From assembly GCA_965203905.1 (NCBI GenBank), contig CBDBDQ010000005.1, positions 1,568,001 through 1,632,000 of the forward strand: a DNA stretch of 64,000 nt, in the 5' to 3' direction. The notes below the pieces were generated by a model. That model was not told the DNA's origin and did not search any database. It was given only the letters and a program-made list of their open reading frames with translations. The stretch comes from Spirochaetia bacterium (GTDB taxonomy: Bacteria; Spirochaetota; Spirochaetia; SZUA-6; Bin103). Made by a program: the position numbers and the translations under genes. Positions 1 to 64,000 of this stretch are shown one piece after another (the stretch's first letter is position 1; every line of letters begins with the position of its first letter).

Positions 1-222
1 CTTGCGTTCGCTCAGATGCAGCCCCGGGGTGTCGAGGAAGATGAGCTGGCCTTCCTGCCTGGTGACGATACCCCGCACCCGGCTGCGCGTGGTCTGCGGT
101 ACCGGCGACACGATCGACACCTTGTGACCGCAGATACGGTTGACCAGGGACGACTTACCCGTCGACGGACGGCCGATTACGCCGACGCTGCCGACGTGCG
201 GTTGCGCTGCGGCACCTGCCAT
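1..222 (-). CDS. era: GTPase Era, N-terminal part (runs off the window)
   Basis: Own translation of the minus strand: [53 protein letters not shown]...IFLDTPG, containing the G1, G2 (PQTTR) and G3 motifs. Confidence 0.93.
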
Positions 223-243
223 CAGCGGACGCCGCGGCGGCCG

Positions 244-936
244 TCACTCATCAGCCGGAGGCCGGGTGCGGCCGCGGGCCCGGCGCCGGTCGACGCGCTC
301 GGCGCGATTGCGCAGGGTCAGGCGGCGCCGCAGGCCGCGTTCCACCAGGGTCAGCGTGTCCTCGATCAACTCGTCGTTGCCCTCGCTGCCGAAGTCCGTC
401 AGCAGCGAGGTGTAGAGCGCGATCAGCATGCGCCGCGCGTTGCGGAAACGGCCGATGCGGAACGGTCCGCCGGCGGGCGCCGGCGCGCAGTATGTCGTCG
501 ATCATGTCACCGATGTTCCTGAGCACCCACTCCGAGCGCTGCACGGGTACCGTTCCCGGGCAGGTGAAACGGCGGTCTCCGGTCAGCATGCCGCGCAGTA
601 TGGGGCTGTGACGCAGCCCCAGGGTAATGAACCGGTACAGCGCCTTGAGTTGGTTCATGGGCGACTCGAAACGGCTGACCACGCGCCGCGCCTCGCTGAT
701 GGCGCGCCGTTCGATCAGCTCGAGGATGTGGCCGTAGAACGCCTCCTTGCTCGGGAAGTAGTTGTAGAAGCTCCCGGTGGCGAGCCCGGAGGCGTGCGTG
801 ATCTGCTCTACGCTGACGTCGCGGTAACCCTGTTCCGCGAACAGCCGCTCGCCGTTGGCCAGCAGCGCTGCCCGGCGGCGGGTGCGCTGGGAATGCCCCT
901 GCGGCGAACGAATGAATGTTGCGTTCAGATATTCAT
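244..936 (-). CDS. TetR/AcrR family regulator, frameshifted near 466-480; start uncertain
   Basis: HTH LFAEQGYRDVSVEQITHASGLATGSFYNYFPSKE in ORF 251..1000. A plausible C-terminus (GPFRIGRFRNARRMLIALY...) continues in the frame of ORF 244..429. Confidence 0.8.
912..936. promoter_or_regulatory. Imperfect inverted repeat, candidate TetR operator
   Basis: ATGAATGT-N9-ATATTCAT (7/8 match), AT-rich, at the tetR 5' end and upstream of the divergent cysteate synthase. Confidence 0.35.
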
Positions 937-1065
937 CCCCCGTTGCGGACGCCAGACCCGATTCCGTGGCCTGTGGGCCGTTTCCCGGGCAGCGTACCAC
1001 CTTTGTCGGTCACAACGGAACACCCCGTCCGCGGCTTCGCGTACATTGGGGAACGAGATTGCAGA

Positions 1066-2475
1066 ATGGAAGCGAGCCACTACGTGCTGCGGTGCATGTC
1101 CTGCGGGCGACAACGGAACGAAAGTCGCCACGGGTTTGCCCTGTACTGCAGTTGTGCCGACCCGGCAGCGGGACTCCTGCGTGCCGAATACACCGAGCCA
1201 CGTTTCGTCGTCAATGCCGGCAGCGGTCTGTTCCGGTACGGACACTGGTTGCCGATCCGGTCGCCGCACGGGCCCCGCTCCGCCGCGAGCGGCGCCCGCT
1301 GCGGGCCGGTGGCCTACCGCAGTTCCGCGCTGGCGCACCACCTGGGCCTGGAACGGCTGGTGGTGCTGTACAACGGCTACTGGCCGGAACGCGGCGCCGG
1401 CCTGGAGAGCTGCTCCTTCAAGGAGCTCGAAGCGCTCGCGGTCACCGCCCGGCTGGCCGCGGACGAGCCGCGGACGCTGGTCGTGGCATCGGCCGGAAAC
1501 ACCGGGCGCGCCTTCCACGCGGTCTGCTCGCGACGCGGGCTGCCGGTGGTGGTGGTCGTGCCGCAAGCGGCCCTGCCCCTGCTCTGGACCACCGCCCCGG
1601 TATCGTCCGCGGTGACCCTGGTGGCCGTCAGCGGCGGCGCCGACTATGCCGACGTCATCCGCGTCGCCGCCATGGTGTCGGAGTTGCCCGGCTACCTGGC
1701 GGAGGGCGGCGCCCACAACGTGGCGCGCCGCGACGGCATGGGCTCGGTGATGCTGGCGGGCGTGGAGTGTGCCGGCGAGCTGCCGGACCACTACTTCCAG
1801 GCGGTGGGCAGCGGCACCGGCGCCATCGCCGCGTGGGAGATGGCGCAGCGCCTGGTGGCCGACGGGCGCTTCGGCGACCGCGTGCCGCGCCTGCACCTGG
1901 CCCAGAACGCGCCGTTCACGATCATGGCGGACGCCTGGCAGGCAGGCAGCCGTACGCTGCCGCCGCTGGACGAATCGCTGGCCAAGCGGCGCATCGCGGC
2001 CATGCAGGCCGCGGTCCTCAGCAACCGCCGGCCCCCCTACTCGCTGGCGGGAGGCGTGTTCGATGCCCTGGCGGCGAGCGCCGGCAGCATGTACCGGGTG
2101 CCGAACGGCGCCGCCGCGCGGGCCGCGGCGCTGTTCGCGGAAACGGAGGGCAGCGATCTCGATCCGGCCGCCGCCGTGGCGCTGGCGGCCCTGCAGCAGG
2201 CGCGGGCCGAGGGCGCGATAGGGAGCCGCGACACGGTGTTCCTCAACGTCACCGGCGGCGGGTTCCAGCGCCTGCGCGCCGAGGGACGGGTGCGCAAGCT
2301 GTTGCCCGATCTGGTGCTGGATCACCGCCGCGCAACTCCCGCAACTCTCGCCCAACTGCTCGACGGAAGTGGCGCAGCCAGCGCGGCCGCCACCGGCTCA
2401 TCGTCGCGCGCTGGCTTGACCCGCCGGCAGCCGCTTCGGCTTCCGGCCGGCCGCGCGCCGAGGGGGAACGCATGA
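1066..2475 (+). CDS. Cysteate synthase (PLP fold II, threonine-synthase-like)
   Basis: Motifs CSFKELEA (PLP Lys), ASAGNTGRAF, EGGAHNVARRDGMG, PDHYFQAVGSGTG, LSNRRPPYS, FLNVTGGG; N-terminal CxxC...CxC. Confidence 0.88.
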   Translation: MEASHYVLRCMSCGRQRNESRHGFALYCSCADPAAGLLRAEYTEPRFVVNAGSGLFRYGHWLPIRSPHGPRSAASGARCGPVAYRSSALAHHLGLERLVVLYNGYWPERGAGLESCSFKELEALAVTARLAADEPRTLVVASAGNTGRAFHAVCSRRGLPVVVVVPQAALPLLWTTAPVSSAVTLVAVSGGADYADVIRVAAMVSELPGYLAEGGAHNVARRDGMGSVMLAGVECAGELPDHYFQAVGSGTGAIAAWEMAQRLVADGRFGDRVPRLHLAQNAPFTIMADAWQAGSRTLPPLDESLAKRRIAAMQAAVLSNRRPPYSLAGGVFDALAASAGSMYRVPNGAAARAAALFAETEGSDLDPAAAVALAALQQARAEGAIGSRDTVFLNVTGGGFQRLRAEGRVRKLLPDLVLDHRRATPATLAQLLDGSGAASAAATGSSSRAGLTRRQPLRLPAGRAPRGNA

Positions 2476-3713
2476 CTGACCTGTTCGAAAAGTGCCACGG
2501 AGACGGCGGCTACTTCGGCCGCTACCGTGCCGCCGGCGACAAGTACGTAGTGCAGCCGATTCTCGATTCGCTGCCCGGGCCGCACATGGAGTCGGGGGGC
2601 CGGCACGTGATCATGTGGGGGATCAACAGCTACCTCGGCCTGACCGGCAACCCGCGGATCAAGGCCGCGGCATTGGCCGCGGTGAAGCGTTATTCCACCT
2701 CCACTCCCATGGGCTCACGCCTGCTCACGGGCAACACCTCCAAGCACGAGGCGCTGGAGCGGCGCCTCGCGAGCTATTGCGGCAAGCCCGCGGCGGTGCT
2801 GTTCAACTACGGCTACCTCGGCGTGATGGGCACCATTTCGGCTCTGATCGGGCCCAAGGACGAGGTGATCATCGACAAGCTGTCGCACGCATCGATGATC
2901 GACGGCACCATCCTGGCGATGGCCGGGCGTCGCTTTCGGCCCTTCCGCCACAACGACATGGAGAGCCTGGAGCAGCAGCTTCGCGCGGCGCGCAAGCGTG
3001 GCAGCGGCGGCATCCTGATCGTCATAGAAGGGGTCTACGGGATGCGCGGCGACCTGGCCAATCTGCCCGAGATCACCGCCCTGGCACGGCGCTACGAGGC
3101 GCGCATCTTCATTGACGACGCCCACGGCTTCGGGGTGATGGGGACCAACGGCCGCGGTACCGGCGAGCATTTCGGGGTGCAGGACGAGCTCGACCTCTAC
3201 TTCGGCACCTTCGCCAAGGCGTTCGCGGCGATCGGCGGGGTCACCACCGGCGCCCCCGACGTGATCGAGTACATCCGCTTCAACGCCCGCACCAACGTGT
3301 TCGCCAAGGCGCTGCCGATGGTCTACGTCGACGTGCTGGAGGCCACCCTGGACGAGATTCTCGCGCACCCGGAGTACCGCGAGCGGATGTGGTACAACGC
3401 GCGCACCCTGCAACGCGGGCTGGTGGAACTCGGCTACAGCATCGGTGACACGCAGTCGCCCGTTACTCCCGTGTACATCCCCTCGGGGCAGGAGACCGCA
3501 CGCGCCATCATGGTGATGCTGCGGGAGGACTACGGGGTGTTTCTTTCGGGCGTGACCTATCCGGTGGTGCCACGCGGGATCAACCTGTTTCGCATGATCC
3601 CCACGGCGCTGCACAGCGACGAGGACATCGCGATCACGCTCAACGCGTTCGCGGAGATCCGCGAGCGGCTCGCGCTCGACCTTGCCAGTCTCGAGCACCT
3701 CGCCACGGCCTGA
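2472..3713 (+). CDS. Alpha-oxoamine synthase (SPT/AONS family), probable cysteate acyltransferase (CapB/SulA-like)
   Basis: NSYLGL, SHASMIDG, FRHND, EGVYGM, DDAHGFG, GTFAK (PLP Lys), FAKALPM; ATGA overlap with the cysteate synthase stop. Confidence 0.8.
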   Translation: MTDLFEKCHGDGGYFGRYRAAGDKYVVQPILDSLPGPHMESGGRHVIMWGINSYLGLTGNPRIKAAALAAVKRYSTSTPMGSRLLTGNTSKHEALERRLASYCGKPAAVLFNYGYLGVMGTISALIGPKDEVIIDKLSHASMIDGTILAMAGRRFRPFRHNDMESLEQQLRAARKRGSGGILIVIEGVYGMRGDLANLPEITALARRYEARIFIDDAHGFGVMGTNGRGTGEHFGVQDELDLYFGTFAKAFAAIGGVTTGAPDVIEYIRFNARTNVFAKALPMVYVDVLEATLDEILAHPEYRERMWYNARTLQRGLVELGYSIGDTQSPVTPVYIPSGQETARAIMVMLREDYGVFLSGVTYPVVPRGINLFRMIPTALHSDEDIAITLNAFAEIRERLALDLASLEHLATA

Positions 3714-3718
3714 TTCCG

Positions 3719-4757
3719 GTGGCCGGCACTCGGCGCGCAGCGTCCCGGCGCCGCCCGGCCGCGCTCCGCCGCGCGCTGCCGGCGTGGCTTGCCGCCGGCA
3801 TGGCGCTGACCACCCTGGCAGGCTGCGGGGAGCGCGTGCGCCAGCACGAGTTCGCGGCCATGTCCACCGTCGTGCGCGCCACCGTGTACCACCGCCGCAG
3901 TCCCGACTGGGACGCGGTAGAGCGCGCCGCCCGCGAGTTTGCCGCACAGTACGATCACCGCGACCCCGCCAGTCCGCTGGCCCGGCTCAACCGCGACGGC
4001 AACGCGCAGCTCGAGCGGCCGCTGGCGGACACTCTGCGCGCCGCTCTGCGCCTGGCCGCGGCCACCGGGGGCGCCTTCGATCCGACGCTGCTGCCGGTCA
4101 CGCGGCTGTGGGACTTCGATCACGGCGGCACCCTGCCGGATGCGGCTGCGCTGGCCGCCGCCCTGGAGGCGCGTCGACTACCGCCGCCTGCAGGTGGACG
4201 CCGGCGGCCGCGCCACGCTGCAGGACGCCGAGCTCGACCTCGGCGCCATCGGCAAGGGCGCGGTGGTGGATCACCTGGCCGACTGGCTTGCCGAGCGCGG
4301 CTACGAGCGCTTTCTGCTGGAGGCCGGCGGCGACGTGCTGGTGTCCGGGCTCAAGCCGGAGGCCGCGCCGTGGCGCATCTGGGTGCGGCATCCGCGCCAG
4401 GCCGACGTGCCGCTTGCCATCGCCGCCATCGGCGTTGCCGGCGGCCGCGTGGCGCTGGCCACTTCCGGCGACTACGAACGGTTCTTCGAGCAGGACGGGG
4501 TGCGCTACCACCACATCCTCAACCCGGCCACGGGCCGCCCCGACAGCGACGCCGTGGCGGTGACGGTAATTGCCGGCAGCGCGATAGAAGCGGACGCGCT
4601 CGCCACCGCGTTATTTGTTATGGGAAGCGCCGGCGGCGAGCTGCTGGCAAGCTCCCCGGATATCGAAGGCGTGCTCATCTACCGCGCGGGCGGAGAACTG
4701 GCGGCCGTCGTGAGCGACGGCTTCCCGGCACAGCAGGGCCGGGTCAACGTCAACTGA
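3719..4757 (+). CDS. apbE: FAD:protein FMN transferase ApbE (lipoprotein), frameshift at about 4168
   Basis: Lipobox LAGC and GAFDPT...LWDF in the first frame; LDLGAIGKG, EAGGD, ATSGDYERF, YHHILNP, ADALAT in the second; one extra G in gaGGcgcgtcgac. Confidence 0.88.
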
Positions 4758-4865
4758 GCACGGCAGGAGGTGGCATGCTCATTGGCATAGCAGGACACGG
4801 CGAGTATATTCCGGCGCGAGGGGGGACCGGGCCCGCAGGGCCCGTGCCGCCGCCATGGAGGCAAC

Positions 4866-5471
4866 GTGCGACCAGACTGGGACGCGGAAGAGCAGGACGA
4901 GGAAGAAGGGGAAGAGCGGGAACAGGGGGAAGAATCACCCCTGCTGCGGCAGTTCCTCAAGACGCGGACGGTCCTGCTGACCGGCGAAATCAACAAGACC
5001 CTGGCAGAGCGGGTGGTGCGCCAGGTGCTGCTGCTGGAGCAGGAGAGCGACGAGCCGATCAAGGTGTTCATCGACAGTCCGGGCGGGGATGCCGATGCCG
5101 GCTTCGCGATCCTCGACATGATGCGCTTCGTGCGGCCGCCGATCAAGATGATAGGGATGGGCCTGGTGGCGAGCGCGGGCGCCATCGTGCTGCTGGCGGC
5201 GCCGCGCGAGCAGCGCTTCGCCCTGCCCAACTCGCGCTATCTCATCCACCAGCCGATGGCCGGGTTCCGGGGCGTCGGCACGGAGATCGAGATCCACGCC
5301 AAGGAGATCGATCTGATGCGCCGCAAGATGAACGATCTGATCTCACAGGAGACCGGCAAACCGGTCGCCGAGGTGGAGCAGGACACCGACCGCGACTACT
5401 GGATGGGTGCGGAGGAGGCTCTCGCCTACGGCCTGGTAGGCAGCATCATCCACTCCCAGAACGACCTCTAG
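4866..5471 (+). CDS. clpP: ATP-dependent Clp protease proteolytic subunit
   Basis: IDSPGGD, GLVASAG (Ser), YLIHQP (His), DTDRDYWM; GGAG before the GTG start. Confidence 0.95.
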   Translation: MRPDWDAEEQDEEEGEEREQGEESPLLRQFLKTRTVLLTGEINKTLAERVVRQVLLLEQESDEPIKVFIDSPGGDADAGFAILDMMRFVRPPIKMIGMGLVASAGAIVLLAAPREQRFALPNSRYLIHQPMAGFRGVGTEIEIHAKEIDLMRRKMNDLISQETGKPVAEVEQDTDRDYWMGAEEALAYGLVGSIIHSQNDL

Positions 5472-5479
5472 CCCCTGGG

Positions 5480-6469
5480 ATGGTGGTGCCGGACACCACG
5501 CCCGGGGAGTTCGAACGCCTGCGCCGGGAGCAGCTCCAGCGGCGTTTGGGGGGAGACGGCACGCCAGCGCCGGAGGTGATCTCCAGCAAGGTGCGTGACA
5601 GTGTCGATCTCGGGAACCGGCTGCTCATCGTCACCAGTGACCGGGTATCGGCCTTCGACCGCGTCCTCGCCACCATTCCGTTGAAAGGCCAGGTGCTGAA
5701 CCAGCTCTCGGTGTTCTGGTTCCAGCACACCGCCGACATCGTCGCCAACCACCTGCTGCGCGAGGTGACGCCGCGCAGTATGCTGGTGCGCCGCTGTGAG
5801 GTGCTGCCGGTGGAGGTGGTGGTGCGCGGGTATCTGACCGGGTCGGCGTGGCGCGACTACCAGCGCGACGGCGCAGTGTCGGGCATCCCGCTGCCGCCGG
5901 GCATGCGTGCCGAGGAGCGTTTTCCGCGTCCGTTGTTGACTCCGTCGACCAAGGCCGGCCCCGGGGAGCACGACCGCCCGGTGTCGCGCGCCGAGCTGCT
6001 GGCCGGCGGCACGGTGCCCGCGGAGCTGTGGCGGCGGATCGAGACGGTGGCGCTGCAGCTCTACGCACGGGGCGTGGAGCACGCCGCGCGCCGGGGCCTG
6101 ATCCTGGTCGACACCAAGTACGAGTTCGGCACCATCGGCGGCGAACTGGTGCTGGCGGACGAGGTGCACACGCCCGACAGCAGCCGCTACTGGTATCGCG
6201 ACGGCTACGCGCAACGGTTCGCCCGCGGTGAGCCGCAGCGCAAGCTGGACAAGGAGTTTCTGCGCGCGTGGCTGATGCAGCGCGGCTTCATGGGCGACGG
6301 CGCGGCGCCGGAGATCCCGGACGCGGTACGCCACGAGCTGTCGCAGCGCTACCGGGAGACCTACCGGATCCTTACCGGGCGCGACTTGGCGCCGAGCGCG
6401 CTGACGCTCGAGGAGGAGTTGGAACGTTACGCCGCGGTCGTGCGCGAGGCAGGCCACGGTGGCCGCTAG
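5480..6469 (+). CDS. purC: SAICAR synthase
   Basis: SKVRD, SDRVSAFD, EVVVRGYLTGS, TPSTKA, ILVDTKYEFG, DEVHTPDSSRYW, LDKEFLR (C-terminal part of ORF 3719..6469). Confidence 0.95.
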   Translation: MVVPDTTPGEFERLRREQLQRRLGGDGTPAPEVISSKVRDSVDLGNRLLIVTSDRVSAFDRVLATIPLKGQVLNQLSVFWFQHTADIVANHLLREVTPRSMLVRRCEVLPVEVVVRGYLTGSAWRDYQRDGAVSGIPLPPGMRAEERFPRPLLTPSTKAGPGEHDRPVSRAELLAGGTVPAELWRRIETVALQLYARGVEHAARRGLILVDTKYEFGTIGGELVLADEVHTPDSSRYWYRDGYAQRFARGEPQRKLDKEFLRAWLMQRGFMGDGAAPEIPDAVRHELSQRYRETYRILTGRDLAPSALTLEEELERYAAVVREAGHGGR

Positions 6470-7550
6470 CAGCCCGCTGCCTGCGGGGCGCCGCAGGACC
6501 GCGGCGGCTGGGGTGCCGTTGCTGCTGCTCGGGCTACTGCTGCTGGGTGCCTGTGGCAACTCCGGAGCTACGCTCACGGTGGTCAGCTACAACGTCCAGA
6601 ACCTGTACGACGCCACCGACGACGGCGGCGAATACCGCGAGTTTACCGCCGCCGGCGGCTGGCATGAGGCCCTCTACACCGCCAAGCTGCGCGCCATCGC
6701 GAGCGCGCTGCGCCGCGCCGTCCCGGCGGGGGCGGACCTGGTGGCGCTGCAGGAGGTGGAGCACGCCGGTGCCGCGCGGCGGCTGGTGAACCTGGAGCTG
6801 TCGCGGCAGGGGTACCGGCACGTGGCGTGGCTGCCGGACCCGCGCTCCGCCACCGGCCCGGTGGTGCTCTCCAAGCTGCCCGTGCGCAGGGTCGGGGCCC
6901 TCTGGGTGGAGGGATCGCCGGAGCAGCCGCTGCGGCCCATCCTGGAGGTGGAAGTGGCCCTCGGCGAGGCGGCCGATGCGCGCTCACTGTTCCTGTTCAA
7001 CAACCACTGGAAATCGCGCCACGGCGGAGCCGCCGAGACCGAGCGCTACCGGCGCCGGGCGGCGGCGACGCTGGCGGCGCGCCTGCGGGAGATCCACGCT
7101 GCCGACCCGGAGGCCGACGTGATCGTGGCCGGCGACCTGAACGTCTCGGTGGACGAGTACGAGCGTCGCCGCGGGCGCTACCTGACGGCCCTTATGCCCG
7201 CGGAGGCCGCGGCCGAAGGAGCGCTGGCGGTGACCGCGGCGGTGCCAACTCCGGCAACGCCGCTGGCGCTGTTCAGCCCGTGGTACGATTACCGTAACGC
7301 CGGCCGGGCTCCGGAGGGCAGCTACCGCTATCGGGGCACCTGGGAGACCATCGACCACCTGCTGTTGGGCCCCGGCCTGTTCGACGGCCTTGGCGTGAGC
7401 TATGCCGGCAGCGACCGCTTCACGGTGATCAGTGACGGCCTGCTCGATGCCGAGGGCAGCCCGCGCCGCTTTCTGCGCGGCCCCCCACCGGGCGGCTACT
7501 CCGATCATCTGCCACTGCGCCTGGACCTGGAACTCCATCCAGCAAGATAA
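6459..7550 (+). CDS. Endonuclease/exonuclease/phosphatase (EEP) family lipoprotein
   Basis: Lipobox LLGAC; SYNVQNL, LQEVE, NHWKS, GDLN, IDH, SDHLP. Confidence 0.9.
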   Translation: MAASSPLPAGRRRTAAAGVPLLLLGLLLLGACGNSGATLTVVSYNVQNLYDATDDGGEYREFTAAGGWHEALYTAKLRAIASALRRAVPAGADLVALQEVEHAGAARRLVNLELSRQGYRHVAWLPDPRSATGPVVLSKLPVRRVGALWVEGSPEQPLRPILEVEVALGEAADARSLFLFNNHWKSRHGGAAETERYRRRAAATLAARLREIHAADPEADVIVAGDLNVSVDEYERRRGRYLTALMPAEAAAEGALAVTAAVPTPATPLALFSPWYDYRNAGRAPEGSYRYRGTWETIDHLLLGPGLFDGLGVSYAGSDRFTVISDGLLDAEGSPRRFLRGPPPGGYSDHLPLRLDLELHPAR

Positions 7551-7793
7551 GGCTGAGTGAGAAGCGTGCAATCGCCTTCGCCTATCAGAATTTGACGTGA
7601 CTGGACTGCCCTGATTCGCGCCCTACATGCTGAATCTTTGAATCTTGCACAAACTATTGAACAGCACGGATTTGTGTTCCCAAGCGTTCTATAGCCGCGT
7701 CGGGAATCGGCAACACCCGACCCTGCGCAGCGTGGTCCTGAGGGCGCGGGAGGCGATGTCTGTCACTCATGTCATCTCATGTCACCAGGCAGG

Positions 7794-7824
7794 TTGACAT
7801 GGGCTCCATTCCGATATGTATACT
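7794..7824 (+). promoter_or_regulatory. Candidate sigma70 promoter
   Basis: TTGACA-N19-TATACT upstream of the low-GC PIN module; spacing is suboptimal. Confidence 0.35.
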
Positions 7825-8090
7825 CCTTTATTGCAGCTATGGGCACTGCCACTAAACCGAGGCATGGTGTCGTACAATACCTCCCATTCCACGGAGACGA
7901 CCTAGCGCCAGATTGGCTCTATCCAAATGGCACGAACCGCCGTGGGCGATGGTGAGGATCAGGTTAAGCGGGTAACCAAGAATGGCCAGGTTACGATTTC
8001 AGGTTCAAGGACAACTCGGAAGTATCACCCTGTCTGGGTTTCTGGGTCAAATCCAAGATCACCTGCATATGTTAAAAGAATACGAAGGTC

Positions 8091-8453
8091 TTGCTTCCAG
8101 AGCAAGATGAATCACTCGGCTCTGCGGAGGGTACTCTGGAGACGATATCGATCCATCGCGGCCGGCGATTCGTCATCTATCACAGCAGAACGAAGAAAGC
8201 GATCCACTGCGATATTCCAAGCGAATCTAATCTTCTTGACCAAGCTATGGACGCACTCGGTAATCGGGTGGTAGTGGGTGGCCGACTGCATACGAACGCA
8301 CGCGGTGAACCAGTACGAATTTTGGTCGAAGAGCTGCGAACTTTGAGAGAGCAGTCGAAGTTGCCAAGTATAGCCTCGTTGGGCGGCAGTTACCCCGACA
8401 TCACTGGCGACCTTACGACAGAGGAGTACATCAGGGGTCTTCGTGAGTGCTGA
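8091..8453 (+). pseudogene. C-terminal part of a putative PIN-associated antitoxin-like gene, 5' part degraded
   Basis: GSAEGTLETISIH...RVVVGGRL...PDITGDLTTEEYIRGLR; overlaps the PIN start; upstream frames are interrupted by stops; low GC. Confidence 0.5.
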
Positions 8454-8781
8454 ACGATATGAGAAGCCGTACTTGGACTCATCCGTCTTCATTGCCTGGC
8501 TGAAAGGAGAAATCTCTAAAGGGGTAGATCGTAAACAGGTTGCAGGACAGATTCTACGAAACGCCGAGCTTGGAGGATTCCGCATTTGCATCTCCGCATT
8601 GACGCTTGCGGAGGTTCACAAGAAGCGAGGGCATGCACAAATCACGGACGATGAACACACCGAGATACTAAGATTCTTCGAGCATGACTACTTTGATGTA
8701 GTCTCCGTGGACCGAATGATCGGCGAGGAAGCACACAGGTTCTGTCGTAAGTACGGGTTATCACCCGCGGATGCAATTCAC
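8443..8781 (+). pseudogene. PIN/VapC toxin, truncated after DAIH
   Basis: YLDSSVFIAW, ISALTLAEV, GLSPADAIH, then an abrupt switch to GC-rich unrelated sequence; the final T-x-D motif is missing. Confidence 0.75.
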
Positions 8782-8891
8782 CGGCTCGTAGCCGTTGTCG
8801 AACACGTAGTCGCCGAGCTCGTCGGCGCCGGCGGCAAGGCCGTCCTCGATCATGCGCAGCGCCGGGCCGACCGCGACGACGCTTCCGTAAG

Positions 8892-9066
8892 TCCTGGGCA
8901 ACGATTCCAGTCCTCCACCACGTCGGCGGCGACGGTTGCCGCAGGCCCAGCCTCAGCGGTCGCGGCGTTTCTCGGAGGACTGGAAGGCGATACACAGCAA
9001 CGCGTAGGGATCGCCTCCAACCGCTCGCTGGGAATGAGCGAGCCGCACATCATATATACGCCGTAG
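8892..9066 (-). repeat. Diverged copy of the dksA 3' end plus about 55 bp of its downstream flank
   Basis: Aligns by eye with 13740-13917; carries substitutions and a 1-nt deletion (gggatcgcc vs gggaatcgcc). Confidence 0.9.
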
Positions 9067-9075
9067 CCACAGCGG

Positions 9076-11083
9076 CGGCGTGGACTGGGTCGTTGCAACC
9101 TGCGACGCCTGTCGCGAACTGCGACAGTTCCTGCAAAGTGTTGCAGCCCAATTACTTGAGTCGGGATAGGCAGGCTCAGGCGTTTGCATCTTGGACACTT
9201 CGTCACGATTGTCCGCAACCGCAGGCTCTGCCAGTGGCTGATCCCTACCGATCGAATTCTTTATCAGGATAAGAATTAACAGGCAGACCCAGGCACCTCC
9301 CGGAGCTGGCACGGTTCCTGCTTGTCACTGTGTTGAACGACAACGACAAGGAGGATCCGTGCTTACGATTGTCGGCGGCATAGCGGGTGGATTAGGGCTT
9401 TTTTTCATGGGCATGAAGCTGCTCTCGGAGCATCTCAGGTTGTTGTCCAATCGTCGCCTGCGACAGAGTGCCGCCCGTTGGACCAGGAATCGGTGGACGG
9501 GGTTAGCCTGGGGCGCAATTGCCGGCGCGGTCACGCAGACCATGCCCGCGTTGACGTTCATCATGGTAGGCATGTTGAGGTCGGGACTCCTGTCCGTGCG
9601 CCGGGCGTTCCCCATCCTGCTCGGCGGAAACATCGGGGCGGTGCTGCTGCTGCTGGTCGTGATGCTCGATATCAAAATGGCCGTGCTGTACGTCCTGGGC
9701 GTTTCGCAGATGACAGCCATGATCTCAACGAGAAATAACCGAGCGGCCAGATACCAGACCATGGCCGCAGCGCTGTTCGGGATGGGCATGATGATTCTCG
9801 GGTTTCTCCTGCTCAAGGACTCCGTGTCACCGCTGGCGGACTATCCCTGGTTCAGAGCGATCGTGGCATGGGCCGACCGCTCGCTGTTCCTGTGCCTGTT
9901 GGGCGGCACGTTGCTGTCCGTCGCGATGCAATCGGCGGGCGTGGTGAAGGTTACCAGCATCAGCATGGCCGCGGCTGGACTCCTCGGTATCGAACAGGTC
10001 CTGATGCTCAATCTGGGCGCCTGCCTTGGGTCGAGCGCGGCCCTCTGGCTGTTGACGTTGAACCTGACCGGTTGTTCCCGGCAGGTGGCCATGTACCAGG
10101 TGCTGTTCAACTGCGTGTCGTGCGCCGTATTCGTTCCGCTGCTCATTGTGGAAGCGTACTTCGACGTGCCGCTGTTCAAGGCCGCGATCGTCTCCATCGA
10201 TCTCCCTCTGGCGCAGCGATTGGCGTTGTTCGCCGTCTTCGTTGAGCTGACCACCTGCACGTTCCAGCTCACGGTCCTGGGGCCGGCCGCGCGGCTGATC
10301 GCACGCTGGTGGCCGGCTACGGAAGCGGAGACCCTGTCGAAACCGTGGTACGTTCACGACCAAGCCCTGGAAGACGCCGCCAGCTCGCTGCGGCTGGCCG
10401 ATCGCGAACAGCGGCGTCTGCTGGAGATACTGTCGCGCTGTCTCGACACGGTACGGCAGGGCACCGAGCTGGGCGCGCTGCGCGAGGCGGCAAAGGCGGT
10501 GCTGACCCGCATCGAGGAATTCCTGGACGACCTGGCGGAGCATTACCCGGACCAGAGTATCGATGACCACGTTTCGATGCTCACGCGCCAGCGGTTGCTG
10601 TTCTGGCTCGATGAACGGGTGCTGGAGCTGTGCGAAGTGCTGCATACCATGCCCCGGCGAGCGGAGCTGGAGGATTGGCGCATGGGTCTGGTCGAGGGCA
10701 TCGACGCCGTGCTGCTGGTGCTGCAAGACATGCTGAGTGCCGGCGACGAGGAGTCCTGGCCGCTTACCATGCAATTGATGAACAGCCGCGGCGAGCTGAT
10801 GCGCAGGACGAGAAGCACGTACCTGGGGGACGGATCGTCCCTGAGCGCCGCACAACGAACGAGTGTGCTGCGGCTCACCAGTATCACGGAGCACATCTTC
10901 CTGCTGTTGTCGCGACTGGCGCACGAATATCAACGGTACGCCGCTGAGAATGCCGACGGGCAAACTCCCGACGGCAGAGAGCCGGCGGCCGAGACGATGG
11001 CGTCGCCAAGTGGCCGCGATCTCCGGGAGGACGCCGCACTGAGAGCACTGTCAGCCGGCTCGGCTGCGCGAATGTAACCCTCG
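9076..11083 (+). repeat. Direct repeat copy 1 (partner 11472-13477)
   Basis: 9255-11083 appears identical to 11649-13477 (offset 2394; all overlapping ORF translations on both strands are identical); the first ~180 bp differ by substitutions and indels. Confidence 0.95.
9359..11077 (+). CDS. Na/Pi cotransporter family protein with PhoU-like helical C-terminus, copy 1
   Basis: GGLGLFFMGMKLLSE, ILLGGNIG, MQSAG, NLGACLG; hydrophobic N-half and helical C-half; AAGGAGG SD. Confidence 0.85.
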   Translation: MLTIVGGIAGGLGLFFMGMKLLSEHLRLLSNRRLRQSAARWTRNRWTGLAWGAIAGAVTQTMPALTFIMVGMLRSGLLSVRRAFPILLGGNIGAVLLLLVVMLDIKMAVLYVLGVSQMTAMISTRNNRAARYQTMAAALFGMGMMILGFLLLKDSVSPLADYPWFRAIVAWADRSLFLCLLGGTLLSVAMQSAGVVKVTSISMAAAGLLGIEQVLMLNLGACLGSSAALWLLTLNLTGCSRQVAMYQVLFNCVSCAVFVPLLIVEAYFDVPLFKAAIVSIDLPLAQRLALFAVFVELTTCTFQLTVLGPAARLIARWWPATEAETLSKPWYVHDQALEDAASSLRLADREQRRLLEILSRCLDTVRQGTELGALREAAKAVLTRIEEFLDDLAEHYPDQSIDDHVSMLTRQRLLFWLDERVLELCEVLHTMPRRAELEDWRMGLVEGIDAVLLVLQDMLSAGDEESWPLTMQLMNSRGELMRRTRSTYLGDGSSLSAAQRTSVLRLTSITEHIFLLLSRLAHEYQRYAAENADGQTPDGREPAAETMASPSGRDLREDAALRALSAGSAARM

Positions 11084-11127
11084 CCCCCCGCCGTCACGCG
11101 CCGGCCGACGAGCCGCGCCCCCGGGCT

Positions 11128-11436
11128 CGTCACCGCCGGTCGTGCCGTCGTCGTCGGCGCCGCTGGCTCTGTTCAGCCCGTGGTACGACTACCGTGACGC
11201 CGGCCGGGCTCCGGAGGGGAGCTACCGCTATCGGGGCACCTGGGAGACCATCGACCACCTGCTGTTGGGCCCCGGGCTGTTCGACGCCGCCGGCGTGAGC
11301 TATGCCGGCAGCGACCGCTTCACGGTGATCAGTGACGGCCTGCTCGATGCCGAGGGCAGCCCGCGCCGCTTTCTGCGCGGCCCCCCGCCGGGCGGCTACT
11401 CCGACCATCTGCCGCTACGCCTGGACCTGGAACTCC
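11128..11436 (+). pseudogene. Orphan 3' fragment of the EEP nuclease gene (diverged allele)
   Basis: 11161-11436 aligns with 7261-7536 (offset 3900) with mostly synonymous differences; no 5' part. Confidence 0.93.
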
Positions 11437-11752
11437 GCGATCCGCCGCGCAAAGATGGCCACCCGCTCCGCCGGCGTGGACTGGGTCGTTGCAACCTGCG
11501 ACGCCTGTCGCGAACTGCGACAGTCTCTGCAAAGCGTTGCAGCTCAATTACTTGGGTCGGGATAAGCAGGCTCGATGGTTGCATCTTGGACACTTCGTCA
11601 CGATTGCCCGCAACCGCAGCTTCTGCCGTGACTGATCCCCTCCAATTCAATTCTTTATCAGGATAAGAATTAACAGGCAGACCCAGGCACCTCCCGGAGC
11701 TGGCACGGTTCCTGCTTGTCACTGTGTTGAACGACAACGACAAGGAGGATCC

Positions 11753-13471
11753 GTGCTTACGATTGTCGGCGGCATAGCGGGTGGATTAGGGCTTTTTTTC
11801 ATGGGCATGAAGCTGCTCTCGGAGCATCTCAGGTTGTTGTCCAATCGTCGCCTGCGACAGAGTGCCGCCCGTTGGACCAGGAATCGGTGGACGGGGTTAG
11901 CCTGGGGCGCAATTGCCGGCGCGGTCACGCAGACCATGCCCGCGTTGACGTTCATCATGGTAGGCATGTTGAGGTCGGGACTCCTGTCCGTGCGCCGGGC
12001 GTTCCCCATCCTGCTCGGCGGAAACATCGGGGCGGTGCTGCTGCTGCTGGTCGTGATGCTCGATATCAAAATGGCCGTGCTGTACGTCCTGGGCGTTTCG
12101 CAGATGACAGCCATGATCTCAACGAGAAATAACCGAGCGGCCAGATACCAGACCATGGCCGCAGCGCTGTTCGGGATGGGCATGATGATTCTCGGGTTTC
12201 TCCTGCTCAAGGACTCCGTGTCACCGCTGGCGGACTATCCCTGGTTCAGAGCGATCGTGGCATGGGCCGACCGCTCGCTGTTCCTGTGCCTGTTGGGCGG
12301 CACGTTGCTGTCCGTCGCGATGCAATCGGCGGGCGTGGTGAAGGTTACCAGCATCAGCATGGCCGCGGCTGGACTCCTCGGTATCGAACAGGTCCTGATG
12401 CTCAATCTGGGCGCCTGCCTTGGGTCGAGCGCGGCCCTCTGGCTGTTGACGTTGAACCTGACCGGTTGTTCCCGGCAGGTGGCCATGTACCAGGTGCTGT
12501 TCAACTGCGTGTCGTGCGCCGTATTCGTTCCGCTGCTCATTGTGGAAGCGTACTTCGACGTGCCGCTGTTCAAGGCCGCGATCGTCTCCATCGATCTCCC
12601 TCTGGCGCAGCGATTGGCGTTGTTCGCCGTCTTCGTTGAGCTGACCACCTGCACGTTCCAGCTCACGGTCCTGGGGCCGGCCGCGCGGCTGATCGCACGC
12701 TGGTGGCCGGCTACGGAAGCGGAGACCCTGTCGAAACCGTGGTACGTTCACGACCAAGCCCTGGAAGACGCCGCCAGCTCGCTGCGGCTGGCCGATCGCG
12801 AACAGCGGCGTCTGCTGGAGATACTGTCGCGCTGTCTCGACACGGTACGGCAGGGCACCGAGCTGGGCGCGCTGCGCGAGGCGGCAAAGGCGGTGCTGAC
12901 CCGCATCGAGGAATTCCTGGACGACCTGGCGGAGCATTACCCGGACCAGAGTATCGATGACCACGTTTCGATGCTCACGCGCCAGCGGTTGCTGTTCTGG
13001 CTCGATGAACGGGTGCTGGAGCTGTGCGAAGTGCTGCATACCATGCCCCGGCGAGCGGAGCTGGAGGATTGGCGCATGGGTCTGGTCGAGGGCATCGACG
13101 CCGTGCTGCTGGTGCTGCAAGACATGCTGAGTGCCGGCGACGAGGAGTCCTGGCCGCTTACCATGCAATTGATGAACAGCCGCGGCGAGCTGATGCGCAG
13201 GACGAGAAGCACGTACCTGGGGGACGGATCGTCCCTGAGCGCCGCACAACGAACGAGTGTGCTGCGGCTCACCAGTATCACGGAGCACATCTTCCTGCTG
13301 TTGTCGCGACTGGCGCACGAATATCAACGGTACGCCGCTGAGAATGCCGACGGGCAAACTCCCGACGGCAGAGAGCCGGCGGCCGAGACGATGGCGTCGC
13401 CAAGTGGCCGCGATCTCCGGGAGGACGCCGCACTGAGAGCACTGTCAGCCGGCTCGGCTGCGCGAATGTAA
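11753..13471 (+). CDS. Na/Pi cotransporter family protein, copy 2
   Basis: 572-aa translation identical to copy 1. Confidence 0.85.
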   Translation: MLTIVGGIAGGLGLFFMGMKLLSEHLRLLSNRRLRQSAARWTRNRWTGLAWGAIAGAVTQTMPALTFIMVGMLRSGLLSVRRAFPILLGGNIGAVLLLLVVMLDIKMAVLYVLGVSQMTAMISTRNNRAARYQTMAAALFGMGMMILGFLLLKDSVSPLADYPWFRAIVAWADRSLFLCLLGGTLLSVAMQSAGVVKVTSISMAAAGLLGIEQVLMLNLGACLGSSAALWLLTLNLTGCSRQVAMYQVLFNCVSCAVFVPLLIVEAYFDVPLFKAAIVSIDLPLAQRLALFAVFVELTTCTFQLTVLGPAARLIARWWPATEAETLSKPWYVHDQALEDAASSLRLADREQRRLLEILSRCLDTVRQGTELGALREAAKAVLTRIEEFLDDLAEHYPDQSIDDHVSMLTRQRLLFWLDERVLELCEVLHTMPRRAELEDWRMGLVEGIDAVLLVLQDMLSAGDEESWPLTMQLMNSRGELMRRTRSTYLGDGSSLSAAQRTSVLRLTSITEHIFLLLSRLAHEYQRYAAENADGQTPDGREPAAETMASPSGRDLREDAALRALSAGSAARM

Positions 13472-13483
13472 CCCTCGTCCTCC

Positions 13484-13795
13484 GCCGACGGGTCCGACGT
13501 GATTCTCATGCGCCTCGCGGACGCCGTCGATGCGCTCGGTGGTCTGGGGATGCAGATTCACCGCTCCTACTGGGCTGCGTACACCCACATGAACCGCCTG
13601 GTGCGGCGTGAGGGACGGGTCCTACTGCACCTTTCCGGTGATCGCGAGATTCCGGTGAGCCGCCCCTACCTCAAGGCCGTACGCGCGGCCCTGCCGGACA
13701 GATCCGCGCCTCTGCCGAGCCGGGAGCAACGGCCATCCATCCTGGGCAACGGTTCCAGTCCTCTGCCACGTCGGCGGCGCCGGTCGCCGCAGGGC
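13484..13795 (+). pseudogene. Orphan 3' fragment of a LytTR gene plus its downstream flank
   Basis: DGSDVILMRLADAVDALGGLGMQIHRSYW...PVSRPYLKAVR matches the reverse complement of 26745-27052; the TAA stop of the full gene is CAA here. Confidence 0.92.
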
Positions 13796-13802
13796 CTCAA
13801 GC

Positions 13803-14159
13803 TCAGCGGTTGCGGCGTTCCTCGGACGACTGGCAGGCGATACACAGCAGCGCGTAGGGAATCGCCTCCAGCCGCTCTCTGGGAATGCGCGAGCCGCACA
13901 TCATGCATACCCCGTAGTGACCGTTGGGGATACGTGCCAGCGCCGACTCGATCAGGTTCAGCCGGCGCATCTCGCGTGCGCCGAGCGTCTCCAGGGTCTT
14001 GCGGTCGATGTCCTCGGCCGCGATGTCCACCAGATCCTTGGGATCCATATCTTCCCACAGCTCACGGAACTCCGCGTCCTCCTGCGCCAGATGCGCGAGG
14101 ATCTCCTCTTTCAGGGCGTTCAACCGCTGCTGCATCAACTCGGTGAACTGGTTACTCAC
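13803..14159 (-). CDS. dksA: TraR/DksA family transcription factor
   Basis: DLVDIA acidic tip, YGVCMMCG...ERLEAIPYALLCIACQ C4 zinc finger; GTG start preceded by GGGAG. Confidence 0.88.
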   Translation of the reverse strand: MSNQFTELMQQRLNALKEEILAHLAQEDAEFRELWEDMDPKDLVDIAAEDIDRKTLETLGAREMRRLNLIESALARIPNGHYGVCMMCGSRIPRERLEAIPYALLCIACQSSEERRNR

Positions 14160-14357
14160 GGTATCGGACTCCCAGATGGCCAATCAGCCGCACGGACCCG
14201 GAGAGCGGCGCCCGCACGGATGCGCCTGTATGGGTGAATTGCTACGCCTTGTCAAGATCTTCGCTGCGGTCCCAGACCGGTGCCGGACCTTCGGTTGACA
14301 AAACCAGCCGTGGCGCATGTACTACCACGGTACTATCCCCTGTTGAAAGGATTGTTC

Positions 14358-14576
14358 TTGGCAAAGGAAGAGGCGATCGAGATCGAAGGAACGGTCCGGG
14401 AATCGCTACCCAACACCATGTTTCGCGTCGAGCTGCAGAATGGCCACCGGGTGTTGGCGCACCTGTCCGGGAAGATGCGGCGCCACTACATTCGCATCGT
14501 TCCCGGAGATCGTGTTCGCGTGGCCCTGTCACCGTACGATCTGAACCGCGGCCGCATCATCTATCGCGAACGTTAG
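14358..14576 (+). CDS. infA: Translation initiation factor IF-1
   Basis: [29 protein letters not shown]...SGKMR...[14 protein letters not shown]; TTG start with AAAGGA. Confidence 0.97.
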
Positions 14577-14580
14577 GGGT

Positions 14581-14615
14581 CTGTCGGATTGGCGCGGCAG
14601 CGGCTGATCCGACAG
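14581..14615. terminator. Hairpin between convergent infA and batD
   Basis: CTGTCGGAT...ATCCGACAG perfect 9-bp stem; no U-tract. Confidence 0.5.
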
Positions 14616-14647
14616 GACTCCGTACGGTAGGCGACGGTTTCGGGGCG

Positions 14648-16939
14648 TCAGGGGCCTGAGCCCAGGTCCCGCACCGCCCCCCGGCTGACCCAGGCGTCGA
14701 GACCGTAGCCGGTACGCACCAGGAGATGCTCACCGTGCTCACCGCGCACCTCCAGGGTGGTGCCCGCGGGCAGCGCCATCCATGGTGCCGCGTCGCGGCG
14801 CGGGATCCTGCGCAGCTCGGTGTCACCGACCACCACGATGGTGCGGGCCTGGTCGACCAGCGCCAGGCCGAATACTGCCGCGACCAGAACCGCGGCAGCC
14901 AGCAGCACGGCCAGCAGCGCCCCCGTGCGGCCGGGCAGGGAAGCAGGCGGCGGCGCCTCGCGACGCTCCGCGCCCTGCATCCGAGCTGGCAAGCGGCGCC
15001 GCAGCCGCCGTAGCAGCCGCTTCCCGACGGGGTGGTGCCCAGCGACGGCAACGACGCAGCCGGCCACCAGCAACAGCGCATGGAACGGCACCGCCGGCGG
15101 CGCGAACGGCGCCGGGCGATGTTGCGTTTCGAGCCCGGCGCCGCGCTCCACCTGCCCCAGCAGCACTCGGTAGCGCCGGTCCAGCGGCGCCCGCCGCAGC
15201 GCCTCCCGCAGCCAGCCGACGGCGCCGGCAGCATCGCCCCGCCCCAACTCCGCAAGCGCCAGGTTGTAACTGATGAGCGCCGGGTGGCAGCCGAGCTGGT
15301 CCCGTGCGGCCCGGTAGCCGGCTTCAGCGGCGGCGTAATCGTGCCGCAAGTAGGCACGCTCGGCCGCGGCAGCCGCCCGCAGCGCCGCCTCCGGTGGGGC
15401 CCCGGTCGCCGGTGCCACGGCGGCCGCGGTCGCCGCCGCGGCAGCAATGGACGCAGCCGCGAGAGCCGCCGGGCGCCGCTTCCGGGCCAGCGCCAGGCAG
15501 CCGCCGACGAGCGGCCCCGGCAGCAGCAGCAGATAGCTCCGCGCGGCGTGCCAGGGCGGCCCGCAACGCAGCCAGCCCATGCGGTCGAGCGCCAGCGGTG
15601 GCGGTGCGGGTGCGGTGGCCGCCGCACCCGGCGCTGCCAGCTCGATCACCCGCGTGAGCCCCGGGTCACGGCGCACCGTGCCGGCGCGCGAGTCGAAGGA
15701 GACGAATTCCGGCACCTCGATCCGATAGCGGCCGGGAGCGGTTGCGAGGTAGCGATGGAGGGCCACGACCTGCCCCGTGTATCCCGAGTCCTGTGCCACC
15801 AGTTCGTCCCTCAGCTCGTGATCCAGCGGCGTCATGCCGTCGGCCCGGGGTACCGGCAGCGTGACGAAACGGTGGTTGCCCGACCCCTCCACGGAGATCG
15901 CGACCGTGACCTCCACCCCGTCCGGATGCGGCCGCCGCTCGATTCGCGCCTGCGCGCTCAGGGAGCCGATCGCACCGCTGGCGGCGATCTCCGGCGGCGG
16001 CTCGCGTACCGCTACCCGAACCGCCTCGGACTCCAGCGTCGTGCTCCCGGCAGCGGTTGCCAGGGTCACCCTGGCCGGCGCCACGATGATGCGGCCGGCG
16101 CGAGTCGGAGTCAGCAGATAGGATGCCAGCGGAATGCGGTACCCGCGGCCCGCGGAACCGACCTGTTCGCCGATCGCCTCCGCTCCCGGGTAGCGCTCGA
16201 ACCTGGTTGCCGGCGGCGGCTCCACCTCGATGCGCTCCGGTAGCCGAAGCTCATCCCACCGCACCAGTACCAGGTGCAGGCTGATCGTTTCCCCCACCAG
16301 AGCTTCGCGCCGGGTCAACTCCCAACTCACGACGGGCGTGTTGGCCTCCTCGGGCAGCGGCTCCAGGACCTGGATCGGCGTCTCGCGCGTGGAGACCACC
16401 TTGCCCGCCAGGCCGACCAGGAAGCCGTCCAGCAGATAGCGCCCGGGACGCCGTGCCCGCATCGTGTAGGAGACCACACGCCGTTGCATCAGCGGCGCGC
16501 CCGGGGTGCCGTCCGCGTCAGCCGCGCCGCCGGCGCCGGCGGCGCCCGCCACCATGCCGTCCGCGGCGACTTCCCGTTGGACCGGCGCCGGAGGCGTCGT
16601 CGCCGCGGGCGGCAACAACCGCGGGCCGCTTACGAATTCCAGGTTCGGCGGCGGCGCCGGCGCGGTCACCCGCAACGAGTCCTGGAGCATGCCGCTCACG
16701 TGGACGTCGAGGCGGAACTCGGCGCCGGCCATGGGGCGCGCCGGCGCCACCTCCACCCAGGCGCGGGGGTCCACCTGCGCCGGCGCCGGCGCGCTCCAGG
16801 GCAGCAGCCCCGCGACCAGCAGCCAGGTGCACGGCCAGGCGACCCGAGCTCGCCGCTTCCGCGACCGGCCGGCACGCCGCGCACGCCCGCCGTGCGCCAC
16901 GGCCTCCGGCGCCGCGGCGCCGAGGTCAGTAACCGTCAC
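14648..16939 (-). CDS. BatD-like protein with C-terminal TPR and SH3-like (BatE-like) region
   Basis: Last gene of the Bat operon; beta-rich repeats, GAIGSL, SVEGSGNH, YNLALAE TPR, LRRIP...LPAGTTLEV...DAWV. Confidence 0.7.
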   Translation of the reverse strand: MTVTDLGAAAPEAVAHGGRARRAGRSRKRRARVAWPCTWLLVAGLLPWSAPAPAQVDPRAWVEVAPARPMAGAEFRLDVHVSGMLQDSLRVTAPAPPPNLEFVSGPRLLPPAATTPPAPVQREVAADGMVAGAAGAGGAADADGTPGAPLMQRRVVSYTMRARRPGRYLLDGFLVGLAGKVVSTRETPIQVLEPLPEEANTPVVSWELTRREALVGETISLHLVLVRWDELRLPERIEVEPPPATRFERYPGAEAIGEQVGSAGRGYRIPLASYLLTPTRAGRIIVAPARVTLATAAGSTTLESEAVRVAVREPPPEIAASGAIGSLSAQARIERRPHPDGVEVTVAISVEGSGNHRFVTLPVPRADGMTPLDHELRDELVAQDSGYTGQVVALHRYLATAPGRYRIEVPEFVSFDSRAGTVRRDPGLTRVIELAAPGAAATAPAPPPLALDRMGWLRCGPPWHAARSYLLLLPGPLVGGCLALARKRRPAALAAASIAAAAATAAAVAPATGAPPEAALRAAAAAERAYLRHDYAAAEAGYRAARDQLGCHPALISYNLALAELGRGDAAGAVGWLREALRRAPLDRRYRVLLGQVERGAGLETQHRPAPFAPPAVPFHALLLVAGCVVAVAGHHPVGKRLLRRLRRRLPARMQGAERREAPPPASLPGRTGALLAVLLAAAVLVAAVFGLALVDQARTIVVVGDTELRRIPRRDAAPWMALPAGTTLEVRGEHGEHLLVRTGYGLDAWVSRGAVRDLGSGP

Positions 16940-17498
16940 CGTGGTCCGCCGGCGGCAGCGCGGGGCGCCGCTTCGCCTCCAGCCGGCGCACGAAGTCGAG
17001 AATGCGCGCCGTCTCGGCCGCGGCGCCCGGGCCTGCCGCTTCCCGCTCGCCGCGCGGCGGCGTGGCACGGGCCTTGCCCAGTGCGAGTTCCAGGTTGACC
17101 TTGGCGTCCACAGACGCCGGGGCCAGCAGCAATGCGTCGCGGAAGTGGTGCGCCGCTTGCAGGTATTGGCCCGCCTGGTAGCGCGCGTGGCCGAGGTTGA
17201 ACGCCGTACGCCACAGCAGCTCCCGGTCATGCTCGTGGGCAACGGTCAGCAGCCGTTCCACTCCGGCGTCGACCTCACCCAGGGCCAGGTAGGTGTTGCC
17301 GAGATTGTAGGCCAGGTGGGATCGTGCGCGGGCGGCGCCGGCATGCAGATAGTTGATGGTGGCGTGCACGTAATCGCCGCGGACGTAGGCGTAGTTGCCC
17401 GCCAGCGTCGCCAGCCGCGGCTGCCGGCCCCCACCGAGCGCCAGGATCAGCAGCAGCGCCACCACGGCCGGCGCGGTGCTCAGAAGGTATCGCGCCAT
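16926..17498 (-). CDS. TPR protein (BatC-like)
   Basis: GNYAYVRGDY, YNLGNTYLALG, FNLGHARY, DAKVNLELA (end of ORF 16926..18320). Confidence 0.8.
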   Translation of the reverse strand: MARYLLSTAPAVVALLLILALGGGRQPRLATLAGNYAYVRGDYVHATINYLHAGAARARSHLAYNLGNTYLALGEVDAGVERLLTVAHEHDRELLWRTAFNLGHARYQAGQYLQAAHHFRDALLLAPASVDAKVNLELALGKARATPPRGEREAAGPGAAAETARILDFVRRLEAKRRPALPPADHGDGY

Positions 17499-18502
17499 CG
17501 TAACCCCCGGCTGGCGGCGCACGCGGCCAGCGCCAGCAGCGCCACCAGGGTCAGCAGCGCGTGGCGCGGGCGGCGCCGCACCCGGAACGGCCGCTCGCCG
17601 GGAGCCGTGGCGTCCCCCTGCCGGTGCGCCCGCAACCAGGTCACCGCCGCGGCCATGGTGTCGGGCTGCAACGGGTCTGCCACCACACCACCGCTCAGTC
17701 GTGCAATCCCTTCCATCGCCTGATCGTCGCGCGCGGATCGTACCGCGCCGGCGGGTCCCCGCAGCGGCTCGCCGCGCCGATCCAGCACCGCGGCGCCGGC
17801 GGCGCTGCCGACCGGAACGGTGACGATCGCCACCCCGGCGCGACCGGCACGCAGAGCCACCTCCAGCGGATCGCCGGAGCTGCCCTCGCCGTCGGACACG
17901 AGCACCACCGTGCGCCGGGCGCCGGCCCGACCCGGCAGCTCTTCGCTGGCGTAACGCAGCGCTGCCGCGATACCCGAGGCCCCCAGCGCCGGCGCCGTCT
18001 CGCGCAGCGCCGCGAGTTGCTGGCGCAAGGCGTGGCGGTCGTCGGTGAAGGGCACCAGCAGATGGGCGGCGTCGCTGAACCCGACCACCGCGAAACGGGT
18101 GCCCGGCAGCTGCTCCAGCAGCGTGTCGAGGACTGCAAGTCCCTGTCCCAGGCGGCTCGGCACCGCGTCCTGCGCGGTCATGCTGCGCGACAGGTCGAGC
18201 AGGGCCACCACCTCGTGACCGCTGGTGGTATCCTCCACCATACCCTCTCCCCAGCGCATGCCCGCTGCCGCGAATATCACGCTCGCAATCGCGATCACCG
18301 TGAGCACCCCGTCGGCGCACCGTTTGAGCCGCAGTACCGCGCCGGCGCGCTTCGCGGCGGCCGCTGGCGTGTGCAGCAGACGCTGCAGGGCGGCGAGATC
18401 GCGCTGCGAACGCCGATAGGAGAACACCAGCGTCACCAGCAACGGCACCAGCAGCAGAAACAGCAACAGGGCTGTCGGGTCGTCTGCGGAAGCGGCAAGC
18501 AT
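17480..18502 (-). CDS. vWA domain protein (BatB-like)
   Basis: MIDAS DLSRSM, D..PSRL, VLVSDGE; N- and C-terminal TM segments. Confidence 0.85.
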   Translation of the reverse strand: MLAASADDPTALLLFLLLVPLLVTLVFSYRRSQRDLAALQRLLHTPAAAAKRAGAVLRLKRCADGVLTVIAIASVIFAAAGMRWGEGMVEDTTSGHEVVALLDLSRSMTAQDAVPSRLGQGLAVLDTLLEQLPGTRFAVVGFSDAAHLLVPFTDDRHALRQQLAALRETAPALGASGIAAALRYASEELPGRAGARRTVVLVSDGEGSSGDPLEVALRAGRAGVAIVTVPVGSAAGAAVLDRRGEPLRGPAGAVRSARDDQAMEGIARLSGGVVADPLQPDTMAAAVTWLRAHRQGDATAPGERPFRVRRRPRHALLTLVALLALAACAASRGLRWRDTF

Positions 18503-18521
18503 CGTCCGGCCGGCGCCTCTC

Positions 18522-19529
18522 CTAAAACAGCTCGGCAGCGATGACGCGGCGCAGGAGCACCTCCAGCAGCAGCAGCGCCAGCGCCGCCAGCAGCAGCTCC
18601 ACGTGGAGCGGCTCGCGCAACACGCGCACCCGGGTACGCGCCTCGACCCGTTCCAGGGAGTCGATCTCCCGGAACACCGCGGCCAGGGCGCCGGGTTCGG
18701 CGGCGGCGAAGTAGCGCCCGCCGGTGGTCTCCGCGACGTGCTGCAACAACGCCTCGTCGAAGCGTCCGTGATAGATCCCGCGGTGGGTCAGACCGCTCCG
18801 CGTATCGGTCAGTTCCAACGCGGTCGCGCCGGTTCGACCGACGCCGATGGTGTAGATGCGCACCCCCGTCTCGGCCGCGATGTCGGCGGCGGTCCGGGGC
18901 GATATCTCTCCGGCGTTGTTCTCGCCGTCGGTGAGCAGGATGATCACGCGCCCGGCGGCGGAACTGTCCTGCAGGTGCACCAGCGCAACGGCAATCCCCA
19001 TGCCGATGGCGGTAGCGTCTCCCAAGGTCATCACCCGCAGCCGATCCAGTGCGCCATGCAGCGCCGCACGGTCCAGCGTCTTCGGCACCTGCAGTGCGGC
19101 CCGGCCGCTAAAGCTGACCATGCCGATGGCGTCGTTCTCGCGCCCGGACACGAAGTCGCGAATCACCTCGATGGCGGTCGCGAAACGGCTGGCGTCGCCC
19201 AGGTCGCGGGCCGCCATGCTCGGAGACTCGTCGAGCACGATCATCAGGTCGAGTCCCGGGGTCAGGAACACCCGTTCGCGGTGCAGGCGCACCGGTCCCG
19301 CGGCAGCGACGATCAGGGTGGCGACTGCCAGCCAGAACAGCCAGCGGGCGAGGCGGGCGACCAGACCGCGCGCGCCGTTGGACGGCGCCAGGGGGGCAGC
19401 GCCCCACAGGTGGCAACTGACGGAGAGGACGCCGCCGCGGCCGCGCCGGTAGTGGGCCCAGTAGATGGCGGGAGGAAGCAGGAGCAGAGCGGCCAGCGCC
19501 AACGGCTGTTCAACGCTCCACACGAGCAT
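18522..19529 (-). CDS. batA: vWA domain protein BatA
   Basis: DESPSM, TAIGMG, ILLTDGENNAGEISP, IYTIGVG, TGGRYFAA, IDSLE. Confidence 0.88.
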   Translation of the reverse strand: MLVWSVEQPLALAALLLLPPAIYWAHYRRGRGGVLSVSCHLWGAAPLAPSNGARGLVARLARWLFWLAVATLIVAAAGPVRLHRERVFLTPGLDLMIVLDESPSMAARDLGDASRFATAIEVIRDFVSGRENDAIGMVSFSGRAALQVPKTLDRAALHGALDRLRVMTLGDATAIGMGIAVALVHLQDSSAAGRVIILLTDGENNAGEISPRTAADIAAETGVRIYTIGVGRTGATALELTDTRSGLTHRGIYHGRFDEALLQHVAETTGGRYFAAAEPGALAAVFREIDSLERVEARTRVRVLREPLHVELLLAALALLLLEVLLRRVIAAELF

Positions 19530-20481
19530 CCTCCCCCGCTCCTTCCAGGGCCGCGTCGATTTCCCGCACCAGGGCGATGAGCTGCTCGGACAGGGCCTGC
19601 ATTTCGGCCGCGCTGGAGTGGCGGCCGGCGAACTTCACGCGATCGGCGGTATCCAGGATCGCCGTCAGCTCCGCTCCCAGCGTGGCGTGCAGTCCGTGGC
19701 CGGGCAGCGCGGTCCGCAACTCGCGGGTAGTGCAGGCGTGCGCGGGTATCCGCATGCGCGCCGCCAGATAGTCGCGGCTCAGATGGGCGAGCTGCGCGTA
19801 GAAGGTGACGGTCTCGGCATCCGCGCCGATCGAGCGGGGGGAACTCGCCTGCAGGCGCCGTACCGCGCGCTCCAACCGCGCCCGCGGCAGCCCGCGCTCC
19901 CGTTCCCGGCGCCAGCGGCGCACGCGCCCGGCAAGCAGCAGGCCGCCGCTTACCAGCAGGTAAGGTACTGTGAGCACCGCGGCGGCCGCCCCCAGCAGGA
20001 CGCCTCCGGTCCCAGGAAGGAGGAGCTGCGGACGCGGCGGCCGCAAGACGGGCGCCGCCGCCCGCTCCCCGGACAGCAGCGATGCCGCCTGTACCGGGAT
20101 GTTCTCCAGGCGAAACGCGCCCACGTCTATCGGTGGCAGGGTAAGCACCCCCGGACGGTAGCTGCTGAACCCCACCCGCACCTCCCAGCGGCCGTCCGAA
20201 CGCGGAACGGTGTCCACGCCGTGGACCACCACCCACTCGTCCGGCGCCACCGCCGCCGGCGCGGTGAGTTGCCGGCTGCTGCGCACCACGACGCGTGCGG
20301 TAACACGATCTCCCACGTAGAACCGGGGCGGCTCGAAGGTGAGCTCTTCCACCGTCGCCGGCACCGCTGCACCGCGCCCCGGCGCCTCCGCGCCCTGGGC
20401 ACCGGCGACTCCGATGCCGGCGACCAGCAGCCAGAGGGCGACCGGCAAGCGCCCGCGCGCGGCGTCGCGCTGCGCCGTCAT
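19510..20481 (-). CDS. Bat-operon membrane protein (DUF4381-like)
   Basis: Signal peptide, VGD beta domain, TM, then FYAQLAHLSRDYL...TTREL...ADRVKFA. Confidence 0.7.
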   Translation of the reverse strand: MTAQRDAARGRLPVALWLLVAGIGVAGAQGAEAPGRGAAVPATVEELTFEPPRFYVGDRVTARVVVRSSRQLTAPAAVAPDEWVVVHGVDTVPRSDGRWEVRVGFSSYRPGVLTLPPIDVGAFRLENIPVQAASLLSGERAAAPVLRPPRPQLLLPGTGGVLLGAAAAVLTVPYLLVSGGLLLAGRVRRWRRERERGLPRARLERAVRRLQASSPRSIGADAETVTFYAQLAHLSRDYLAARMRIPAHACTTRELRTALPGHGLHATLGAELTAILDTADRVKFAGRHSSAAEMQALSEQLIALVREIDAALEGAGEDARVER

Positions 20482-21365
20482 GCGCGGTGCGGCGCCGGGC
20501 GGTGCGCGCGGCGGCGGCGAAAGAACGCGGCGAGGGCGGCTCCGGGGTCATCACCGTCGGCGATTTCCAACAGCTCCACCTGGGACCGGCGGCAGCCGTC
20601 GCGGAGCCTGCGGAAGTGGTTCTCCCAGTATTCGCGGTAGCCGCGGCGAAAGCGCCGCGAGGCTCCGGCCGCGTAGATCACGCGACCGCTCTCGGGGTCC
20701 TGCAGCTCGATACCGCCGGTACGCGGGAAGCCGCCGTCCTGCGCTCCGCCCACGCGGATCGCGAGCACCTCGTGACGGCGCCGCAGGGTGATCAACTGGG
20801 GCCAGAATCCGGCGCTCTTGAAATCCGAGATCAACACGCAGGTAGCGCGCCGGTGCAGCAGCTCGAACACCGTGCGCAGCGCCAGCCCCAGGTCGGAGCC
20901 GCGCCCGTGCGGCGCGATCTCCACCACGTCGTTGATCAGCCGCAGCACGTGTCCTCTGCCGCGCCGGGCGGGCAGCCAGCGTTCCTGCCGATCGCTGAAC
21001 AGATACGCGCTTACCGAGTCGCCGGCCTGCTCTACCGCAAGCGCAAGAATGGCCACGATCCAGGCCACCATCAGGTGCTGGCCCGCCGCGCCCTGCACCA
21101 CGGAGGCGGAGACGTCCACCAGCAGCACCAGGTTCAGCTCGCGCTCCTCGCGAAACACCTTGGTGAAGGCGCTGCCCATGCGCGAGGTGACATTCCAGTC
21201 GATCATCCGCACGTCATCGCCGGCGCTGTACTCCCGCACCTCGTCGAACTCCATGCCTTGGCCGCGATACACGCTGCGCTGGCCGCCCGCCAGCAGGCTG
21301 CTGACCAACTGCCCGGCGAACAGCTCCAGGCGCTGCGCCTGGCGCGCGAGTGGGCGGTCGATCAG
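20478..21365 (-). CDS. DUF58 domain protein; start uncertain (CTG 21365 or TTG 21308)
   Basis: GMEFDEVREY..GDDVR.IDWNVTSR, EEREL, DVSAS, LISDF. Confidence 0.88.
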   Translation of the reverse strand: MIDRPLARQAQRLELFAGQLVSSLLAGGQRSVYRGQGMEFDEVREYSAGDDVRMIDWNVTSRMGSAFTKVFREERELNLVLLVDVSASVVQGAAGQHLMVAWIVAILALAVEQAGDSVSAYLFSDRQERWLPARRGRGHVLRLINDVVEIAPHGRGSDLGLALRTVFELLHRRATCVLISDFKSAGFWPQLITLRRRHEVLAIRVGGAQDGGFPRTGGIELQDPESGRVIYAAGASRRFRRGYREYWENHFRRLRDGCRRSQVELLEIADGDDPGAALAAFFRRRRAHRPAPHRA

Positions 21366-21425
21366 GCTGTGATGGGCGTCGGATTCGCGGCTCGGTGACG
21401 CCTGCCGCCGCCGCCGGATACGCGT

Positions 21426-22437
<1,012 letters not shown>

Positions 22438-22457
<20 letters not shown>

Positions 22458-23760
22458 TCTCGCGGACGTACTCGTAGCCCAGGTCGGAGGCCAGGACGCG
22501 CACCGTCTGCTGCTCCTGCGCCGGATACGCGGCGCCGCCGATCTCGATCCCGATCCGTACCACCCGGTCGTGAGGTGGGAACCCGCCGCCGGAGTCGCAG
22601 CGGCACTCCTGCAGGTAGGCGCTCAGGTCGCGTTCCAGGGCCGGATCGATGGTGAAGACGCCGTCGGCGAACACCCGCCGCTGCCCCAGGGTGATGGCGA
22701 GGTTGCGGGCGCCGATGTGGCGCAGGTCGTGACGGCTGCCGAGGTAGTCGCCGGTGGCACTGGCGATGCGGCCCACGTTGGGGTCATTGCCGTATACCGC
22801 GGTCTTCACCAGTGGCGAATTGGCCACCGCCTTGGCCACCGCCACCGCATCCTGCTCCTGCAGGCGCGAGGTCACGGCTACCTCGATCACGTGGCGGGTA
22901 CCCTCGCCGTTGCGGACGATGTCGCCTGCCAGCTCGGAGCAGACCTGCTGCAGGGCAGCGCGCAACCCGGACGCGGCGGCGCTGCCGGGGGCCCGCTCGC
23001 GGGAACTGAGCAGCACCACCATGTCGCTGGTGCTCTGGTCGCCGTCCACGGAAATGCGGTTGAAGGAGCGGTGTGCCGCGCGCCGGAGTTCGCGCTGCAA
23101 CTCCGCGGCGCTGGCCGGAGCATCGGTGACGATGAACGCCAGCATGGTGGCGAGGTTGGGCTCGATCATCCCCGCTCCCTTGGCGATCCCGAGCACGCGG
23201 TGGCCGGACCGGGTCTGTGCGCTGCGCAGCTTGGGGTAGGCGTCGGTGGTCATGATCGCGCGCGCCACCGCCAGCGGGGTCGCCGAGTCGAGGCTGGAGG
23301 CCAGGTCGGTGGCGGCGGCTCCCAGCGCGGCAACCGGAAGCTGCCAGCCGATCACGCCGGTAGAGGCGGGCAGCAGTTCCCCCGGCGGCACCCCGAGGGC
23401 GGCTCCTGCCTGGTCCAGCAAGGCGCGCGCGGCGGCCACGCCGTCGGGAGCGCACACGTTGGCCACCTTGTTGTTGATCAGGATGCCGCGTACCGGCCGC
23501 CCGCGATGGCTGCGCACGATCTCCACCGGTGCGCCGGTGACGCGATTGCGGGTCAGCACCGCGGCCCAGGCACGGCTCGCGGCCGGGGCCAGGATCGCCG
23601 CCAGATTGATCGGCAGCGCACTGCCGGCGGTGCCCAGCTCGACGGGGGTGAAGTGGGTGGCGGCAACCGCAAAGCGGAATCCCCGTGGGACCAGGGCACG
23701 CTCCTCAAGGGCCTGGTGATAACCGTCCGCCGTACTGTAGATCTCCCGCGTATCTGCCAC
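22438..23760 (-). CDS. argJ: Glutamate N-acetyltransferase / ornithine acetyltransferase
   Basis: STGVIG, IMTTD, KGAGMIEPNLATML, DGDQSTSD, GEG, SPLVKTA.YG.DPN.GRI, YVRENADY. Confidence 0.93.
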
Positions 23761-23949
23761 CGTCACCTTATAGTACGGCGCGGCGTGGAAACACAACTCT
23801 ACGCAACGCTATTTGCTTCGTACCAATGGCGCCGTGTCGGTCACGGCACTTCCCATCGCGCAGGGGCCCGGACTCCCCAGCGCCCCGCTTGACGCGTCAT
23901 ACAGACGCGGAGACACTACCACGGTACCTGCAAGACGGGACAACTCGTT

Positions 23950-25059
23950 ATGCTCAAGAGATTCTACGCCGACAATTTTCGCTGTCTCATCAATTTCGAA
24001 CTCAAGCTCGACGCAGCGAACGTGTTCCTCGGCGTCAACGGCACCGGCAAGACGTCAGTGCTGACAGTGCTGCGGAAGCTCCAACATCTGATTGTGCGCG
24101 GTGGTAGAAGCGACGACGTGTTTCCGACACGCGATCTGACATTGGGCCAGAGTCGTAAAGAACAACGTTTCGAACTCGAAACCAGTGTCGACGAGCACAC
24201 GTTTGCTTACGGTTTAACCGTCGACCAAGATCCGGCCACAAAGCGAATGCGCATCATTGAAGAGACCCTTGAGCACGACGGTCGACCGATCTTCGAATTC
24301 CAAAACGGCTCAGCACAATTCTATGATGACGCCTATGAAAAGGGTCCCAAGTATCCGTCCGATTGGAATCTGTCTGGAGTTGGTGCGTTGAACGAGCGGC
24401 CAGACAACAAGAAACTCACCAAGTTTAAGAACGACATTGGAAACTATATCATCGTCGGCATTTGCCCTCCGCTGATCAGAGCAGAAACGAGAGAAGAGGA
24501 TGAATTTCTGGATCCATTAATGGAGAATTTTGTTGGTTGGTATCGTCATTATTCTCAGGAAAACATGGGTTCAGTCGGAAGACTGTTCGACTCACTCCGC
24601 GTGTCTCTTCCGAACTTCGATTCAATACGGCTCAGGGAATCGGGAGAGAACTCACGCGCTCTCAAAGCCGTGTTTCGCAGTACATCCAAGAACCCGGTCG
24701 AGTACGGACTACATCAGCTCTCAGACGGTCAGCGCGCGTTGATCGCCCTGTACAGTCTGATCGTGCTTACCGACGACCGCCGCGTGTCGCTGTTCATCGA
24801 CGAACCTGACAACTATGTCGCTTTGCGGGAAATACAACCGTGGCTCTCGCGGGCCATTGAGGGAGAGGATTCCGACACCCGATTGGAACAGATCGTAGTC
24901 GTATCCCATCATCCAATTACTTTAGACTATATGGCAGGCGCTCACGGACGGTGGTTCTTTCGTGATGGCGACGGGCCAGTGCGCGTAACTGAAGAAGCCA
25001 AGGTTGCCAGCGGCGGACTGAAGGTTTCCGATATCTTGGCTCGCGGTTGGGAGCAGTGA
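23950..25059 (+). CDS. AAA_21/ABC-type ATPase (AbiEii/OLD-like), low GC
   Basis: NFRCL, Walker A GVNGTGKT, signature LSDGQR, Walker B/D-loop FIDEPDN, H-loop VSHHP. Confidence 0.85.
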   Translation: MLKRFYADNFRCLINFELKLDAANVFLGVNGTGKTSVLTVLRKLQHLIVRGGRSDDVFPTRDLTLGQSRKEQRFELETSVDEHTFAYGLTVDQDPATKRMRIIEETLEHDGRPIFEFQNGSAQFYDDAYEKGPKYPSDWNLSGVGALNERPDNKKLTKFKNDIGNYIIVGICPPLIRAETREEDEFLDPLMENFVGWYRHYSQENMGSVGRLFDSLRVSLPNFDSIRLRESGENSRALKAVFRSTSKNPVEYGLHQLSDGQRALIALYSLIVLTDDRRVSLFIDEPDNYVALREIQPWLSRAIEGEDSDTRLEQIVVVSHHPITLDYMAGAHGRWFFRDGDGPVRVTEEAKVASGGLKVSDILARGWEQ

Positions 25060-25607
25060 GCGCCCGCGTCGTACTGCTCTGCGAGGACGCGCGAACCAGC
25101 ACTTTCGTAAGAAGGTTTCTGTGGCACCGGAACCTTCGAGGCCGGGATATTCTCACACTTCCACTTCCTTCCGACAGGGGATCTGGTGAACAGTGGGTTC
25201 GAGAGCAGTTTCCTGTCCAGTTGCAGGCTATTCGTAACAGACGGCGTGCAGTTCTCGTCGTAGTCACGGATGCGGATATGAATAGAACAGCCGGACGACG
25301 AACACAGTTGGACCGGCAGTGTGTCCACGCCAGCGTCACGCGTAGACGACCGAACGACCCGGTAGCCGTCGTGGTCCCACGGCGGAATATCGAAACCTGG
25401 TTTCACTTTCTGGAAACTGCCGAAGCTGTAGACGAGACTCATGACTACAAACCCGGGGCTCGCCGGCTAAGAACCCCTGATATTCGTCGACTTGCAGACA
25501 AATTATACGGCATGTGTCACGACGCACAACGACTGATCGGCACCGCGCCACCGTCGCTTACAGAATCGTGTAGCGAGTACCCTACAATCACTCAATTCAT
25601 TCGTTGA
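25056..25607 (+). CDS. TOPRIM-like partner of the ATPase (DUF4276/RloB-like)
   Basis: VVLLCED, GSGE, VVVTDAD (DxD), PRRNIETW; GTGA overlap with the ATPase stop. Confidence 0.6.
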   Translation: MSARVVLLCEDARTSTFVRRFLWHRNLRGRDILTLPLPSDRGSGEQWVREQFPVQLQAIRNRRRAVLVVVTDADMNRTAGRRTQLDRQCVHASVTRRRPNDPVAVVVPRRNIETWFHFLETAEAVDETHDYKPGARRLRTPDIRRLADKLYGMCHDAQRLIGTAPPSLTESCSEYPTITQFIR

Positions 25608-25679
25608 GTTGAGTGCCGCGTTCAGCGTGCTCGTTACTACAGGAATCTGCCGCGGCGCCGACCCTAATAGCAGACAGCG

Positions 25680-26507
25680 ATGATGAGCCCGGAATTCGCC
25701 GCCGCCGTGGCTGCGACGGCCGGCGTGCTGGTGACGCTGATCGTCATGGTGGCGGTGCGCGGCCGCGGCGGCGGCGCCACGTTGCGCCGGCGCGTGGAGC
25801 AGCTCGACGAGCTGTCTCGGCGTCTGATGCGTTTCGAGCAGGCGCTCACCGTCCCGCGCCAGCGCGGCACGTACGGCGAGCGGTTGCTGGAGGAACTGCT
25901 GGGAACCTGGCTTCCCCGATCCAGCTATGCCACCCAGGTCACCCTGCCGGACGGCGCGCGGGTCGACGCCATGGTCAGGCTCGGCCAGCGGTCGGTAGCG
26001 ATCGACGCCAAGTTCCCGTTCGAGACGATAGAGAAACTGGACCCCGAGGAGCCGCTGACGAAAGCCGCCGAACGCGCCATCGCCCGCCACGTGGCGGCGG
26101 TGGGAGACAAGTACGTGGTACCGGACGCCGGCACCTACAACTTCGCGCTGTTGTACGTGCCCAGCGATGCCCTCTATCTGCGCTGCTTTGCCGGCTCCTC
26201 GGACCTGCTGGGGAAAGCTCTGCAGCGGCGCGTCGTGCCGGTCGGCCCCTCCGGGCTGTACCTGTACCTGCACACCGTCGGCCACGCGCTGCGCGGGGTG
26301 CGCCTGGCCGCGGCCGGCCTGGAGCTGGCCGACACGCTGCAGCGGGCGCGCGACGAGGTCGCCGCATTGCTGGAGGCGACCCAGCGCTCGGAGAGCCAGC
26401 TACTGCAGCTCGGCCGCGGCCACGCTGCCCTCCGTACCGGGCTGCGCAGCCTCGACGCCGCCCTGGAACGGCTCGCCGGCGGCACCGGCGGCGAGGACCA
26501 CTACTAA
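25680..26507 (+). CDS. rmuC: DNA recombination protein RmuC family
   Basis: N-terminal TM, RGTYGERLLE, YATQ, RVDA.V, IDAKFP, KYV, FALLYVPSD, GPS. Confidence 0.85.
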   Translation: MMSPEFAAAVAATAGVLVTLIVMVAVRGRGGGATLRRRVEQLDELSRRLMRFEQALTVPRQRGTYGERLLEELLGTWLPRSSYATQVTLPDGARVDAMVRLGQRSVAIDAKFPFETIEKLDPEEPLTKAAERAIARHVAAVGDKYVVPDAGTYNFALLYVPSDALYLRCFAGSSDLLGKALQRRVVPVGPSGLYLYLHTVGHALRGVRLAAAGLELADTLQRARDEVAALLEATQRSESQLLQLGRGHAALRTGLRSLDAALERLAGGTGGEDHY

Positions 26508-26809
26508 AGGCGAAGGAGCGGTATCGGGGCACTGGCGCTGCGGAGGATGGAGATCCAGCTCCAGGCGCAGCGGCCGATGATCCGCATGCTCATCCGCATG
26601 TGGAAGAGTGGCTGCGGCGGCAGGCACGTGCGCAGCGGCCAGTGCATGAGGCTGGGACGTAGCGAAGCGACCGGAGACGCGGCCGGCTCTATCGGCAGAG
26701 GAGGCGGCCGCGAACCGGAGACGACTGACCGGGAACTGACTGCCGCCCTGCGGCAACCGTCGCCGCCGACGTGGCGGAGGACTGGAACCGCTGCCCAGGA
26801 TGGAGGCCG

Positions 26810-27937
26810 TTACTCCCGGGCTGGCGGCCGCCCGGACTTGTTGGGCAGAACCGCGCGTACGGCCTTGAGGTAGGGACGGCTCACCGGGACCTCGCGATCG
26901 CCGGTAAGGTGCAGTCGGACCCGTCCCTCACGCCGCACCAGGCGGTTCATGTGGGTGTACGAAGCCCAGTAGGAGCGGTGAATCTGCATCCCCAGACCAC
27001 CGAGCGCATCGACCGCGTCCGCGAGGCGCATGAGAATCACGTCGGAACCGTCGCTGGTGATCACGTCCAAATAGTGGCCGGAGACCTTGAGATATACGAT
27101 GTCCCGGCCTACCTCCGCGGACAGGCGCTTGAAGAACTGCGAGTGCTGATGGGAGACGGCCTGGCGCCTGGTATCCGGCGCCGCGGTGCCGGTGCCTTTC
27201 GCATGGCGCGCGGTGGCTGGCGGCTCCGTGGGAACTGGCGCCGGATTCTCCGCTGCGGCAGGATCTGGCGCGCGGTCTGACGGGTGGCTGGCCGGGTCGG
27301 GTTGGGCGCCTCCCTGTTCCGCGATCTCGTTCGCGGCAGTGGATGACTGAAGAGAGCGCGCGCCGGTAGTGGCACCGGCGACCTGATCGGGAGCAACATC
27401 GGCGGCAGCATGGCCGGCAGTGGCCGCCATGGCGCCGTCTTCCATAGTCCGTGGCAGCATCCGTCTGAGGCGCAGGCACAGCACGTAGTAACCGAGAGCC
27501 GTTGCAATCCACAAGTCCAGAGCGCACACGAGGTATATCGATGGCAAACTCTCGTCAGGGGGCCGGCCCGCGTGGAACAGCCCGTACACGGTGTAAGCGA
27601 TAGCTGCGCAGGGAGCGGCCACAACCAGCGATGTGGCGCTGAGTGCCAGCGCAATCTGCCGTGGCCGGAGGTTGCGGGCGACGTAGAGGGTCAACACCGC
27701 GGCGGCATAGCAGATGGGTATCTGCACGGCGCCACACAAGCCGAAGTAGCCCAGGCGTTGGATCGGGGTGAGCGAGTCTCTGGTGGCAAGCGGTCCGTGC
27801 AACGTGAACAACACAGAGAGGACGGCGAAGATCGCGATCACCAGCCGGACCATGGCCGGCGCGACCGACTCTCGATACGCGAGTTGCATATCGAGTTCGT
27901 TTACGATCGTCGATTCGTTTCGAGGGAGATAGGCCAT
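26810..27937 (-). CDS. Membrane-anchored LytTR family regulator
   Basis: About four TM segments, Pro/Ala linker, LytTR domain IVYLKVSGHYLDV...QIHRSYW...VPVSRPY. Confidence 0.85.
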   Translation of the reverse strand: MAYLPRNESTIVNELDMQLAYRESVAPAMVRLVIAIFAVLSVLFTLHGPLATRDSLTPIQRLGYFGLCGAVQIPICYAAAVLTLYVARNLRPRQIALALSATSLVVAAPCAAIAYTVYGLFHAGRPPDESLPSIYLVCALDLWIATALGYYVLCLRLRRMLPRTMEDGAMAATAGHAAADVAPDQVAGATTGARSLQSSTAANEIAEQGGAQPDPASHPSDRAPDPAAAENPAPVPTEPPATARHAKGTGTAAPDTRRQAVSHQHSQFFKRLSAEVGRDIVYLKVSGHYLDVITSDGSDVILMRLADAVDALGGLGMQIHRSYWASYTHMNRLVRREGRVRLHLTGDREVPVSRPYLKAVRAVLPNKSGRPPARE

Positions 27938-28249
27938 TCGGGAAGCTGCCAATTCAGGATCCGAGTTACCCGGGAAACTGATACGTCGTCCAGGAAGAAC
28001 GATGCAATCCGCGCACAATCTGGGTCATTCGTGCCCTCCTTCGTTCGTAACAGCTACAGTTTTTATTGTACTTTGGAACAGAGAGTCAAGTGCTTCATGA
28101 AGGCCGCGAGACGGTGATTCTCCCTTGCTTCGTGACACCCGTAAACATGAGTGATATTGAAGGGCCACGCATGCCCTTGTGGCCGATCGCGAGGATACCG
28201 CCTACGCTACCCATGAGCGCAGTACAACGCCGGTGCGCTGATTCCCACG

Positions 28250-28894
28250 CTACGCGCGTCGGCGGGCGGTGGCGTAGTGGATGCTCTTGCCGAGGGCGGT
28301 GAGGCGGGGGCCGTAGCGTGACAGCTCGGCGTCGGCGTAGGCCGGGACCCGCTGCGGGTCGCGATCCAGCTCCAGGTCCGGCTGCAACAACAGCAGGACG
28401 ACGACCTGCAGGTAATAGTCGAAGAAATCGGTCGCCAGATAGAGACTGCCACCCGGCCGCAGCAGGCGCACCAGGTCCTCTATCACCCCCTTGCGCAGCA
28501 GCCTGCGCCGCCGGTGGCGCCGCTTCGGCCACGGGTCCGGAAAGTAGACGTGCACGGCGCTCAGCGAGGACGGGGCCAGCCGCGCCAGCACTGCCTCGGC
28601 CCGGGCGCGCATGATGACCCCGTTGCCGGTCCCCGCTCGGCCCAGCTTGCGGGCCGCCTTGCGACAGCGCTCAAGCTTGATCTCGGTACCGATCACCAGG
28701 GTGTCGCGGTGCGCTGCGCAGTAGGCGGCCAGGAAGGTGCCGCTGCCGCTGCCGATCTCCAACTCCACCCGCGGCGCCCGCGCCGCCAGCGGCAGCAGGC
28801 GCGGCAGATCGGCTTCCGACCACACCTCAGCGGCGACGGGGCCAGGCGACCATTCCGCCCCCGGGCGGCCACCGGCGCAGTCCGGGCAGGTCAT
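28250..28894 (-). CDS. trmB: tRNA (guanine-N7) methyltransferase
   Basis: [32 protein letters not shown]. Confidence 0.92.
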
Positions 28895-28951
28895 GCTAAG
28901 GACGTCCGGCGGCCCGTGCGCGGCGCCGGACCGCCCGCCGCAGATCGCGGC

Positions 28952-29563
28952 TCAGCTCTTGCTGCGGGCGAAGTCCACCGTGATTCGGCGGCCCTTGAAG
29001 CTGGTGCCGGAGAGTGCGGCGATCGTCTCCTCCGCCACGCCTTCCGGCACCTCGATGAACGAGTAGCTGTCGAGTATCCGGATGGCGCCGAACTCTGATC
29101 GCTCGACCGGCACCGAGGCGCTGATCAGGGAGGTGAGATCCTCGGGCCGCACCCGGCGGTTGCGCCCCACGCTCACGAACAGGCGGCGCAGTCCATTGGC
29201 GGCGGGTGCGGGCTCAGCTTCGCGGCGCCGGCGCCGCGGTGCCTCGGCGCGCCGCTCTTGAGGGCGCGGCCCGGGAGTGGGCGGCGCAGCGGTGCGCGGC
29301 GCAGGGGTGCGTGGCACAGAGGTGCGCGGCGCAGAGGTGCGCGGCGCAGGAGCGCGCGCCGCCGGGGAGGTGCTCTCACGTGCGACGAGGGCCTTGATCA
29401 TGTACGCCACCAGGTAGCCGCGCAAGTTGAATGGGACGTGTTTCTTGAACAGTGCGCGGTAGACCTTCAGTTCGTCGGGGTCCTCATCCTCGCGAACCGC
29501 GTGCACCATGCGCTCCAGGGCGGAGCCGATATCCTCGGACGGAATTTCAGTGACTTTCAACAT
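28952..29563 (-). CDS. Stand-alone DbpA RNA-binding domain protein
   Basis: LFVSVGRNRRV...IRILDSYSFIEV...FKGRRITV; N-terminus EDPDELKVYRALFKKHVPF; APRT-repeat linker. Confidence 0.85.
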   Translation of the reverse strand: MLKVTEIPSEDIGSALERMVHAVREDEDPDELKVYRALFKKHVPFNLRGYLVAYMIKALVARESTSPAARAPAPRTSAPRTSVPRTPAPRTAAPPTPGPRPQERRAEAPRRRRREAEPAPAANGLRRLFVSVGRNRRVRPEDLTSLISASVPVERSEFGAIRILDSYSFIEVPEGVAEETIAALSGTSFKGRRITVDFARSKS

Positions 29564-29635
29564 GCGTTCCGGCCCCGAGTATAGCACGCTGCGGGCGTTC
29601 CCGGTATGCTCTGCGTTCGACAGAGGGGAGGCAGC

Positions 29636-30652
29636 ATGAAAGTCTACTACGAAGATGACATAGAGCGCCAGTGGATCGCAGACAAGAAGGTGGCGGTGAT
29701 CGGCTACGGCAGCCAGGGGTTCGCGCATGCGAACAATCTGCGTGACTCGGGCGTGGAGGTCGCCGTTGGGCTGCGTCCGGACAGCGCCAGTGCCGCCAAG
29801 GTACGGGAGACCGGGATCCCGGTGCTGGAGACCGCCGCTGCGGCGGCCTGGGCCGACGCCATCATGGTGCTGGTGCCCGATCATCTCCAGGCGGAGATCT
29901 ACGAGCGCGATCTCAGGCCGGGACTGGCGGCCGGCAACAACCTGATGTTCGCCCACGGCTTCAACATCCACTTCGGATTGATCGAGCCGGATCCGGAGGT
30001 CGACGTGACCATGGTCGCTCCCAAGGGCCCCGGCCACACCGTGCGCCGCCAGTACGAACTGGGATATGGCGTGCCGTGCCTGGTGGCGGTGGCCAACGAC
30101 GCCTCCGGAAACGGCAAGAACCTCGCTCTCGCCTACGCCGCCGCCATCGGCGGGGCGCGCGCCGGCGTGATCGAGACCAACTTCCGCGAGGAGACCGAGA
30201 CCGACCTGTTCGGCGAGCAGTCGGTGCTGTGCGGCGGCCTGACCCACCTGATGCAGGCAGGGTACGAAACCCTCGTGGAGGCCGGCTACGCGCCGGAGAT
30301 GGCCTACTTCGAGACCATCCACGAGGTGAAGCTGATCGTCGACCTGATTTACGAGGGCGGCATGTCGCTGATGCGCTACTCCGTGTCCGACACCGCCGAG
30401 TTCGGCGACTACGTGTCCGGTGCGCGGCTCATCGACGACCGCATCAAGGCGGAGATGAAGAAGATCCTGGCGGAAGTCCAGGATGGCAGCTTCGCGCGCC
30501 GCTGGATGGAGGAAAACCGCGCCGGCCGCGAGGGGTTCCTCAAGATGCGGTCGCAGCACGCCGGCCACCAGCTCGAGGAGATCGGCGCCGAGCTGCGCGC
30601 CATGATGCCGTGGATCGCCAAGGAGCGTCTGGTCGACAAGTCCAGGAACTGA
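29636..30652 (+). CDS. ilvC: Ketol-acid reductoisomerase
   Basis: [57 protein letters not shown]. Confidence 0.97.
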
Positions 30653-30703
30653 GCGCATTGGGGGAGCAACGCCCGGCGCTGTTCAGCGCCGCCCGCCGCG
30701 CCT

Positions 30704-31819
30704 TCAGAAGCGATAGACGCGCGGTACGCGGGCGGCAACCCGGCTGGTAATCTCGTACGGAATCGTGGTCGCCGCGGCGGCCAGTTCGGCGGCGTCGGGG
30801 CCGGCGCGATCGGGTCCGAACAGCACCGCCCGGTCGTAGCGGGCGACCTCGGGACGTGGTCCCAGGTCCACCAGGCACTGGTCCATGCAGATCCGCCCCA
30901 CTACCGGGTAGCGGCGGCCGCGAATCAGCACCTCGGCGCGTCCCGAGAGGATCCGCGGATAGCCGTCCGCGTAGCCCACCGGCAGGGTGGCGATCAGCGT
31001 GGCGGCGGAAGTGCGGTAGGTCAGTCCGTAGGACAGGCCGGTACCGGCGGGGACTCGCTTCAGGAATACCACGCGGGTGGCCAGTTCCATCACCGGCCGC
31101 ACCGGGACGGTACGCCGCTGGTGCTCGCCGGGGTAGTAGCCATAGGCGATGATACCGGGTCGTACCAGGTCCAGGTGCGCCGCGGGCAGACCGACGACCG
31201 CCCCCGAATTGGCGGCATGACGTACCAGTCGCTGGTGGTCCGGGATCGCCGCGACGGCCCGGTTGAAGGCCGCAAGTTGAGTGCGGGTGAATTCCTGGTC
31301 CGCCTGGTCGGCGAGTGCAAAGTGGGTGCACACCCCGGTCAGCCGCAGCGCCGGGTGCCGGCGCAACTCCTGCGCCAGCTCCGCCGCGGCGTCCGGCGTA
31401 CAGCCGATGCGCCCCATGCCGGTGTCGAGTTTCAGGTGTACCGCCACGGTGCGTCCGGCGCCGGCCGCGGCGCGTGCCAGATCGCGGCCCAGGGCGGCAT
31501 CCGCGCACAGGGCCGTGAGGCGCGCACGGACGATCTCGGCCGCTTCCTCCGGCAGCGGCAGGCTGAACAGCAGGATCGGTGCGCTTATGCCCGCGTCGCG
31601 CAACTCCACCCCCTCCGCCACGGTGGCCACGCCGAAGGCGCTCACGCCGGCCTGCAGCGCCGCCCGCGCCACGGGCACCGCACCGTGGCCGTAGGCCGCC
31701 GCCTTGACCGCGAGACAGATACGCACCCGGCGCCCGTCCTCCGCGGTCAGGGAGCGCCGCACGGCGTGCAGGTTGGCGCGCAGCTGGCCCAGGTCGATGG
31801 TGGCGCGGGTCGCCCGCAT
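30704..31819 (-). CDS. alr: Alanine racemase
   Basis: AVKAAAYGHG, HLKLDTGMGRIG, THFA, HAANS, VRPG, GYADG, GRICMD, TIPYE. Confidence 0.96.
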   Translation of the reverse strand: MRATRATIDLGQLRANLHAVRRSLTAEDGRRVRICLAVKAAAYGHGAVPVARAALQAGVSAFGVATVAEGVELRDAGISAPILLFSLPLPEEAAEIVRARLTALCADAALGRDLARAAAGAGRTVAVHLKLDTGMGRIGCTPDAAAELAQELRRHPALRLTGVCTHFALADQADQEFTRTQLAAFNRAVAAIPDHQRLVRHAANSGAVVGLPAAHLDLVRPGIIAYGYYPGEHQRRTVPVRPVMELATRVVFLKRVPAGTGLSYGLTYRTSAATLIATLPVGYADGYPRILSGRAEVLIRGRRYPVVGRICMDQCLVDLGPRPEVARYDRAVLFGPDRAGPDAAELAAAATTIPYEITSRVAARVPRVYRF

Positions 31820-31827
31820 GGCGCCTC

Positions 31828-32787
31828 CTACCCGGCTCGGCGAGGGCTCGCGGCCCTGCGTCCGGGCGGCGCCGCGGCCAGCAACGCCGCGGGAAGTTGC
31901 GGCAACTCCGTGAGCACCAGCTCGGGCTGCAGCCCGGCGCAGGCGGGGTCATCGCGGCGCAGGCGCAGCGAGCGCGCGTCGCCGGCGAACAGGGCGCCAC
32001 GCAGGCCCGCCCGGCGTGCCGCCAGGATGTCGTTGCGCAGGTCGTTGCCGACCATCAGGAGCTGCTCCGGCCGGTGGCCGTGGTGCCGCGCCATGCGCTG
32101 TGCGGCGTGTGCGTACAGCCGGGTCGAGGGCTTCGCTTCCCCCAGCACGAACGACCACACCACCAGCTCCGGGTCGAGGCTGACCTGCGGCAGCAGCGCA
32201 GCCAGGACCAGCGGCGTGAAGAACTGGGCATTGGAGACGATTCCCACCGGCAGGTGCGCCTGTAGCGCGGCGATGACCCGCGCGGCGCCGGGCATCGGCC
32301 ACACCGGGTTGCTGCGGCACTCGTAGCTGACGGCCGCGCGCCCTGCGGCGGTGCCGCTGGCGGTGGGCAGCAGGCGGCGCCAGATGACCCGTAGATCCAC
32401 CTCGGGATGGGCAATTCCGCTGCCGGTGGCGGTCGCGTGGGCGACACGAATTGCGGCCTCCAGGTCGTGCACCAGCGCGGCCGCCGCCGGCGTGCGCGGG
32501 TCGTCGGCCAGGCCCGCGTCATCCAGGGCGGCACCCATTGCGGCGCGCTTCGCCTCGGGGCTGCCACCGTGGCCGATCTCCCCTGCCGCGGAGATGAGCA
32601 GCGTGCCGTAGACGTCGAACAGGACACCGCGGATGCCGGCGAGGCGACCGAGGCGTGCTGCGCCGCCGTCCTCGGGGGCCACCGGCTGCGGCGCCAGCGG
32701 TTGTGCCAGGCACCGAATGAGAGCAATCAGGCCGGCGTTCTCGGAAGGGTGGCGTCCGGCAGCGGTGCGCGGCAAAGAAGCGCTCAT
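31828..32787 (-). CDS. HAD family hydrolase
   Basis: FDVYGTL, VSNAQF, EAKPS, MVGNDLRNDI. Confidence 0.88.
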   Translation of the reverse strand: MSASLPRTAAGRHPSENAGLIALIRCLAQPLAPQPVAPEDGGAARLGRLAGIRGVLFDVYGTLLISAAGEIGHGGSPEAKRAAMGAALDDAGLADDPRTPAAAALVHDLEAAIRVAHATATGSGIAHPEVDLRVIWRRLLPTASGTAAGRAAVSYECRSNPVWPMPGAARVIAALQAHLPVGIVSNAQFFTPLVLAALLPQVSLDPELVVWSFVLGEAKPSTRLYAHAAQRMARHHGHRPEQLLMVGNDLRNDILAARRAGLRGALFAGDARSLRLRRDDPACAGLQPELVLTELPQLPAALLAAAPPGRRAASPRRAG

Positions 32788-32935
32788 GCAGCGACCTCGA
32801 TGGTAGCACGCCGATCCCGAGCCGTGAACGCCGGGGCTGAGGCGTGAACGCGGGTGCCTGCACGCCCTGTGGCACACGGCGACCGAGAGCACGCCCGGCG
32901 GCGAGTGCGCACGTGCTACGATGCCGCGCGGGAAC

Positions 32936-34675
32936 ATGGCCAAGCGCAAGAACCGCAGCAGCAGGCGTACCACGCCGCGCCACTCCCCGGCGCCCGCGCG
33001 AACCGGTTCGCGGCCGGGCCGATCCCGGCGGCGCGGCGCGACGGCACCACCGCGCGTGCCGGTGATGGACGTGCTGCTAGACAACCTGGTGCGCCCGCAC
33101 GTGGTGCAGGAGCCGCGCTGGAAGCTGCTCCCGCTGGTCCTCGCGCTGGCGTTCGCGGTGCGCGCGGCGGTGGCGCTGGCGGGCGACTTCGTCCTCCATC
33201 CCGACGAGATCATGCAGTACCTGGAGCCGGCTCATCGGCTGGCGTTCGGCAACGGCGTGATGTACTGGGAGTACTTCTACGGCGCGCGTTCGTGGCTGGT
33301 GCCCGGTCTGGTGGCCGGAGTGCTGAAGCTGTTCGACGCCGTCGGCCTGGGCGAGCCGCGGTGGTATGTCGACGGCGTCAAGCTGGTGTTCTGCGCGCTG
33401 TCGCTGGCGATTCCGGCGGGCATGTACCGTTTCGCCCGCCGCCACTTCAGCGAGACCGCGGCGCGGATGGCGCTGCTTGCGGGGACGCTGTGGTACGAAC
33501 TGGCAGGGTTCGCGCACAAGCCGCTGACCGAGTTCGTGGCCACCGTACCACTGATGGCGCTGCTGGCGCTGTGCGCGCGGCCGGCGGTCGACCGCCCGTG
33601 GGTGGTGTGTCGCGCGGCCCTGTTCGCCGTCCTGGTGGCGGCGATCAGGCTGCAGTACGCGCCGGTCGCCCTGGTGCTGCTCGGCATCGTGTTCCTGCGT
33701 ACGCGGTTGAAGCCGCTGCTTGCCGTGGTGGCGGCGGCGGGGTTCTGCGCCGTGGGCGTGTTCGATGCCCTGACCTGGGACGGCAACCTGTTCCACTCCT
33801 ACGTCACCAACCTGCGCTTCAACCTGATCCTGGGCGAGATGCGCACCGACGAGAGTCCCTGGTACCAGTTTCTGTGGTGGCTGACGCTCTCCGGCGGCGG
33901 GCTCAGCGCACTGTGCCTCGCCGGATCGTTGCGCTCCCCGCGCCGCTACGGGCTGCTGCTGGCGCTGATCGTCCTGGTGCTGCTGGCCCACACGCTGCAG
34001 GCACACAAGGAATACCGCTTCGTGTTCGCCGTAATTCCGCTGTGGCTGCTGCTCGGGGCGGACCTCGTGGTGCGCAGCGCCGCGTGGATCGCCGGGCGGC
34101 TGCCGGCACGACCCGGCCTGGCGCGCGGCACCAGCGCTCTGGCGGGCGTGCTGTTCGCGGCGGTGTCGCTGGCCGGCGTGCTGAATGCGCTGCCGCATCA
34201 GGAGCGGGTGTATCAGGCGTGGTCGCGGGAGACCGGCATCACCGGTTTCGTGCGCAACCAGGATCCGATCTTCGCCGTGTACCGCTACCTGTCCGAGGTT
34301 CCTGACGTCGGCGCGGTATGGCACGTCGACCGCCCCTACTTCAACCTGCCCGGCTACTACTACCTGCACCACGCGGTTCCGTTCTACGACGCCTACACCG
34401 GCGCCGGCATCAGCCGCGACCTGGCGATGGTCACCTCCTCGGTGAGCCACCTCGTGTCCGCGGACCGGGAGCTGGAGGTGCCCGGCTACTCCCTGGACCG
34501 GGAGTTCGGCGGTGTGCGCATTCTGCGCCGCGCTGCGCGCGAGCCGCCGGTGCGCCAATGGCGCGAGTACGCTCCGGTGATCGTGGACGAGCTGGTGCAA
34601 GGAATCATGGCGCAGGTCGCCGCGGAGCCGCCTGCGCCACCGGCAAACGCGGGCATCCGCTTCGCCGGGCGGTAG
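32936..34675 (+). CDS. GT22 (Alg9/PIG-B-like) polytopic membrane glycosyltransferase
   Basis: HPDEIMQYLEPAHRLAFG, WEY..GARSW, AHKEYRF; many TM segments. Confidence 0.75.
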   Translation: MAKRKNRSSRRTTPRHSPAPARTGSRPGRSRRRGATAPPRVPVMDVLLDNLVRPHVVQEPRWKLLPLVLALAFAVRAAVALAGDFVLHPDEIMQYLEPAHRLAFGNGVMYWEYFYGARSWLVPGLVAGVLKLFDAVGLGEPRWYVDGVKLVFCALSLAIPAGMYRFARRHFSETAARMALLAGTLWYELAGFAHKPLTEFVATVPLMALLALCARPAVDRPWVVCRAALFAVLVAAIRLQYAPVALVLLGIVFLRTRLKPLLAVVAAAGFCAVGVFDALTWDGNLFHSYVTNLRFNLILGEMRTDESPWYQFLWWLTLSGGGLSALCLAGSLRSPRRYGLLLALIVLVLLAHTLQAHKEYRFVFAVIPLWLLLGADLVVRSAAWIAGRLPARPGLARGTSALAGVLFAAVSLAGVLNALPHQERVYQAWSRETGITGFVRNQDPIFAVYRYLSEVPDVGAVWHVDRPYFNLPGYYYLHHAVPFYDAYTGAGISRDLAMVTSSVSHLVSADRELEVPGYSLDREFGGVRILRRAAREPPVRQWREYAPVIVDELVQGIMAQVAAEPPAPPANAGIRFAGR

Positions 34676-34716
34676 CGGCGGTAGCGGGCGGCGCAGGCCG
34701 CGTATAATCCCGAGCC

Positions 34717-35763
34717 GTGAGCGGTACTACCTTGCATCAGGGGCTGATCGTGCACGCGGATGGGCGCTTCGTCGCCGACCTGGAGGTGGGCGGTACGGTG
34801 GTGCGCGAGTTGCGCCTGCCGCAGTCGGCGGCCGCTGCCGGCGCCGGGTGGCGTGATCTCACCGGCAAGTTGGTGCTTCCCGGTCCGGTTGTGCTGCGTC
34901 GCACCGTGGCCGCGGGCGAGTGGGAGGCGGCGACGGGCGCCAACGGGCCGCCCGCCACCACGGTTGCCACCGTGCTGCGCGGCGGCGTCGCCACGGCGGC
35001 GGCGGCGGAACCGGCGCCGGTTGCGGTCGACGCAGTGCCGGTCCCGTTGCTGGCGGGCGTCGAGGGGGAGCTCGACGCGCTTCCCGAAGCGGTGTTCGGG
35101 AGCGGATGCGCGGCATTCGCGCTGGACGACGGCGCGTTCGAAGGAAGCAGCCTCGACCAGCTCGAAGTGCTGGTCCGTGTGCTCGGCCACTGCGGCGCGA
35201 CCCTGGTCGTGCTCAGCGACCGGAGGCGCACCATGGAGGCGGGACTCGGCGGGCTGCCGGCGCCGCTGGACGGGTGTCGGGTGCTGCTGGCTCCGGCCGG
35301 GGCCGCGGGCATGCGGCGAGCGGTAGCGGCCGCCCGCGGCAGCGGCGGACCGGGCAGCGGGGTCGCCGTGGCGGTGCCGGCCGAGCTGCTGCTGGATACG
35401 GGGGAAGCGGCTGCCGAGTGGTGGCTGGAAGTACGTGCCGGCGTTGTCGCCGCGGTGAGTGTCGGCACCGGGGTCGGAACGCAACTCGCGGCGCGCCTGT
35501 GGTGGGCGGGGGTGGCCACCGGCCGGGTGACCCTGGAAGAGCTGGCGGCGCTGCTGTGCCGCCAGCCGGCGTGGCTGTTCGGACTGCCCGCCAAGGGCCG
35601 CCTCCATCCCGGCTGCGATGCGGACCTGATGGTACTGGACCCCGAGGCCGAATCGACCGGCCACACGCGCGGCGCGGTCGTTCTGACGCTGCGCGGGGGC
35701 GCGGATGCCGCTGCCCGGCCAGGTCGCTGGATCGGCGCCACCCCGGTGCGGGAACCGATGTGA
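34717..35763 (+). CDS. Degenerate amidohydrolase (dihydroorotase/hydantoinase-like)
   Basis: DLTGKLVLPG and PAWLFGLPAKGRLHPGCDADLMVLDP are family ends; the HxH motif is absent; TATAAT 8 nt before the GTG. Confidence 0.6.
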   Translation: MSGTTLHQGLIVHADGRFVADLEVGGTVVRELRLPQSAAAAGAGWRDLTGKLVLPGPVVLRRTVAAGEWEAATGANGPPATTVATVLRGGVATAAAAEPAPVAVDAVPVPLLAGVEGELDALPEAVFGSGCAAFALDDGAFEGSSLDQLEVLVRVLGHCGATLVVLSDRRRTMEAGLGGLPAPLDGCRVLLAPAGAAGMRRAVAAARGSGGPGSGVAVAVPAELLLDTGEAAAEWWLEVRAGVVAAVSVGTGVGTQLAARLWWAGVATGRVTLEELAALLCRQPAWLFGLPAKGRLHPGCDADLMVLDPEAESTGHTRGAVVLTLRGGADAAARPGRWIGATPVREPM

Positions 35764-35781
35764 GTGGCGCGCTACGGTGGG

Positions 35782-36237
35782 CTACCGTTCCGGGCCCATG
35801 CGGCGCTTGAGGGACTCCAGCTCGGCGGCGGCGCGCTGCTCGGCGGACAAGCGATCGAAATCCTCCTTCAGCGTGTCATGGTCCCCGACCATCTCCTGGA
35901 GCTGGGCCAGCAGTTGCTCCGCGTCCACGGTTGCAGGGTCCGTGGCGCGGATGCGGCGAAGCTGGCGCTGCAGCACCTCCACCTGCGCCCGGAGCTCGGC
36001 CTCCTCCGCGGCGATCCGCCCGCAATCCTCCTGCGCGCGGCGCAACCGGTCGCGCGCCGCGTCCCGCAGCCGGTCGTCCCCGGCCGCCACCGCCCGCTGC
36101 ACCCGTTGTTCCCACGTACGGCGCTCGGTTTCCAGTTGCTGGCGCCGCTTGACGGTGAGCCGCAAGGTGGTCATGAACCTGTGAACGTACTCCCGCGCGG
36201 CGGCTGGGTCGAGGCCGCTGAGGTCGGTATCATCCAT
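35782..36237 (-). CDS. Coiled-coil protein, PspA-like
   Basis: WEQRVQRAVAAGDDRL..AA and C-terminal ELESLKRRM. Confidence 0.6.
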   Translation of the reverse strand: MDDTDLSGLDPAAAREYVHRFMTTLRLTVKRRQQLETERRTWEQRVQRAVAAGDDRLRDAARDRLRRAQEDCGRIAAEEAELRAQVEVLQRQLRRIRATDPATVDAEQLLAQLQEMVGDHDTLKEDFDRLSAEQRAAAELESLKRRMGPER

Positions 36238-36268
36238 GGCAACGCCATGATAGGAACGGGCCGCCGCT

Positions 36269-36934
36269 TTGGATAGCGCACGGTCGGCTGCCCATGCGCT
36301 GCTGCGTGACGGGCTGCGCCGCCTGGGCCTGGATGAGAACGGCGCCCTGGTTGGCGCACTGACCCGGTTCGCCGACCTGATCGACGCCGCCAACCCGGTC
36401 TATCGACTGGTCCGCGCGGACCTCCCGCGGCTGGTCACCCACCACCTGCTGGACAGCCTGGCGGCGGTACCGGCGTTGCGCCTGGTCGCCCGGCGCGCCA
36501 CCGTGCTCGATGTGGGCAGCGGTGCCGGCCTGCCCGGTGTTCCGCTGGCACTGGCACTGCCCGATTCGCGGGTCACCCTGCTGGAGCGGAGCGCTCGGCG
36601 CGTGGCATTTCTGCACCAGGTCCGGCGCGAACTGGCGCTGCGCGAGCTGAGCATCGTCGGCCGGCCGCTGGCGGAGGCGTCGCTGGCGCCGTTCGACGTG
36701 GTGACCTGGCGCGCCGTGGCGCCGCTGGCCCGGCTGCTGCCGGAGTTGCGGCCGGTGCTGCACCGCTGCTCCACGGTGGCGGTGTATCAAGGCACCGCCG
36801 ACACCGTGCGTCGTGAGCTGGCGGCGCTACGGGCACTCGCCGGCGCCGCGCCGCAGGTGCAGGTCGTCCCCCTCAGCGTCCCCTCGCTGGAGGCGCAGCG
36901 CCACCTCATCCTGCTCCGTGGAGTGCGACGGTGA
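36269..36934 (+). CDS. rsmG: 16S rRNA m7G527 methyltransferase
   Basis: HLLDSL, LDVGSGAGLPGVPLA, LLERSARRVAFL, FDVVTWRAV. Confidence 0.92.
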   Translation: MDSARSAAHALLRDGLRRLGLDENGALVGALTRFADLIDAANPVYRLVRADLPRLVTHHLLDSLAAVPALRLVARRATVLDVGSGAGLPGVPLALALPDSRVTLLERSARRVAFLHQVRRELALRELSIVGRPLAEASLAPFDVVTWRAVAPLARLLPELRPVLHRCSTVAVYQGTADTVRRELAALRALAGAAPQVQVVPLSVPSLEAQRHLILLRGVRR

Positions 36935-37755
36935 CCCTGAGCGTGTGGCAGTCGGCGCTGCTTGGCGCGCTCCAGGGGGCCACCGAGTTCCTGCCGGTCT
37001 CCAGCTCGGGGCACCTCGTGTTGCTGCGCGAGATGCTGGGGATGGGCGAGGTGCCCCTGCTGTTCGACGTGCTGCTGCACCTGTCGACCCTGGCCGCGGT
37101 GGGAGTGGTGTTCCGGCGCCGGCTCGCCGATCTGGTTGGCGCCGCCGGCGACTGGTTGCGACCGCCGGGGCGCCGCCGTGCGGGACGCGCCGCGGACCGG
37201 CGCCTGCTGCGGTTGCTGCTGCTGGCCTCCGCGGCGACCGCCGGCGTGGGCTTCTTGGTGCAGCGCCTGGGGGTCCCGCGGGAGCCACGCTTCGTGGCGC
37301 TCATGCTGCTGGCGACCGCCGTCCTCCTGGTCGCCGCCCGCGTTCTGAGGGGCGCGGCGCTGCCGCGCCCGCACTGGCGGCCACGCTGGCCGTGGGCGCT
37401 GCTGGTGGGCGTGGTGCAGGGCGTTGCGGTGCTGCCGGGCATCTCCCGCTCCGGCGCCACCATCGCCGCGGGGGTGGTCGCCGGCGCTGACCGGGAGACG
37501 GCGGCGGAGTTCTCGTTCCTGGCCGCGATACCGGCGATCGTCGGTGCGCTGGCGGTGTCGCTGCCCGAGGCTGCGGCGCTTGGAGCCGCGACCAGCGCCA
37601 CCGCCATCGCCAGCGGCCTGGTGGCCTCCTTCGCCGTGGGCTGGGTTGCCCTCAACCTCCTGCTGCGAATCGTACGCCGCGGCCGCCTGCACCTGTTCGC
37701 CCTGTACCTGGTCCCGGTCGGCCTGCTGGGATTGATCCTTCTGCCCCCCACCTGA
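36931..37755 (+). CDS. uppP: Undecaprenyl-diphosphatase
   Basis: QGATEFLPVSSSGHL, PGISRSGATI, AEFSFL. Confidence 0.95.
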   Translation: MTLSVWQSALLGALQGATEFLPVSSSGHLVLLREMLGMGEVPLLFDVLLHLSTLAAVGVVFRRRLADLVGAAGDWLRPPGRRRAGRAADRRLLRLLLLASAATAGVGFLVQRLGVPREPRFVALMLLATAVLLVAARVLRGAALPRPHWRPRWPWALLVGVVQGVAVLPGISRSGATIAAGVVAGADRETAAEFSFLAAIPAIVGALAVSLPEAAALGAATSATAIASGLVASFAVGWVALNLLLRIVRRGRLHLFALYLVPVGLLGLILLPPT

Positions 37756-37945
37756 CCGGGTTGCGCCGGCGCCGTTTCGGCGCATCAGCGACCCGAATTG
37801 GGTACGCTTCGGCAGCGATTGTGGGGGCGTCCGCCGCACGCGGAGGTGCGCGCTACTGCGTCCCGCGGGCTGCCGTGCCGATACTCTGGTATATGGTCAC
37901 CAGCCCCAGCAGGACCTCCGGCATGCCGGGGTGGGCGCCGGATCG

Positions 37946-40261
37946 ATGAGTAACCACGGTCACTCCGGTGGCCGCCACTTACGGAACAGGCTCTCGTGGC
38001 TGCCGCAACGGTGGGGGCTTCCCGGCAGCGGCCTGCAGCAGTGGTGTGCCGTCGCGTTGGCGGCTACCGGCACCTTCGCGCTCGCCTCGTTGATCCCGTT
38101 TCTAGCGGCCGGTCGTCCCACCACCGCACAGTTCCCGCTGAACGTGCTGTACGCCCCGGCGTGGTTCCTGTTCGACTCGTTCCTCTGGTTCGCGCTGCTG
38201 ATCCCCGCGCTGTGCTATGCCTACGTGTTCGTGCTGTTCAGCGAACGGGTAACCCGCGAAGTGCCGGCAGCCCTGGTCGCGGTGGGGTTGGTGCTGCCGG
38301 TGGTGAGCACCCTGGCGCACGTCGTGGCCGCCACGGACCGGGCACTGGCCGCGGTGGCGCTGGTGGCCGCCTTCGGCCGGGCGCCCGCTGCCATCCTGCT
38401 GATCCTGGTGCTCATTCTGGAAGGGGTCGCCGGGTTCGCGCTGCTGCAGCGCTGGAGGCGGAGCGATCAGCGGCCGCCGGTGCGAGCGGAATCGGCTTCG
38501 CTGCCGGCGCTTGCGGAACCGGTCGGCCAGGTACCCGCTGCCTGGCCACCTCCCGCGGCGGTCACGGCAAACGGCAGCGGTGGCGCCGCGGTGGACCTCA
38601 ACGGCACCGCGCATACCGAGCCTGCGGCGCCGGCGGAGGAGGACCCGGAAGCCGACTCCGATCCGCTGGAGGAGGGGCAGCACCAGTTACCGGATACGGC
38701 TGCCTCCGAGCAGGTGAACGGCTCGCCGACCTCCGCAGCCACCCCCGAGGCGCAGCAGCCGAAACCTCCTCCAACTCCTCCAGCGCCCGCCAAGCGCTCT
38801 GCGACGGGTGGCGGCCGCTCGCGGCCGCGCTCCTACCGCGTTCCACTGGAGATCCTCGACGCCTACGAACCCGAGGCGGCCTGGCAGGTGGACAACGACA
38901 CCCGCGAGGCGGCCTCCACCCTCATGGCCACGCTGGCGGAGTTCAAGATCGATGCCGAGGTCACGGGCATCCGGCGCGGGCCGGTGATCACCATGTTCGA
39001 GCTGTTGCCCGCTCCCGGAGTGAAGATCTCGCGCATCGTCAACCTGGCGGACAACATCGCGTTGCGGCTGGCAGCTTCGCGGGTGCGGATCGTGGCGCCG
39101 ATTCCAGGGAAGCACGCGGTGGGCATCGAAGTGCCCAACCGCCACCGCGCCGTGGTCTCGTTCCGCGAAATCGTGAGCCTGCCGCAGTTCAAGCCCGACC
39201 CCAAGGGGCTGCCCACCGGTGTTCCCATCGTGCTGGGAAAGGACATCACCGGCGAGGCACAGGTGTTCGATCTCACCGCGACGCCCCACCTGCTGATTGC
39301 CGGCGCTACCGGAGCGGGCAAGTCGGTACTGGTGAATGCCCTGATCTGCTCGGTGCTCTATTCGCGCACGCCCGAGCAGGTGCGGCTGCTGCTGATCGAC
39401 CCCAAGATCGTCGAGCTCAAGTTGTACAACGACGTGCCGCACCTGCTGACCCCGGTTATCACCGACCCCAAGAGGGCGTTTCAGGCCTTGCAGTACTGCT
39501 TGTACGAAATGGATCGCCGCTATGCCCTGCTGGACAATCTCGGGGTGCGCGACATCAACTCCTACAATCGCAGGCTGCTGGCGCGCGAGGAGCGGGTCAC
39601 CGCGGGGCCGCTGCCCTACCTGGTGATCGTGATCGACGAGTTCGCTGACCTGATGGCTACCACCGGCAAGGAACTGGAGTCCACCCTGGCACGGCTGGCG
39701 GCCATGGCGCGCGCCGTGGGCATCCACATCGTGCTCGCCACGCAGCGTCCGTCTATCGACGTGATCACGGGTCTGATCAAGGCCAACATACCCTCCCGCA
39801 TCGCCTTCATGGTGGCCAGCAAGTTCGACTCCCGCATCATCATCGACGCGGTGGGGGCGGAGAAGCTGCTCGGCCGCGGCGACATGCTGTTCGTGCCGGC
39901 CTGGGACGCCAACCCGATGCGCATCCAGGGGGCGCTGGTCTCGGAGGAGGAAGTGGAGCTGGTTGCCGAGAAGGTGCGCGAGCTGGGTGAACCCGACTAC
40001 ATCGACGAGGACCTGCTGTTCGATGACGAGGAGTCGGAGCTGGTGCTGGAGCCGGGCGGCAACGACCCGCTCATGGATCAGGCGCTCGAAGTGGTCGCCG
40101 GCGCCGGCAAGGCCTCCGCCTCCTACCTGCAGCGCAAGCTCAAGATCGGCTACAACCGGGCCGCGCGCCTGGTCGAGGAGATGGAGCAGCGCGGCATCGT
40201 CGGACCCGCCAACGGCAGCAAGCCGCGCGAGATCCTGAACTTGCCGAGCCGGAGCGAATAA
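37946..40261 (+). CDS. ftsK: DNA translocase FtsK
   Basis: N-terminal TMs, GPVIT, PHLLIAGATGAGKS, IDPK, IDEFADLM, ATQRPS, gamma domain LQRKLKIGYNRAAR. Confidence 0.97.
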   Translation: MSNHGHSGGRHLRNRLSWLPQRWGLPGSGLQQWCAVALAATGTFALASLIPFLAAGRPTTAQFPLNVLYAPAWFLFDSFLWFALLIPALCYAYVFVLFSERVTREVPAALVAVGLVLPVVSTLAHVVAATDRALAAVALVAAFGRAPAAILLILVLILEGVAGFALLQRWRRSDQRPPVRAESASLPALAEPVGQVPAAWPPPAAVTANGSGGAAVDLNGTAHTEPAAPAEEDPEADSDPLEEGQHQLPDTAASEQVNGSPTSAATPEAQQPKPPPTPPAPAKRSATGGGRSRPRSYRVPLEILDAYEPEAAWQVDNDTREAASTLMATLAEFKIDAEVTGIRRGPVITMFELLPAPGVKISRIVNLADNIALRLAASRVRIVAPIPGKHAVGIEVPNRHRAVVSFREIVSLPQFKPDPKGLPTGVPIVLGKDITGEAQVFDLTATPHLLIAGATGAGKSVLVNALICSVLYSRTPEQVRLLLIDPKIVELKLYNDVPHLLTPVITDPKRAFQALQYCLYEMDRRYALLDNLGVRDINSYNRRLLAREERVTAGPLPYLVIVIDEFADLMATTGKELESTLARLAAMARAVGIHIVLATQRPSIDVITGLIKANIPSRIAFMVASKFDSRIIIDAVGAEKLLGRGDMLFVPAWDANPMRIQGALVSEEEVELVAEKVRELGEPDYIDEDLLFDDEESELVLEPGGNDPLMDQALEVVAGAGKASASYLQRKLKIGYNRAARLVEEMEQRGIVGPANGSKPREILNLPSRSE

Positions 40262-40387
40262 CCCGACCGGCTGCGAAATCCCTCTGGACTTCTGGATTGT
40301 CCTCGGCCGGCAGACATGTCACTTTCGTCGTCATCGCCACCTCCGCTGCCGAAGAGATGCATAGATGCGATCGGGTAGGAGGCCCAC

Positions 40388-41086
40388 TCAGGTGACCGGC
40401 TTCATGGCGCCGACCGCGGCGGCGATGGCGGATGCCGCCATGGGGGTGGCGGTGATCTCCGTGTTGATCACCAGGTGGTAGAGGGCGACGTCGTTCCAGT
40501 CGACGTGATAGTTGCGGTGCACGAAGGCCGCCCGGCGCCGGTCGCTGAGACGCACCTGCTGCAAGGCGTCGCGGAAGCTCACCCCCTCCTCGGCCGCGAG
40601 ACGCTCCGCGCGCGCCTCCTCGGAGGCCACGATGCGAACCCGCACCACGCGTGGGTCGTCCCGAAGCACCACCATGCCGCCGCGGCCGACGATGATTACC
40701 TTGCCCCGCTCGCTCAGGCGGTGAATGGTCTGCTGAATCAGGCGGTGGTACTGTTGCCGGTCGAGGTAGTGCAGCTCCTCGCTGGTATCGGCGTCGACCG
40801 GCGGTACGAAGATCCCACCCGGACCGTGGTAGGACAGATCGACCAGTGAGGAGGAGGGCACGCTGGTCGCGCTCTCCATGGTGAACCAGCGACTCAGGAA
40901 CCCGCGGACGCCGGGCTCCTCCACTTCGTCGATCTCGGCCACTTCCTCTTCGTCGACGCGCGCCTGGTCGGCCACCTCGGTGATCAGCGCCTTGTCGACC
41001 ACGTCGTAGCCGAGCAGTTCCGCGGCGCGCAGGCAGATCGCGCGGGCGCCGCTGCCGAGTTGCCGGGAAATGGTTACCACTGCCAT
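40388..41086 (-). CDS. Cytidylate kinase-like family protein
   Basis: VVTISRQLGSG, IIVGRGG, DRRR, YHLVINT. Confidence 0.85.
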   Translation of the reverse strand: MAVVTISRQLGSGARAICLRAAELLGYDVVDKALITEVADQARVDEEEVAEIDEVEEPGVRGFLSRWFTMESATSVPSSSLVDLSYHGPGGIFVPPVDADTSEELHYLDRQQYHRLIQQTIHRLSERGKVIIVGRGGMVVLRDDPRVVRVRIVASEEARAERLAAEEGVSFRDALQQVRLSDRRRAAFVHRNYHVDWNDVALYHLVINTEITATPMAASAIAAAVGAMKPVT

Positions 41087-41168
41087 ATCGCCCTCCCGCG
41101 CGCCGCCGCTTGCACTGCCGCCACGTCGCGTCCGCGGACTCGGGTAGCGGTGATGGACAGCACGCTTC

Positions 41169-41242
<74 letters not shown>

Positions 41243-41358
41243 CCCTGAGGTGCGGCATGGTACACGTTCATCATACCCGCTTGCTACCCGCCGATCGCAA
41301 CCTGCCGGCGGCGCCGATTGCCCGCCGCGCCGCCGGCGCCGGAGCCGCAAACGGCCGG

Positions 41359-42684
41359 CTACGGGGCCATATCCGGCGCCTCAGTCGCGGTCGCCGGCGC
41401 CAGGGTGGAGGCGTAGCGGCGCACGGCGCGCAGCCGTTCCACCAGGGTCGGATGGGAGTAATGGTAGGCGCTGTACCAGGGATGCGGGTTGGGGTTGCTG
41501 AGGTTGTCGCGGCTGAGGGCGATCAGCGCCCCGGCCAACGCCTCGTCGCCGCCGACCGCCTGCGCGGCGTAGCGGTCGGCCTCGTACTCGTGGCGCCTGG
41601 TCCAGGCGCTCGCCAGCGGCTGCACGATGGCCCCGGCCGGCCCCGCCAGCAGCGACAGGATCACCAGGGCGGCGTGGGAGCTGGGCCGGCCCACGCCCTC
41701 CAGGTGGAAGCCGAAGGCGGCGAACAGCTCCGGCTGGTGCAGCAGCACGCTCAGCAGCCACAGCCCCGCCAGGGTGAACAGCAGGCTCACGACCAGGTGC
41801 TTGACCACGTGGCGGCGCTTCTCGTGGCCGATCTCGTGGGCCAGGACCGCTTCCACCTGCGGCTCGTCGAGCGTGGACAGCAGGGTGTCGAACAGCACGA
41901 TGCGCTTGGCGCCGCCAAACCCGGCGAAGTACGCGTTGCTGTGGCGCGAGCGGCGGCTGCCGTCCATCACCAGCACCGAGCGCACGCGGAACCGCAGGCG
42001 CGCGGCGAGCGCCATCAGGCGCTGCTGCAGGGAGCCGTCGGCGAGCGGCGCGAACTTGTTGAACAGCGGCGCGATCAGCGGTTGGTAGAGGTAGGTGACC
42101 AGAAGCTGGAAGCCGGCGATGAAGCAGAAGGCGTAGATCCACCAGCCGGCGCCGCTCCGGGCCATGAACCAGAACAGCCCCAGCAGCAGGGGCACCCCCA
42201 GCACCAGGCTCAGTAATGCGCCCTTCACCTGGTCCAGCAGGAACGTGCGCCAGGTCATGTTGTTGAAGCCGAAGCGCGCTTCGATCACGAACTGGCCGTA
42301 CAGGCGCAGCCCCAGGGTGAGCAGACTGCTCGCCCATACCAGCAGCACGACGTAGAGGGTGCCTGCCAGCAGCGGCGAGGCGATGCCGCGGGACTGCAGC
42401 CAGTGCAGCAGCCACTGGTCCAGTGCCCCGAGCGCCCCGGTGGCGACCACCACCAGGGCGACCGCGGCGTCCAGCCCGCGGCTGAGCAGGTTGAGGCGGC
42501 TGCGCGCGGCCAGGTAGGCGCGCGAGCGGGTCACGGTGGCCTGGTCCAGGACGCCGTTCAGCTCCGGCGGCGCCTGCGGGTGGCGGGCGCTGTGCCGCAG
42601 GTTGAGCAGCGTGAGGAAGGTCTCCCAGGCCTGGTGCGCCAGGTACCAGACGATCCACACGGCCAGGATGGCGGCGGCAGTCAT
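41359..42684 (-). CDS. M48 metallopeptidase (Ste24/CAAX-like)
   Basis: DGSRRSRHSNAYFAG, KRIVLFDTL, AHEIGH, HEYEAD, YSHP.L.ERL. Confidence 0.92.
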   Translation of the reverse strand: MTAAAILAVWIVWYLAHQAWETFLTLLNLRHSARHPQAPPELNGVLDQATVTRSRAYLAARSRLNLLSRGLDAAVALVVVATGALGALDQWLLHWLQSRGIASPLLAGTLYVVLLVWASSLLTLGLRLYGQFVIEARFGFNNMTWRTFLLDQVKGALLSLVLGVPLLLGLFWFMARSGAGWWIYAFCFIAGFQLLVTYLYQPLIAPLFNKFAPLADGSLQQRLMALAARLRFRVRSVLVMDGSRRSRHSNAYFAGFGGAKRIVLFDTLLSTLDEPQVEAVLAHEIGHEKRRHVVKHLVVSLLFTLAGLWLLSVLLHQPELFAAFGFHLEGVGRPSSHAALVILSLLAGPAGAIVQPLASAWTRRHEYEADRYAAQAVGGDEALAGALIALSRDNLSNPNPHPWYSAYHYSHPTLVERLRAVRRYASTLAPATATEAPDMAP

Positions 42685-42973
42685 CAGAGCGTAAATGTAG
42701 GCGTTCGCCGTCCCGGCGGCCAGCACCGCTGCCGGCGGGTGAGTCCTGCCGGTGGTGCCAGTGCAGCACGCCGCCGGGGTAGGGTCGGCCAGGTTCCCGA
42801 AAGCGCGAACGAACCAGCTCCCGTTGTAGAGGGTATGACTCACAACCTCTCCAGGCACCTCCCGGGACGCCCCAGCCGCCCCCGCCAGCGCCCCCGCCCC
42901 CCTGTACCCCGCCCCGATACGATTATCGCAGCAGCGGCCGCGTGCTATGCTGTGGTCGTCTGGAGGCCCCGTC

Positions 42974-43705
42974 ATGGCAAGCTCCGTACTCGCCCCCGCG
43001 CCGGTTGACTACCCCTCATCCGACGGCAAACCGGTGGCGGAGAGCGATCACCAGTTCATCCCGCTGACCTATGCCGCCAGCCGGCTGCGGCAACACTTCC
43101 GCCACCGCGACGACGTGTACGTGGCCGCCAACCTGCTGATCTACTACGAGAAAGGCACTCGGGCGCGCGTGGCGCCGGACGTGTTTGTGGTGCTGGGCGC
43201 CCCGCGGCGGAAGCGATCGAGCTACCTGCTGTGGGAGGAGCCGAAGGCGCCGGACTTCGTGCTGGAGGTCACTTCGCGCGGCACCCATGGTGAGGACCAG
43301 GGACCCAAGCGGGACCTGTATCGGCGGCTGGGGGTAACCGAGTACTGGCAGTACGACCCGACGGGCGATTACCTGGAGCCGACGTTGCAGGGACTGGAAC
43401 TGGTGGCGGGGGAGTACGTGAGGCTGGGGCAGCGCGTGCTGGCGGACGGCACGCTGGTGCTGACGAGCGCGGTGCTGAAGCTGGAACTGCGGCTGACCGA
43501 GCGGGGCTTTCGCTTCCACGACCCGGTGACCGGACGCGACCTGCCGGACCTTGGGGAGACCGATGCGGCGTGGCAGCGGGAGCGGCAGGCGCGCGAGCGT
43601 GCCGAGCAACGGTGGCAGCGGGCCGAGCAGGCACGGCAGGAGGCGGAGGCGCGAATCGCCGAACTCGAAGCCAGGCTGCGCGGCCGCCGCAACTCCGAAC
43701 GGTAG
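42974..43705 (+). CDS. Uma2 family (PD-(D/E)XK) endonuclease
   Basis: YPSSDGKPVAES, VAPDVFVV, PDFVLEVTS, LGVTEYWQYDP; charged coiled-coil tail. Confidence 0.9.
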   Translation: MASSVLAPAPVDYPSSDGKPVAESDHQFIPLTYAASRLRQHFRHRDDVYVAANLLIYYEKGTRARVAPDVFVVLGAPRRKRSSYLLWEEPKAPDFVLEVTSRGTHGEDQGPKRDLYRRLGVTEYWQYDPTGDYLEPTLQGLELVAGEYVRLGQRVLADGTLVLTSAVLKLELRLTERGFRFHDPVTGRDLPDLGETDAAWQRERQARERAEQRWQRAEQARQEAEARIAELEARLRGRRNSER

Positions 43706-43716
43706 GCTGGCTGCGG

Positions 43717-44730
43717 GTGCGGGACCGTGCTGCCCCGGAACCGTTTCTGAATGCCCTCGGCCCCGGGAACGCGCTGCGCGCGAGCGGGCCGGCGGGCGTC
43801 CCGGAAACCGCGGCCGCCGACCCCCGGCTGGATCCCTACTCCCAGGCCGTGATCGAGGCGGTGGACGCGGTCTCGCCGGCGGTGGTGAATCTGGATACGG
43901 CCGATGGCGCGGCCTCCGGATTCATCTTCACTCCCGACGGCTTCATCCTCACCAACAGCCACGTGGTGGCCGCGACCGAGCAGCTCACCGCAACCCTGGC
44001 CGATGGCCGCCAGTTCGAGGCGCGCCTGGTGGGCGCCGACCCGGAGACCGATCTCGCGGTGGTGCGGATCTGGGGCGACGACCTGGTGGCGGCACCCCTC
44101 GGCGATTCCGCAACCATCCGCGTGGGACAACTCGTGGTGGCCATCGGCAACCCCTACGGCTTCCAGTACACGGTGACGGCGGGCGTGGTGAGCGCGCTCG
44201 GCCGTACCCTGCAGTCGGACGCGGGACGCCAGGTCAACGACGTGATCCAGACCGACGCGCCCCTCAACCCGGGCAACTCGGGCGGGCCGCTGGTGACCTC
44301 CTACGGCGAGGTGGTGGGCGTGAACACGGCGGCAATCGTGCCGGCGCAGGGCATCTGCTTCGCCACCGCCATCAACACCGCCAAGTACGTGAGCGTGCTG
44401 CTGATGCGCGAGGGGCGGGTACGCCGGAGCTACATCGGCATCGGCGGCCATACGGTGGCCATCTCGCGGCGCGTCGTGCGCCAGCTCAGTTTGCCGGTGG
44501 AAGGCGGCGTGATGGTGGAGTCGGTGGAGGGGCGCGGCCCCGCCGGCCGCGCCGGGGTGCAGCGCGGCGACGTGATCGTGGCCTTCGCCGGCCGGCCCAC
44601 GGCCGCCATCGATCAACTCGACAAGCTGCTGGACCACCGGGCGGTGGGGCGCACCACGCAGATTACCGTGCTGCGCCGCGCCCACAAGCTGGAACTGATG
44701 ATCACGCCGCGCGAATACGACGCCGGCTGA
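43717..44730 (+). CDS. HtrA/DegS-like serine protease with one PDZ domain; start uncertain
   Basis: TNSHVV, DLAV, AIGNPYG, IQTDAPLNPGNSGGPL, GPAGRAGVQRGD. Confidence 0.9.
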   Translation: MRDRAAPEPFLNALGPGNALRASGPAGVPETAAADPRLDPYSQAVIEAVDAVSPAVVNLDTADGAASGFIFTPDGFILTNSHVVAATEQLTATLADGRQFEARLVGADPETDLAVVRIWGDDLVAAPLGDSATIRVGQLVVAIGNPYGFQYTVTAGVVSALGRTLQSDAGRQVNDVIQTDAPLNPGNSGGPLVTSYGEVVGVNTAAIVPAQGICFATAINTAKYVSVLLMREGRVRRSYIGIGGHTVAISRRVVRQLSLPVEGGVMVESVEGRGPAGRAGVQRGDVIVAFAGRPTAAIDQLDKLLDHRAVGRTTQITVLRRAHKLELMITPREYDAG

Positions 44731-44765
44731 CAGCACCTGCCGCAGCCCAGCATAATGGGCGCACC

Positions 44766-45056
44766 ATGGCAGACATCATCCCCCTGGAACAGGAACACCT
44801 TCCCGCCGACTGCTACGTCTACAAGCACTCCACGGCGTGCCACATCTGCGCCGGCACCGCGCAGGTGGTCCGTTCCTATCGCTTCGATCGTCCGGTGTAC
44901 TGGGTCAACGTCATCGAGCAACGGCCCCTGTCCAACTGGATTGCGGACGCCTACGGCGTGCGCCACCAGTCACCGCAGCTCCTGAAGATCGGCGGCGGCC
45001 GGGTCGAGGCGCACTGGAGCCACTACGACATCTCTCCCGCCAACCTCAGCGCGTAG
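44766..45056 (+). CDS. YtxJ/BrxC-like thioredoxin-fold protein
   Basis: YKHSTACHIC, VIEQRPLSNWIA, GVRHQSPQ, SHYDI. Confidence 0.85.
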   Translation: MADIIPLEQEHLPADCYVYKHSTACHICAGTAQVVRSYRFDRPVYWVNVIEQRPLSNWIADAYGVRHQSPQLLKIGGGRVEAHWSHYDISPANLSA

Positions 45057-45089
45057 TAGCTGCCAGCAGACCGTCGCCACCGGCGCGGC

Positions 45090-46076
45090 TCACCAGGCGT
45101 AGGCCTGCGGCGCGCTCCCGCCGGGGCCGGGGAACAGCTCGTCCAGCCGCGCCAGGGAGGCGTGGTCCAGGCACAGCTCCGCCGCCGGCAGCACCTGCCG
45201 CAGCTGCTCCGGCGTGCGCGGGCCGACGATCGCCGCGGTCAGCGCCGGCTGCGCCAGAATCCACGCCGTGGCCACGTTGGCCTCCGCCTCCCGGCGCTCC
45301 CGGCAGAGCCGGGCGAACTGCTCCAGCCGGCGCATCGTGGCAGCGTCGGGCGGCCGCTGCCGCGCCTGGCGCGCGCGCCGTGACGGCGCGCCGCCGCGGG
45401 GCCCGGCGCCCCCCAGCAGGCCGTTGGCCAGTGGGCTGTACGCCAGCACGCCGATCCCGAGGTGGCGCGCGGCGGGGAGCACCTCCAGCTCCGGCAGGCG
45501 GCACAGCAGGTTGTACTTGTGCTGCTCGCTGGCCAGCCCGAAGCAGTGCCGCGCCCGCGCCGCCGCCTGCGCCAGGGCCAGGTCCCAACCGGCGAAGTTG
45601 CTGGCGCCGACGTAGCCCACCTTGCCCTGCTGCACCAGCAGGTCGAATGCCTCCCACAGCTCTTCCCAGTCGGCGCGCCGGTCCACGTGGTGCATCTGGT
45701 AGAGGTCGACGTGGTCGGTGCGCAGGCGCCGCAGGGAGTCTTCCAGGTGGCGGCGGATCTTGTACTTGGAGAGTCCGGCGGCGTCGTTGGGATCGGCCGG
45801 GTTGCCCATCGGCTGATACACCTTGGTGGCCAGCACCACCTGCGCGCGGCGTCCGGGGCGCTGCGCGAACCAGCGTCCGATGATTTCCTCGGTACGACCG
45901 CACTGGACGAAGTCGGGGTAGTGGTTGGCGGTGTCGAGGAAGTTGATGCCGGCGTCCAGGGCGGCGTCCAGGATGCGCTGCGCGGCGGGCTCGTCGGTGA
46001 CGGTGCCGAAGTTGAAGGTGCCCAGACACAGCCGGCTGACGCGCACTCCGGCCCGTCCCAGGTGGCAGTACTGCAT
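45090..46076 (-). CDS. Aldo/keto reductase
   Basis: VSRLCLGT, DTANHY, LATK, SLRRL.TDHVDLYQMH, GKVGYVGASN, YSPLANGLL. Confidence 0.93.
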   Translation of the reverse strand: MQYCHLGRAGVRVSRLCLGTFNFGTVTDEPAAQRILDAALDAGINFLDTANHYPDFVQCGRTEEIIGRWFAQRPGRRAQVVLATKVYQPMGNPADPNDAAGLSKYKIRRHLEDSLRRLRTDHVDLYQMHHVDRRADWEELWEAFDLLVQQGKVGYVGASNFAGWDLALAQAAARARHCFGLASEQHKYNLLCRLPELEVLPAARHLGIGVLAYSPLANGLLGGAGPRGGAPSRRARQARQRPPDAATMRRLEQFARLCRERREAEANVATAWILAQPALTAAIVGPRTPEQLRQVLPAAELCLDHASLARLDELFPGPGGSAPQAYAW

Positions 46077-46090
46077 CGTTACTGCATCGT

Positions 46091-47092
46091 TCAGCCGCGC
46101 CAGTCGAGGGAGATGCCGACGTACTCCTCCGGGGCCTCGTAGATCAGGTCGTAGGCGCGCTGCACCTCGGCGACGGGAAACGCGTGCGTGTGCAGGGGGT
46201 CGACGGTCAGCGCCCCGCTTTCCAGCAGACGCCAGGAGGCCAGCACGTGATCGCCCTTCAGGGTCCAGGGAAAGCAGGCCCGGAACACCGTGCCGTGGAA
46301 CCGCTCCAGGTTGAAGCCGGCGCCCTTGTACCAGGCCAGGAACAGCACCGTGCCCTCGCGCCGCAGCGCCCCCACCGCGTCCTCCACCACCCGGTAGCTG
46401 CCGGTGGCGTCGGCCACGATGTCGGCGCCGTCCGGCCACAGGGCGCGGGCGGCCTGCACCACGTTCTCGCGACCGGCGTCGATGGCGTGGTCGATGCCGC
46501 AGCGCAGGGCCAGATCCAGCCGCAGCCGATGCTGGTCGGCCACCGCCACTTCCGCGCCGCGCAGCTTCAGGTGCTGGGCGGCGAGCTGGCCGATCATGCC
46601 CTGGCCGACCACCAGCGCGCGGTCGCCCACCCGCGGCGCCGCCAGCGTCACCCCCAGCGAGGAGATGGAGGAGATGCCGCCGAACGCGGCGCGCTCGCTC
46701 GACAGGCCCTCGGGAACGGTGACGCAGTAGGTGTTGCTGGCCAGCAGGTCGCGCTGCGCGGGATCCACGTCGATGATGGCCGGGCTCTGATGGCCGCCGC
46801 AGTTCTGCACCGCCGCGTGGGGCGCCCGCGGCTGGAAGTAGGAGATGCGGTCGCCGGGAGCGAAGCGGGCGGCGGCGCGGGCGCCGACCTCCACCACCCG
46901 GCCGATGGGAGCGTAGCCGGGGATGTAGGGTCGCGGGTAGGCGGCGGTGGCGAGCACGTGCGACTCGGTGCCGACGCTGATGGCGGAGCGTTCCAGCTTC
47001 ACCGCCACGTCCCACTCGCCCACGGTGCCGATCGCCACCTCTTGCAGCTCCACGCGCCGGACGCCCGTGGAAACCACCGCGCGTGCTACCAT
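46091..47092 (-). CDS. MDR-family (alcohol dehydrogenase-like) oxidoreductase
   Basis: SAISVGTE, PGYAPIGRVVEVG, VVGQGMIGQ; classical Zn ligands are not evident. Confidence 0.8.
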   Translation of the reverse strand: MVARAVVSTGVRRVELQEVAIGTVGEWDVAVKLERSAISVGTESHVLATAAYPRPYIPGYAPIGRVVEVGARAAARFAPGDRISYFQPRAPHAAVQNCGGHQSPAIIDVDPAQRDLLASNTYCVTVPEGLSSERAAFGGISSISSLGVTLAAPRVGDRALVVGQGMIGQLAAQHLKLRGAEVAVADQHRLRLDLALRCGIDHAIDAGRENVVQAARALWPDGADIVADATGSYRVVEDAVGALRREGTVLFLAWYKGAGFNLERFHGTVFRACFPWTLKGDHVLASWRLLESGALTVDPLHTHAFPVAEVQRAYDLIYEAPEEYVGISLDWRG

Positions 47093-47103
47093 GGCCTTCG
47101 CCT

Positions 47104-49182
47104 TCAGGGGGCGCCGTTGGCCTGCAGCGCGGCGACGATGCGGTCCACGTCGTAGACCGCGCCGCGCCAGGTGCCGCCGCTGGCGGCCTGCAGGGCGGCC
47201 CACAGCCGGGTGTCGTCCGGCAGCTCGGGGTTGGGCGCCAGGTCGGGATGCGCCGGCCGGCGCTGCAGCAGCGCCGCGGCCGCCTCCTCGGTGAGCGGGC
47301 CGTCCGCGGTACCCACCAGGGAGACGCGGCCCTCGAGCCGGTTGCGGTCGACCTGGATCTCGATCAGGTCGCCGTCGCGCAGCCTGCCGATGGGGCCGCC
47401 GGCGAGCGCCTCCGGCCCGATGTGGCCGATGCAGGCGCCGGTGGAGACCCCGGAGAAGCGCGCGTCGGTGAGCACCGACACGGTCTTGCCCCAGGGCAGG
47501 AACTTGAGCGCCGAGGTGATCTGGTAGATCTCCTCCATGCCGGTGCCGGCGGGGCCGATGCCCATCACCACCACGATGTCGTGGGCCTGGACCGGCTTCA
47601 CCCCGGGGGCGGCCTTGATGGCGGCGACGGCGGCGGCCTCGCTGGTGAACACCCGCGCACTGCCGCGGTGGCGGTAGCAGCCGGCGGCGTCCACCACGCT
47701 GGGGTCGATGGCGGTGGCCTTGATCACCGACCCCTCGGGCGCCAGGTTGCCCACCGGAAACACCACCGTGCTGGTGAGCCCGCGCGCGCGGGCGGTGTCG
47801 GGATCCATGATTACGTCATCGGGCGCCACTCCGTCGGCGGCGCAGGCCGCGCGCACCTGGGCGCGGCGCGGGCTCTGCTCCCAGGCGTCGAGCACCTGGT
47901 CCACGGTGAGCCCGCTGACGGTGCGGGCGGCGGGGTGCAGCAGCCCGGCGCGGCGCAGGTGCAGCATCACCTCGGGCACCGCGCCAGCGGCGAACACGTG
48001 GATGGTGGGGTAGCCGACCGGGCCGTTGGGCAGGGCGTCCACCAGGCGCGGGGTGCTGCGGTTGACCCGCGCCCAGTCCTCCACGGTGGGGATGCGCAGG
48101 CCGGCGGCGTGGGCCACGGCCGGCAGGTGCAGCAGCAGGTTGGTGGAGCCGCCGAAGGCGGCGTGCACCACCATGGCGTTGTCCAGGGCGTCCTGGTTGA
48201 GCAGGTCGCCGGTGCGCACGCCCGCCACCGCCAGGCTCACCAGGGCCGCCGCGGAGCGCCGCGCCATGTCCACCCACACCGGCTCGCCGGAGGGCGCCAG
48301 CGCCGCGTGCGGGACGGTCAGGCCGAGGCCCTCGGCGACCACCTGCGCGGTAGCCGCGGTGCCCAGGAACTGGCAGCCGCCGCCGGCGCTGCCGCAGGCG
48401 CGGCAGCCCATGGTCTGGGCGTGCTCCAGGCTGATCAGGCCGTGGGCGAAGCGGGCGCCGATGGTCTGCACCAGTCCCGTGTCCTCGGAATCGGGCGCCG
48501 GCAGGGTCACGCCGCCGGGGACGATCACCCCCGGCTCGGCGCCCAGGCCGGCCACCGCCAGCAGCATCGCCGGCAGCCCCTTGTCGCAGGTGGCGACGCC
48601 CAGCACCCCGCTGCGCGTGGGCAACGAGCGCGCCAGGCGGCGCAGCACGATGGCGGCGTCGTTGCGGTAGGGGAGGCTGTCCAGCATGCCGGGGGTGCCC
48701 TGGGAACGGCCGTCGCAGGGGTCGGTGCAGAAGGCCGCGAACGGGATGCAGCCGGAGTCGCGCAGGGTGTCGGCGGCGGCCTGCACCAGCAGTCCCACCT
48801 CCCAGTGGCCGGTGTGCAATCCGAGGGCGATCGGCGACCCGTCCGGCGCCCGCACCCCGCCCTGGGTGCTGAGGATCATGAACGCCGGCTGGGTGGTTTC
48901 TTCGGGGCGCCAGCCCATGGCCACGTTGTGGGTCAATCCAAACAGATTGCCGCTCGGTTCCTCGCGCAGCATCTCGGCGGTGATGGGCAGGGCGCCGTCC
49001 GGGGCGCTGCCCATGGTGCGCAAGGGGGCGTCGGCCGTGGCAGCATCGCGGTCGCCGCCGGCGGTCAGACCGTGAAAGCCAAGTATCTCGTCTCGGTCCG
49101 CCACCCGCAGCGGCGGCTCGCGGTTCGGACCGCGCCGGTCGCGGCGGGGTGGCGTCTCGTGGGTCGGACCGGGAGTGCTCAT
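47104..49182 (-). CDS. YjhG/YagF family D-xylonate dehydratase (IlvD/Edd family)
   Basis: LSTQGG...[56 protein letters not shown]. Confidence 0.9.
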
Positions 49183-49201
49183 CGTTGACCGCGCACCGGC
49201 C

Positions 49202-50026
<825 letters not shown>

Positions 50027-50077
50027 CGGCTCTCCGTTGCGGGCGTGCGCCACTGTAGCAACCCCTCGAAACCGCCG

Positions 50078-50290
50078 TCAACGAACACGGATTCGCGGGT
50101 CAGCGGCAGCATCGAGGGGTCTGTCGCGAACCACTACGTCAACGTCGCACTCCAGGACATGAAGGAGGTGCAGGACCTGGTCAACCGATTTGCGGTAGTT
50201 GGTCTGATCCAGGAGCCGATAGAGTTGCGTGGCGGACGTGCCGAGACGGCGGATGATCTCGCGCTTGGAGAGTGCCGTAGCCTTTGTCAC
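50078..50290 (-). pseudogene. Remnant HTH (antitoxin-like) C-terminal fragment
   Basis: LSKREIIRRLGTSATQLYRLLD...LLHVLECDV; no N-terminal domain or partner visible. Confidence 0.5.
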
Positions 50291-50393
50291 AGGAGGCGCC
50301 GGTCGTGCGGGTCGACGCGGGCTCTTGCCGGCAGGCCGACTGTGCCCTGAATCGTGTCACGCGGCGGTCGCATGGCGTACTATTGGCACCGAG

Positions 50394-51293
50394 GTGAAAC
50401 GACTGTTTCCTATAGTGGCGGCGGCCGCGGTCCTGGCGGCCGGCGCCGGCGCCTTCCTGGCGGTGCGCGCTCCGAGTCCGGAGCAAGTGGTGACGCGGCT
50501 GCTGCGCGCCCGCTACGTCAACGACGCGCGGGCGGTGTACGAGCTGGCGTCGGCCGCGGACCGGCGCGCGCGCACCCTGGAGCAGCACTTGGCGAGCCAT
50601 CCCCAGTTTACCGACGACTTCCAGGAGTTGATCGTCGAGCTGGCGCGCTTCATCGCGATCGACGCTTTCGACAGCGACTTGCACGCCGCGGGCGGGACGG
50701 TCACCGCGCACGGCTCGGTGCCGAACGCCAACCATCCCGAAGTCGACCACCTGCTGTATGGCACGGGCGACGCGGCCACACTGTCGTTGCGTGCCCGGCG
50801 CGCCGAGTTGCGCCGCCGCGGCCGCGCCGGGAACCTGCCGTTGATCGAGTTCGCGGAGCAGGTGGAGCTGGTACGGGAGGAGGAGCGCTGGACCGTCTAT
50901 CTCGACTGGGCCGTCGGCTACACCATCTACTTCCGCGCCGAAGTGCGCGAGCAGCTTCCCTTCGAGTTCAGCGTGGAGCCGGAGAGCATCACCCTCAAGC
51001 CCGGGGAGACCGGCTCCGCCGTGTTCCGCGCGCGCAACGTCTCCGCCGCCACCATCAAGGCCAAGGCAGGACATCTGTTCGATCCTCCGGTAGCGTTCCT
51101 GCACACCGAGCTGGTGCAGTGCTTCTGCTTCTTCGAGGACACCTACGCCCCCGGCGAGGAGCGGCAGCTCCCGGTGGCGATACGCCTCGACTGGGAGGTG
51201 CCCACCGACATCGGCGAGATCACCATGCTCTACGAGTACTACCCCCTGGACCAGTTCCAGGACCGGCGCCCGGCTCCGGCCCACGACCGCTGA
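50394..51293 (+). CDS. Membrane-anchored protein with C-terminal CtaG/Cox11 copper-chaperone domain
   Basis: N-terminal TM; LPFEF..EPE.I...PGET..A.F.ARN, VQCFCF, L.PGEE..LPV. Confidence 0.75.
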   Translation: MKRLFPIVAAAAVLAAGAGAFLAVRAPSPEQVVTRLLRARYVNDARAVYELASAADRRARTLEQHLASHPQFTDDFQELIVELARFIAIDAFDSDLHAAGGTVTAHGSVPNANHPEVDHLLYGTGDAATLSLRARRAELRRRGRAGNLPLIEFAEQVELVREEERWTVYLDWAVGYTIYFRAEVREQLPFEFSVEPESITLKPGETGSAVFRARNVSAATIKAKAGHLFDPPVAFLHTELVQCFCFFEDTYAPGEERQLPVAIRLDWEVPTDIGEITMLYEYYPLDQFQDRRPAPAHDR

Positions 51294-51494
51294 CGCCCGC
51301 CGGCGGAGGGCTGCCGCGTGGCAGCGCGTGGCAGGGGCCACCGAAGGCGCCTGGGAGCCCGGCCCTGAGCGTCTGCGGCCCGACTGGCGGAAGCCGGTGT
51401 AGTTGAGGTCACCCCGCAGGTGACCCGAGAGGGGAGACCGGAGCGGCAGTTACCGGACGTCCCGTGACCCCTAAGGTATGATGTCCAGCCGTAC

Positions 51495-52565
51495 ATGAGA
51501 GTCTTCAGCGTTGGACCTGACGGCAGGTTCACCGAATACGAACAGTTGCCGTTCGAGGCCGATCACGTGGAATCCGAACTTGAGGAGTGGCTGGAGGCCA
51601 ATCCGGACGGGATTCTCGAGGATGGCCCGCTTCTGATCGTCGGGCGCCAGATCCCAACCGACCTCGGCAAGTCCATCGACCTGCTTGGTGTCGACCGCGA
51701 GGGCAATGTGGTGGTGGTCGAGTTGAAGCGGGACCGTACGCCGCGGGACGTCGTGGCCCAGGCGCTGGAGTACGCTGCGTTCGCCGCGCGCCTGGACGTC
51801 GACGAGTTGGAGGGTATCCTCGGCGAGTATCGCCCCGACGGAACGTCGGACCTGGCCGACCAGCACCGCGAGTACTTCGACCAGGCCGAAGCCGTCGCGT
51901 TCAACAAGGACCAGCGGATCGTGGTCGTCGGCCAGCAGGTGACGCCGGAGATCAGGCAGACGGCGTCGTTCCTGAACTCCAAGGGGATCCAGGTCACCTG
52001 CGTCGAGTTCACCTTCTTCCGGGACGCCGGCGGCCGCCGGCTGCTGTCCCAGGAGATCGTCGTCGGAAGGGAGCACGAGAAGCCGCGCGGCACCACCAAG
52101 CGTCAATCCGTCTTTTCGTCGGAGCGCGACTTCATGGATGCGTGCGACGAGCACGGCGCGGCCGTCTTTGCAAGGATCTTCGAATGGGCACGGGGCAAGT
52201 CCCTGAAGATCAACCTGGGGCCTGCCGGTTGCACAGTGAATGTCGTCGTGGATGGAAGGCCAGTGGCCGTCTGCAAAGCCAACTCGCTCAGAAGCAGGAG
52301 GTACGGACAGTCACTCAGTGCGACCTTGGGCAGTGATCGCTGGGGCATCCGGTCAATAGGGGCGCCCCGCAGGGTTGTCGATCGGCTCTGGAAGCGCGCG
52401 GAACAAACGGGACTGTTCGCGCGACCGGACGGCTTCAAAGACCTGACGTGTCCCATCGACCGCACGTTCGAGGAAACCGAAGTGGACGCTCTCGTTGCGT
52501 GGTGCGAGTCGATGGAGCAGGCGATCCGAGAGCACGCGGGCGCTCAGGTGCCTGGTAGACAGTAG
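51495..52565 (+). CDS. NucS/DUF91-like PD-(D/E)XK endonuclease with C-terminal extension
   Basis: ESELEEWLEANP, GRQ, IDLLGVD, VVVELKRD, VAQALEYA. Confidence 0.8.
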   Translation: MRVFSVGPDGRFTEYEQLPFEADHVESELEEWLEANPDGILEDGPLLIVGRQIPTDLGKSIDLLGVDREGNVVVVELKRDRTPRDVVAQALEYAAFAARLDVDELEGILGEYRPDGTSDLADQHREYFDQAEAVAFNKDQRIVVVGQQVTPEIRQTASFLNSKGIQVTCVEFTFFRDAGGRRLLSQEIVVGREHEKPRGTTKRQSVFSSERDFMDACDEHGAAVFARIFEWARGKSLKINLGPAGCTVNVVVDGRPVAVCKANSLRSRRYGQSLSATLGSDRWGIRSIGAPRRVVDRLWKRAEQTGLFARPDGFKDLTCPIDRTFEETEVDALVAWCESMEQAIREHAGAQVPGRQ

Positions 52566-52652
52566 GTATTGCCGGAAGTCAATCTGTGCGCTGGCGGATC
52601 CGGAAAGCGCACGCTCGGACCGTGGTCGCCGCCAGAGGACCGACGACCGCCT

Positions 52653-53171
52653 TCAACGAGAGTTCCTGAGCAGCGTCGCAGCCAGCGCGGTGCCGCCGGT
52701 CGCCACCGTCCCAATGATCGACGCGATCACGGCCCCGTGGAGGTTCACACCGATACCACCGCTGGCCGTCCAGTGGAACGGGACGGTCCAGAACCAGAGC
52801 ACGAGCGCCAAGTAGGACACGATCCACGTGAACGCCCCGACCAACACGGACTGCAGAGCCATCCTGAGCTGGTCTACCTGCCGGTGAGGGCGCCGCAGCA
52901 AGCCGGCAGCCAAGAACGTGACGGCCGCCGCCACCATGCCCAGCACGACCGACACGATGGCGGCGTAAACGTGGGGACCACCCATGCCCGGATCCGGGCG
53001 TGCATGGAACGCGGGATAGGTCCAGATCCAGAGTGCCACCGACAGGTACGCGATGAGCGCCGTGTAGGCGCCCAGCAGGGTTGCCAAAAAAAACGCGTGC
53101 GTCCACCAATTCGGACTCACGAGCGACCGACCGCCTTCGGCGGCACGCAGGCCCGTGTACCTGTTCGTCAT
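52653..53171 (-). CDS. Hypothetical protein with about four TM segments
   Basis: Four hydrophobic segments in an open frame; no recognised motif. Confidence 0.55.
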   Translation of the reverse strand: MTNRYTGLRAAEGGRSLVSPNWWTHAFFLATLLGAYTALIAYLSVALWIWTYPAFHARPDPGMGGPHVYAAIVSVVLGMVAAAVTFLAAGLLRRPHRQVDQLRMALQSVLVGAFTWIVSYLALVLWFWTVPFHWTASGGIGVNLHGAVIASIIGTVATGGTALAATLLRNSR

Positions 53172-53227
53172 GGCAGGCAAGCGTAACGCGGCGCGCTACA
53201 CGGCGCAAGCTTCTTTCGAGGCGGCCG

Positions 53228-53421
53228 CGCTGTACGACATTCTCAATGAGCAGCAGCCAGTGACGGCCGAGATGGCAGTTCGATTTGGCAAGCTATTCGG
53301 TAACGGCGCGGAATTCTGGGCGAACCTGCAACGCAAGCTATGACCTGACAGTCGCGGAACGCGCGGTGGACGTCTCCGGGATTCCAACTCTGGCGGTACG
53401 CGGATAGCTGGCCACATCCAC
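53228..53421 (+). pseudogene. Orphan 3' fragment of higA plus 14 bp of downstream flank
   Basis: Aligns with 54447-54639 with a few substitutions and a 1-nt insertion (cgcAagctat). Confidence 0.95.
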
Positions 53422-53943
53422 CTCTACGGCACGGGCGACGCGGCCGCACTGTCGCTGCGTTCCCGGCGCGCCGAGCTGCGCCGCCGCGGCCGCGCCGGGA
53501 CCCTGCCGCTGATCGAGTTCAGCGAACAGGTGGAGCTGGTGCGGGAAGAGGAACGCTGGTCCGTGTATCTCGACTGTGCCGTCGGCTACACCATCCGCTT
53601 CCGCGCCGAAGTGCGCGAGCAGCGTCCCTTCGAGTTCGGCGTGGAGCCGGAGAGCATCATCCTCAAGCCCGGCGAGACCGGTTCCGCCGTGTTCCGCGCG
53701 CGCAACGTCTCCGCCGCCACCGTCAAGGCCAAGGCGGGACACCTGTTCGACCCGCCGGTGGCGTTCCTGCACACCGAGCTGGTGCAGTGCTTCTGCTTCT
53801 TCGAGGATACCTACGCCCCCGGTGAGGAGCGGCAACTCCCGGTTGCGATTCGCCTCGGCTGGTAGGTGCCCGCCGACATCGGCGAGATCACCATGCTATA
53901 CGAGTACTACCCCGTGGACCAGTTCCAGGACCGGCGCTCTTAG
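53422..53943 (+). pseudogene. Orphan 3' fragment of the CtaG-domain gene (diverged allele)
   Basis: Aligns with about 50754-51270; internal TAG at 53863-53865 (GAG in the intact gene); different tail (RRS* vs RRPAPAHDR*). Confidence 0.95.
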
Positions 53944-53995
53944 TCTTCGCTTCATGGCAGCCCGGAGGCTCGAGCACGTCAACCCATGGACGGAT

Positions 53996-54039
53996 GTAAG
54001 GTGATGCTTGACAATCTCGGCTTAGTCTCCTCACCTTAC
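53996..54039 (+). promoter_or_regulatory. higBA promoter with inverted repeat (candidate HigA operator), probably leaderless
   Basis: GTAAGGTGA...TCACCTTAC perfect 9-bp IR around TTGACA (54008-54013); ATG 5 nt later with no SD. Confidence 0.6.
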
Positions 54040-54044
54040 CGTCG

Positions 54045-54323
54045 ATGATCGAAAGCATTCGGCACAAGGCGCTTCGGAACTACTGGACTACGGGCCAGAC
54101 GAAGGGTCTGAGTGCCGAGTGGATCCCGAAGCTGAGGCGGATCATGTCGGCGCTTGAAGCCGCCGACAAGCCGGAGCAGATGAACTATCCGGGGTCGTAT
54201 TTCCATCCCCTGAAGGGCGACCGAGCGGGCCGCTACGCGGTACGTCTTACGGCGAACGTGCGAGTTACGTTCGCATGGGATGACCACGGAGCGGCGGATG
54301 TGGACCTGGAGGACTATCATTGA
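54045..54323 (+). CDS. higB: HigB/RelE-family toxin
   Basis: MIESIRHKAL...FHPLKGDRAGRYAVRLTANVRVTF...DVDLEDYH. Confidence 0.92.
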   Translation: MIESIRHKALRNYWTTGQTKGLSAEWIPKLRRIMSALEAADKPEQMNYPGSYFHPLKGDRAGRYAVRLTANVRVTFAWDDHGAADVDLEDYH

Positions 54324-54625
54324 TGATCGAGAGGCACTCTTCCATAGACCCGGTACATCCCGGGGAGATCCTGCGTCAGGACATCCTGCCGGCGCTTGCG
54401 ATGAGCAAGACGGCCGTTGCGGCCGCACTCGGGGTGTCGCGGCAGACGCTGTACGACATTCTCAATGAGCAGCAGCCAGTGACGGCCGAGATGGCAGTTC
54501 GATTCGGCAAGCTATTCGGTAACGGCGCGGAATTCTGGGCGAACCTGCAACGCAGCTATGACCTGGCAGTCGCGGAACGCACGGTGGACGTCTCCGGGAT
54601 ACCAACTCTGGCGGTACGCGGATAG
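54323..54625 (+). CDS. higA: HigA family antitoxin
   Basis: HPGEILR, LGVSRQTL, VTAEMA.R..K.FG...EFW.NLQ..YDL; TGATG overlap with higB. Confidence 0.93.
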   Translation: MIERHSSIDPVHPGEILRQDILPALAMSKTAVAAALGVSRQTLYDILNEQQPVTAEMAVRFGKLFGNGAEFWANLQRSYDLAVAERTVDVSGIPTLAVRG

Positions 54626-54659
54626 CTGGCCACATCCACGTTCTCGATGCTGGACCGGG

Positions 54660-55523
54660 TCAGGCGCGCTGAGTGCGGTAGATCGTCTCCGGGGTGTTCT
54701 CGATCCGTGACCACCACAGGGCGAGGTCGAAGTCGGGATCGCCGGTGAGGTAGCGCCACAGGCGGATGCGGTTCATCACCTCGACACGGTGCCGCTGACC
54801 GTGCCAGGGGATCGTCTCGCTGAGGATCTTCGCGACCTCGAAGCGGGTCTCGGGATCGTCCAGGTCGCCGGTGTTCCACAGCCGCTGCTGGCGCACGGTG
54901 GGGTTTAGGCGCAGCTTGAACATGTAGCGGTCGCGGTCACTGTGGTTGCTGCGCGCCGCGTGCCACACGTTGGTGTGCCAGAAGAACATGGTGCCCGCCT
55001 CGCACACCGCCTGCACCTGGCCCAGCACGTCCTGGTAGCGGCGGGTGGTGGATTCGTACACGCGCCGGAACTGGCTGCCCGGCAGAAACAGCGTGCCGCC
55101 CGACTCGGCCGGCGTATCCTCCGGAAAAAAGGAGATCTGGATGTCGAAGTGCAGGCGGCGCACGTCGTACTCCGCGTCCTGGTGCAGATTGGCGCCCTTG
55201 CGGGTGTGCGCTGGCGTGAGGTGCGCGGCGTGGTGGTCGTAGCGCGGATCGGGTCCCACCAGGCTGTGGATGATCGCCGCCACCCGCGGCAGCCGGAACA
55301 CCCGCCCCAGCGCCGACTCCGGCTCGCTCCACACTTCGCGGAACGGCGCCGCGCCCTGCGCCCGGGCATGGCGGTGGCTGCCGGAGGCGATTTCCTGCGC
55401 CGCCTCCGCGCACAGGTCGCGCGGCACCAGGTCGTCGCAACGCAGCAGGCCGTCGCGCACGAAGCGGGCCATCTCGCGGCTGGTCAGCCGCAGGTCGGGA
55501 GCGGTGCCGTTGTGCTCAGCCAC
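54660..55523 (-). CDS. Phytanoyl-CoA dioxygenase (PhyH) family Fe(II)/2OG enzyme
   Basis: FVRDG, LHQD (HxD), GGTLFLPGSQ, NVWH, RYMFK. Confidence 0.85.
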   Translation of the reverse strand: MAEHNGTAPDLRLTSREMARFVRDGLLRCDDLVPRDLCAEAAQEIASGSHRHARAQGAAPFREVWSEPESALGRVFRLPRVAAIIHSLVGPDPRYDHHAAHLTPAHTRKGANLHQDAEYDVRRLHFDIQISFFPEDTPAESGGTLFLPGSQFRRVYESTTRRYQDVLGQVQAVCEAGTMFFWHTNVWHAARSNHSDRDRYMFKLRLNPTVRQQRLWNTGDLDDPETRFEVAKILSETIPWHGQRHRVEVMNRIRLWRYLTGDPDFDLALWWSRIENTPETIYRTQRA

Positions 55524-55818
55524 CGATCGCCTCCAGTTTCTCCAGAACGAATTCGAACTCCAGGTAGGAGAGGTCGTACTCCTGGCCCGGATTCGGCGGC
55601 CGCAGGTCGGGGTACTTGATCACCCGCCAGCCGTCGCGCATGGCATCGAGGACGGTGGCGTAGGGCGGCACCGCCTCGCCGGTGGCCTCGTAGGTCTCGT
55701 CGCTGGTGCCGTCGTACAGCGACCAAGCGACCACGTCGGTATCGGGACTGGAGTTGGCCGCGTACAGCACCAGCAGTTTCTGCCGCAGCTCTCCAAGGCC
55801 GTTGGGGCTCGCCGTCAT
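55516..55818 (-). CDS. Small hypothetical protein coupled to the PhyH gene
   Basis: LRQKLLVL...WSLYDGT...PPYATVLDAMRDGWRVI...EFVLEK; 8-bp overlap with PhyH. Confidence 0.7.
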   Translation of the reverse strand: MTASPNGLGELRQKLLVLYAANSSPDTDVVAWSLYDGTSDETYEATGEAVPPYATVLDAMRDGWRVIKYPDLRPPNPGQEYDLSYLEFEFVLEKLEAIGG

Positions 55819-55934
55819 ACTTGAACTCACCCGTGACCGGGTGCCGGAGCCAGTCTGTACCACCCGCGCTGAATCGCGCAACGGGGTTCACAGCCGTCCC
55901 GGTCAGACCAATAATGCAATTCGCGGACAGGCAG

Positions 55935-58172
55935 ATGAAACGGCATCGATGGCAGGTTTCGCTGAACGGGAACTGGAAGTTCAAGACCGATCCCGACGTC
56001 ATGGGCGACGTCTCACCCGACGTGGTGCGCAACACCATCGGCGCCACGCAACAGGAGTGCAAGTTCTTCGACCCGGAGTTCGACGACCGCCACTGGGGCG
56101 AGATCACGGTGCCGGCGTGCTGGCAGGCGGAGGGGCACCTCTACAACGGGGTCGCCTGGTACCGGACCCGTTTCGACTACGCCGCCGGCGACGCAACCGT
56201 GGTACGGCTCGCCTTCCAGGGGGTGGACTACTTCGCCGACGCCTGGATCAACGGCTACTACCTCGGCTCCCACGAGGGGTTTTTCAACCACTTCACCTTC
56301 GATGTCTCACGCTGGATCCGGGACCGCGAAAACCTGCTGGTGGTGCGCGTGGAGTCGCCCAAGGACACCAACGTCAAGGTCGGCCCCAATGAAAAGACCC
56401 TGGTGAAGGGTGCGCTGCAGGACTGGGACTGCAACAACCTCGACATCAACCCCGGCGGCATCTTCGCCGACGTGCGCCTGATCGAGAGCCGCGCCATCGC
56501 CATCGAGCGGGTCAAGGCCACGCCTTACGTCGACGCCGACGGCAAGCAGGCGCGGGTGCACTGCAGGGTGACGCTGGTCAACCCGTCTCGCGAGATCAAG
56601 CAGATGGTGCTGTCCGCGCGCGTGGCGCCGGGCAATTTCGAGGGGCCGGAGAGCGGAACCGAGGCGGAGGTCCGGCACCTGGTACCGGGGGCCTCCGAGC
56701 ACGAGTTGTGGGTGGAGGTGGCCGAGCCGCGGCTGTGGTGGCCGTGGGACATGGGTGAGCAGCACCTGTACCGGTTTTCGGTCACGGCCCGTGCCGGCGG
56801 CGAGGTGCTGGACGAGGTGAGCGACCGCATCGGCCTGCGCCACCTGCGCCAGGTGCCGGGCACCTGGGAGTGCTACGTCAACGGCAAGCGCATCTTCTGC
56901 CGCGGCCCCAACTACCTGTCCGAGCAACTGCAGTCCAACATGTCGCGCGAGAAGTACGCAGCCGACGTACTCCTGATGCGCGAGGCCAACATGAACATGG
57001 TGCGCGTGTACTGCGTGGTGGAGAAGGAGGAGTTCTACGACGTCTGCGACGAACTTGGGATGCTGGTGCTGCAGGACTTCCCGGCCCAGGGCGCGCTGAG
57101 CGATACCAGCGACCTGGTGCGGCGCGCGGTGCCGCAGGCGCGCGACATGGTCAACCAGCTTTACCATCACCCGTCGATCATCACCTGGGCGCTGGGCGAG
57201 CAGCCGAGCATCGAGAACTTCGAGAAGCTGTGCCAGGCACTGGTGACCGCCACCGGCGAGGAGGATCCTTCGAGGTTCCTGCAACAGGGCGCCTGTGTCT
57301 GGGAATGGGAGATCGCCCGCCGCAAGTACGACTGGCCGATCGACTACCACCTGCTGTGCGGCTGGTTCCCGCCCGACATGAACTACCTGATCAAGCCGTT
57401 CCGCACCCTGCCCGCCTCCGAGGGCCCGGCTGGCGATTCGGTGGCGGATCTGGCGCTCAAGAAACGCGTCCTGCTGGAGTTCGTCGGGGAGTTCGGGTCG
57501 CCCGAGTCGCTGCCAAACCTGGAATCGCTGCGCCGGTTTCTGCCCGAAGAGGAGCTGTGGCCGCTGGACTGGAAGGCGCTGGAGCGGCGCTGCCTGCACG
57601 GCGCGATCCTGCGGCGCTGGATTCCCGAGCCGCAGAGCCTGCAACAACTGATCGACGACAGCCAGGGCTACCAAGCGTTCCTCTACAAGTACCACGTCGA
57701 GTTCTACCGCCGGCACAAGTTCGATCCCTGCAACGGCTGCCTGTTCTTCCACTTCAAGGACTGCTGGCCGGCGATCACCGCGTCGGTGGTGGACTACTAC
57801 GGGGTGAAGAAGAAGGCATACCACACGCTCAAGCATGCGTTCACTCCGCTGCACGTGATCATGGAGTGGCCGGACCTGGAGGGCGAAACCGCCGGCACGA
57901 CGCTGCGCAAGCGGGTGCACGTGGTGAACGACCTGCACCGTCCCCACGACTCGCTCACGGTCCAGTGGCGGGTCAGCGACGCCGCCGGCAGCGTCCAGGC
58001 CGCCGACAGCATCCCCTGCCGCGTTCCCGAGAACGGCATCGCCGACGTGGGCGAGGTGGCATGGCAGATCCCCGCGGACGCCGCCGAGCCATACCGGATC
58101 CGGCTCCGCCTCGACGCAGCCGACCAGCACGTGTCCGACAACGAGTACCTGGTCAAGGTACGCCCCGGGTGA
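55935..58172 (+). CDS. Glycoside hydrolase family 2 (beta-mannosidase-like)
   Basis: SLNGNWKF, VP, AWYR, FQGVDY...WING..LGSHEG.F, PRLWWP, NMNMVRV, CDELGMLV.QDF, HPSI, GEFG, DCWP, VVDY. Confidence 0.88.
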   Translation: MKRHRWQVSLNGNWKFKTDPDVMGDVSPDVVRNTIGATQQECKFFDPEFDDRHWGEITVPACWQAEGHLYNGVAWYRTRFDYAAGDATVVRLAFQGVDYFADAWINGYYLGSHEGFFNHFTFDVSRWIRDRENLLVVRVESPKDTNVKVGPNEKTLVKGALQDWDCNNLDINPGGIFADVRLIESRAIAIERVKATPYVDADGKQARVHCRVTLVNPSREIKQMVLSARVAPGNFEGPESGTEAEVRHLVPGASEHELWVEVAEPRLWWPWDMGEQHLYRFSVTARAGGEVLDEVSDRIGLRHLRQVPGTWECYVNGKRIFCRGPNYLSEQLQSNMSREKYAADVLLMREANMNMVRVYCVVEKEEFYDVCDELGMLVLQDFPAQGALSDTSDLVRRAVPQARDMVNQLYHHPSIITWALGEQPSIENFEKLCQALVTATGEEDPSRFLQQGACVWEWEIARRKYDWPIDYHLLCGWFPPDMNYLIKPFRTLPASEGPAGDSVADLALKKRVLLEFVGEFGSPESLPNLESLRRFLPEEELWPLDWKALERRCLHGAILRRWIPEPQSLQQLIDDSQGYQAFLYKYHVEFYRRHKFDPCNGCLFFHFKDCWPAITASVVDYYGVKKKAYHTLKHAFTPLHVIMEWPDLEGETAGTTLRKRVHVVNDLHRPHDSLTVQWRVSDAAGSVQAADSIPCRVPENGIADVGEVAWQIPADAAEPYRIRLRLDAADQHVSDNEYLVKVRPG

Positions 58173-58484
58173 GCGGCGGAGACGCGCCTGGCCCGCCTCG
58201 AAGGCCTATTCCAGCGGTGCGATCTACGTGTCCCCAAGAACAGGGAGCTGCTCGGCTATCGGTGCACGAAGTCGCTCTGCATCGACGGTGAGCGGATCGA
58301 CTTCGGCGGCGACGGCGTCCGCGACGCCGCCGACCCCTACCGGTAGTTGTGCGGTGCCGTCGAAAGGGCAGCGTTTGACGCCTCCGAAATGGCAAATTAC
58401 GTTTGTCTCCGGGGATCCGATGGCATGTGCGCGGCAGGTGGCGTGGCATGCGCATGGGGTCCGCCAGAATACGGGAGGAGATTC

Positions 58485-58760
58485 ATGACCACCGCAGATA
58501 TCGAGTCAAGGCTGAAGGAGCTTCACGGGCTGCCTACGCCGGTACGTTCGTGGATCGTCGCGATGGGTCCCGACTCTACAGACAACCCCGCGGTATGGGT
58601 GTGGATTGTCCTGGAGCGCGAGTTCGACGAAGTCGATCCCAGCGAACGGGCAGATCTGCGGGATCTTGTACGCGCTTCGGTGCGTGGCTGGGTTGGCGAT
58701 GAGGCGAATTGGGTGTACGTGCGATTCCACGACGGTGTCTTGTCCGGGTCAGTACCTTGA
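58485..58760 (+). CDS. Small MNT-like antitoxin
   Basis: GPDSTDNPAVWVWIVL...VYVRF; GGAGGAG SD; stop overlaps the HEPN start. Confidence 0.55.
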   Translation: MTTADIESRLKELHGLPTPVRSWIVAMGPDSTDNPAVWVWIVLEREFDEVDPSERADLRDLVRASVRGWVGDEANWVYVRFHDGVLSGSVP

Positions 58761-59254
58761 GCTTTCACAACGATCTGTTGCGCCAAGCTCGTCATCTTGC
58801 CACCAAGGAACCGAGACGGCCACTGCAGGCAAGCCTGCGGCGAGCGACATCGGCGGCCTACTATGCTCTCTTCCACTTGTTGGTCGATGAAGCGGTACGC
58901 CGCATGGTTTCTGCACCTTGGCTGCCACTTCGCGATTGCTTGAAGCGTGCATTCGACCACGGAAATATGAAGAAGGTGGCACAGCAGTTCGCGAATGCCA
59001 ACGTCGCTCCAAGGCTCAGTCCCGGACAGTCACTCCAGCCGGAACTCAGGAAGGTCGCTGAGACGTTTGTCGATCTTCAGGAGGCCCGTCATGAGGCAGA
59101 CTACAATACCGCGTGGCGGGCGACTCGTCCGGACACTGTGGGGGTGATTGAGCAGACGGAGCAGGCTTTTTCGGCTTGGCGGACCGTGCGACGTACCGTC
59201 CAGGCCGACACCTTTCTGGTAGGCCTGTTGGCCTATAACCAGATGCGCGGCTAA
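58757..59254 (+). CDS. HEPN domain protein
   Basis: LRRATSAAYYALFH and LQEARHEADY motifs. Confidence 0.8.
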   Translation: MSFHNDLLRQARHLATKEPRRPLQASLRRATSAAYYALFHLLVDEAVRRMVSAPWLPLRDCLKRAFDHGNMKKVAQQFANANVAPRLSPGQSLQPELRKVAETFVDLQEARHEADYNTAWRATRPDTVGVIEQTEQAFSAWRTVRRTVQADTFLVGLLAYNQMRG

Positions 59255-59313
59255 GCTGAGACGATCCGCTGCTGCTCGGGCACGAGACGGTGGACGTGGT
59301 CGAGAGTCGTTCG

Positions 59314-59527
59314 ACTGTCTGCGGTGACCGTCGGCGAATACAAGCCGGAATCGAGATCACCCGGGAGTACGACAGTGCCAAGGCTGCAGAGATCGAAGCG
59401 TGGCTCAGCCAGATCTTGGGGTCACGTAGCGTAGTGCCGATGGATGCGACAGCGCGGATTATCAGGCGACCGGCATCACCGATGCGGTCCCGGACGCGCG
59501 GAGCTCGCTACACAACCAGTGCCGGCA
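59314..59527 (+). pseudogene. Fused remnants: central PIN/VapC segment plus 78 bp of the DUF433-like gene
   Basis: LSAVTVGE(frameshift)IQAGIEITRE..AKAAEIEAWL...PMD; 59450-59527 aligns without gaps to 63598-63675. Confidence 0.8.
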
Positions 59528-59633
59528 TACATTCCACGAACGAGTACTGAGTAATTCCGTGTCTGTTGATAGGCAAGGCGGCCGCACAAGTGGCTATCTA
59601 CCCGGTTTGTCGCCAACGGCTCGTGGGTTCGAG

Positions 59634-60125
59634 TCAGTTGGAGTCGTGGAACAGGCGCCGGTCCCACCAGACGGGAGTCTCCAGACCGACCGTCAGGGCG
59701 GCGAACTCCCCGTGCCGAGTGTTGATGACGATGTTGCGCTCCATGCGTGCGACGACCGATGGGACGATCAGGATTGCGCAGCGATTCTCCGCATACCAGG
59801 CGCGCCCGAAGCGGCGGGCTGCTTCCCCACTCGCGTGGGCCCAGTTCGGGACCATATCCGCCGTTACCACTTCATAGCTGGTGCCCATTGGTATCGTGAT
59901 CTCGATGAAGTGCTGGTTCGGCGGCGGGACGCCGTTCCAGTGCGCGAGCATTTCCAGCATGGCGGTCGAGTAGGTTGCGGAGGCGTAGATTACTTCAGCG
60001 CCGGCCTCATGCCATCTGCCGGTGACGCGGCGCGCGCCTTCCGCGTTCCAGACCGGGAACTGACCCGCCGGATCGCCGATTCGATACGCGCGCATCGTCT
60101 CCGGAAGCGTTTGCGGCGTCGTCAA
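59634..60125 (-). CDS. RES domain toxin (MbcT/ParT-like)
   Basis: AYRI, GA..V.GRWH, IYAS...TAMLE, VPSVV..ERNIVIN..H, WDRRLF. Confidence 0.9.
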   Translation of the reverse strand: MTTPQTLPETMRAYRIGDPAGQFPVWNAEGARRVTGRWHEAGAEVIYASATYSTAMLEMLAHWNGVPPPNQHFIEITIPMGTSYEVVTADMVPNWAHASGEAARRFGRAWYAENRCAILIVPSVVARMERNIVINTRHGEFAALTVGLETPVWWDRRLFHDSN

Positions 60126-60613
60126 AGAGCTGTGCCGGCCTCCGCCCGGCGGATGAGATTGAGGACCGCTTCGGTGCCCGCCGAGCTGGAGCGCGCCATG
60201 TCGAACGGCGTCTCGCCGTCCAGCAGCGGATGTGGGCGGTTCAGGAACGCTTCGATCGCGTCCCGGTCACCGTGGTAGGCGCGGCTGACCGCATCGACGA
60301 CGCGTCCCACCTCGTAGAGCCGCTCGCTGAGCTGCCTCGACAGCGCCTTCCCGGCTTTGCGCACCCGCCTGAGCGTGGCCTCCGGGACCACCGGCCCGAC
60401 TACCCGGCTCCGGCCGAGCACCTCGGCCAAGGCGATGGCTGACGCCGGGAGCAATCCGCCGGAGACGATCCGCGCAAGCTGCACATCGCTCAGAATATCC
60501 GCTTCGTCTATCGCCAGAAGCATCGCGACCCGCGAAGCCTCGCTCGCCGGCACCTCGGTCGGGTCGGCATATACCTGCAGAGGTGCCGGCCGCCTGAATG
60601 ATGGAGGCGTCAT
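60122..60613 (-). CDS. Xre/MbcA/ParS antitoxin
   Basis: VPEATLRR...LS...SERL, FLNRPHPLLDGETPFDM...G.EAV; 4-bp overlap with RES. Confidence 0.9.
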   Translation of the reverse strand: MTPPSFRRPAPLQVYADPTEVPASEASRVAMLLAIDEADILSDVQLARIVSGGLLPASAIALAEVLGRSRVVGPVVPEATLRRVRKAGKALSRQLSERLYEVGRVVDAVSRAYHGDRDAIEAFLNRPHPLLDGETPFDMARSSSAGTEAVLNLIRRAEAGTAL

Positions 60614-60804
60614 ATGACGATTGTACGGCGATCATTCGACGGTTCGCAATAGGGTAGCAGAACACGCGCGCGAACGGTTCGTCGCAGCAGGCCAGGCACC
60701 TCGGCGAAAGCGATAGTGTTATATTCGATGCTTCAAGGTGTCGCAGCCGCAGATCGGCTTCGCTGACGGCAGGGTTGACTTGGCTGCGTTTCCTGCGGTC
60801 GCTT

Positions 60805-61694
60805 GTGATTCTCGAGGTTCGACACATCGTAAAACGCTTTGCCGCTCATCTTGCGGTGGACGATGTCTCCTTTCTGGCTCAACCCGGTGAGATCTTCGGG
60901 TTGCTCGGACCGAACGGCGCCGGCAAGACCACCATCATCCGCATGATCATGAACCTCCTGACCCCGGACTCGGGCGAGGTGCTGTTCGACGGCAGGCCGG
61001 TGGAGGAGCGGGACAAGAACCGCATCGGCTACCTCCCCGAAGAGCGCGGCCTGTACCGGCGTCAGACGGTCGCCGAGGTATTGACCTACCTGGCGGCACT
61101 CAAGGGCGTGCCGAGGTCGCAATCGGCGGCGACGATCCGATCGTGGCTGACTCGATTCGACTTGGCTGACTGGCACGACCAAGGGGTCGACCGGCTCTCC
61201 AGGGGAATGGCTCAGAAGGTGCAGTTCATCGCGGCGGTGGTCCACGACCCGAGATCATTTTCTTCGACGAGCCGTTCGCCGGCATCGATCCGGTCGCCAT
61301 CGACGTCCTGCGTGCCGCGCTGGTGGAGCTGGCCCGGACGGGTAAGACGGTCCTGTTCTCCAGCCACATGATGGAGCAGGCCGAGCGCACCTGCGAACGG
61401 GTGCACATCATCGACCAGGCTAGAACCGTCCTCGACGGTCGCTTGAGCGAGACAAAGGATCACTTCGGTACGCGTACCAGTCATGTAGAGGTAGAAGGGG
61501 ATGCCTCATTCCTGCGCGATGATCCTGCGGTAGCTCAGCTGACCGGGTATCCGAACTACCTGGAGATCGAGCCTGCCGACGGGGTCGCTCCTGATCGGAT
61601 CCTCAAGCGGCTGATCGAACGGCTGCGCGTGCGCCGGTTCGAGGCGGTATCCCCTTCACTGCACCGCATCTTCAGGGAGCACGTGAGACGGTGA
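60805..61694 (+). CDS. ABC-2 type transporter ATP-binding protein, frameshift at about 61251
   Basis: GPNGAGKTT, GYLPEERGLY, LSRGMAQK; IFFDEPF and FSSH follow in another frame after one missing base (gacccgagatc). Confidence 0.88.
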
Positions 61695-62908
61695 GCAAGC
61701 TGTGGCTGGTTGCCCGCAAGGAGCTGCACACCATGGTCCGGACCACCGGCTACCGGATCGCGACCGTGGCCGGGCCGTTCCTCTTCGTTGCGTTGCTCTT
61801 CGTTCCGGTAGCGTTGGGGCGCCTGATCGACGCGGCTTCCGGGGGTCAGACAGTGGCGCTGGTGGCGGCAGGACCGCTGCTGCCGGCGATCCGCGCTGAA
61901 CTTGCGCCCCACGGAATCTCCGTGGAGGGGGCGGCGGAGGAGTCTGTACTGGCGCAACGCGTGCGCGCCGGCGACCTGGATGGATACGTGGTGTTTCCAC
62001 CGGACGCACTTGCCGCGGAACAGCTCCGGTACGTCATCGGCGAGACCGTCTACATCGCCCGGACTACGCTGATAGCCGACGTGGTCGGCCGCGCAGTGGT
62101 GCAGCGAAGGCTGGAGTTGGAGGGGATGGACCCCGTTCGCGTGACCACCCTGACGCGGCTCCCGCGGCTGCGGAAGTTGGTGCTGGACGAGGAGGGCGAG
62201 TCAGAGCGGGACCTTGTGGCAGCTTTCGTGATGCTGACGGCCTTCATCGCCATGCTCTACTCCATGTGGACCATATACGGCCACGCGCTCGGCGTGTCGG
62301 TGCTGACCGAGAAGACCGGCAAGACCGCCGAGATCATGCTGTCGTCGCTGCCACCCTTCGCTCTGCTCGCCGGCAAGTTGTTGGGCAAGGTGCTCGCGGG
62401 CGTGTTGCAGTGCCTGGCGTGGCTGGTGATCAGCTTGCCGGTGGTCGCAACGCTCGGGCCGCATCTGGATCTGTCGGTGGTGCCGTTCCTGCAACCCGGC
62501 AACCTGCTGGCGCTGATGGGATTCTTCGGGCTGGGGTTCCTGTTGTACGCGGCCCCGTACGCGATCGCGGGAGCAGTCGCCGCCGACGAGGACAATTTCT
62601 CTATTCTCCTGTGGCCCGTGTCCGTCATTCAGATGGGGCAGTTCGTGCTGGCGCCGGCACTGCTCACCGGCCCCGACGGTCCGCTTGCGGTGGTCCTGTC
62701 GCTGATCCCGTTTACCGCCCCGACATTCATGCTCTTGCGGGTGGTTGTGGGCAATCCTGGAGCCGTCGAGGTGGCGGTGGCGGTAACCGGCACGCTGTTG
62801 CTCACGGTGGCCGGAGTCTGGGCCGCGGCCAAGGTGTTTCGACTGGGCATCCTGCTCACCGGCAAGAAGGGGACCTTCGCCGAGATCGTCCGTCTGCTGC
62901 GAGCATAG
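61691..62908 (+). CDS. ABC-2 type permease (NatB/YhaP-like)
   Basis: ARKE, EKTGKTAEIMLSS, GKLLG, LSLIPFTAP; TM pattern. Confidence 0.88.
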   Translation: MSKLWLVARKELHTMVRTTGYRIATVAGPFLFVALLFVPVALGRLIDAASGGQTVALVAAGPLLPAIRAELAPHGISVEGAAEESVLAQRVRAGDLDGYVVFPPDALAAEQLRYVIGETVYIARTTLIADVVGRAVVQRRLELEGMDPVRVTTLTRLPRLRKLVLDEEGESERDLVAAFVMLTAFIAMLYSMWTIYGHALGVSVLTEKTGKTAEIMLSSLPPFALLAGKLLGKVLAGVLQCLAWLVISLPVVATLGPHLDLSVVPFLQPGNLLALMGFFGLGFLLYAAPYAIAGAVAADEDNFSILLWPVSVIQMGQFVLAPALLTGPDGPLAVVLSLIPFTAPTFMLLRVVVGNPGAVEVAVAVTGTLLLTVAGVWAAAKVFRLGILLTGKKGTFAEIVRLLRA

Positions 62909-62947
62909 CAGTAGGTCCGGGGTGAGGTGATTCGTTCTGCCAGAGAC

Positions 62948-63154
62948 AGGAGGCGGAGGAGGCGGAGGAGGCGGAGGAGGCGGAGGAGGCGGAGGAGGCG
63001 GAGGAGGCGGAGGAGGCGGAGGAGGCGGAGGAGGCGGAGGAGGCGGAGGAGGCGGAGGAGGCGGAGGAGGCGGAGGAGGCGGAGGAGGCGGAGGAGGCGG
63101 AGGAGGCGGAGGAGGCGGAGGAGGCGGAGGAGGCGGAGGAGGCGGAGGAGGCGG
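62948..63154. repeat. Perfect tandem repeat (AGGAGGCGG)x23
   Basis: 207 bp = 23 x 9 bp, no variant unit seen; intergenic. Confidence 0.97.
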
Positions 63155-63232
63155 TACACTGCCTTGACCGCTCCCCGAGCCCTTACGGACACTGGTCAGA
63201 CAAATGGTCATCTACGGCCCGGCGGAGGATGT

Positions 63233-63327
63233 ATGGGTCGAGCATGGCAGGTGCAGGAGGCCAAGGCGCGTTTCAGCGAGTTCGTCGGGGACTAGCCTCA
63301 CCGAAGGTCCGCAGGTCGTAGCCCGAG
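63233..63327 (+). pseudogene. Phd/YefM antitoxin remnant
   Basis: MGRAWQVQEAKARFSEFV(frameshift)SLTEGPQVV, then truncated; GGAGG SD. Confidence 0.8.
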
Positions 63328-63465
63328 ATGTATCTCCTGGACACGAACGTCGTATCAGAGTTGCGCCGACCACGTCCGAACCAGGCGGTCGTTCGTTGGG
63401 TCGGTGAGCAGCCCGCCGACCGACTGTTCCTGTCAGCGGGGCTGACCGTCGTTACCCGCAACGCG
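63328..63465 (+). pseudogene. PIN/VapC remnant with internal deletion
   Basis: MYLLDTNVVSELRR...LFLSA joined directly to GLTVVTRN. Confidence 0.8.
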
Positions 63466-63536
63466 CACGCGACTTCCGGCAAGCGTAAGGGTGTTTTCCC
63501 TGGACAGATGCACCGTGTTGACTCAGAATCTCCACG

Positions 63537-64000
63537 ATGGATGACATCCACGGCGGCATGCGCCCCGCTGAGGTCCCGGCATACACGACAACCGAGGCAG
63601 CGCGGATCATCAGACGACCGGCATCAACGGTACGGTCCTGGACGCGTGGGGCTCGCTACACGACTGGCGCTGGCAAGCAGTTCTGGCCACCGGTCGTGCC
63701 GGCGGAGCCGCCATACCTGTCGTTTCAGAATCTGGTGGAGCTGTACGTGCTCTCGTCGCTTCGCAGACTGCATTCCGTGCCGCTCAAGAACGTCCGGAGC
63801 GCGATCTCCTATCTGCGGGAGACCGAGCGAACTGACCATCCTCTCGCGGACTGTGATCTCCTCACTGACCGCTCGGACCTGTTTGTCGAGAGGACGGGCG
63901 AGTACCTCAATATCAGCCGAGCCGGCCAGCTCGAAATGAAGGCGCAACTGCTTCAGTGCATGAGGCAGGTCGACAGAACGGTAGGTGGACTCCCCTACAG
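63537..64000 (+). CDS. DUF433/VapB45-like antitoxin, N-terminal part (runs off the window)
   Basis: Own translation: MDDIHGGMRPAEVPAYTTTEAARIIRRPASTVRSW...LSFQNLVEL.VL..LR...VPL..VR.AI.YL...HPLA...LTD. Confidence 0.75.
   Translation, partial: MDDIHGGMRPAEVPAYTTTEAARIIRRPASTVRSWTRGARYTTGAGKQFWPPVVPAEPPYLSFQNLVELYVLSSLRRLHSVPLKNVRSAISYLRETERTDHPLADCDLLTDRSDLFVERTGEYLNISRAGQLEMKAQLLQCMRQVDRTVGGLPY

Follow-up and report, generated by a model that had tools for sequence, protein, structure and literature searches.

Which product do two overlapping genes of a spirochaete make, if one of them looks like a cysteate synthase and the other like an enzyme that condenses cysteate with a fatty acyl chain? 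The window analysed here, a stretch of 64,000 nucleotides, raises this question near its beginning, and sequence comparisons lead us to consider it very likely that the two genes, translationally coupled as they are, specify the enzymes for the first two reactions on the way to a capnine-type sulfonolipid. Sulfonolipids are membrane and signalling lipids, which a 2023 review still assigns to Bacteroidota only. They are described as being required for gliding, as having effects on TLR4 and inflammation, and as triggering choanoflagellate multicellular development (PMC11211663, PMC10191378, PMC11525784, PMC3463246). Loose HMM surveys of human microbiomes report homologues in 13-21 phyla (PMC11211663, PMC11525784). 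Of 14 papers that mention both sulfonolipids and spirochaetes, none of the 13 listed treats the subject, judging by titles and the first lines of abstracts. The chemistry of the pathway is already known, and the spirochaete pair would add a new member to it.

The first gene of the pair (1066..2475, plus strand) is an ORF of 469 aa, predicted to encode a cysteate synthase of the threonine-synthase type. The second (2472..3713, plus strand) is an ORF of 413 aa for an alpha-oxoamine synthase resembling CFAT, SulA and CapB, referred to below as the acyltransferase. The stop codon TGA of the synthase and the ATG of the acyltransferase overlap as ATGA (bases 2460-2480, GAGGGGGAACGCATGACTGAC), and a purine-rich GAGGGGG stretch precedes the overlap. 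A gene for a TetR-family regulator (251..1000, minus strand; longest ORF, true start codon uncertain) diverges from the pair, and the intergenic region between them (1001..1065) would, by its position alone, harbour putative promoters and possibly a TetR operator. This arrangement had been pointed out in a sequence-only reading of the same DNA, and the ORFs bear it out. The same reading had taken the host for an apparent spirochaete and asked for its taxonomy to be confirmed. This assignment stood: the pair is located on the 7.79-Mb main contig, and relatives that are 88% identical are labelled Spirochaetaceae; a protein with 65% identity carries the label Salinispira pacifica. The FlaA marker PF04620 had no match in the genome, but as the control gave a match in 0 of 14 genomes, this marker is uninformative. 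An ApbE-like gene downstream of the pair is frameshifted in the assembly.

The product of 1066-2475 contains a PF00291 PALP domain and scored 484.3 bits on TIGR03844, the cysteate synthase equivalog (cut-off 324.9), against 76.2 bits on the best threonine synthase model (cut-off 303), in keeping with the earlier suggestion of a threonine-synthase-type cysteate synthase. The TIGR03844 cut-off was exceeded in only one of 14 control genomes. Among PDB sequences the best match was the cysteate synthase 9k3c (358 bits, alignment over residues 5-417), and the next was a threonine synthase at 43.8 bits. The window synthase differs from the 9k3c/TIGR03844 type in a C-terminal tail of low complexity, some 50 aa long (residues ~420-469), that is unmatched in relatives, in sharing an operon with the acyltransferase, and in its spirochaete host. 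Judging by its family membership, it would exchange the phosphate of O-phospho-L-serine for sulfite and thus produce L-cysteate. An enzyme of this threonine-synthase (archaeal) type, rather than CapA, is reported for Alistipes and Odoribacter (PMC10191378).

The acyltransferase carries a PF00155 domain (E 6.5e-47). It matched CapB (PDB 28eh) with 388.1 bits, SulA (7u7h) with 358.9 bits and serine palmitoyltransferase (SPT, 3a2b) with 264.7 bits, the last being 123 bits below CapB. The SPT models all stayed under their cut-offs (SPT-CFB 317.2 vs 640, SPT-beta 293.1 vs 500, SPT-alpha 224.4 vs 670), and so did the models for KBL (294.5 vs 460), BioF (290.5 vs 426.45) and ALAS (225.4 vs 338.55). 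The window protein belongs, as do CapB, the CO-CFAT of Capnocytophaga ochracea (PDB 28eh, 28fa; PMC13692747), and SulA of Alistipes finegoldii (PDB 7u7h; PMC9304779), to the fold-type I PLP alpha-oxoamine synthases of about 410 aa, and its residues 1-401 align end to end with both. With both it also shares the PLP lysine, a further lysine 30 residues later, the P-M-G insertion, the N-[FY]-G-Y motif, His139 and the T-A-K motif. The SPT of Sphingobacterium multivorum (3a2b/8guh) shares its fold with the window protein, and also the core catalytic residues Asn, His, PLP Lys and Arg (PMC9304779), but it has alanine at the position of window K279, lacks the P-M-G insertion and reads T-S-K where the window protein reads T-A-K.

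The motif NVFAKALPM occupies residues 275-283 of the acyltransferase, and its lysine, K279, follows the PLP lysine K249 at a distance of exactly 30 residues; K249 aligns with CapB K250 and SulA K251. In SulA, too, a lysine follows the PLP lysine by 30 residues (K281), at a position that is alanine in SPT (PMC9304779). When aligned, as the sequence-only reading had proposed, K279 matched SulA K281 and CapB K280. A lysine at this position was found in 23/23 spirochaete-type and 70/70 Bacteroidota-type rows, and in none of the 16 rows of SPT, KBL, BioF or own-genome paralogues. The same split between the rows holds for the P-M-G insertion (one residue) and for the T-A-K motif. In the window protein the signature consists of the insertion P79-M80-G81, N112-Y113-G114-Y115, H139 and T246-A248, position 113 being Tyr as in 46 of the 70 Bacteroidota rows.

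At the FAKALP position, the SPT, KBL and BioF rows have F-S-A-[AS]-L-P and the Bacteroidota CFATs F/Y-A-K-S-L-P. The sequence-only reading was thus right that FAKALPM departs from the SPT/AONS motif and that CFATs carry AKSLP. Its suggestion that the lysine binds the sulfonate is not what the papers describe: the K281A variant of SulA retains cysteate binding and its authors assign the lysine a structural role (PMC9304779). In the crystal of CapB with cysteate, the sulfonate hydrogen-bonds to Asn52, His139 and Lys250, and the residues around the cysteate adduct are Asn52, Gly114, Tyr115, His139, Thr247, Lys250 and Lys280 (PMC13692747). Alignment to 28eh indicates that the window protein keeps all seven. 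The CapB-pocket residues kept, in the numbering of the window protein, are Asn52, Gly81, Gly114, Tyr115, His139, His217 (aligned to CapB His219) and Thr246. Two positions are SPT-like: Ser82 takes the place of an alanine of the CapB pocket, and Ser141 stands where CapB has cysteine. Cysteine occupies position 141 in 70/70 Bacteroidota rows and serine in 16/23 spirochaete-type rows.

A careful tree of 59 rows, with UFBoot and SH-aLRT support given in this order, united the lysine-bearing rows in one clade (100/99). Within it, the window acyltransferase belongs to a 19-row clade (100/99) that is sister to a 20-row clade of Bacteroidota and Balneolota (100/99). The latter includes orthologues of SulA and of CapB: L040 scored 779 bits against 7u7h, and L082 scored 699 bits against 28eh. 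The two clades and two FAAL fusions together form one clade at 100/99. The SPT-like paralogue from the window's own genome (L002) grouped with the SPT-like rows, and a quick tree of 118 rows agreed with the sister-clade placement. The phylogeny called for by the sequence-only reading places the enzyme beside the characterised CFATs and not inside their clade. Since it falls outside the clade of biochemically tested CFATs, to which it is about 45-50% identical, we count it only as a member of the wider lysine-bearing family. From homology and from the signature of the active site, the enzyme would be expected to form the external aldimine of cysteate on K249, and this aldimine would react with a long-chain acyl-ACP or acyl-CoA, with loss of CO2, the product being 3-ketocapnine, a sulfonated long-chain base with a 3-keto group. 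Six CFATs have been examined for such a base by LC-MS/MS after expression in E. coli fed with cysteate (PMC11211663).

Is the pairing of the two genes fortuitous? Among the 12 closest non-Bacteroidota loci, eight have the synthase directly upstream of the acyltransferase, whereas of 68 Bacteroidota-type loci only one has it within the flank of the acyltransferase; in Bacteroidota most genes of the pathway are unlinked. The adjacency was seen in 6/11 same-family, 4/23 phylum-sample and 5/7 same-order loci, and the ATGA coupling to the acyltransferase is kept across synthases that are 42-71% identical. The pairing is not due to chance, as the adjacency recurs across locus sets. Genes of sulfate assimilation are also found close by. 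About 3-6 kb upstream of the pair, the genome carries a cluster with Rrf2, APS reductase, CysD, a CysN-like protein and uroporphyrinogen methyltransferase (C5:1561834-1567297), which would probably be the source of the sulfite. CysD and CysN/C are encoded directly upstream of the pair in two relatives' loci (L010, L014), and a gene with a PAPS-reductase domain in another (L005).

Across genomes, the acyltransferase is the more constant of the two. It was present in 23/23 sampled genomes of the window's family, and the TIGR03844 synthase is patchy: 6/10 genomes of the genus and 0/13 of the sister genus have it, so that 4/10 and 13/13, respectively, keep the acyltransferase without it. None of five near-complete genomes of relatives keeping the acyltransferase had a synthase over the cut-off. 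Conversely, all 11 relatives with the synthase also carry the acyltransferase. In a second spirochaete family (f19), an unlinked synthase scored above the cut-off in 5/5 tested genomes. A fusion of FAAL with ACP-ComA (phosphosulfolactate synthase) lies beside the acyltransferase in locus L012, and a homologue of ComA, with 138.7 bits on PF02679, is encoded in the window's own genome. ComA was considered as an alternative cysteate route in the synthase-less relatives and rejected, as it was found in 4/41 genomes, the window's own (G000) among them, and in 0/13 of the sister genus. A further aminotransferase-fold gene next to the pair in L004 and L005 was considered as another condensing enzyme of the pathway, but that of L004 is an ordinary KBL (508.5 bits, cut-off 460), and the one in L010 is a PatB C-S lyase. 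Relatives repeatedly have, next to the acyltransferase, a two-domain protein of the glyoxalase fold (VOC); it has no match in the window's genome at E<=1e-8 and no NCBIfam name.

This distribution invites a wider reading, which we put forward tentatively and regard as rather unlikely. The Spirochaetota, with a few genomes labelled WOR-3, Legionellales and Rhodothermaceae, may carry cysteate-lipid synthases that form an ancient lineage apart, accompanied by an accessory set of its own: a PanE/ApbA-type ketoreductase replacing the SDR in one family, the recurrent VOC neighbour and the FAAL-ACP fusions. The acyltransferase would be universal in the window's family, and the synthase would have been lost repeatedly, with cysteate then scavenged or another head group loaded.

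The TetR gene is a further conserved neighbour of the spirochaete-type acyltransferase, unlike the situation with CapB and SulA. A TetR gene adjoins the pair or the acyltransferase in L004, L005, L007 and L009, also in L108, L109, L114 and L116, and in 7 of 9 further loci. The protein encoded at 251-1000 has a PF00440 TetR_N domain (E 1.2e-12), and it is the sole own-genome match, at 41-50% identity, to the acyltransferase-adjacent TetR genes of L005 and L007. Because of this conserved neighbourhood, it would probably control the operon. A search for a TetR operator gave one weak, imperfect palindrome (973-1000, 76% complementary) and established no operator.

If 3-ketocapnine is formed, which enzymes would complete the lipid? 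We infer that genes unlinked to the pair would encode a ketoreductase yielding capnine and an N-acyltransferase yielding the sulfonolipid. A domain scan of the 58 window ORFs revealed neither a reductase nor an N-acyltransferase in the 64-kb window. The remark in the sequence-only reading that no SDR is visible there was confirmed, with no adh_short match (E<=1e-5) among the 58 window ORFs and three proteins, in a scan that left out five small ORFs of 76-122 aa. In a relative of the same order (G438), the synthase-acyltransferase operon runs by a further ATGA into an SDR. This SDR and the acyltransferase-coupled SDR of L011 have the same SDR of the window's genome as their reciprocal best match (38%).

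The best candidates for the reductase would be the SDRs at G000:C5:2071120-2071977 and C5:1443428-1444216. The former is the SDR that the acyltransferase-coupled genes of L011 and L125 recover as their reciprocal best match (38%); it lies about 500 kb from the pair among housekeeping neighbours only, and occurs in 10/10 genomes of the genus and 2/13 of the sister genus (E<=1e-30). On the KdsR model, whose cut-off is 400, the latter scored 164.8 bits. The CapC 3-ketocapnine reductases are SDRs (PMC11211663), and the coupled SDRs (L011, L125) and the own-genome SDR that matches them best align over the full length of the model for Bacteroides KdsR (NF049977), but with 148, 136 and 110 bits they stay under its cut-off. 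The search for a CapC-like reductase that the sequence-only reading had recommended thus produced two candidates, but none of the at least 52 SDR matches of the genome attained the KdsR cut-off. Published ketocapnine reductases share only 21-27% identity (PMC11211663), and therefore homology cannot settle the identity of the reductase. A departure from the CapC/KdsR scheme is seen in another spirochaete family, where the acyltransferase is paired with a PanE/ApbA-type reductase and not with an SDR. The best match in the window's genome to these acyltransferase-linked PanE genes is only 26-29% identical, and for this reason we claim no own-genome PanE orthologue. A PanE-type gene such as that at L006:6797-7840 would be a candidate for a ketocapnine reductase outside the SDR family.

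The variable reductase partner (SDR, PanE type or none, depending on the lineage) raises the question of whether the product is a lipid at all. CqsA-type autoinducer synthases are alpha-oxoamine synthases too, and a two-gene operon under a TetR gene, with no reductase or N-acyltransferase linked in the window, could make a sulfonated alpha-amino ketone that is neither reduced nor N-acylated and serves as a diffusible signal or small metabolite. We find this improbable: the acyltransferase does match the quorum-signal synthase model NF005526, but its 183 bits are far under the cut-off of 428 and under the CFAT matches. Moreover, the relatives' reductase genes are coupled to or divergently paired with the acyltransferase, as a long-chain-base pathway predicts, and the gene's presence throughout the family fits a structural lipid.

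A second alternative concerns the amino acid. The acyltransferase might take serine, phosphoserine, homocysteate or another acidic amino acid, with the synthase serving some other need, as Ser82 and Ser141 and the retention of the acyltransferase without a recognisable synthase in the sister genus and part of the genus could suggest. This is highly improbable in view of the coupling kept across divergent synthases and of a CFAT-specific signature that is complete except at positions 82 and 141. In CapB, Cys141Ala left about 19-48% of the activity, and no SPT-like set of substitutions gave activity with serine (PMC13692747). The relatives lacking a TIGR03844 synthase may have a CapA-type or other source of cysteate, or take it up. 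We give equally little credence to the view that the module is a remnant, making perhaps cysteate and 3-ketocapnine and no finished sulfonolipid: it could draw on the missing reductase linkage, the frameshifted ApbE-like gene and the loss of the synthase in several relatives, but neither gene is disrupted, both show coding-type GC3 and match solved enzymes over their full length, linkage of the pathway genes is mostly absent in Bacteroidota as well, and two KdsR-like SDR candidates are encoded elsewhere in the genome.

We therefore favour placing the pair at the start of a capnine-type pathway, as its first and second steps, because these enzyme identities are indicated by the scores against protein families and PDB sequences, by the active-site signature, by the position in the tree and by the conserved linkage to cysteate and sulfite supply. 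All the tests run agree in supporting a predicted module of cysteate synthase and cysteate fatty acyltransferase in a member of the Spirochaetota. If this is correct, the pair would constitute a compact two-gene cassette for a sulfonated base, and the natural variation at Ser82 and Ser141 would offer material for the still unsolved problem of cysteate selection by these enzymes. It would also point to possible ketocapnine reductases outside the SDR family. Should the separate-branch reading prove true as well, sulfonated or otherwise acidic sphingoid-type lipids would occur in a phylum without described ones. Already on the narrower reading, the sulfonolipid producers would be joined by an entire family of spirochaetes with large genomes, in which an operon version of the pathway would be conserved.

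The predicted cysteate synthase and acyltransferase genes lie on the forward strand at 1066-2475 (P0001, a 469-aa ORF) and 2472-3713 (P0002, a 413-aa ORF), and have the ATGA at 2472-2475 in common, with a GAGGGGG stretch preceding the overlap. Divergent from the pair is a TetR gene (251-1000, reverse strand), followed on the same strand by era (1-222 and beyond). This layout, an ATGA overlap of two enzyme genes beside a divergent regulator, had been proposed from the sequence alone, and the gene-pair observation is confirmed, the regulator being identified by its TetR_N domain. The window starts at 70% G+C. It occupies G000:C5:1568001-1632000 of the main contig, which accounts for 7.79 Mb of the 7.99-Mb genome (98.7% complete, 7.9% contamination). 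Proteins 88% identical are labelled Spirochaetaceae bacterium, and others Salinispira pacifica or Spirochaetota. A class I lysyl-tRNA synthetase gene lies upstream (462.8 bits); among bacteria, this enzyme is typical of spirochaetes. No evidence pointed to a Bacteroidota origin, and the assignment to the spirochaetes is supported. Directly downstream of the pair, an ApbE-family lipoprotein gene (3719-4757, forward strand) is broken across two reading frames, frame 1 (3719-4201) covering profile positions 1-105 and frame 2 (3939-4754) positions 104-263. The gene is intact at the same position in three relatives (L109, L114 and L117; 355-373 aa), and the split here stems either from a frameshift in a pseudogene or from faulty assembly.

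P0001 scored 484.3 bits on TIGR03844, the NCBIfam cysteate synthase equivalog (cut-off 324.9), and 76 bits on the top threonine synthase model. TIGR03844 proved specific, one of the 14 control genomes scoring over the cut-off. The nearest solved protein by sequence is the cysteate synthase 9k3c (358 bits, residues 5-417), followed by a threonine synthase at 43.8 bits. These matches bear out the proposed cysteate synthase of the threonine-synthase type. According to the available part of a review (PMC10191378), Alistipes and Odoribacter have such a threonine-synthase-like, archaeal-type enzyme, and Capnocytophaga instead has CapA, a distant relative of it. P0002, a PF00155 enzyme, stayed below every curated NCBIfam cut-off tried (SPT, KBL, BioF, ALAS and CqsA-type synthase). 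When it was compared with all PDB sequences, the top match was the cysteate fatty acyltransferase (CFAT) CapB of Capnocytophaga ochracea (28eh, 388.1 bits), ahead of SulA of Alistipes finegoldii (7u7h, 358.9 bits) and, in third place, the Sphingobacterium serine palmitoyltransferase (SPT; 264.7 bits).

SulA and SPT show one clear active-site difference, Lys281, located 30 residues past the PLP-binding Lys251 and replaced by alanine in SPT (available part of PMC9304779). The P0002 equivalents of the PLP lysine and of this second lysine are K249 and K279. We aligned 118 rows (P0002, 7 close homologues, 80 loci, 27 representatives, two own-genome paralogues and one KBL neighbour), and 111 were assigned to counted groups. 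The CFAT lysine was found in all spirochaete-type (23/23), FAAL-fused (2/2) and Bacteroidota-type rows (70/70), and in 0/16 rows of SPT, KBL, BioF and the own paralogues, in line with the motif difference that had been noticed. The same group split was shown by a P-M-G insertion and by T-A-K (versus T-S-K). The remaining seven rows belong to none of these groups: the lysine is present in P0172, P0173 and P0175, which deviate elsewhere in the signature, and is replaced by Arg in P0180 and P0181 and by His in P0168 and P0183. The role suggested for this lysine, sulfonate binding, is not the one that the papers describe: the K281A variant of SulA still forms the cysteate aldimine (available part of PMC9304779), and the crystal structure shows the sulfonate bonded to Asn52, His139 and Lys250 (PMC13692747). 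P0002 retains the PLP-cysteate adduct residues named in PMC13692747 except Cys141 and Ala82, each replaced by Ser. Ser82 and Ser141 both represent the SPT state. Among the spirochaete-type rows, Ser141 occurs in 16/23 and Ser82 in 20/23. The reading of the pair as a putative cysteate synthase and a CFAT-like acyltransferase is supported by these comparisons.

The acyltransferase tree was anchored by L040, from an Alistipes MAG (779 bits to SulA), and L082, from a Flavobacteriaceae genome (699 bits to CapB), with outgroups labelled via NCBIfam cut-offs; 59 rows were picked by hand from the 118 and analysed with IQ-TREE (UFBoot/SH-aLRT). A single clade (41 rows, 100/99) took in every lysine-bearing CFAT-like row. 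The Bacteroidota and Balneolota rows formed one clade (20 rows, 100/99), and P0002 was placed in a separate one (19 rows, 100/99), accompanied by MAGs titled Spirochaetota, one WOR-3, one Legionellaceae, one unlabelled row and the alpha-oxoamine synthase (AOS) domain of a FAAL-ACP-AOS fusion, one cluster member of which is labelled Rhodothermaceae. A quick tree of all 118 rows was in agreement. Since P0002 stands apart from the Bacteroidota clade yet inside the lysine-bearing clade, it is, judged by sequence, a member of the wider CFAT family in a sister branch of the characterised enzymes. The proposed affiliation with CapB/SulA rather than SPT, KBL or BioF was therefore upheld for the lysine-bearing clade as a whole, and not for the Bacteroidota/Balneolota clade. 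Three representatives (P0161, P0163 and P0164; 1049-1127 aa) are FAAL-ACP-acyltransferase fusions with the CFAT lysine. Regarding the own-genome AOS paralogues, L002 (C5:5441015-5442256) grouped with SPT-like rows in both trees (470.7 bits on SPT-CFB, cut-off 640), and L003 (C5:7779372-7780823) is BioF-like (338 bits versus a cut-off of 426). Given this placement of SPT-like L002, the organism may also make a serine-based long-chain base.

Gene neighbourhoods were compared in the best 80 loci from species-representative genomes, 12 spirochaete-type (L004-L014, L017) and 68 Bacteroidota-type. Cysteate synthase lies directly upstream of the acyltransferase in 8/12 of the former and within the flank in 1/68 of the latter, counts that describe linkage, not presence, because the flanks are of unequal length. 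In the 12 spirochaete-type loci, Pfam domains of 91 ORFs (within about 5 kb) placed TetR near the acyltransferase in four, a PanE/ApbA reductase in three, an SDR adjoining the pair in two, CysD and CysN/C directly upstream in two, and a PAPS-reductase-domain gene in one. The window TetR is the sole own-genome match to the relatives' TetR genes (41-50% identity). In six of the 12, the pair has as neighbour a two-domain glyoxalase-fold (VOC) protein (about 350-366 aa; L004:6622-7719, L005:4593-5681, L008:9296-10354, L010:9272-10369, L013:2259-3314 and L017:9364-10422), as it does in L105, L124 and L127. NCBIfam gives this protein no name, and the genome of the window yielded no match to it at E<=1e-8. 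L012, from a MAG titled Legionellaceae, has a fatty acyl-AMP ligase (FAAL) and then an ACP-ComA (phosphosulfolactate synthase) fusion after its acyltransferase (L012:9225-12145).

In a phylum sample of 400 other genomes, the acyltransferase (E<=1e-100) was found in 23, 16 of them among the 17 genomes of a second spirochaete family, f19, and in none from the three families with the most sampled genomes (0/50, 0/75 and 0/38). Among 40 relatives, it was present in 23/23 genomes of the window's family and 7/17 from other families of the order. The synthase (E<=1e-60) was found in 6/10 genomes of the same genus, 0/13 of the sister genus and 5/17 from other families of the order, and each of these 11 synthase-bearing genomes has the acyltransferase as well. 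At synthase-less loci (L108, L109, L114, L116) TetR directly abuts the acyltransferase, and TIGR03844 was over its cut-off in 0/5 synthase-less near-complete genomes. All five f19 genomes examined have an unlinked synthase over that cut-off. ComA was considered as a stand-in for the absent synthase in relatives, and no compensation was seen.

The sequence-only reading had seen no SDR in the window, and a domain scan of 58 window ORFs and three proteins (adh_short, E<=1e-5) likewise gave none. In G438, a genome of the same order, the operon has a divergent TetR gene and then the synthase, the acyltransferase and an SDR whose start overlaps the acyltransferase stop as ATGA. This SDR and the coupled SDR of L011 share the same reciprocal best own-genome match (C5:2071120-2071977, 38%), which occurs in 10/10 genomes of the genus and only 2/13 of the sister genus. 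All three scored 110-148 bits on the Bacteroides KdsR model, below its cut-off of 400, and another own SDR (C5:1443428-1444216) scores higher, at 164.8 bits. Because of these scores the reductase of this genome is still a candidate list: the suggested genome search for a CapC-like enzyme supplied these two candidates and none at the KdsR cut-off. In 15/23 phylum-sample loci (f19: L087-L100, L106) the acyltransferase has a PanE/ApbA-type NAD(P)H reductase as its divergent partner; such reductases also lie at L006:6797-7840 and L005:9868-10896. The f19 protein is over the TIGR00745 subfamily cut-off and over no equivalog; it is possibly a non-SDR ketocapnine reductase.

Just upstream of the window, given as 3-6 kb from its start, is a five-gene sulfate-assimilation cluster (C5:1561834-1567297). 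Its genes encode a CymR-like regulator of the Rrf2 family, an APS reductase of the thioredoxin-dependent type (TIGR02055, 253.6 bits versus 235.3), CysD (340 bits versus 195), a CysN-like GTPase whose APS-kinase domain is degenerate, and a fusion of uroporphyrinogen-III methyltransferase with a HemD-like part. The cluster is a plausible and likely source of sulfite for the cysteate synthase. An own ComA-family gene (G000:C5:6929731-6930492; 138.7 bits on PF02679, 56.7 on the archaeal ComA equivalog with a cut-off of 280) is a possible second entry into sulfonate metabolism.

Elsewhere in the window, a tandem duplication (9073-13471, period about 2394 bases) carries two 572-aa Na/Pi-cotransporter-family genes with identical Pfam scores (9359-11077 and 11753-13471), and adjoins a lower-GC stretch (0.573 at 8001-10000) with a PIN-domain gene (8443-9066). 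A second such stretch (0.571 at 24001-26000) has an AAA_21 ATPase gene (23950-25056). The reverse-strand gene row at 14651-22457 (BatD-like, VWA, VWA, DUF58, MoxR AAA ATPase) is a Bat/aerotolerance-type operon, and two toxin-antitoxin-like pairs, HigB-like with HTH and RES with an Xre/MbcA-type antitoxin, lie at 54045-54622 and 59637-60613.

The published Bacteroidota pathway consists of cysteate synthase, CFAT/CapB/SulA, CapC/KCR and N-acylation (PMC13692747; available parts of PMC9304779, PMC11211663 and PMC10191378). Sulfonolipid synthesis is seemingly Bacteroidota-limited, as stated in the available part of the review (PMC10191378). HMM surveys of human microbiomes report homologues in 13 and 21 phyla, with spirochaetes unnamed in the available parts of both papers (PMC11211663, PMC11525784), and a search for sulfonolipid with spirochaet* returned nothing on spirochaete sulfonolipids by title or abstract start. 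The pathway predicted here is of a known type, but its acyltransferase branches as sister to the known enzymes and comes from a phylum to which sulfonolipids have not been ascribed.

Follow-up and report, generated by a model that had tools for sequence, protein, structure and literature searches.

Accessory genes in the chromosome of a high-GC, sponge-associated Spirochaetia metagenome-assembled genome (MAG) are bracketed by diverged pieces of neighbouring genes, an arrangement whose origin is best explained, with a probability of roughly 0.55, by additive recombination in which two alleles of a variable hotspot underwent one homologous exchange and one illegitimate join. At the island junctions, two haplotypes of one variable locus would thereby stand head to tail. 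The 64,000-nucleotide stretch analysed (the window) contains several small flexible islands positioned at conserved junctions between core genes, and their accessory genes are toxin-antitoxin and defence genes. Small shares of the window's sequence words are also present in sponge and coral metagenomes.

Results

Diverged direct duplicates at three loci

Blastn self-alignment of the window shows same-orientation, diverged partial duplicates bracketing accessory genes at three loci (Table 1), all pairs being direct, 78-516 bp long and 83-97% identical. All duplicates listed in the original prediction were recovered, far beyond chance. Its description of their differences as mostly synonymous is weak, with 39 of the 67 in-ORF mismatches synonymous and 28 nonsynonymous (codon positions 20/11/36), while the stops and frameshifts ascribed to the orphans do occur in ctaG', higA' and dksA' and are lacking in the 279-bp EEP'.

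Table 1. Features of the three loci in window coordinates; gene names are Pfam matches.
Locus	Feature	Position	Strand	Remarks
1	Intact endonuclease/exonuclease/phosphatase (EEP) gene	6459-7550	+	PF19580/PF03372; 3' part (repeat A) 7258-7536 pairs with 11158-11436, 95.3%/279 bp, E 5e-125
1	Cargo x1	7537-8891	+	Low GC; unidentified-family ORFs and PIN-domain ORF 8443-9066 (PF01850), frame continuing into dksA'
1	Orphan B1	8892-9066	n/a	54 bp LytTR-gene tail plus dksA 3' part; direct copy of B2 13740-13917, 87.6%/178 bp
1	Repeat C1	9073-11093	+	Na/Pi-cotransporter CDS 9359-11077 plus upstream region, PF02690
1	Orphan A2 (EEP')	11158-11436	+	EEP 3' fragment, 95.3% to 7258-7536; frame open
1	Repeat C2	11469-13487	+	Second Na/Pi-cotransporter copy, CDS 11753-13471
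1	Fragment D	13486-13795	+	Inverted 91% copy of LytTR regulator 3' end (27053-26745); left border of inverted block
1	Inverted block, ~12.7 kb	13796-26544		dksA, BatD-like, ArgJ, HEC-01-like pair, RmuC
1	Intact dksA/traR-type zinc-finger gene	13803-14183	-	PF01258; repeat B2 = 13740-13917
1	Inverted EEP-tail copy	26545-26582	-	89% to 7503-7540; right border of inverted block
1	LytTR-domain regulator	26745-28018	-	Gene 26810-28018, PF04397; 3' end is partner of fragment D
2	Intact CtaG/Cox11-like (ctaG-like) gene	50229-51293	+	PF04442; orthologues in relatives; 3' part (repeat A) 50754-51269 pairs with 53422-53937, 92.1%/516 bp
2	Cargo nuclease, NucS_C-like	51495-52565	+	PF01939; PADLOC PDC-S11, E 9e-45
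2	Cargo ORF	52653-53180	-	Family unassigned; no Pfam or PADLOC match
2	Orphan higA' (3' part)	53221-53421	+	1-bp insertion; terminates exactly at joint; pairs with higA 54439-54639, 96.5%/202 bp
2	Orphan ctaG'	53422-53937	+	TAG stop and two 1-bp indels; begins exactly at joint
2	higBA toxin-antitoxin pair, intact	54045-54323, 54320-54625	+	higB (PF05015), higA (PF01381)
2	PhyH-family dioxygenase	54660-55523	-	PF05721; conserved right flank of hotspot
3	Orphan composite	59309-59527	+	PIN-gene middle piece 59309-59448 joined to DUF433-gene 5' fragment 59450-59527; the latter pairs with 63598-63675, 83%/78 bp, E 6e-16
3	Cargo RES toxin and Xre-type antitoxin	59634-60125, 60122-60613	-	PF08808, PF09722
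3	Cargo ABC exporter	60775-62908	+	PF00005, PF13732, PF12698; ATPase split into overlapping frames 60775-61371 and 61323-61694; ABC-2 permease 61691-62908
3	Phd/YefM-antitoxin 3' part and PIN 5' piece	63162-63451	+	PIN piece 63328-63451
3	HTH_66 and DUF433 gene	63537-64000	+	Ends beyond window, at window-equivalent 64226

Profile searches of the window found no tyrosine or serine recombinase, rve or DDE_Tnp_1 (PF00589, PF00239, PF00665 and PF01609 gave 0 matches there and 28, 4, 12 and 12, in that order, in the genome), and the earlier statement that transposases and integrases are missing holds for these four Pfam families and for the window ORFs scanned in Pfam. An intact gene followed by a same-orientation, diverged orphan 3' end is the classic footprint of 3'-end-integrating elements, and a recombinase acting in trans, leaving the repeats as att-like duplications by 3'-end replacement of the e14/icd type, might be sought among the 28 tyrosine-recombinase matches elsewhere in the genome or in a split serine recombinase 16 kb before the window. 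Such site-specific integration is nonetheless highly improbable and already disfavoured: the three islands neither contain nor adjoin a recombinase gene, ctaG' abuts the neighbour piece higA', which is not a product of att duplication, the repeat lengths (78-516 bp) and joints vary by locus, inspection by eye of the 22 junctions listed revealed no shared motif, and the sole tRNA of the window (41169-41242) is distant from the three loci.

The complete arrangement at locus 2

The order at locus 2 (ctaG-like gene, PDC-S11/NucS-like nuclease, unassigned ORF, higA', ctaG', higB, higA, PhyH) reproduces exactly the predicted succession A-cargo-B'-A'-B, loci 1 and 3 being more scrambled. The joint between the two orphans (53421/53422) is abrupt, with a 4-nt microhomology (CCAC) common to both parents. 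The flanks are 92% and 96.5% identical, whereas the interior of 1,951 bp (x) and that of 501 bp (y) show no similarity to each other. PDC-S11, matched by the cargo nuclease in PADLOC, is a candidate defence family; a nuclease of this kind adjoins higBA in one relative (G007) and lies near higBA-like genes in two of the five metagenome contigs fetched (L038 and L039).

Six same-genus genomes carry ctaG and PhyH on one contig. In four (G001, G007, G009 and G010) the genes are 35-92 bp apart, a close spacing that represents the empty site, and in the other two an unrelated insert of ~1.27 kb separates them.

The ctaG segments A and A2 (ctaG') are 92% identical to each other and at most 83% to seven outgroups, being mutually closest among the available genomes. 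Polarisation of 41 changes placed 13 derived states in the intact copy (codon positions 4/2/7) and 13 in the orphan (5/2/6), with 15 ambiguous. These symmetric changes match neither two functional alleles nor a pseudogene beside a functional copy in any clean way. They bear on a doubtful but serious alternative, in-situ tandem duplication, whereby illegitimate recombination at microhomology between sister chromosomes would be followed by divergence, replacement of the interior cassette from other strains and decay of the orphan by deletion. The mutual closeness of A and A2 suits this explanation, as do the nonsynonymous changes of the orphan, which number as expected under some neutral decay; yet a 5'-truncated ctaG' would have been a pseudogene from birth, and it has accumulated the same 13 derived changes as the intact gene. 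Identical tandem copies are, moreover, unstable and normally lost through RecA before reaching 5-17% divergence.

Further rearrangement at loci 1 and 3

The A-cargo-B'-A'-B order is not cleanly realised at loci 1 and 3, for which the model was overstated. At locus 1, the EEP gene has orthologues in four relatives (G003, G010, G007 and G001), cargo x1 falls in a low-GC region (0.57 in the 8-10 kb bin) and has an 88% match elsewhere in G001 (4646464-4647161), and in the orphan dksA' a 1-bp deletion is accompanied by the loss of two zinc-finger Cys codons. Repeats C1 and C2, which the original prediction did not emphasise, form a 2,021-bp pair of 98.9% identity in which the CDS are 100% identical and all 21 mismatches fall within the upstream 286 bp; C1 was not found at the locus 1 site in the genus relatives searched. 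A terminator-like hairpin (11094-11157) is found 3' of C1. Compared with all four aligned relatives (those carrying the EEP orthologue), the block containing dksA is flipped with respect to both flanks, and the EEP-tail copy at its right border is closer to the EEP tail of G003 than the present EEP tail is. Locus 1 also holds a 13-kb inversion whose borders are duplicated, plus a tandem unit that has undergone gene conversion, requiring at least three further events (inversion, tandem unit, conversion tract).

Locus 3 is a scrambled, split Phd-PIN pair. Its two PIN pieces overlap by ~30 bp, and in G001, G004 and G006 the 63162-63451 stretch is contiguous with the sequence found here at 59309-59452, the G001 counterpart being an intact Phd plus PIN. 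The orphan of this locus derives from a cargo gene of toxin-antitoxin type and not from a core gene. The RES/Xre cargo has an 86% match adjoining the hotspot in G001.

Recurrence across the genome

Genome-wide self-alignment yielded 256 direct and 14 inverted short-range repeats (at least 100 bp, 85-99% identity, within 40-kb scan windows). The abutting head-to-tail topology A-x-B1/A2-y-B2 is displayed by 35 HSP pairs, corresponding to ~14 separate loci once two multi-repeat regions are set aside, and the gap histogram peaks at abutment, where 16 pairs fall, the successive bins of equal width having 8, 4 and 3. The recurrence anticipated by the original prediction is found, together with microhomology at the junctions, the joints of these loci being abrupt with 0-8 nt. 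A second clean toxin-antitoxin case (C5:810395-813435) consists of a Pyr_redox gene, x, a RelE/HTH fragment abutting Pyr_redox fragments and an intact RelE-HTH. The signature is nonetheless not specific to cargo capture, because several other loci hold paralogous sulfatases, ABC operons or IS elements instead of captured cargo.

Spontaneous tandem duplication likewise produces head-to-tail joints of this kind, with 0-8 nt of microhomology. Simple tandem repeats that abut also occur in the genome, 13 in all, including three of 0.85-2.2 kb with 88-93% identity. There are further plain duplications of paralogues or operons (sulfatase; a 4.1-kb ABC-operon repeat, 93%), and the Na/Pi-cotransporter unit, through its identical CDS, resembles a recent local duplication or gene conversion. 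In-situ duplication gives the same final sequence as additive recombination, but it demands at about a dozen loci a second event in which the interior is exactly replaced and the flanks remain recognisable.

The end-joining and competence genes to which the original prediction pointed were found: Ku with an adjoining ATP-dependent ligase elsewhere in the genome, as well as ComEC and DprA.

Strain variation and assembly

Contigs assembled from individual runs indicate strain variation at locus 2, through two joints flagged as weak for their short sides of 24 and 20 letters. In run X20, a contig of depth 19.2 passes from ctaG straight to 54648 and skips the whole island, with 24 letters on its far side; it represents a co-occurring empty-site strain, ~4% divergent, whose presence also counts against in-situ duplication. 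Another contig (depth 10.8 in X20, 2 in X18) joins 50737 to 53470, with a side of 20 letters, and represents an A2-like allele continuous with the 5' part of ctaG.

Since several strains occur within the same runs, the assembler might have written ctaG-x-higA' from one and ctaG-higBA from another consecutively. The MAG has a contamination of 7.9% and strain-variant haplotigs were binned with it, but variants of this kind, the small contigs C1 and C2, were written separately, as 92-99.9% identical alternative haplotypes of C5 with cassettes swapped. No Logan contig bridges 53421/53422 among the matches listed and the X18 depth is 3.6 over 53189-53405; this low depth is expected, because the higA' k-mers form a bubble with those of higA. 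Exact X18 contigs have similar depths over cargo x (9.41 at 51110-53257), y (10 at 53778-54157) and the left flank (10.1 at 50295-50990). Two 10x strains with a common flank would yield a summed depth of ~20 throughout, whereas over the left flank (49934-50801) the sum reaches 20.3 in one bin of four (50368-50584) and stays at 12-15 in the others. Overlap and de Bruijn assemblers need a long shared stretch to join sequences, and an assembler traversing a bubble twice would write the identical source and sink sequence two times; the joint at locus 2 has just 4 nt in common and no duplicated source or sink sequence or flank. As the same abrupt joints occur at ~14 loci, a strain-chimeric assembly appears quite unlikely.

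Discussion

Additive recombination as the preferred reading

Under additive recombination, a related strain would supply a DNA fragment covering the same locus, which would recombine with the resident chromosome. Haplotype 1 would comprise the core-gene 3' part, cargo x and a piece of the right-hand neighbour, and haplotype 2 the same core-gene 3' part, cargo y and the intact neighbour, one of the two copies being presumably foreign. The homologous exchange would be located in the shared core-gene segment, so that the core gene stays intact, while an illegitimate exchange at 0-8 nt of microhomology would generate the B'/A' joint; a site-specific recombinase would not be involved. The order of these events and the enzymes acting in them may follow either of two routes. 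In the one originally proposed, end joining would circularise the fragment and a single RecA-type crossover would insert the circle, a Campbell-type insertion-duplication that we regard as a tentative possibility. The other, a little more doubtful, is an HFIR-like event in which a linear fragment would have its homology anchor on one side and its illegitimate join upstream of that anchor. Both routes give an identical product and are indistinguishable from sequence. The original interpretation is supported in part: it stands for the topology of locus 2, its recurrence and the missing recombinase, and falls short at loci 1 and 3, which are not clean.

Comparison with known systems

HFIR, reportedly described by de Vries and Wackernagel and by Prudhomme et al. 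in 2002 and by Meier and Wackernagel in 2003, combines a homology anchor with an illegitimate joint at microhomology. As here, a joint with a few nucleotides of microhomology imports DNA that has no homologue in the recipient. The textbook product deletes recipient DNA (PMC3240628). Here, on the contrary, recipient DNA is kept and duplicated, and therefore the illegitimate joint of HFIR would fall upstream of the anchor.

In E. coli conjugation, as related by Amarir-Bouhram et al. 2011, 56 of 60 clones contained a duplication of 109-950 bp attributed to a single crossover with a circular molecule (PMC3240628). As in the present loci, part of the homologous segment is directly duplicated on either side of the inserted DNA, in the same size range as the 78-516 bp found here, and a site-specific recombinase is not needed. 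In that laboratory cross, a plasmid carrying a cloned fragment served as the circle (PMC3240628), whereas a circle here would have to form from chromosomal fragments joined at their ends, and the copies diverge from each other by 3-17%.

Kirchberger et al. 2017 present T6SS effector-immunity modules and Rhs/CDI orphan arrays as sequential displacement, in which a new module enters via a conserved upstream anchor, orphan 3' fragments accumulate and the old downstream gene, needed by the cell, is pushed down the array and retained (PMC5361080). A downstream gene that is kept and orphan 3' fragments are likewise recognised here, and entry through an upstream anchor would be shared. Those arrays hang on polymorphic-toxin genes, while the anchors here are ordinary (CtaG-like, EEP, Pyr_redox) and the modules kept are toxin-antitoxin pairs; a neighbour fragment abutting the orphan (B'/A') does not figure in the displacement model (PMC5361080).

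Transformation-induced merodiploidy in Streptococcus pneumoniae, according to Johnston et al. 2013, starts with incoming DNA that provokes unequal crossover and tandem duplication, and its tandem copies can similarly derive from donor and recipient (PMC3784515). Its duplications span 100-900 kb between pre-existing repeats (IS861), unlike the 0.5-15 kb units and the joints without prior homology observed here.

In comparison with integrons, no IntI-type integrase is found in the window, no attC-like motif is shared by the 22 listed joints by eye, and it is pieces of neighbouring genes that delimit the cassettes; the resemblance lies in accessory cassettes accumulating at one fixed position while older ones are retained. 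The original proposal of an integron-like outcome without an integrase is apt as to the stacking, but the idea is already in print for T6SS/Rhs arrays, whose authors themselves draw the integron parallel and note that no integrase is known (PMC5361080). Integrase-free gene gain in this genome is real but largely precedented, its outcome having both laboratory and comparative precedents.

Duplicated gene pieces in the window

Blastn self-alignment of the window, together with gapped alignments, recovered every duplicate named in the original prediction, all of them direct and with E-values from 6e-16 to <1e-120, and the gene names of the duplicated pieces are backed by Pfam (Table). The orphan copies had also been described as decaying, which is the case for ctaG' (a TAG stop and two 1-bp indels), higA' (a 1-bp insertion) and dksA' (a 1-bp deletion and the loss of two Cys codons), while the frame of the endonuclease/exonuclease/phosphatase orphan, EEP', is still open. 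The proposed divergence mostly at synonymous sites holds weakly, 39 of the 67 in-ORF mismatches being synonymous and codon positions 1, 2 and 3 carrying 20, 11 and 36 of them, respectively. Elsewhere in the window, an imperfect repeat with a 15-bp period (29262-29361; five copies at 75-80% identity) is located close to the end of ORF 28952-30658, whose C-terminus carries a DbpA RNA-binding domain.

Table. Duplicated segments of the window and features of locus 2 (window positions; primes mark orphan or fragmentary copies)
Feature	Position	Orientation	Identity, length	Remark
EEP duplicate	7258-7536 / 11158-11436	direct	95.3%, 279 bp	
LytTR-tail + dksA duplicate	8892-9066 / 13740-13917	direct	87.6%, 178 bp	
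ctaG-like duplicate	50754-51269 / 53422-53937	direct	92.1%, 516 bp	
higA duplicate	53221-53421 / 54439-54639	direct	96.5%, 202 bp	
DUF433-gene duplicate	59450-59527 / 63598-63675	direct	83%, 78 bp	
ctaG-like gene	50229-51293			first in locus 2 order
NucS_C-like nuclease	51495-52565			matches candidate defence family PDC-S11
ORF of unknown family	locus 2			between nuclease and higA'
higA' orphan	53221-53421			directly upstream of ctaG'
ctaG' orphan	53422-53937			directly after higA'
higB-higA	54045-54625			after ctaG', before PhyH
PhyH	right end of locus 2	minus strand		

Two fillings of one hotspot at locus 2

At locus 2, the ctaG-PhyH island, the predicted succession of intact gene, cargo, neighbour fragment, orphan and intact neighbour (A-cargo-B'-A'-B) is reproduced exactly. 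The joint between higA' and ctaG' (53421/53422) is abrupt, with four nucleotides, CCAC, common to both parental contexts, and self-alignment detects no similarity between the two interiors (51270-53220, 1,951 bp, and 53938-54438, 501 bp). The ctaG and PhyH genes share one contig in six of the ten same-genus genomes searched, their matches being 35-92 bp apart in four of them (G001, G007, G009 and G010) and separated by an unrelated ~1.27-kb insert in the other two (G004 and G006). This close spacing in four relatives, together with the other insert in two, identifies the ctaG-PhyH junction as a conserved hotspot with an empty state, and locus 2 of the genome under study, G000, as two different fillings of it arranged head to tail. 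In G007 the nuclease lies next to higBA at a different genomic site, and more diverged relatives of both lie together on two of the five metagenome contigs fetched (L038 and L039), pairings which indicate that the cargo genes travel. A donor haplotype with ctaG, nuclease and higA' was sought in metagenome contigs and none was found; the five metagenome loci recovered hold nuclease relatives of only 64-73%, in other contexts.

The G000 assembly comprises 7.99 Mb in five contigs, one of 7.785 Mb, with a completeness of 98.7 and a contamination of 7.9; GC is ~70% in the window and dips to 57-65% in accessory stretches. Locus 2 occurs in three runs of one study (0.93, 0.65 and 0.57 of sampled words), and small word shares appear in runs whose labels read sponge, coral or marine metagenome (X1-X17, habitat being taken from these labels only). 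We infer that G000 is a long-read MAG from a host-associated community.

That the locus 2 joint was created during assembly appears highly improbable when Logan contigs of runs X18-X20 are aligned to it. An exact X18 contig of 2,148 bp spans 51110-53257, reaching from the last part of A across the cargo to within higA', and exact contigs show similar depths for the left flank (10.1), the first cargo interior (9.41) and the second (10). Across the left flank (49934-50801), contigs of at least 90% likeness add up to a depth of 12-15 in three bins and of 20.3 in the fourth, whereas two 10x strains with a common flank would give ~20 throughout. Moreover, the joint has only 4 nt in common with its parents and lacks a duplicated flank, and to our knowledge overlap and de Bruijn assemblers are unable to create such a joint; other strain variants were placed by the assembler in separate haplotigs (C1 and C2). 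An artefact would agree with the fact that, among the contigs listed, none bridges 53421/53422 and X18 depth falls to 3.6 at 53189-53405, but such a dip is expected since higA' and higA form a k-mer bubble, and the X18 stretch devoid of contig cover (53258-53405) weighs neither way.

Other alleles are carried by co-occurring strains, as reflected by run contigs and the C1/C2 haplotigs. One X20 contig (depth 19.2) runs from ctaG, with 27 differences in 641 bp, straight to 54648, consistent with an empty site; its joint is weak, 24 letters lying beyond it. Another contig (depth 10.8 in X20 and 2 in X18) joins 50737 to 53470, again weakly, one side having 20 letters, and presents an A2-like allele, that is, one resembling the orphan, continuous with the 5' part of ctaG. 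Contigs C1 and C2 (18.9 kb each) are alternative haplotypes of C5:5658651-5669383 and C5:2872290-2892309, 92-99.9% identical to C5 with several cassettes swapped, indicating that strain variants were binned into the MAG and add to its 7.9% contamination.

Rearranged loci 1 and 3

Locus 1, the EEP/dksA island, displays the order EEP, PIN cargo, dksA', Na/Pi transporter, EEP', Na/Pi transporter, LytTR' (D) and dksA. Its block 13796-26544 (dksA to RmuC, ~12.7 kb) is inverted relative to both flanks in all four relatives aligned (G003, on two contigs, G010, G007 and G001), so that G000 carries an inversion specific to its lineage. Inverted pairs lie at its borders: D (13486-13795) matches the LytTR 3' end (27053-26745) at 91%, and the EEP tail (7503-7540) matches 26582-26545 at 89%, this latter 26.5-kb copy being closer to the EEP tail of G003 than the present EEP tail is. 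The two Na/Pi-cotransporter CDSs (9359-11077 and 11753-13471) are 100% identical over 1,719 bp, all 21 mismatches of the repeats falling within the 286-bp upstream part, a sharp boundary suggestive of either a conversion tract or a very recent duplication. Neither the transporter nor the PIN cargo was found at this site in the genus relatives searched, and a stretch at another position in G001 matches the PIN module at 88%. Locus 1 is thus a palimpsest, for which the proposed model describes the outer layer, EEP-cargo-EEP' (a 3,900-bp unit), and not the whole. Within the inverted block, an AAA_21 ATPase and its small partner (23950-25607) match the PADLOC candidate systems HEC-01A/B and PDC-M25A, and the pair has 70-73% identical counterparts at the syntenic position in G010 and G001.

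Locus 3, the PIN/DUF433 island, is a scrambled toxin-antitoxin pair. In G001, G004 and G006 the stretch 63160-63451 is contiguous with 59309-59452, and in G001 the two ORFs there encode an intact pair of Phd/YefM antitoxin and PIN toxin. The PIN gene of G000 is found in two non-colinear pieces with ~30 bp of overlap, a middle piece (59309-59448) followed by the 78-bp DUF433-gene fragment, and a 5' piece (to 63451) that 85 bp separate from the intact HTH_66-DUF433 gene downstream. The interval between the two pieces is occupied by RES-Xre, an ABC exporter whose ATPase is split, and 23 copies of a 9-bp repeat. The orphan at this locus derives from a cargo gene, of which C5:697381 holds a paralogue (83%). 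The ABC ATPase (60775-61694) is read in two overlapping frames, ABC_tran at 60775-61371 and a DrrA C-terminal domain at 61323-61694, and is probably a frameshifted gene. The perfect tandem repeat at 62948-63154, 23 copies of the unit GGAGGAGGC, falls within overlapping ORFs on both strands that lack a Pfam family.

Recurrence of the arrangement along the genome

The self-alignment that the original prediction called for was run on contig C5 in 40-kb windows with 20-kb steps, which leaves repeats more than ~40 kb apart uncounted, and it showed an excess of short-range direct repeats: 1,462 direct versus 302 inverted non-overlapping HSPs, and 256 versus 14 for repeats of at least 100 bp and 85-99% identity. 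The interleaved arrangement A-x-B1/A2-y-B2 with an abutting joint was found for 35 HSP pairs, which reduce to ~14 separate loci once two multi-repeat regions (1.20-1.35 Mb and 6.62-6.71 Mb) are set aside; these regions were also left out of the gap count. Joint gaps cluster near zero, with 16 pairs between -20 and 30 bp and 8, 4 and 3 pairs in the next three 51-bp bins. The sequence changes abruptly at the joints, which show 0-8 nt of microhomology; the dissimilarity of x and y at these loci follows from the construction of the pair test.

A further counterpart of locus 2, C5:810395-813435, consists of a Pyr_redox gene, x and a RelE/HTH fragment joined to Pyr_redox fragments and an intact RelE-HTH. 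The ctaG, EEP and Pyr_redox genes are all intact, each with a same-strand orphan downstream. Elsewhere the arrangement falls on paralogous sulfatases, an ABC operon in duplicate, insertion sequences (IS21 and DDE) and PF09820/PF08011 genes, so that the bracketing of accessory genes is not specific; this mixed content marks the signature as a general duplicative process not tied to defence cargo.

The 120 repeat clusters also include irrelevant ones, namely a multi-copy ~2-kb element, PF09820 genes, paralogue arrays and the two multi-repeat regions. The multi-copy element (1.5-2.1 kb, 82-94%) is found at C3:28093-29559 and at more than 45 places in C5, such as C5:4041807-4043926 (L047), the copy examined having a 531-aa ORF with a weak C-terminal HNH endonuclease match (E 2e-4). 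PF09820 (AAA-ATPase_like) gives 45 genome matches (for example at C5:7033385, 5592149 and 3424797), ~34 of them full-length, and the two copies scanned contain a PDDEXK_9 nuclease domain. PF09820/PF08011 genes were considered as drivers and rejected: 7 of 34 full-length copies are repeat-flanked, versus 193 of 3,000 random intervals (6.4%), and since three of these seven lie in one repeat region they are taken as cargo, not cause.

Recombinases and joint motifs

The predicted lack of integrase and transposase genes was borne out by searching four families genome-wide, none of the matches to PF00589 (28, the nearest at C5:1915527), PF00239 (4), PF00665 (12) and PF01609 (12) falling inside the window; Pfam analysis of island ORFs likewise gave no integrase gene within the islands. 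No common motif was seen by eye at 22 genome-wide joints and the window junctions, self-alignment of the window yields inverted repeats only where the LytTR and EEP-tail pairs border the inversion, and the sole tRNA (41169-41242) is distant from the loci. IS21 and DDE transposases sit inside two other genome-wide loci, outside the window. A serine-recombinase (Resolvase) match in two adjacent pieces, probably a broken gene, lies 16 kb before the window (C5:1551357-1551801).

Three known arrangements fit poorly. An integron would have IntI adjacent to the array, and none of the 28 PF00589 matches lies in the window. An e14/icd-type element at a gene 3' end would hold an integrase and duplicate the target end alone; no integrase was found by Pfam in the island ORFs or in the window by the four-family searches, and at locus 2 the orphan ctaG' abuts higA'. 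Composite transposon or IS capture disagrees with the lack of PF00665/PF01609 in the window and with inverted repeats only at the inversion borders.

Possible mechanisms

Capture of same-locus fragments by end joining and one homologous crossover, as originally proposed, is partly supported: it agrees with the topology of locus 2, the joints and the lack of recombinases, while loci 1 and 3 are too rearranged to be clean instances. Two routes could be envisaged, one in which a circularised same-locus fragment would be inserted by a single crossover, and another in which a linear fragment would be anchored at one end by homology, its other end being joined illegitimately at a point upstream of the anchor. 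Both yield the same final sequence. The loci combine a direct repeat of the crossover segment around the insert with an intact target gene, as in Campbell-type integration; an illegitimate joint at few-nucleotide microhomology (CCAC at 53421/53422, 0-8 nt elsewhere), as in homology-facilitated illegitimate recombination (HFIR); and abutting head-to-tail joints, as in tandem duplication.

The suggested search for competence and end-joining genes found Ku, ATP-dependent ligases, ComEC and DprA in the genome, Ku adjoining one ATP-dependent ligase and three further ligase matches (one weak) being present, a gene content that makes end joining and DNA uptake plausible. According to PMC3240628, an E. 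coli conjugation assay designed to detect HFIR instead gave 56 clones out of 60 with duplications of 109-950 bp, the product of one crossover with a circular molecule, and true HFIR is expected to delete recipient DNA; these observations slightly favour the circular route.

In-situ tandem duplication followed by cassette turnover is a possible alternative. A and A2 are mutually nearest among the sequences at hand, as this would imply, and their 41 differences, polarised with seven outgroups, comprise 13 changes in A, 13 in A2 and 15 ambiguous ones. Neither this symmetry nor the codon positions set two functional alleles apart from a functional copy with a pseudogene. Duplication in situ nevertheless predicts full-length homology of the copies, and the locus 2 interiors are dissimilar. 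In the independent run X2, 4 of the 12 differences from A listed carry the A2 state, and the outgroups disagree with A at all four, so these sites may be derived changes in A.

Capture by end joining and crossover could be extended to a reading, which we regard as unlikely, where integrase-free stacking is a selected outcome. A resident haplotype with an addictive toxin-antitoxin pair, such as HigBA at locus 2 or RelE-HTH at C5:813 kb, would lose its antitoxin upon double-crossover replacement, killing the recombinant, and survivors keeping the resident module would be insertion-duplications formed via end joining and one crossover. In an end-joining-proficient symbiont within a strain-rich population, islands would then ratchet upward. 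If true, this would leave behind a genome-wide excess of diverged short-range direct repeats and help to explain why G000, at 8.0 Mb, exceeds all other same-genus genomes searched (3.0-7.0 Mb, the smallest one incomplete).

Significance and relation to known systems

Many bacterial gene-gain hotspots lack an integrase, and the entry of genes into them is mostly inferred and seldom seen. The joints of G000 are preserved, two versions of a locus standing head to tail at a short-microhomology joint, alongside sister genomes with the empty site and co-occurring strains with other versions. If confirmed, they would represent a dozen or so natural traces of end joining and single crossover acting on neighbours' same-locus DNA, and would show that ordinary recombination by itself can stack defence and toxin-antitoxin cassettes with core genes staying intact. 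Stacked haplotypes in long-read MAGs also inflate contamination scores and create orphan pseudogenes.

Transformation-made merodiploids, as presented in the relevant parts of PMC3784515, are larger and built on pre-existing repeats. The nearest described natural pattern is displacement in T6SS effector-immunity modules and Rhs tips, where, as outlined in sections of PMC5361080, a new module enters via a conserved anchor and an illegitimate joint while the old immunity gene is kept downstream, its authors pointing to the integron analogy and the missing integrase. In contrast to those arrays, the anchors in G000 are ordinary genes (CtaG_Cox11, Exo_endo_phos and Pyr_redox_2) instead of polymorphic toxins or T6SS effectors, the retained modules consist of toxin-antitoxin pairs, the orphan is directly joined to the neighbour fragment, and many instances occur within one genome.
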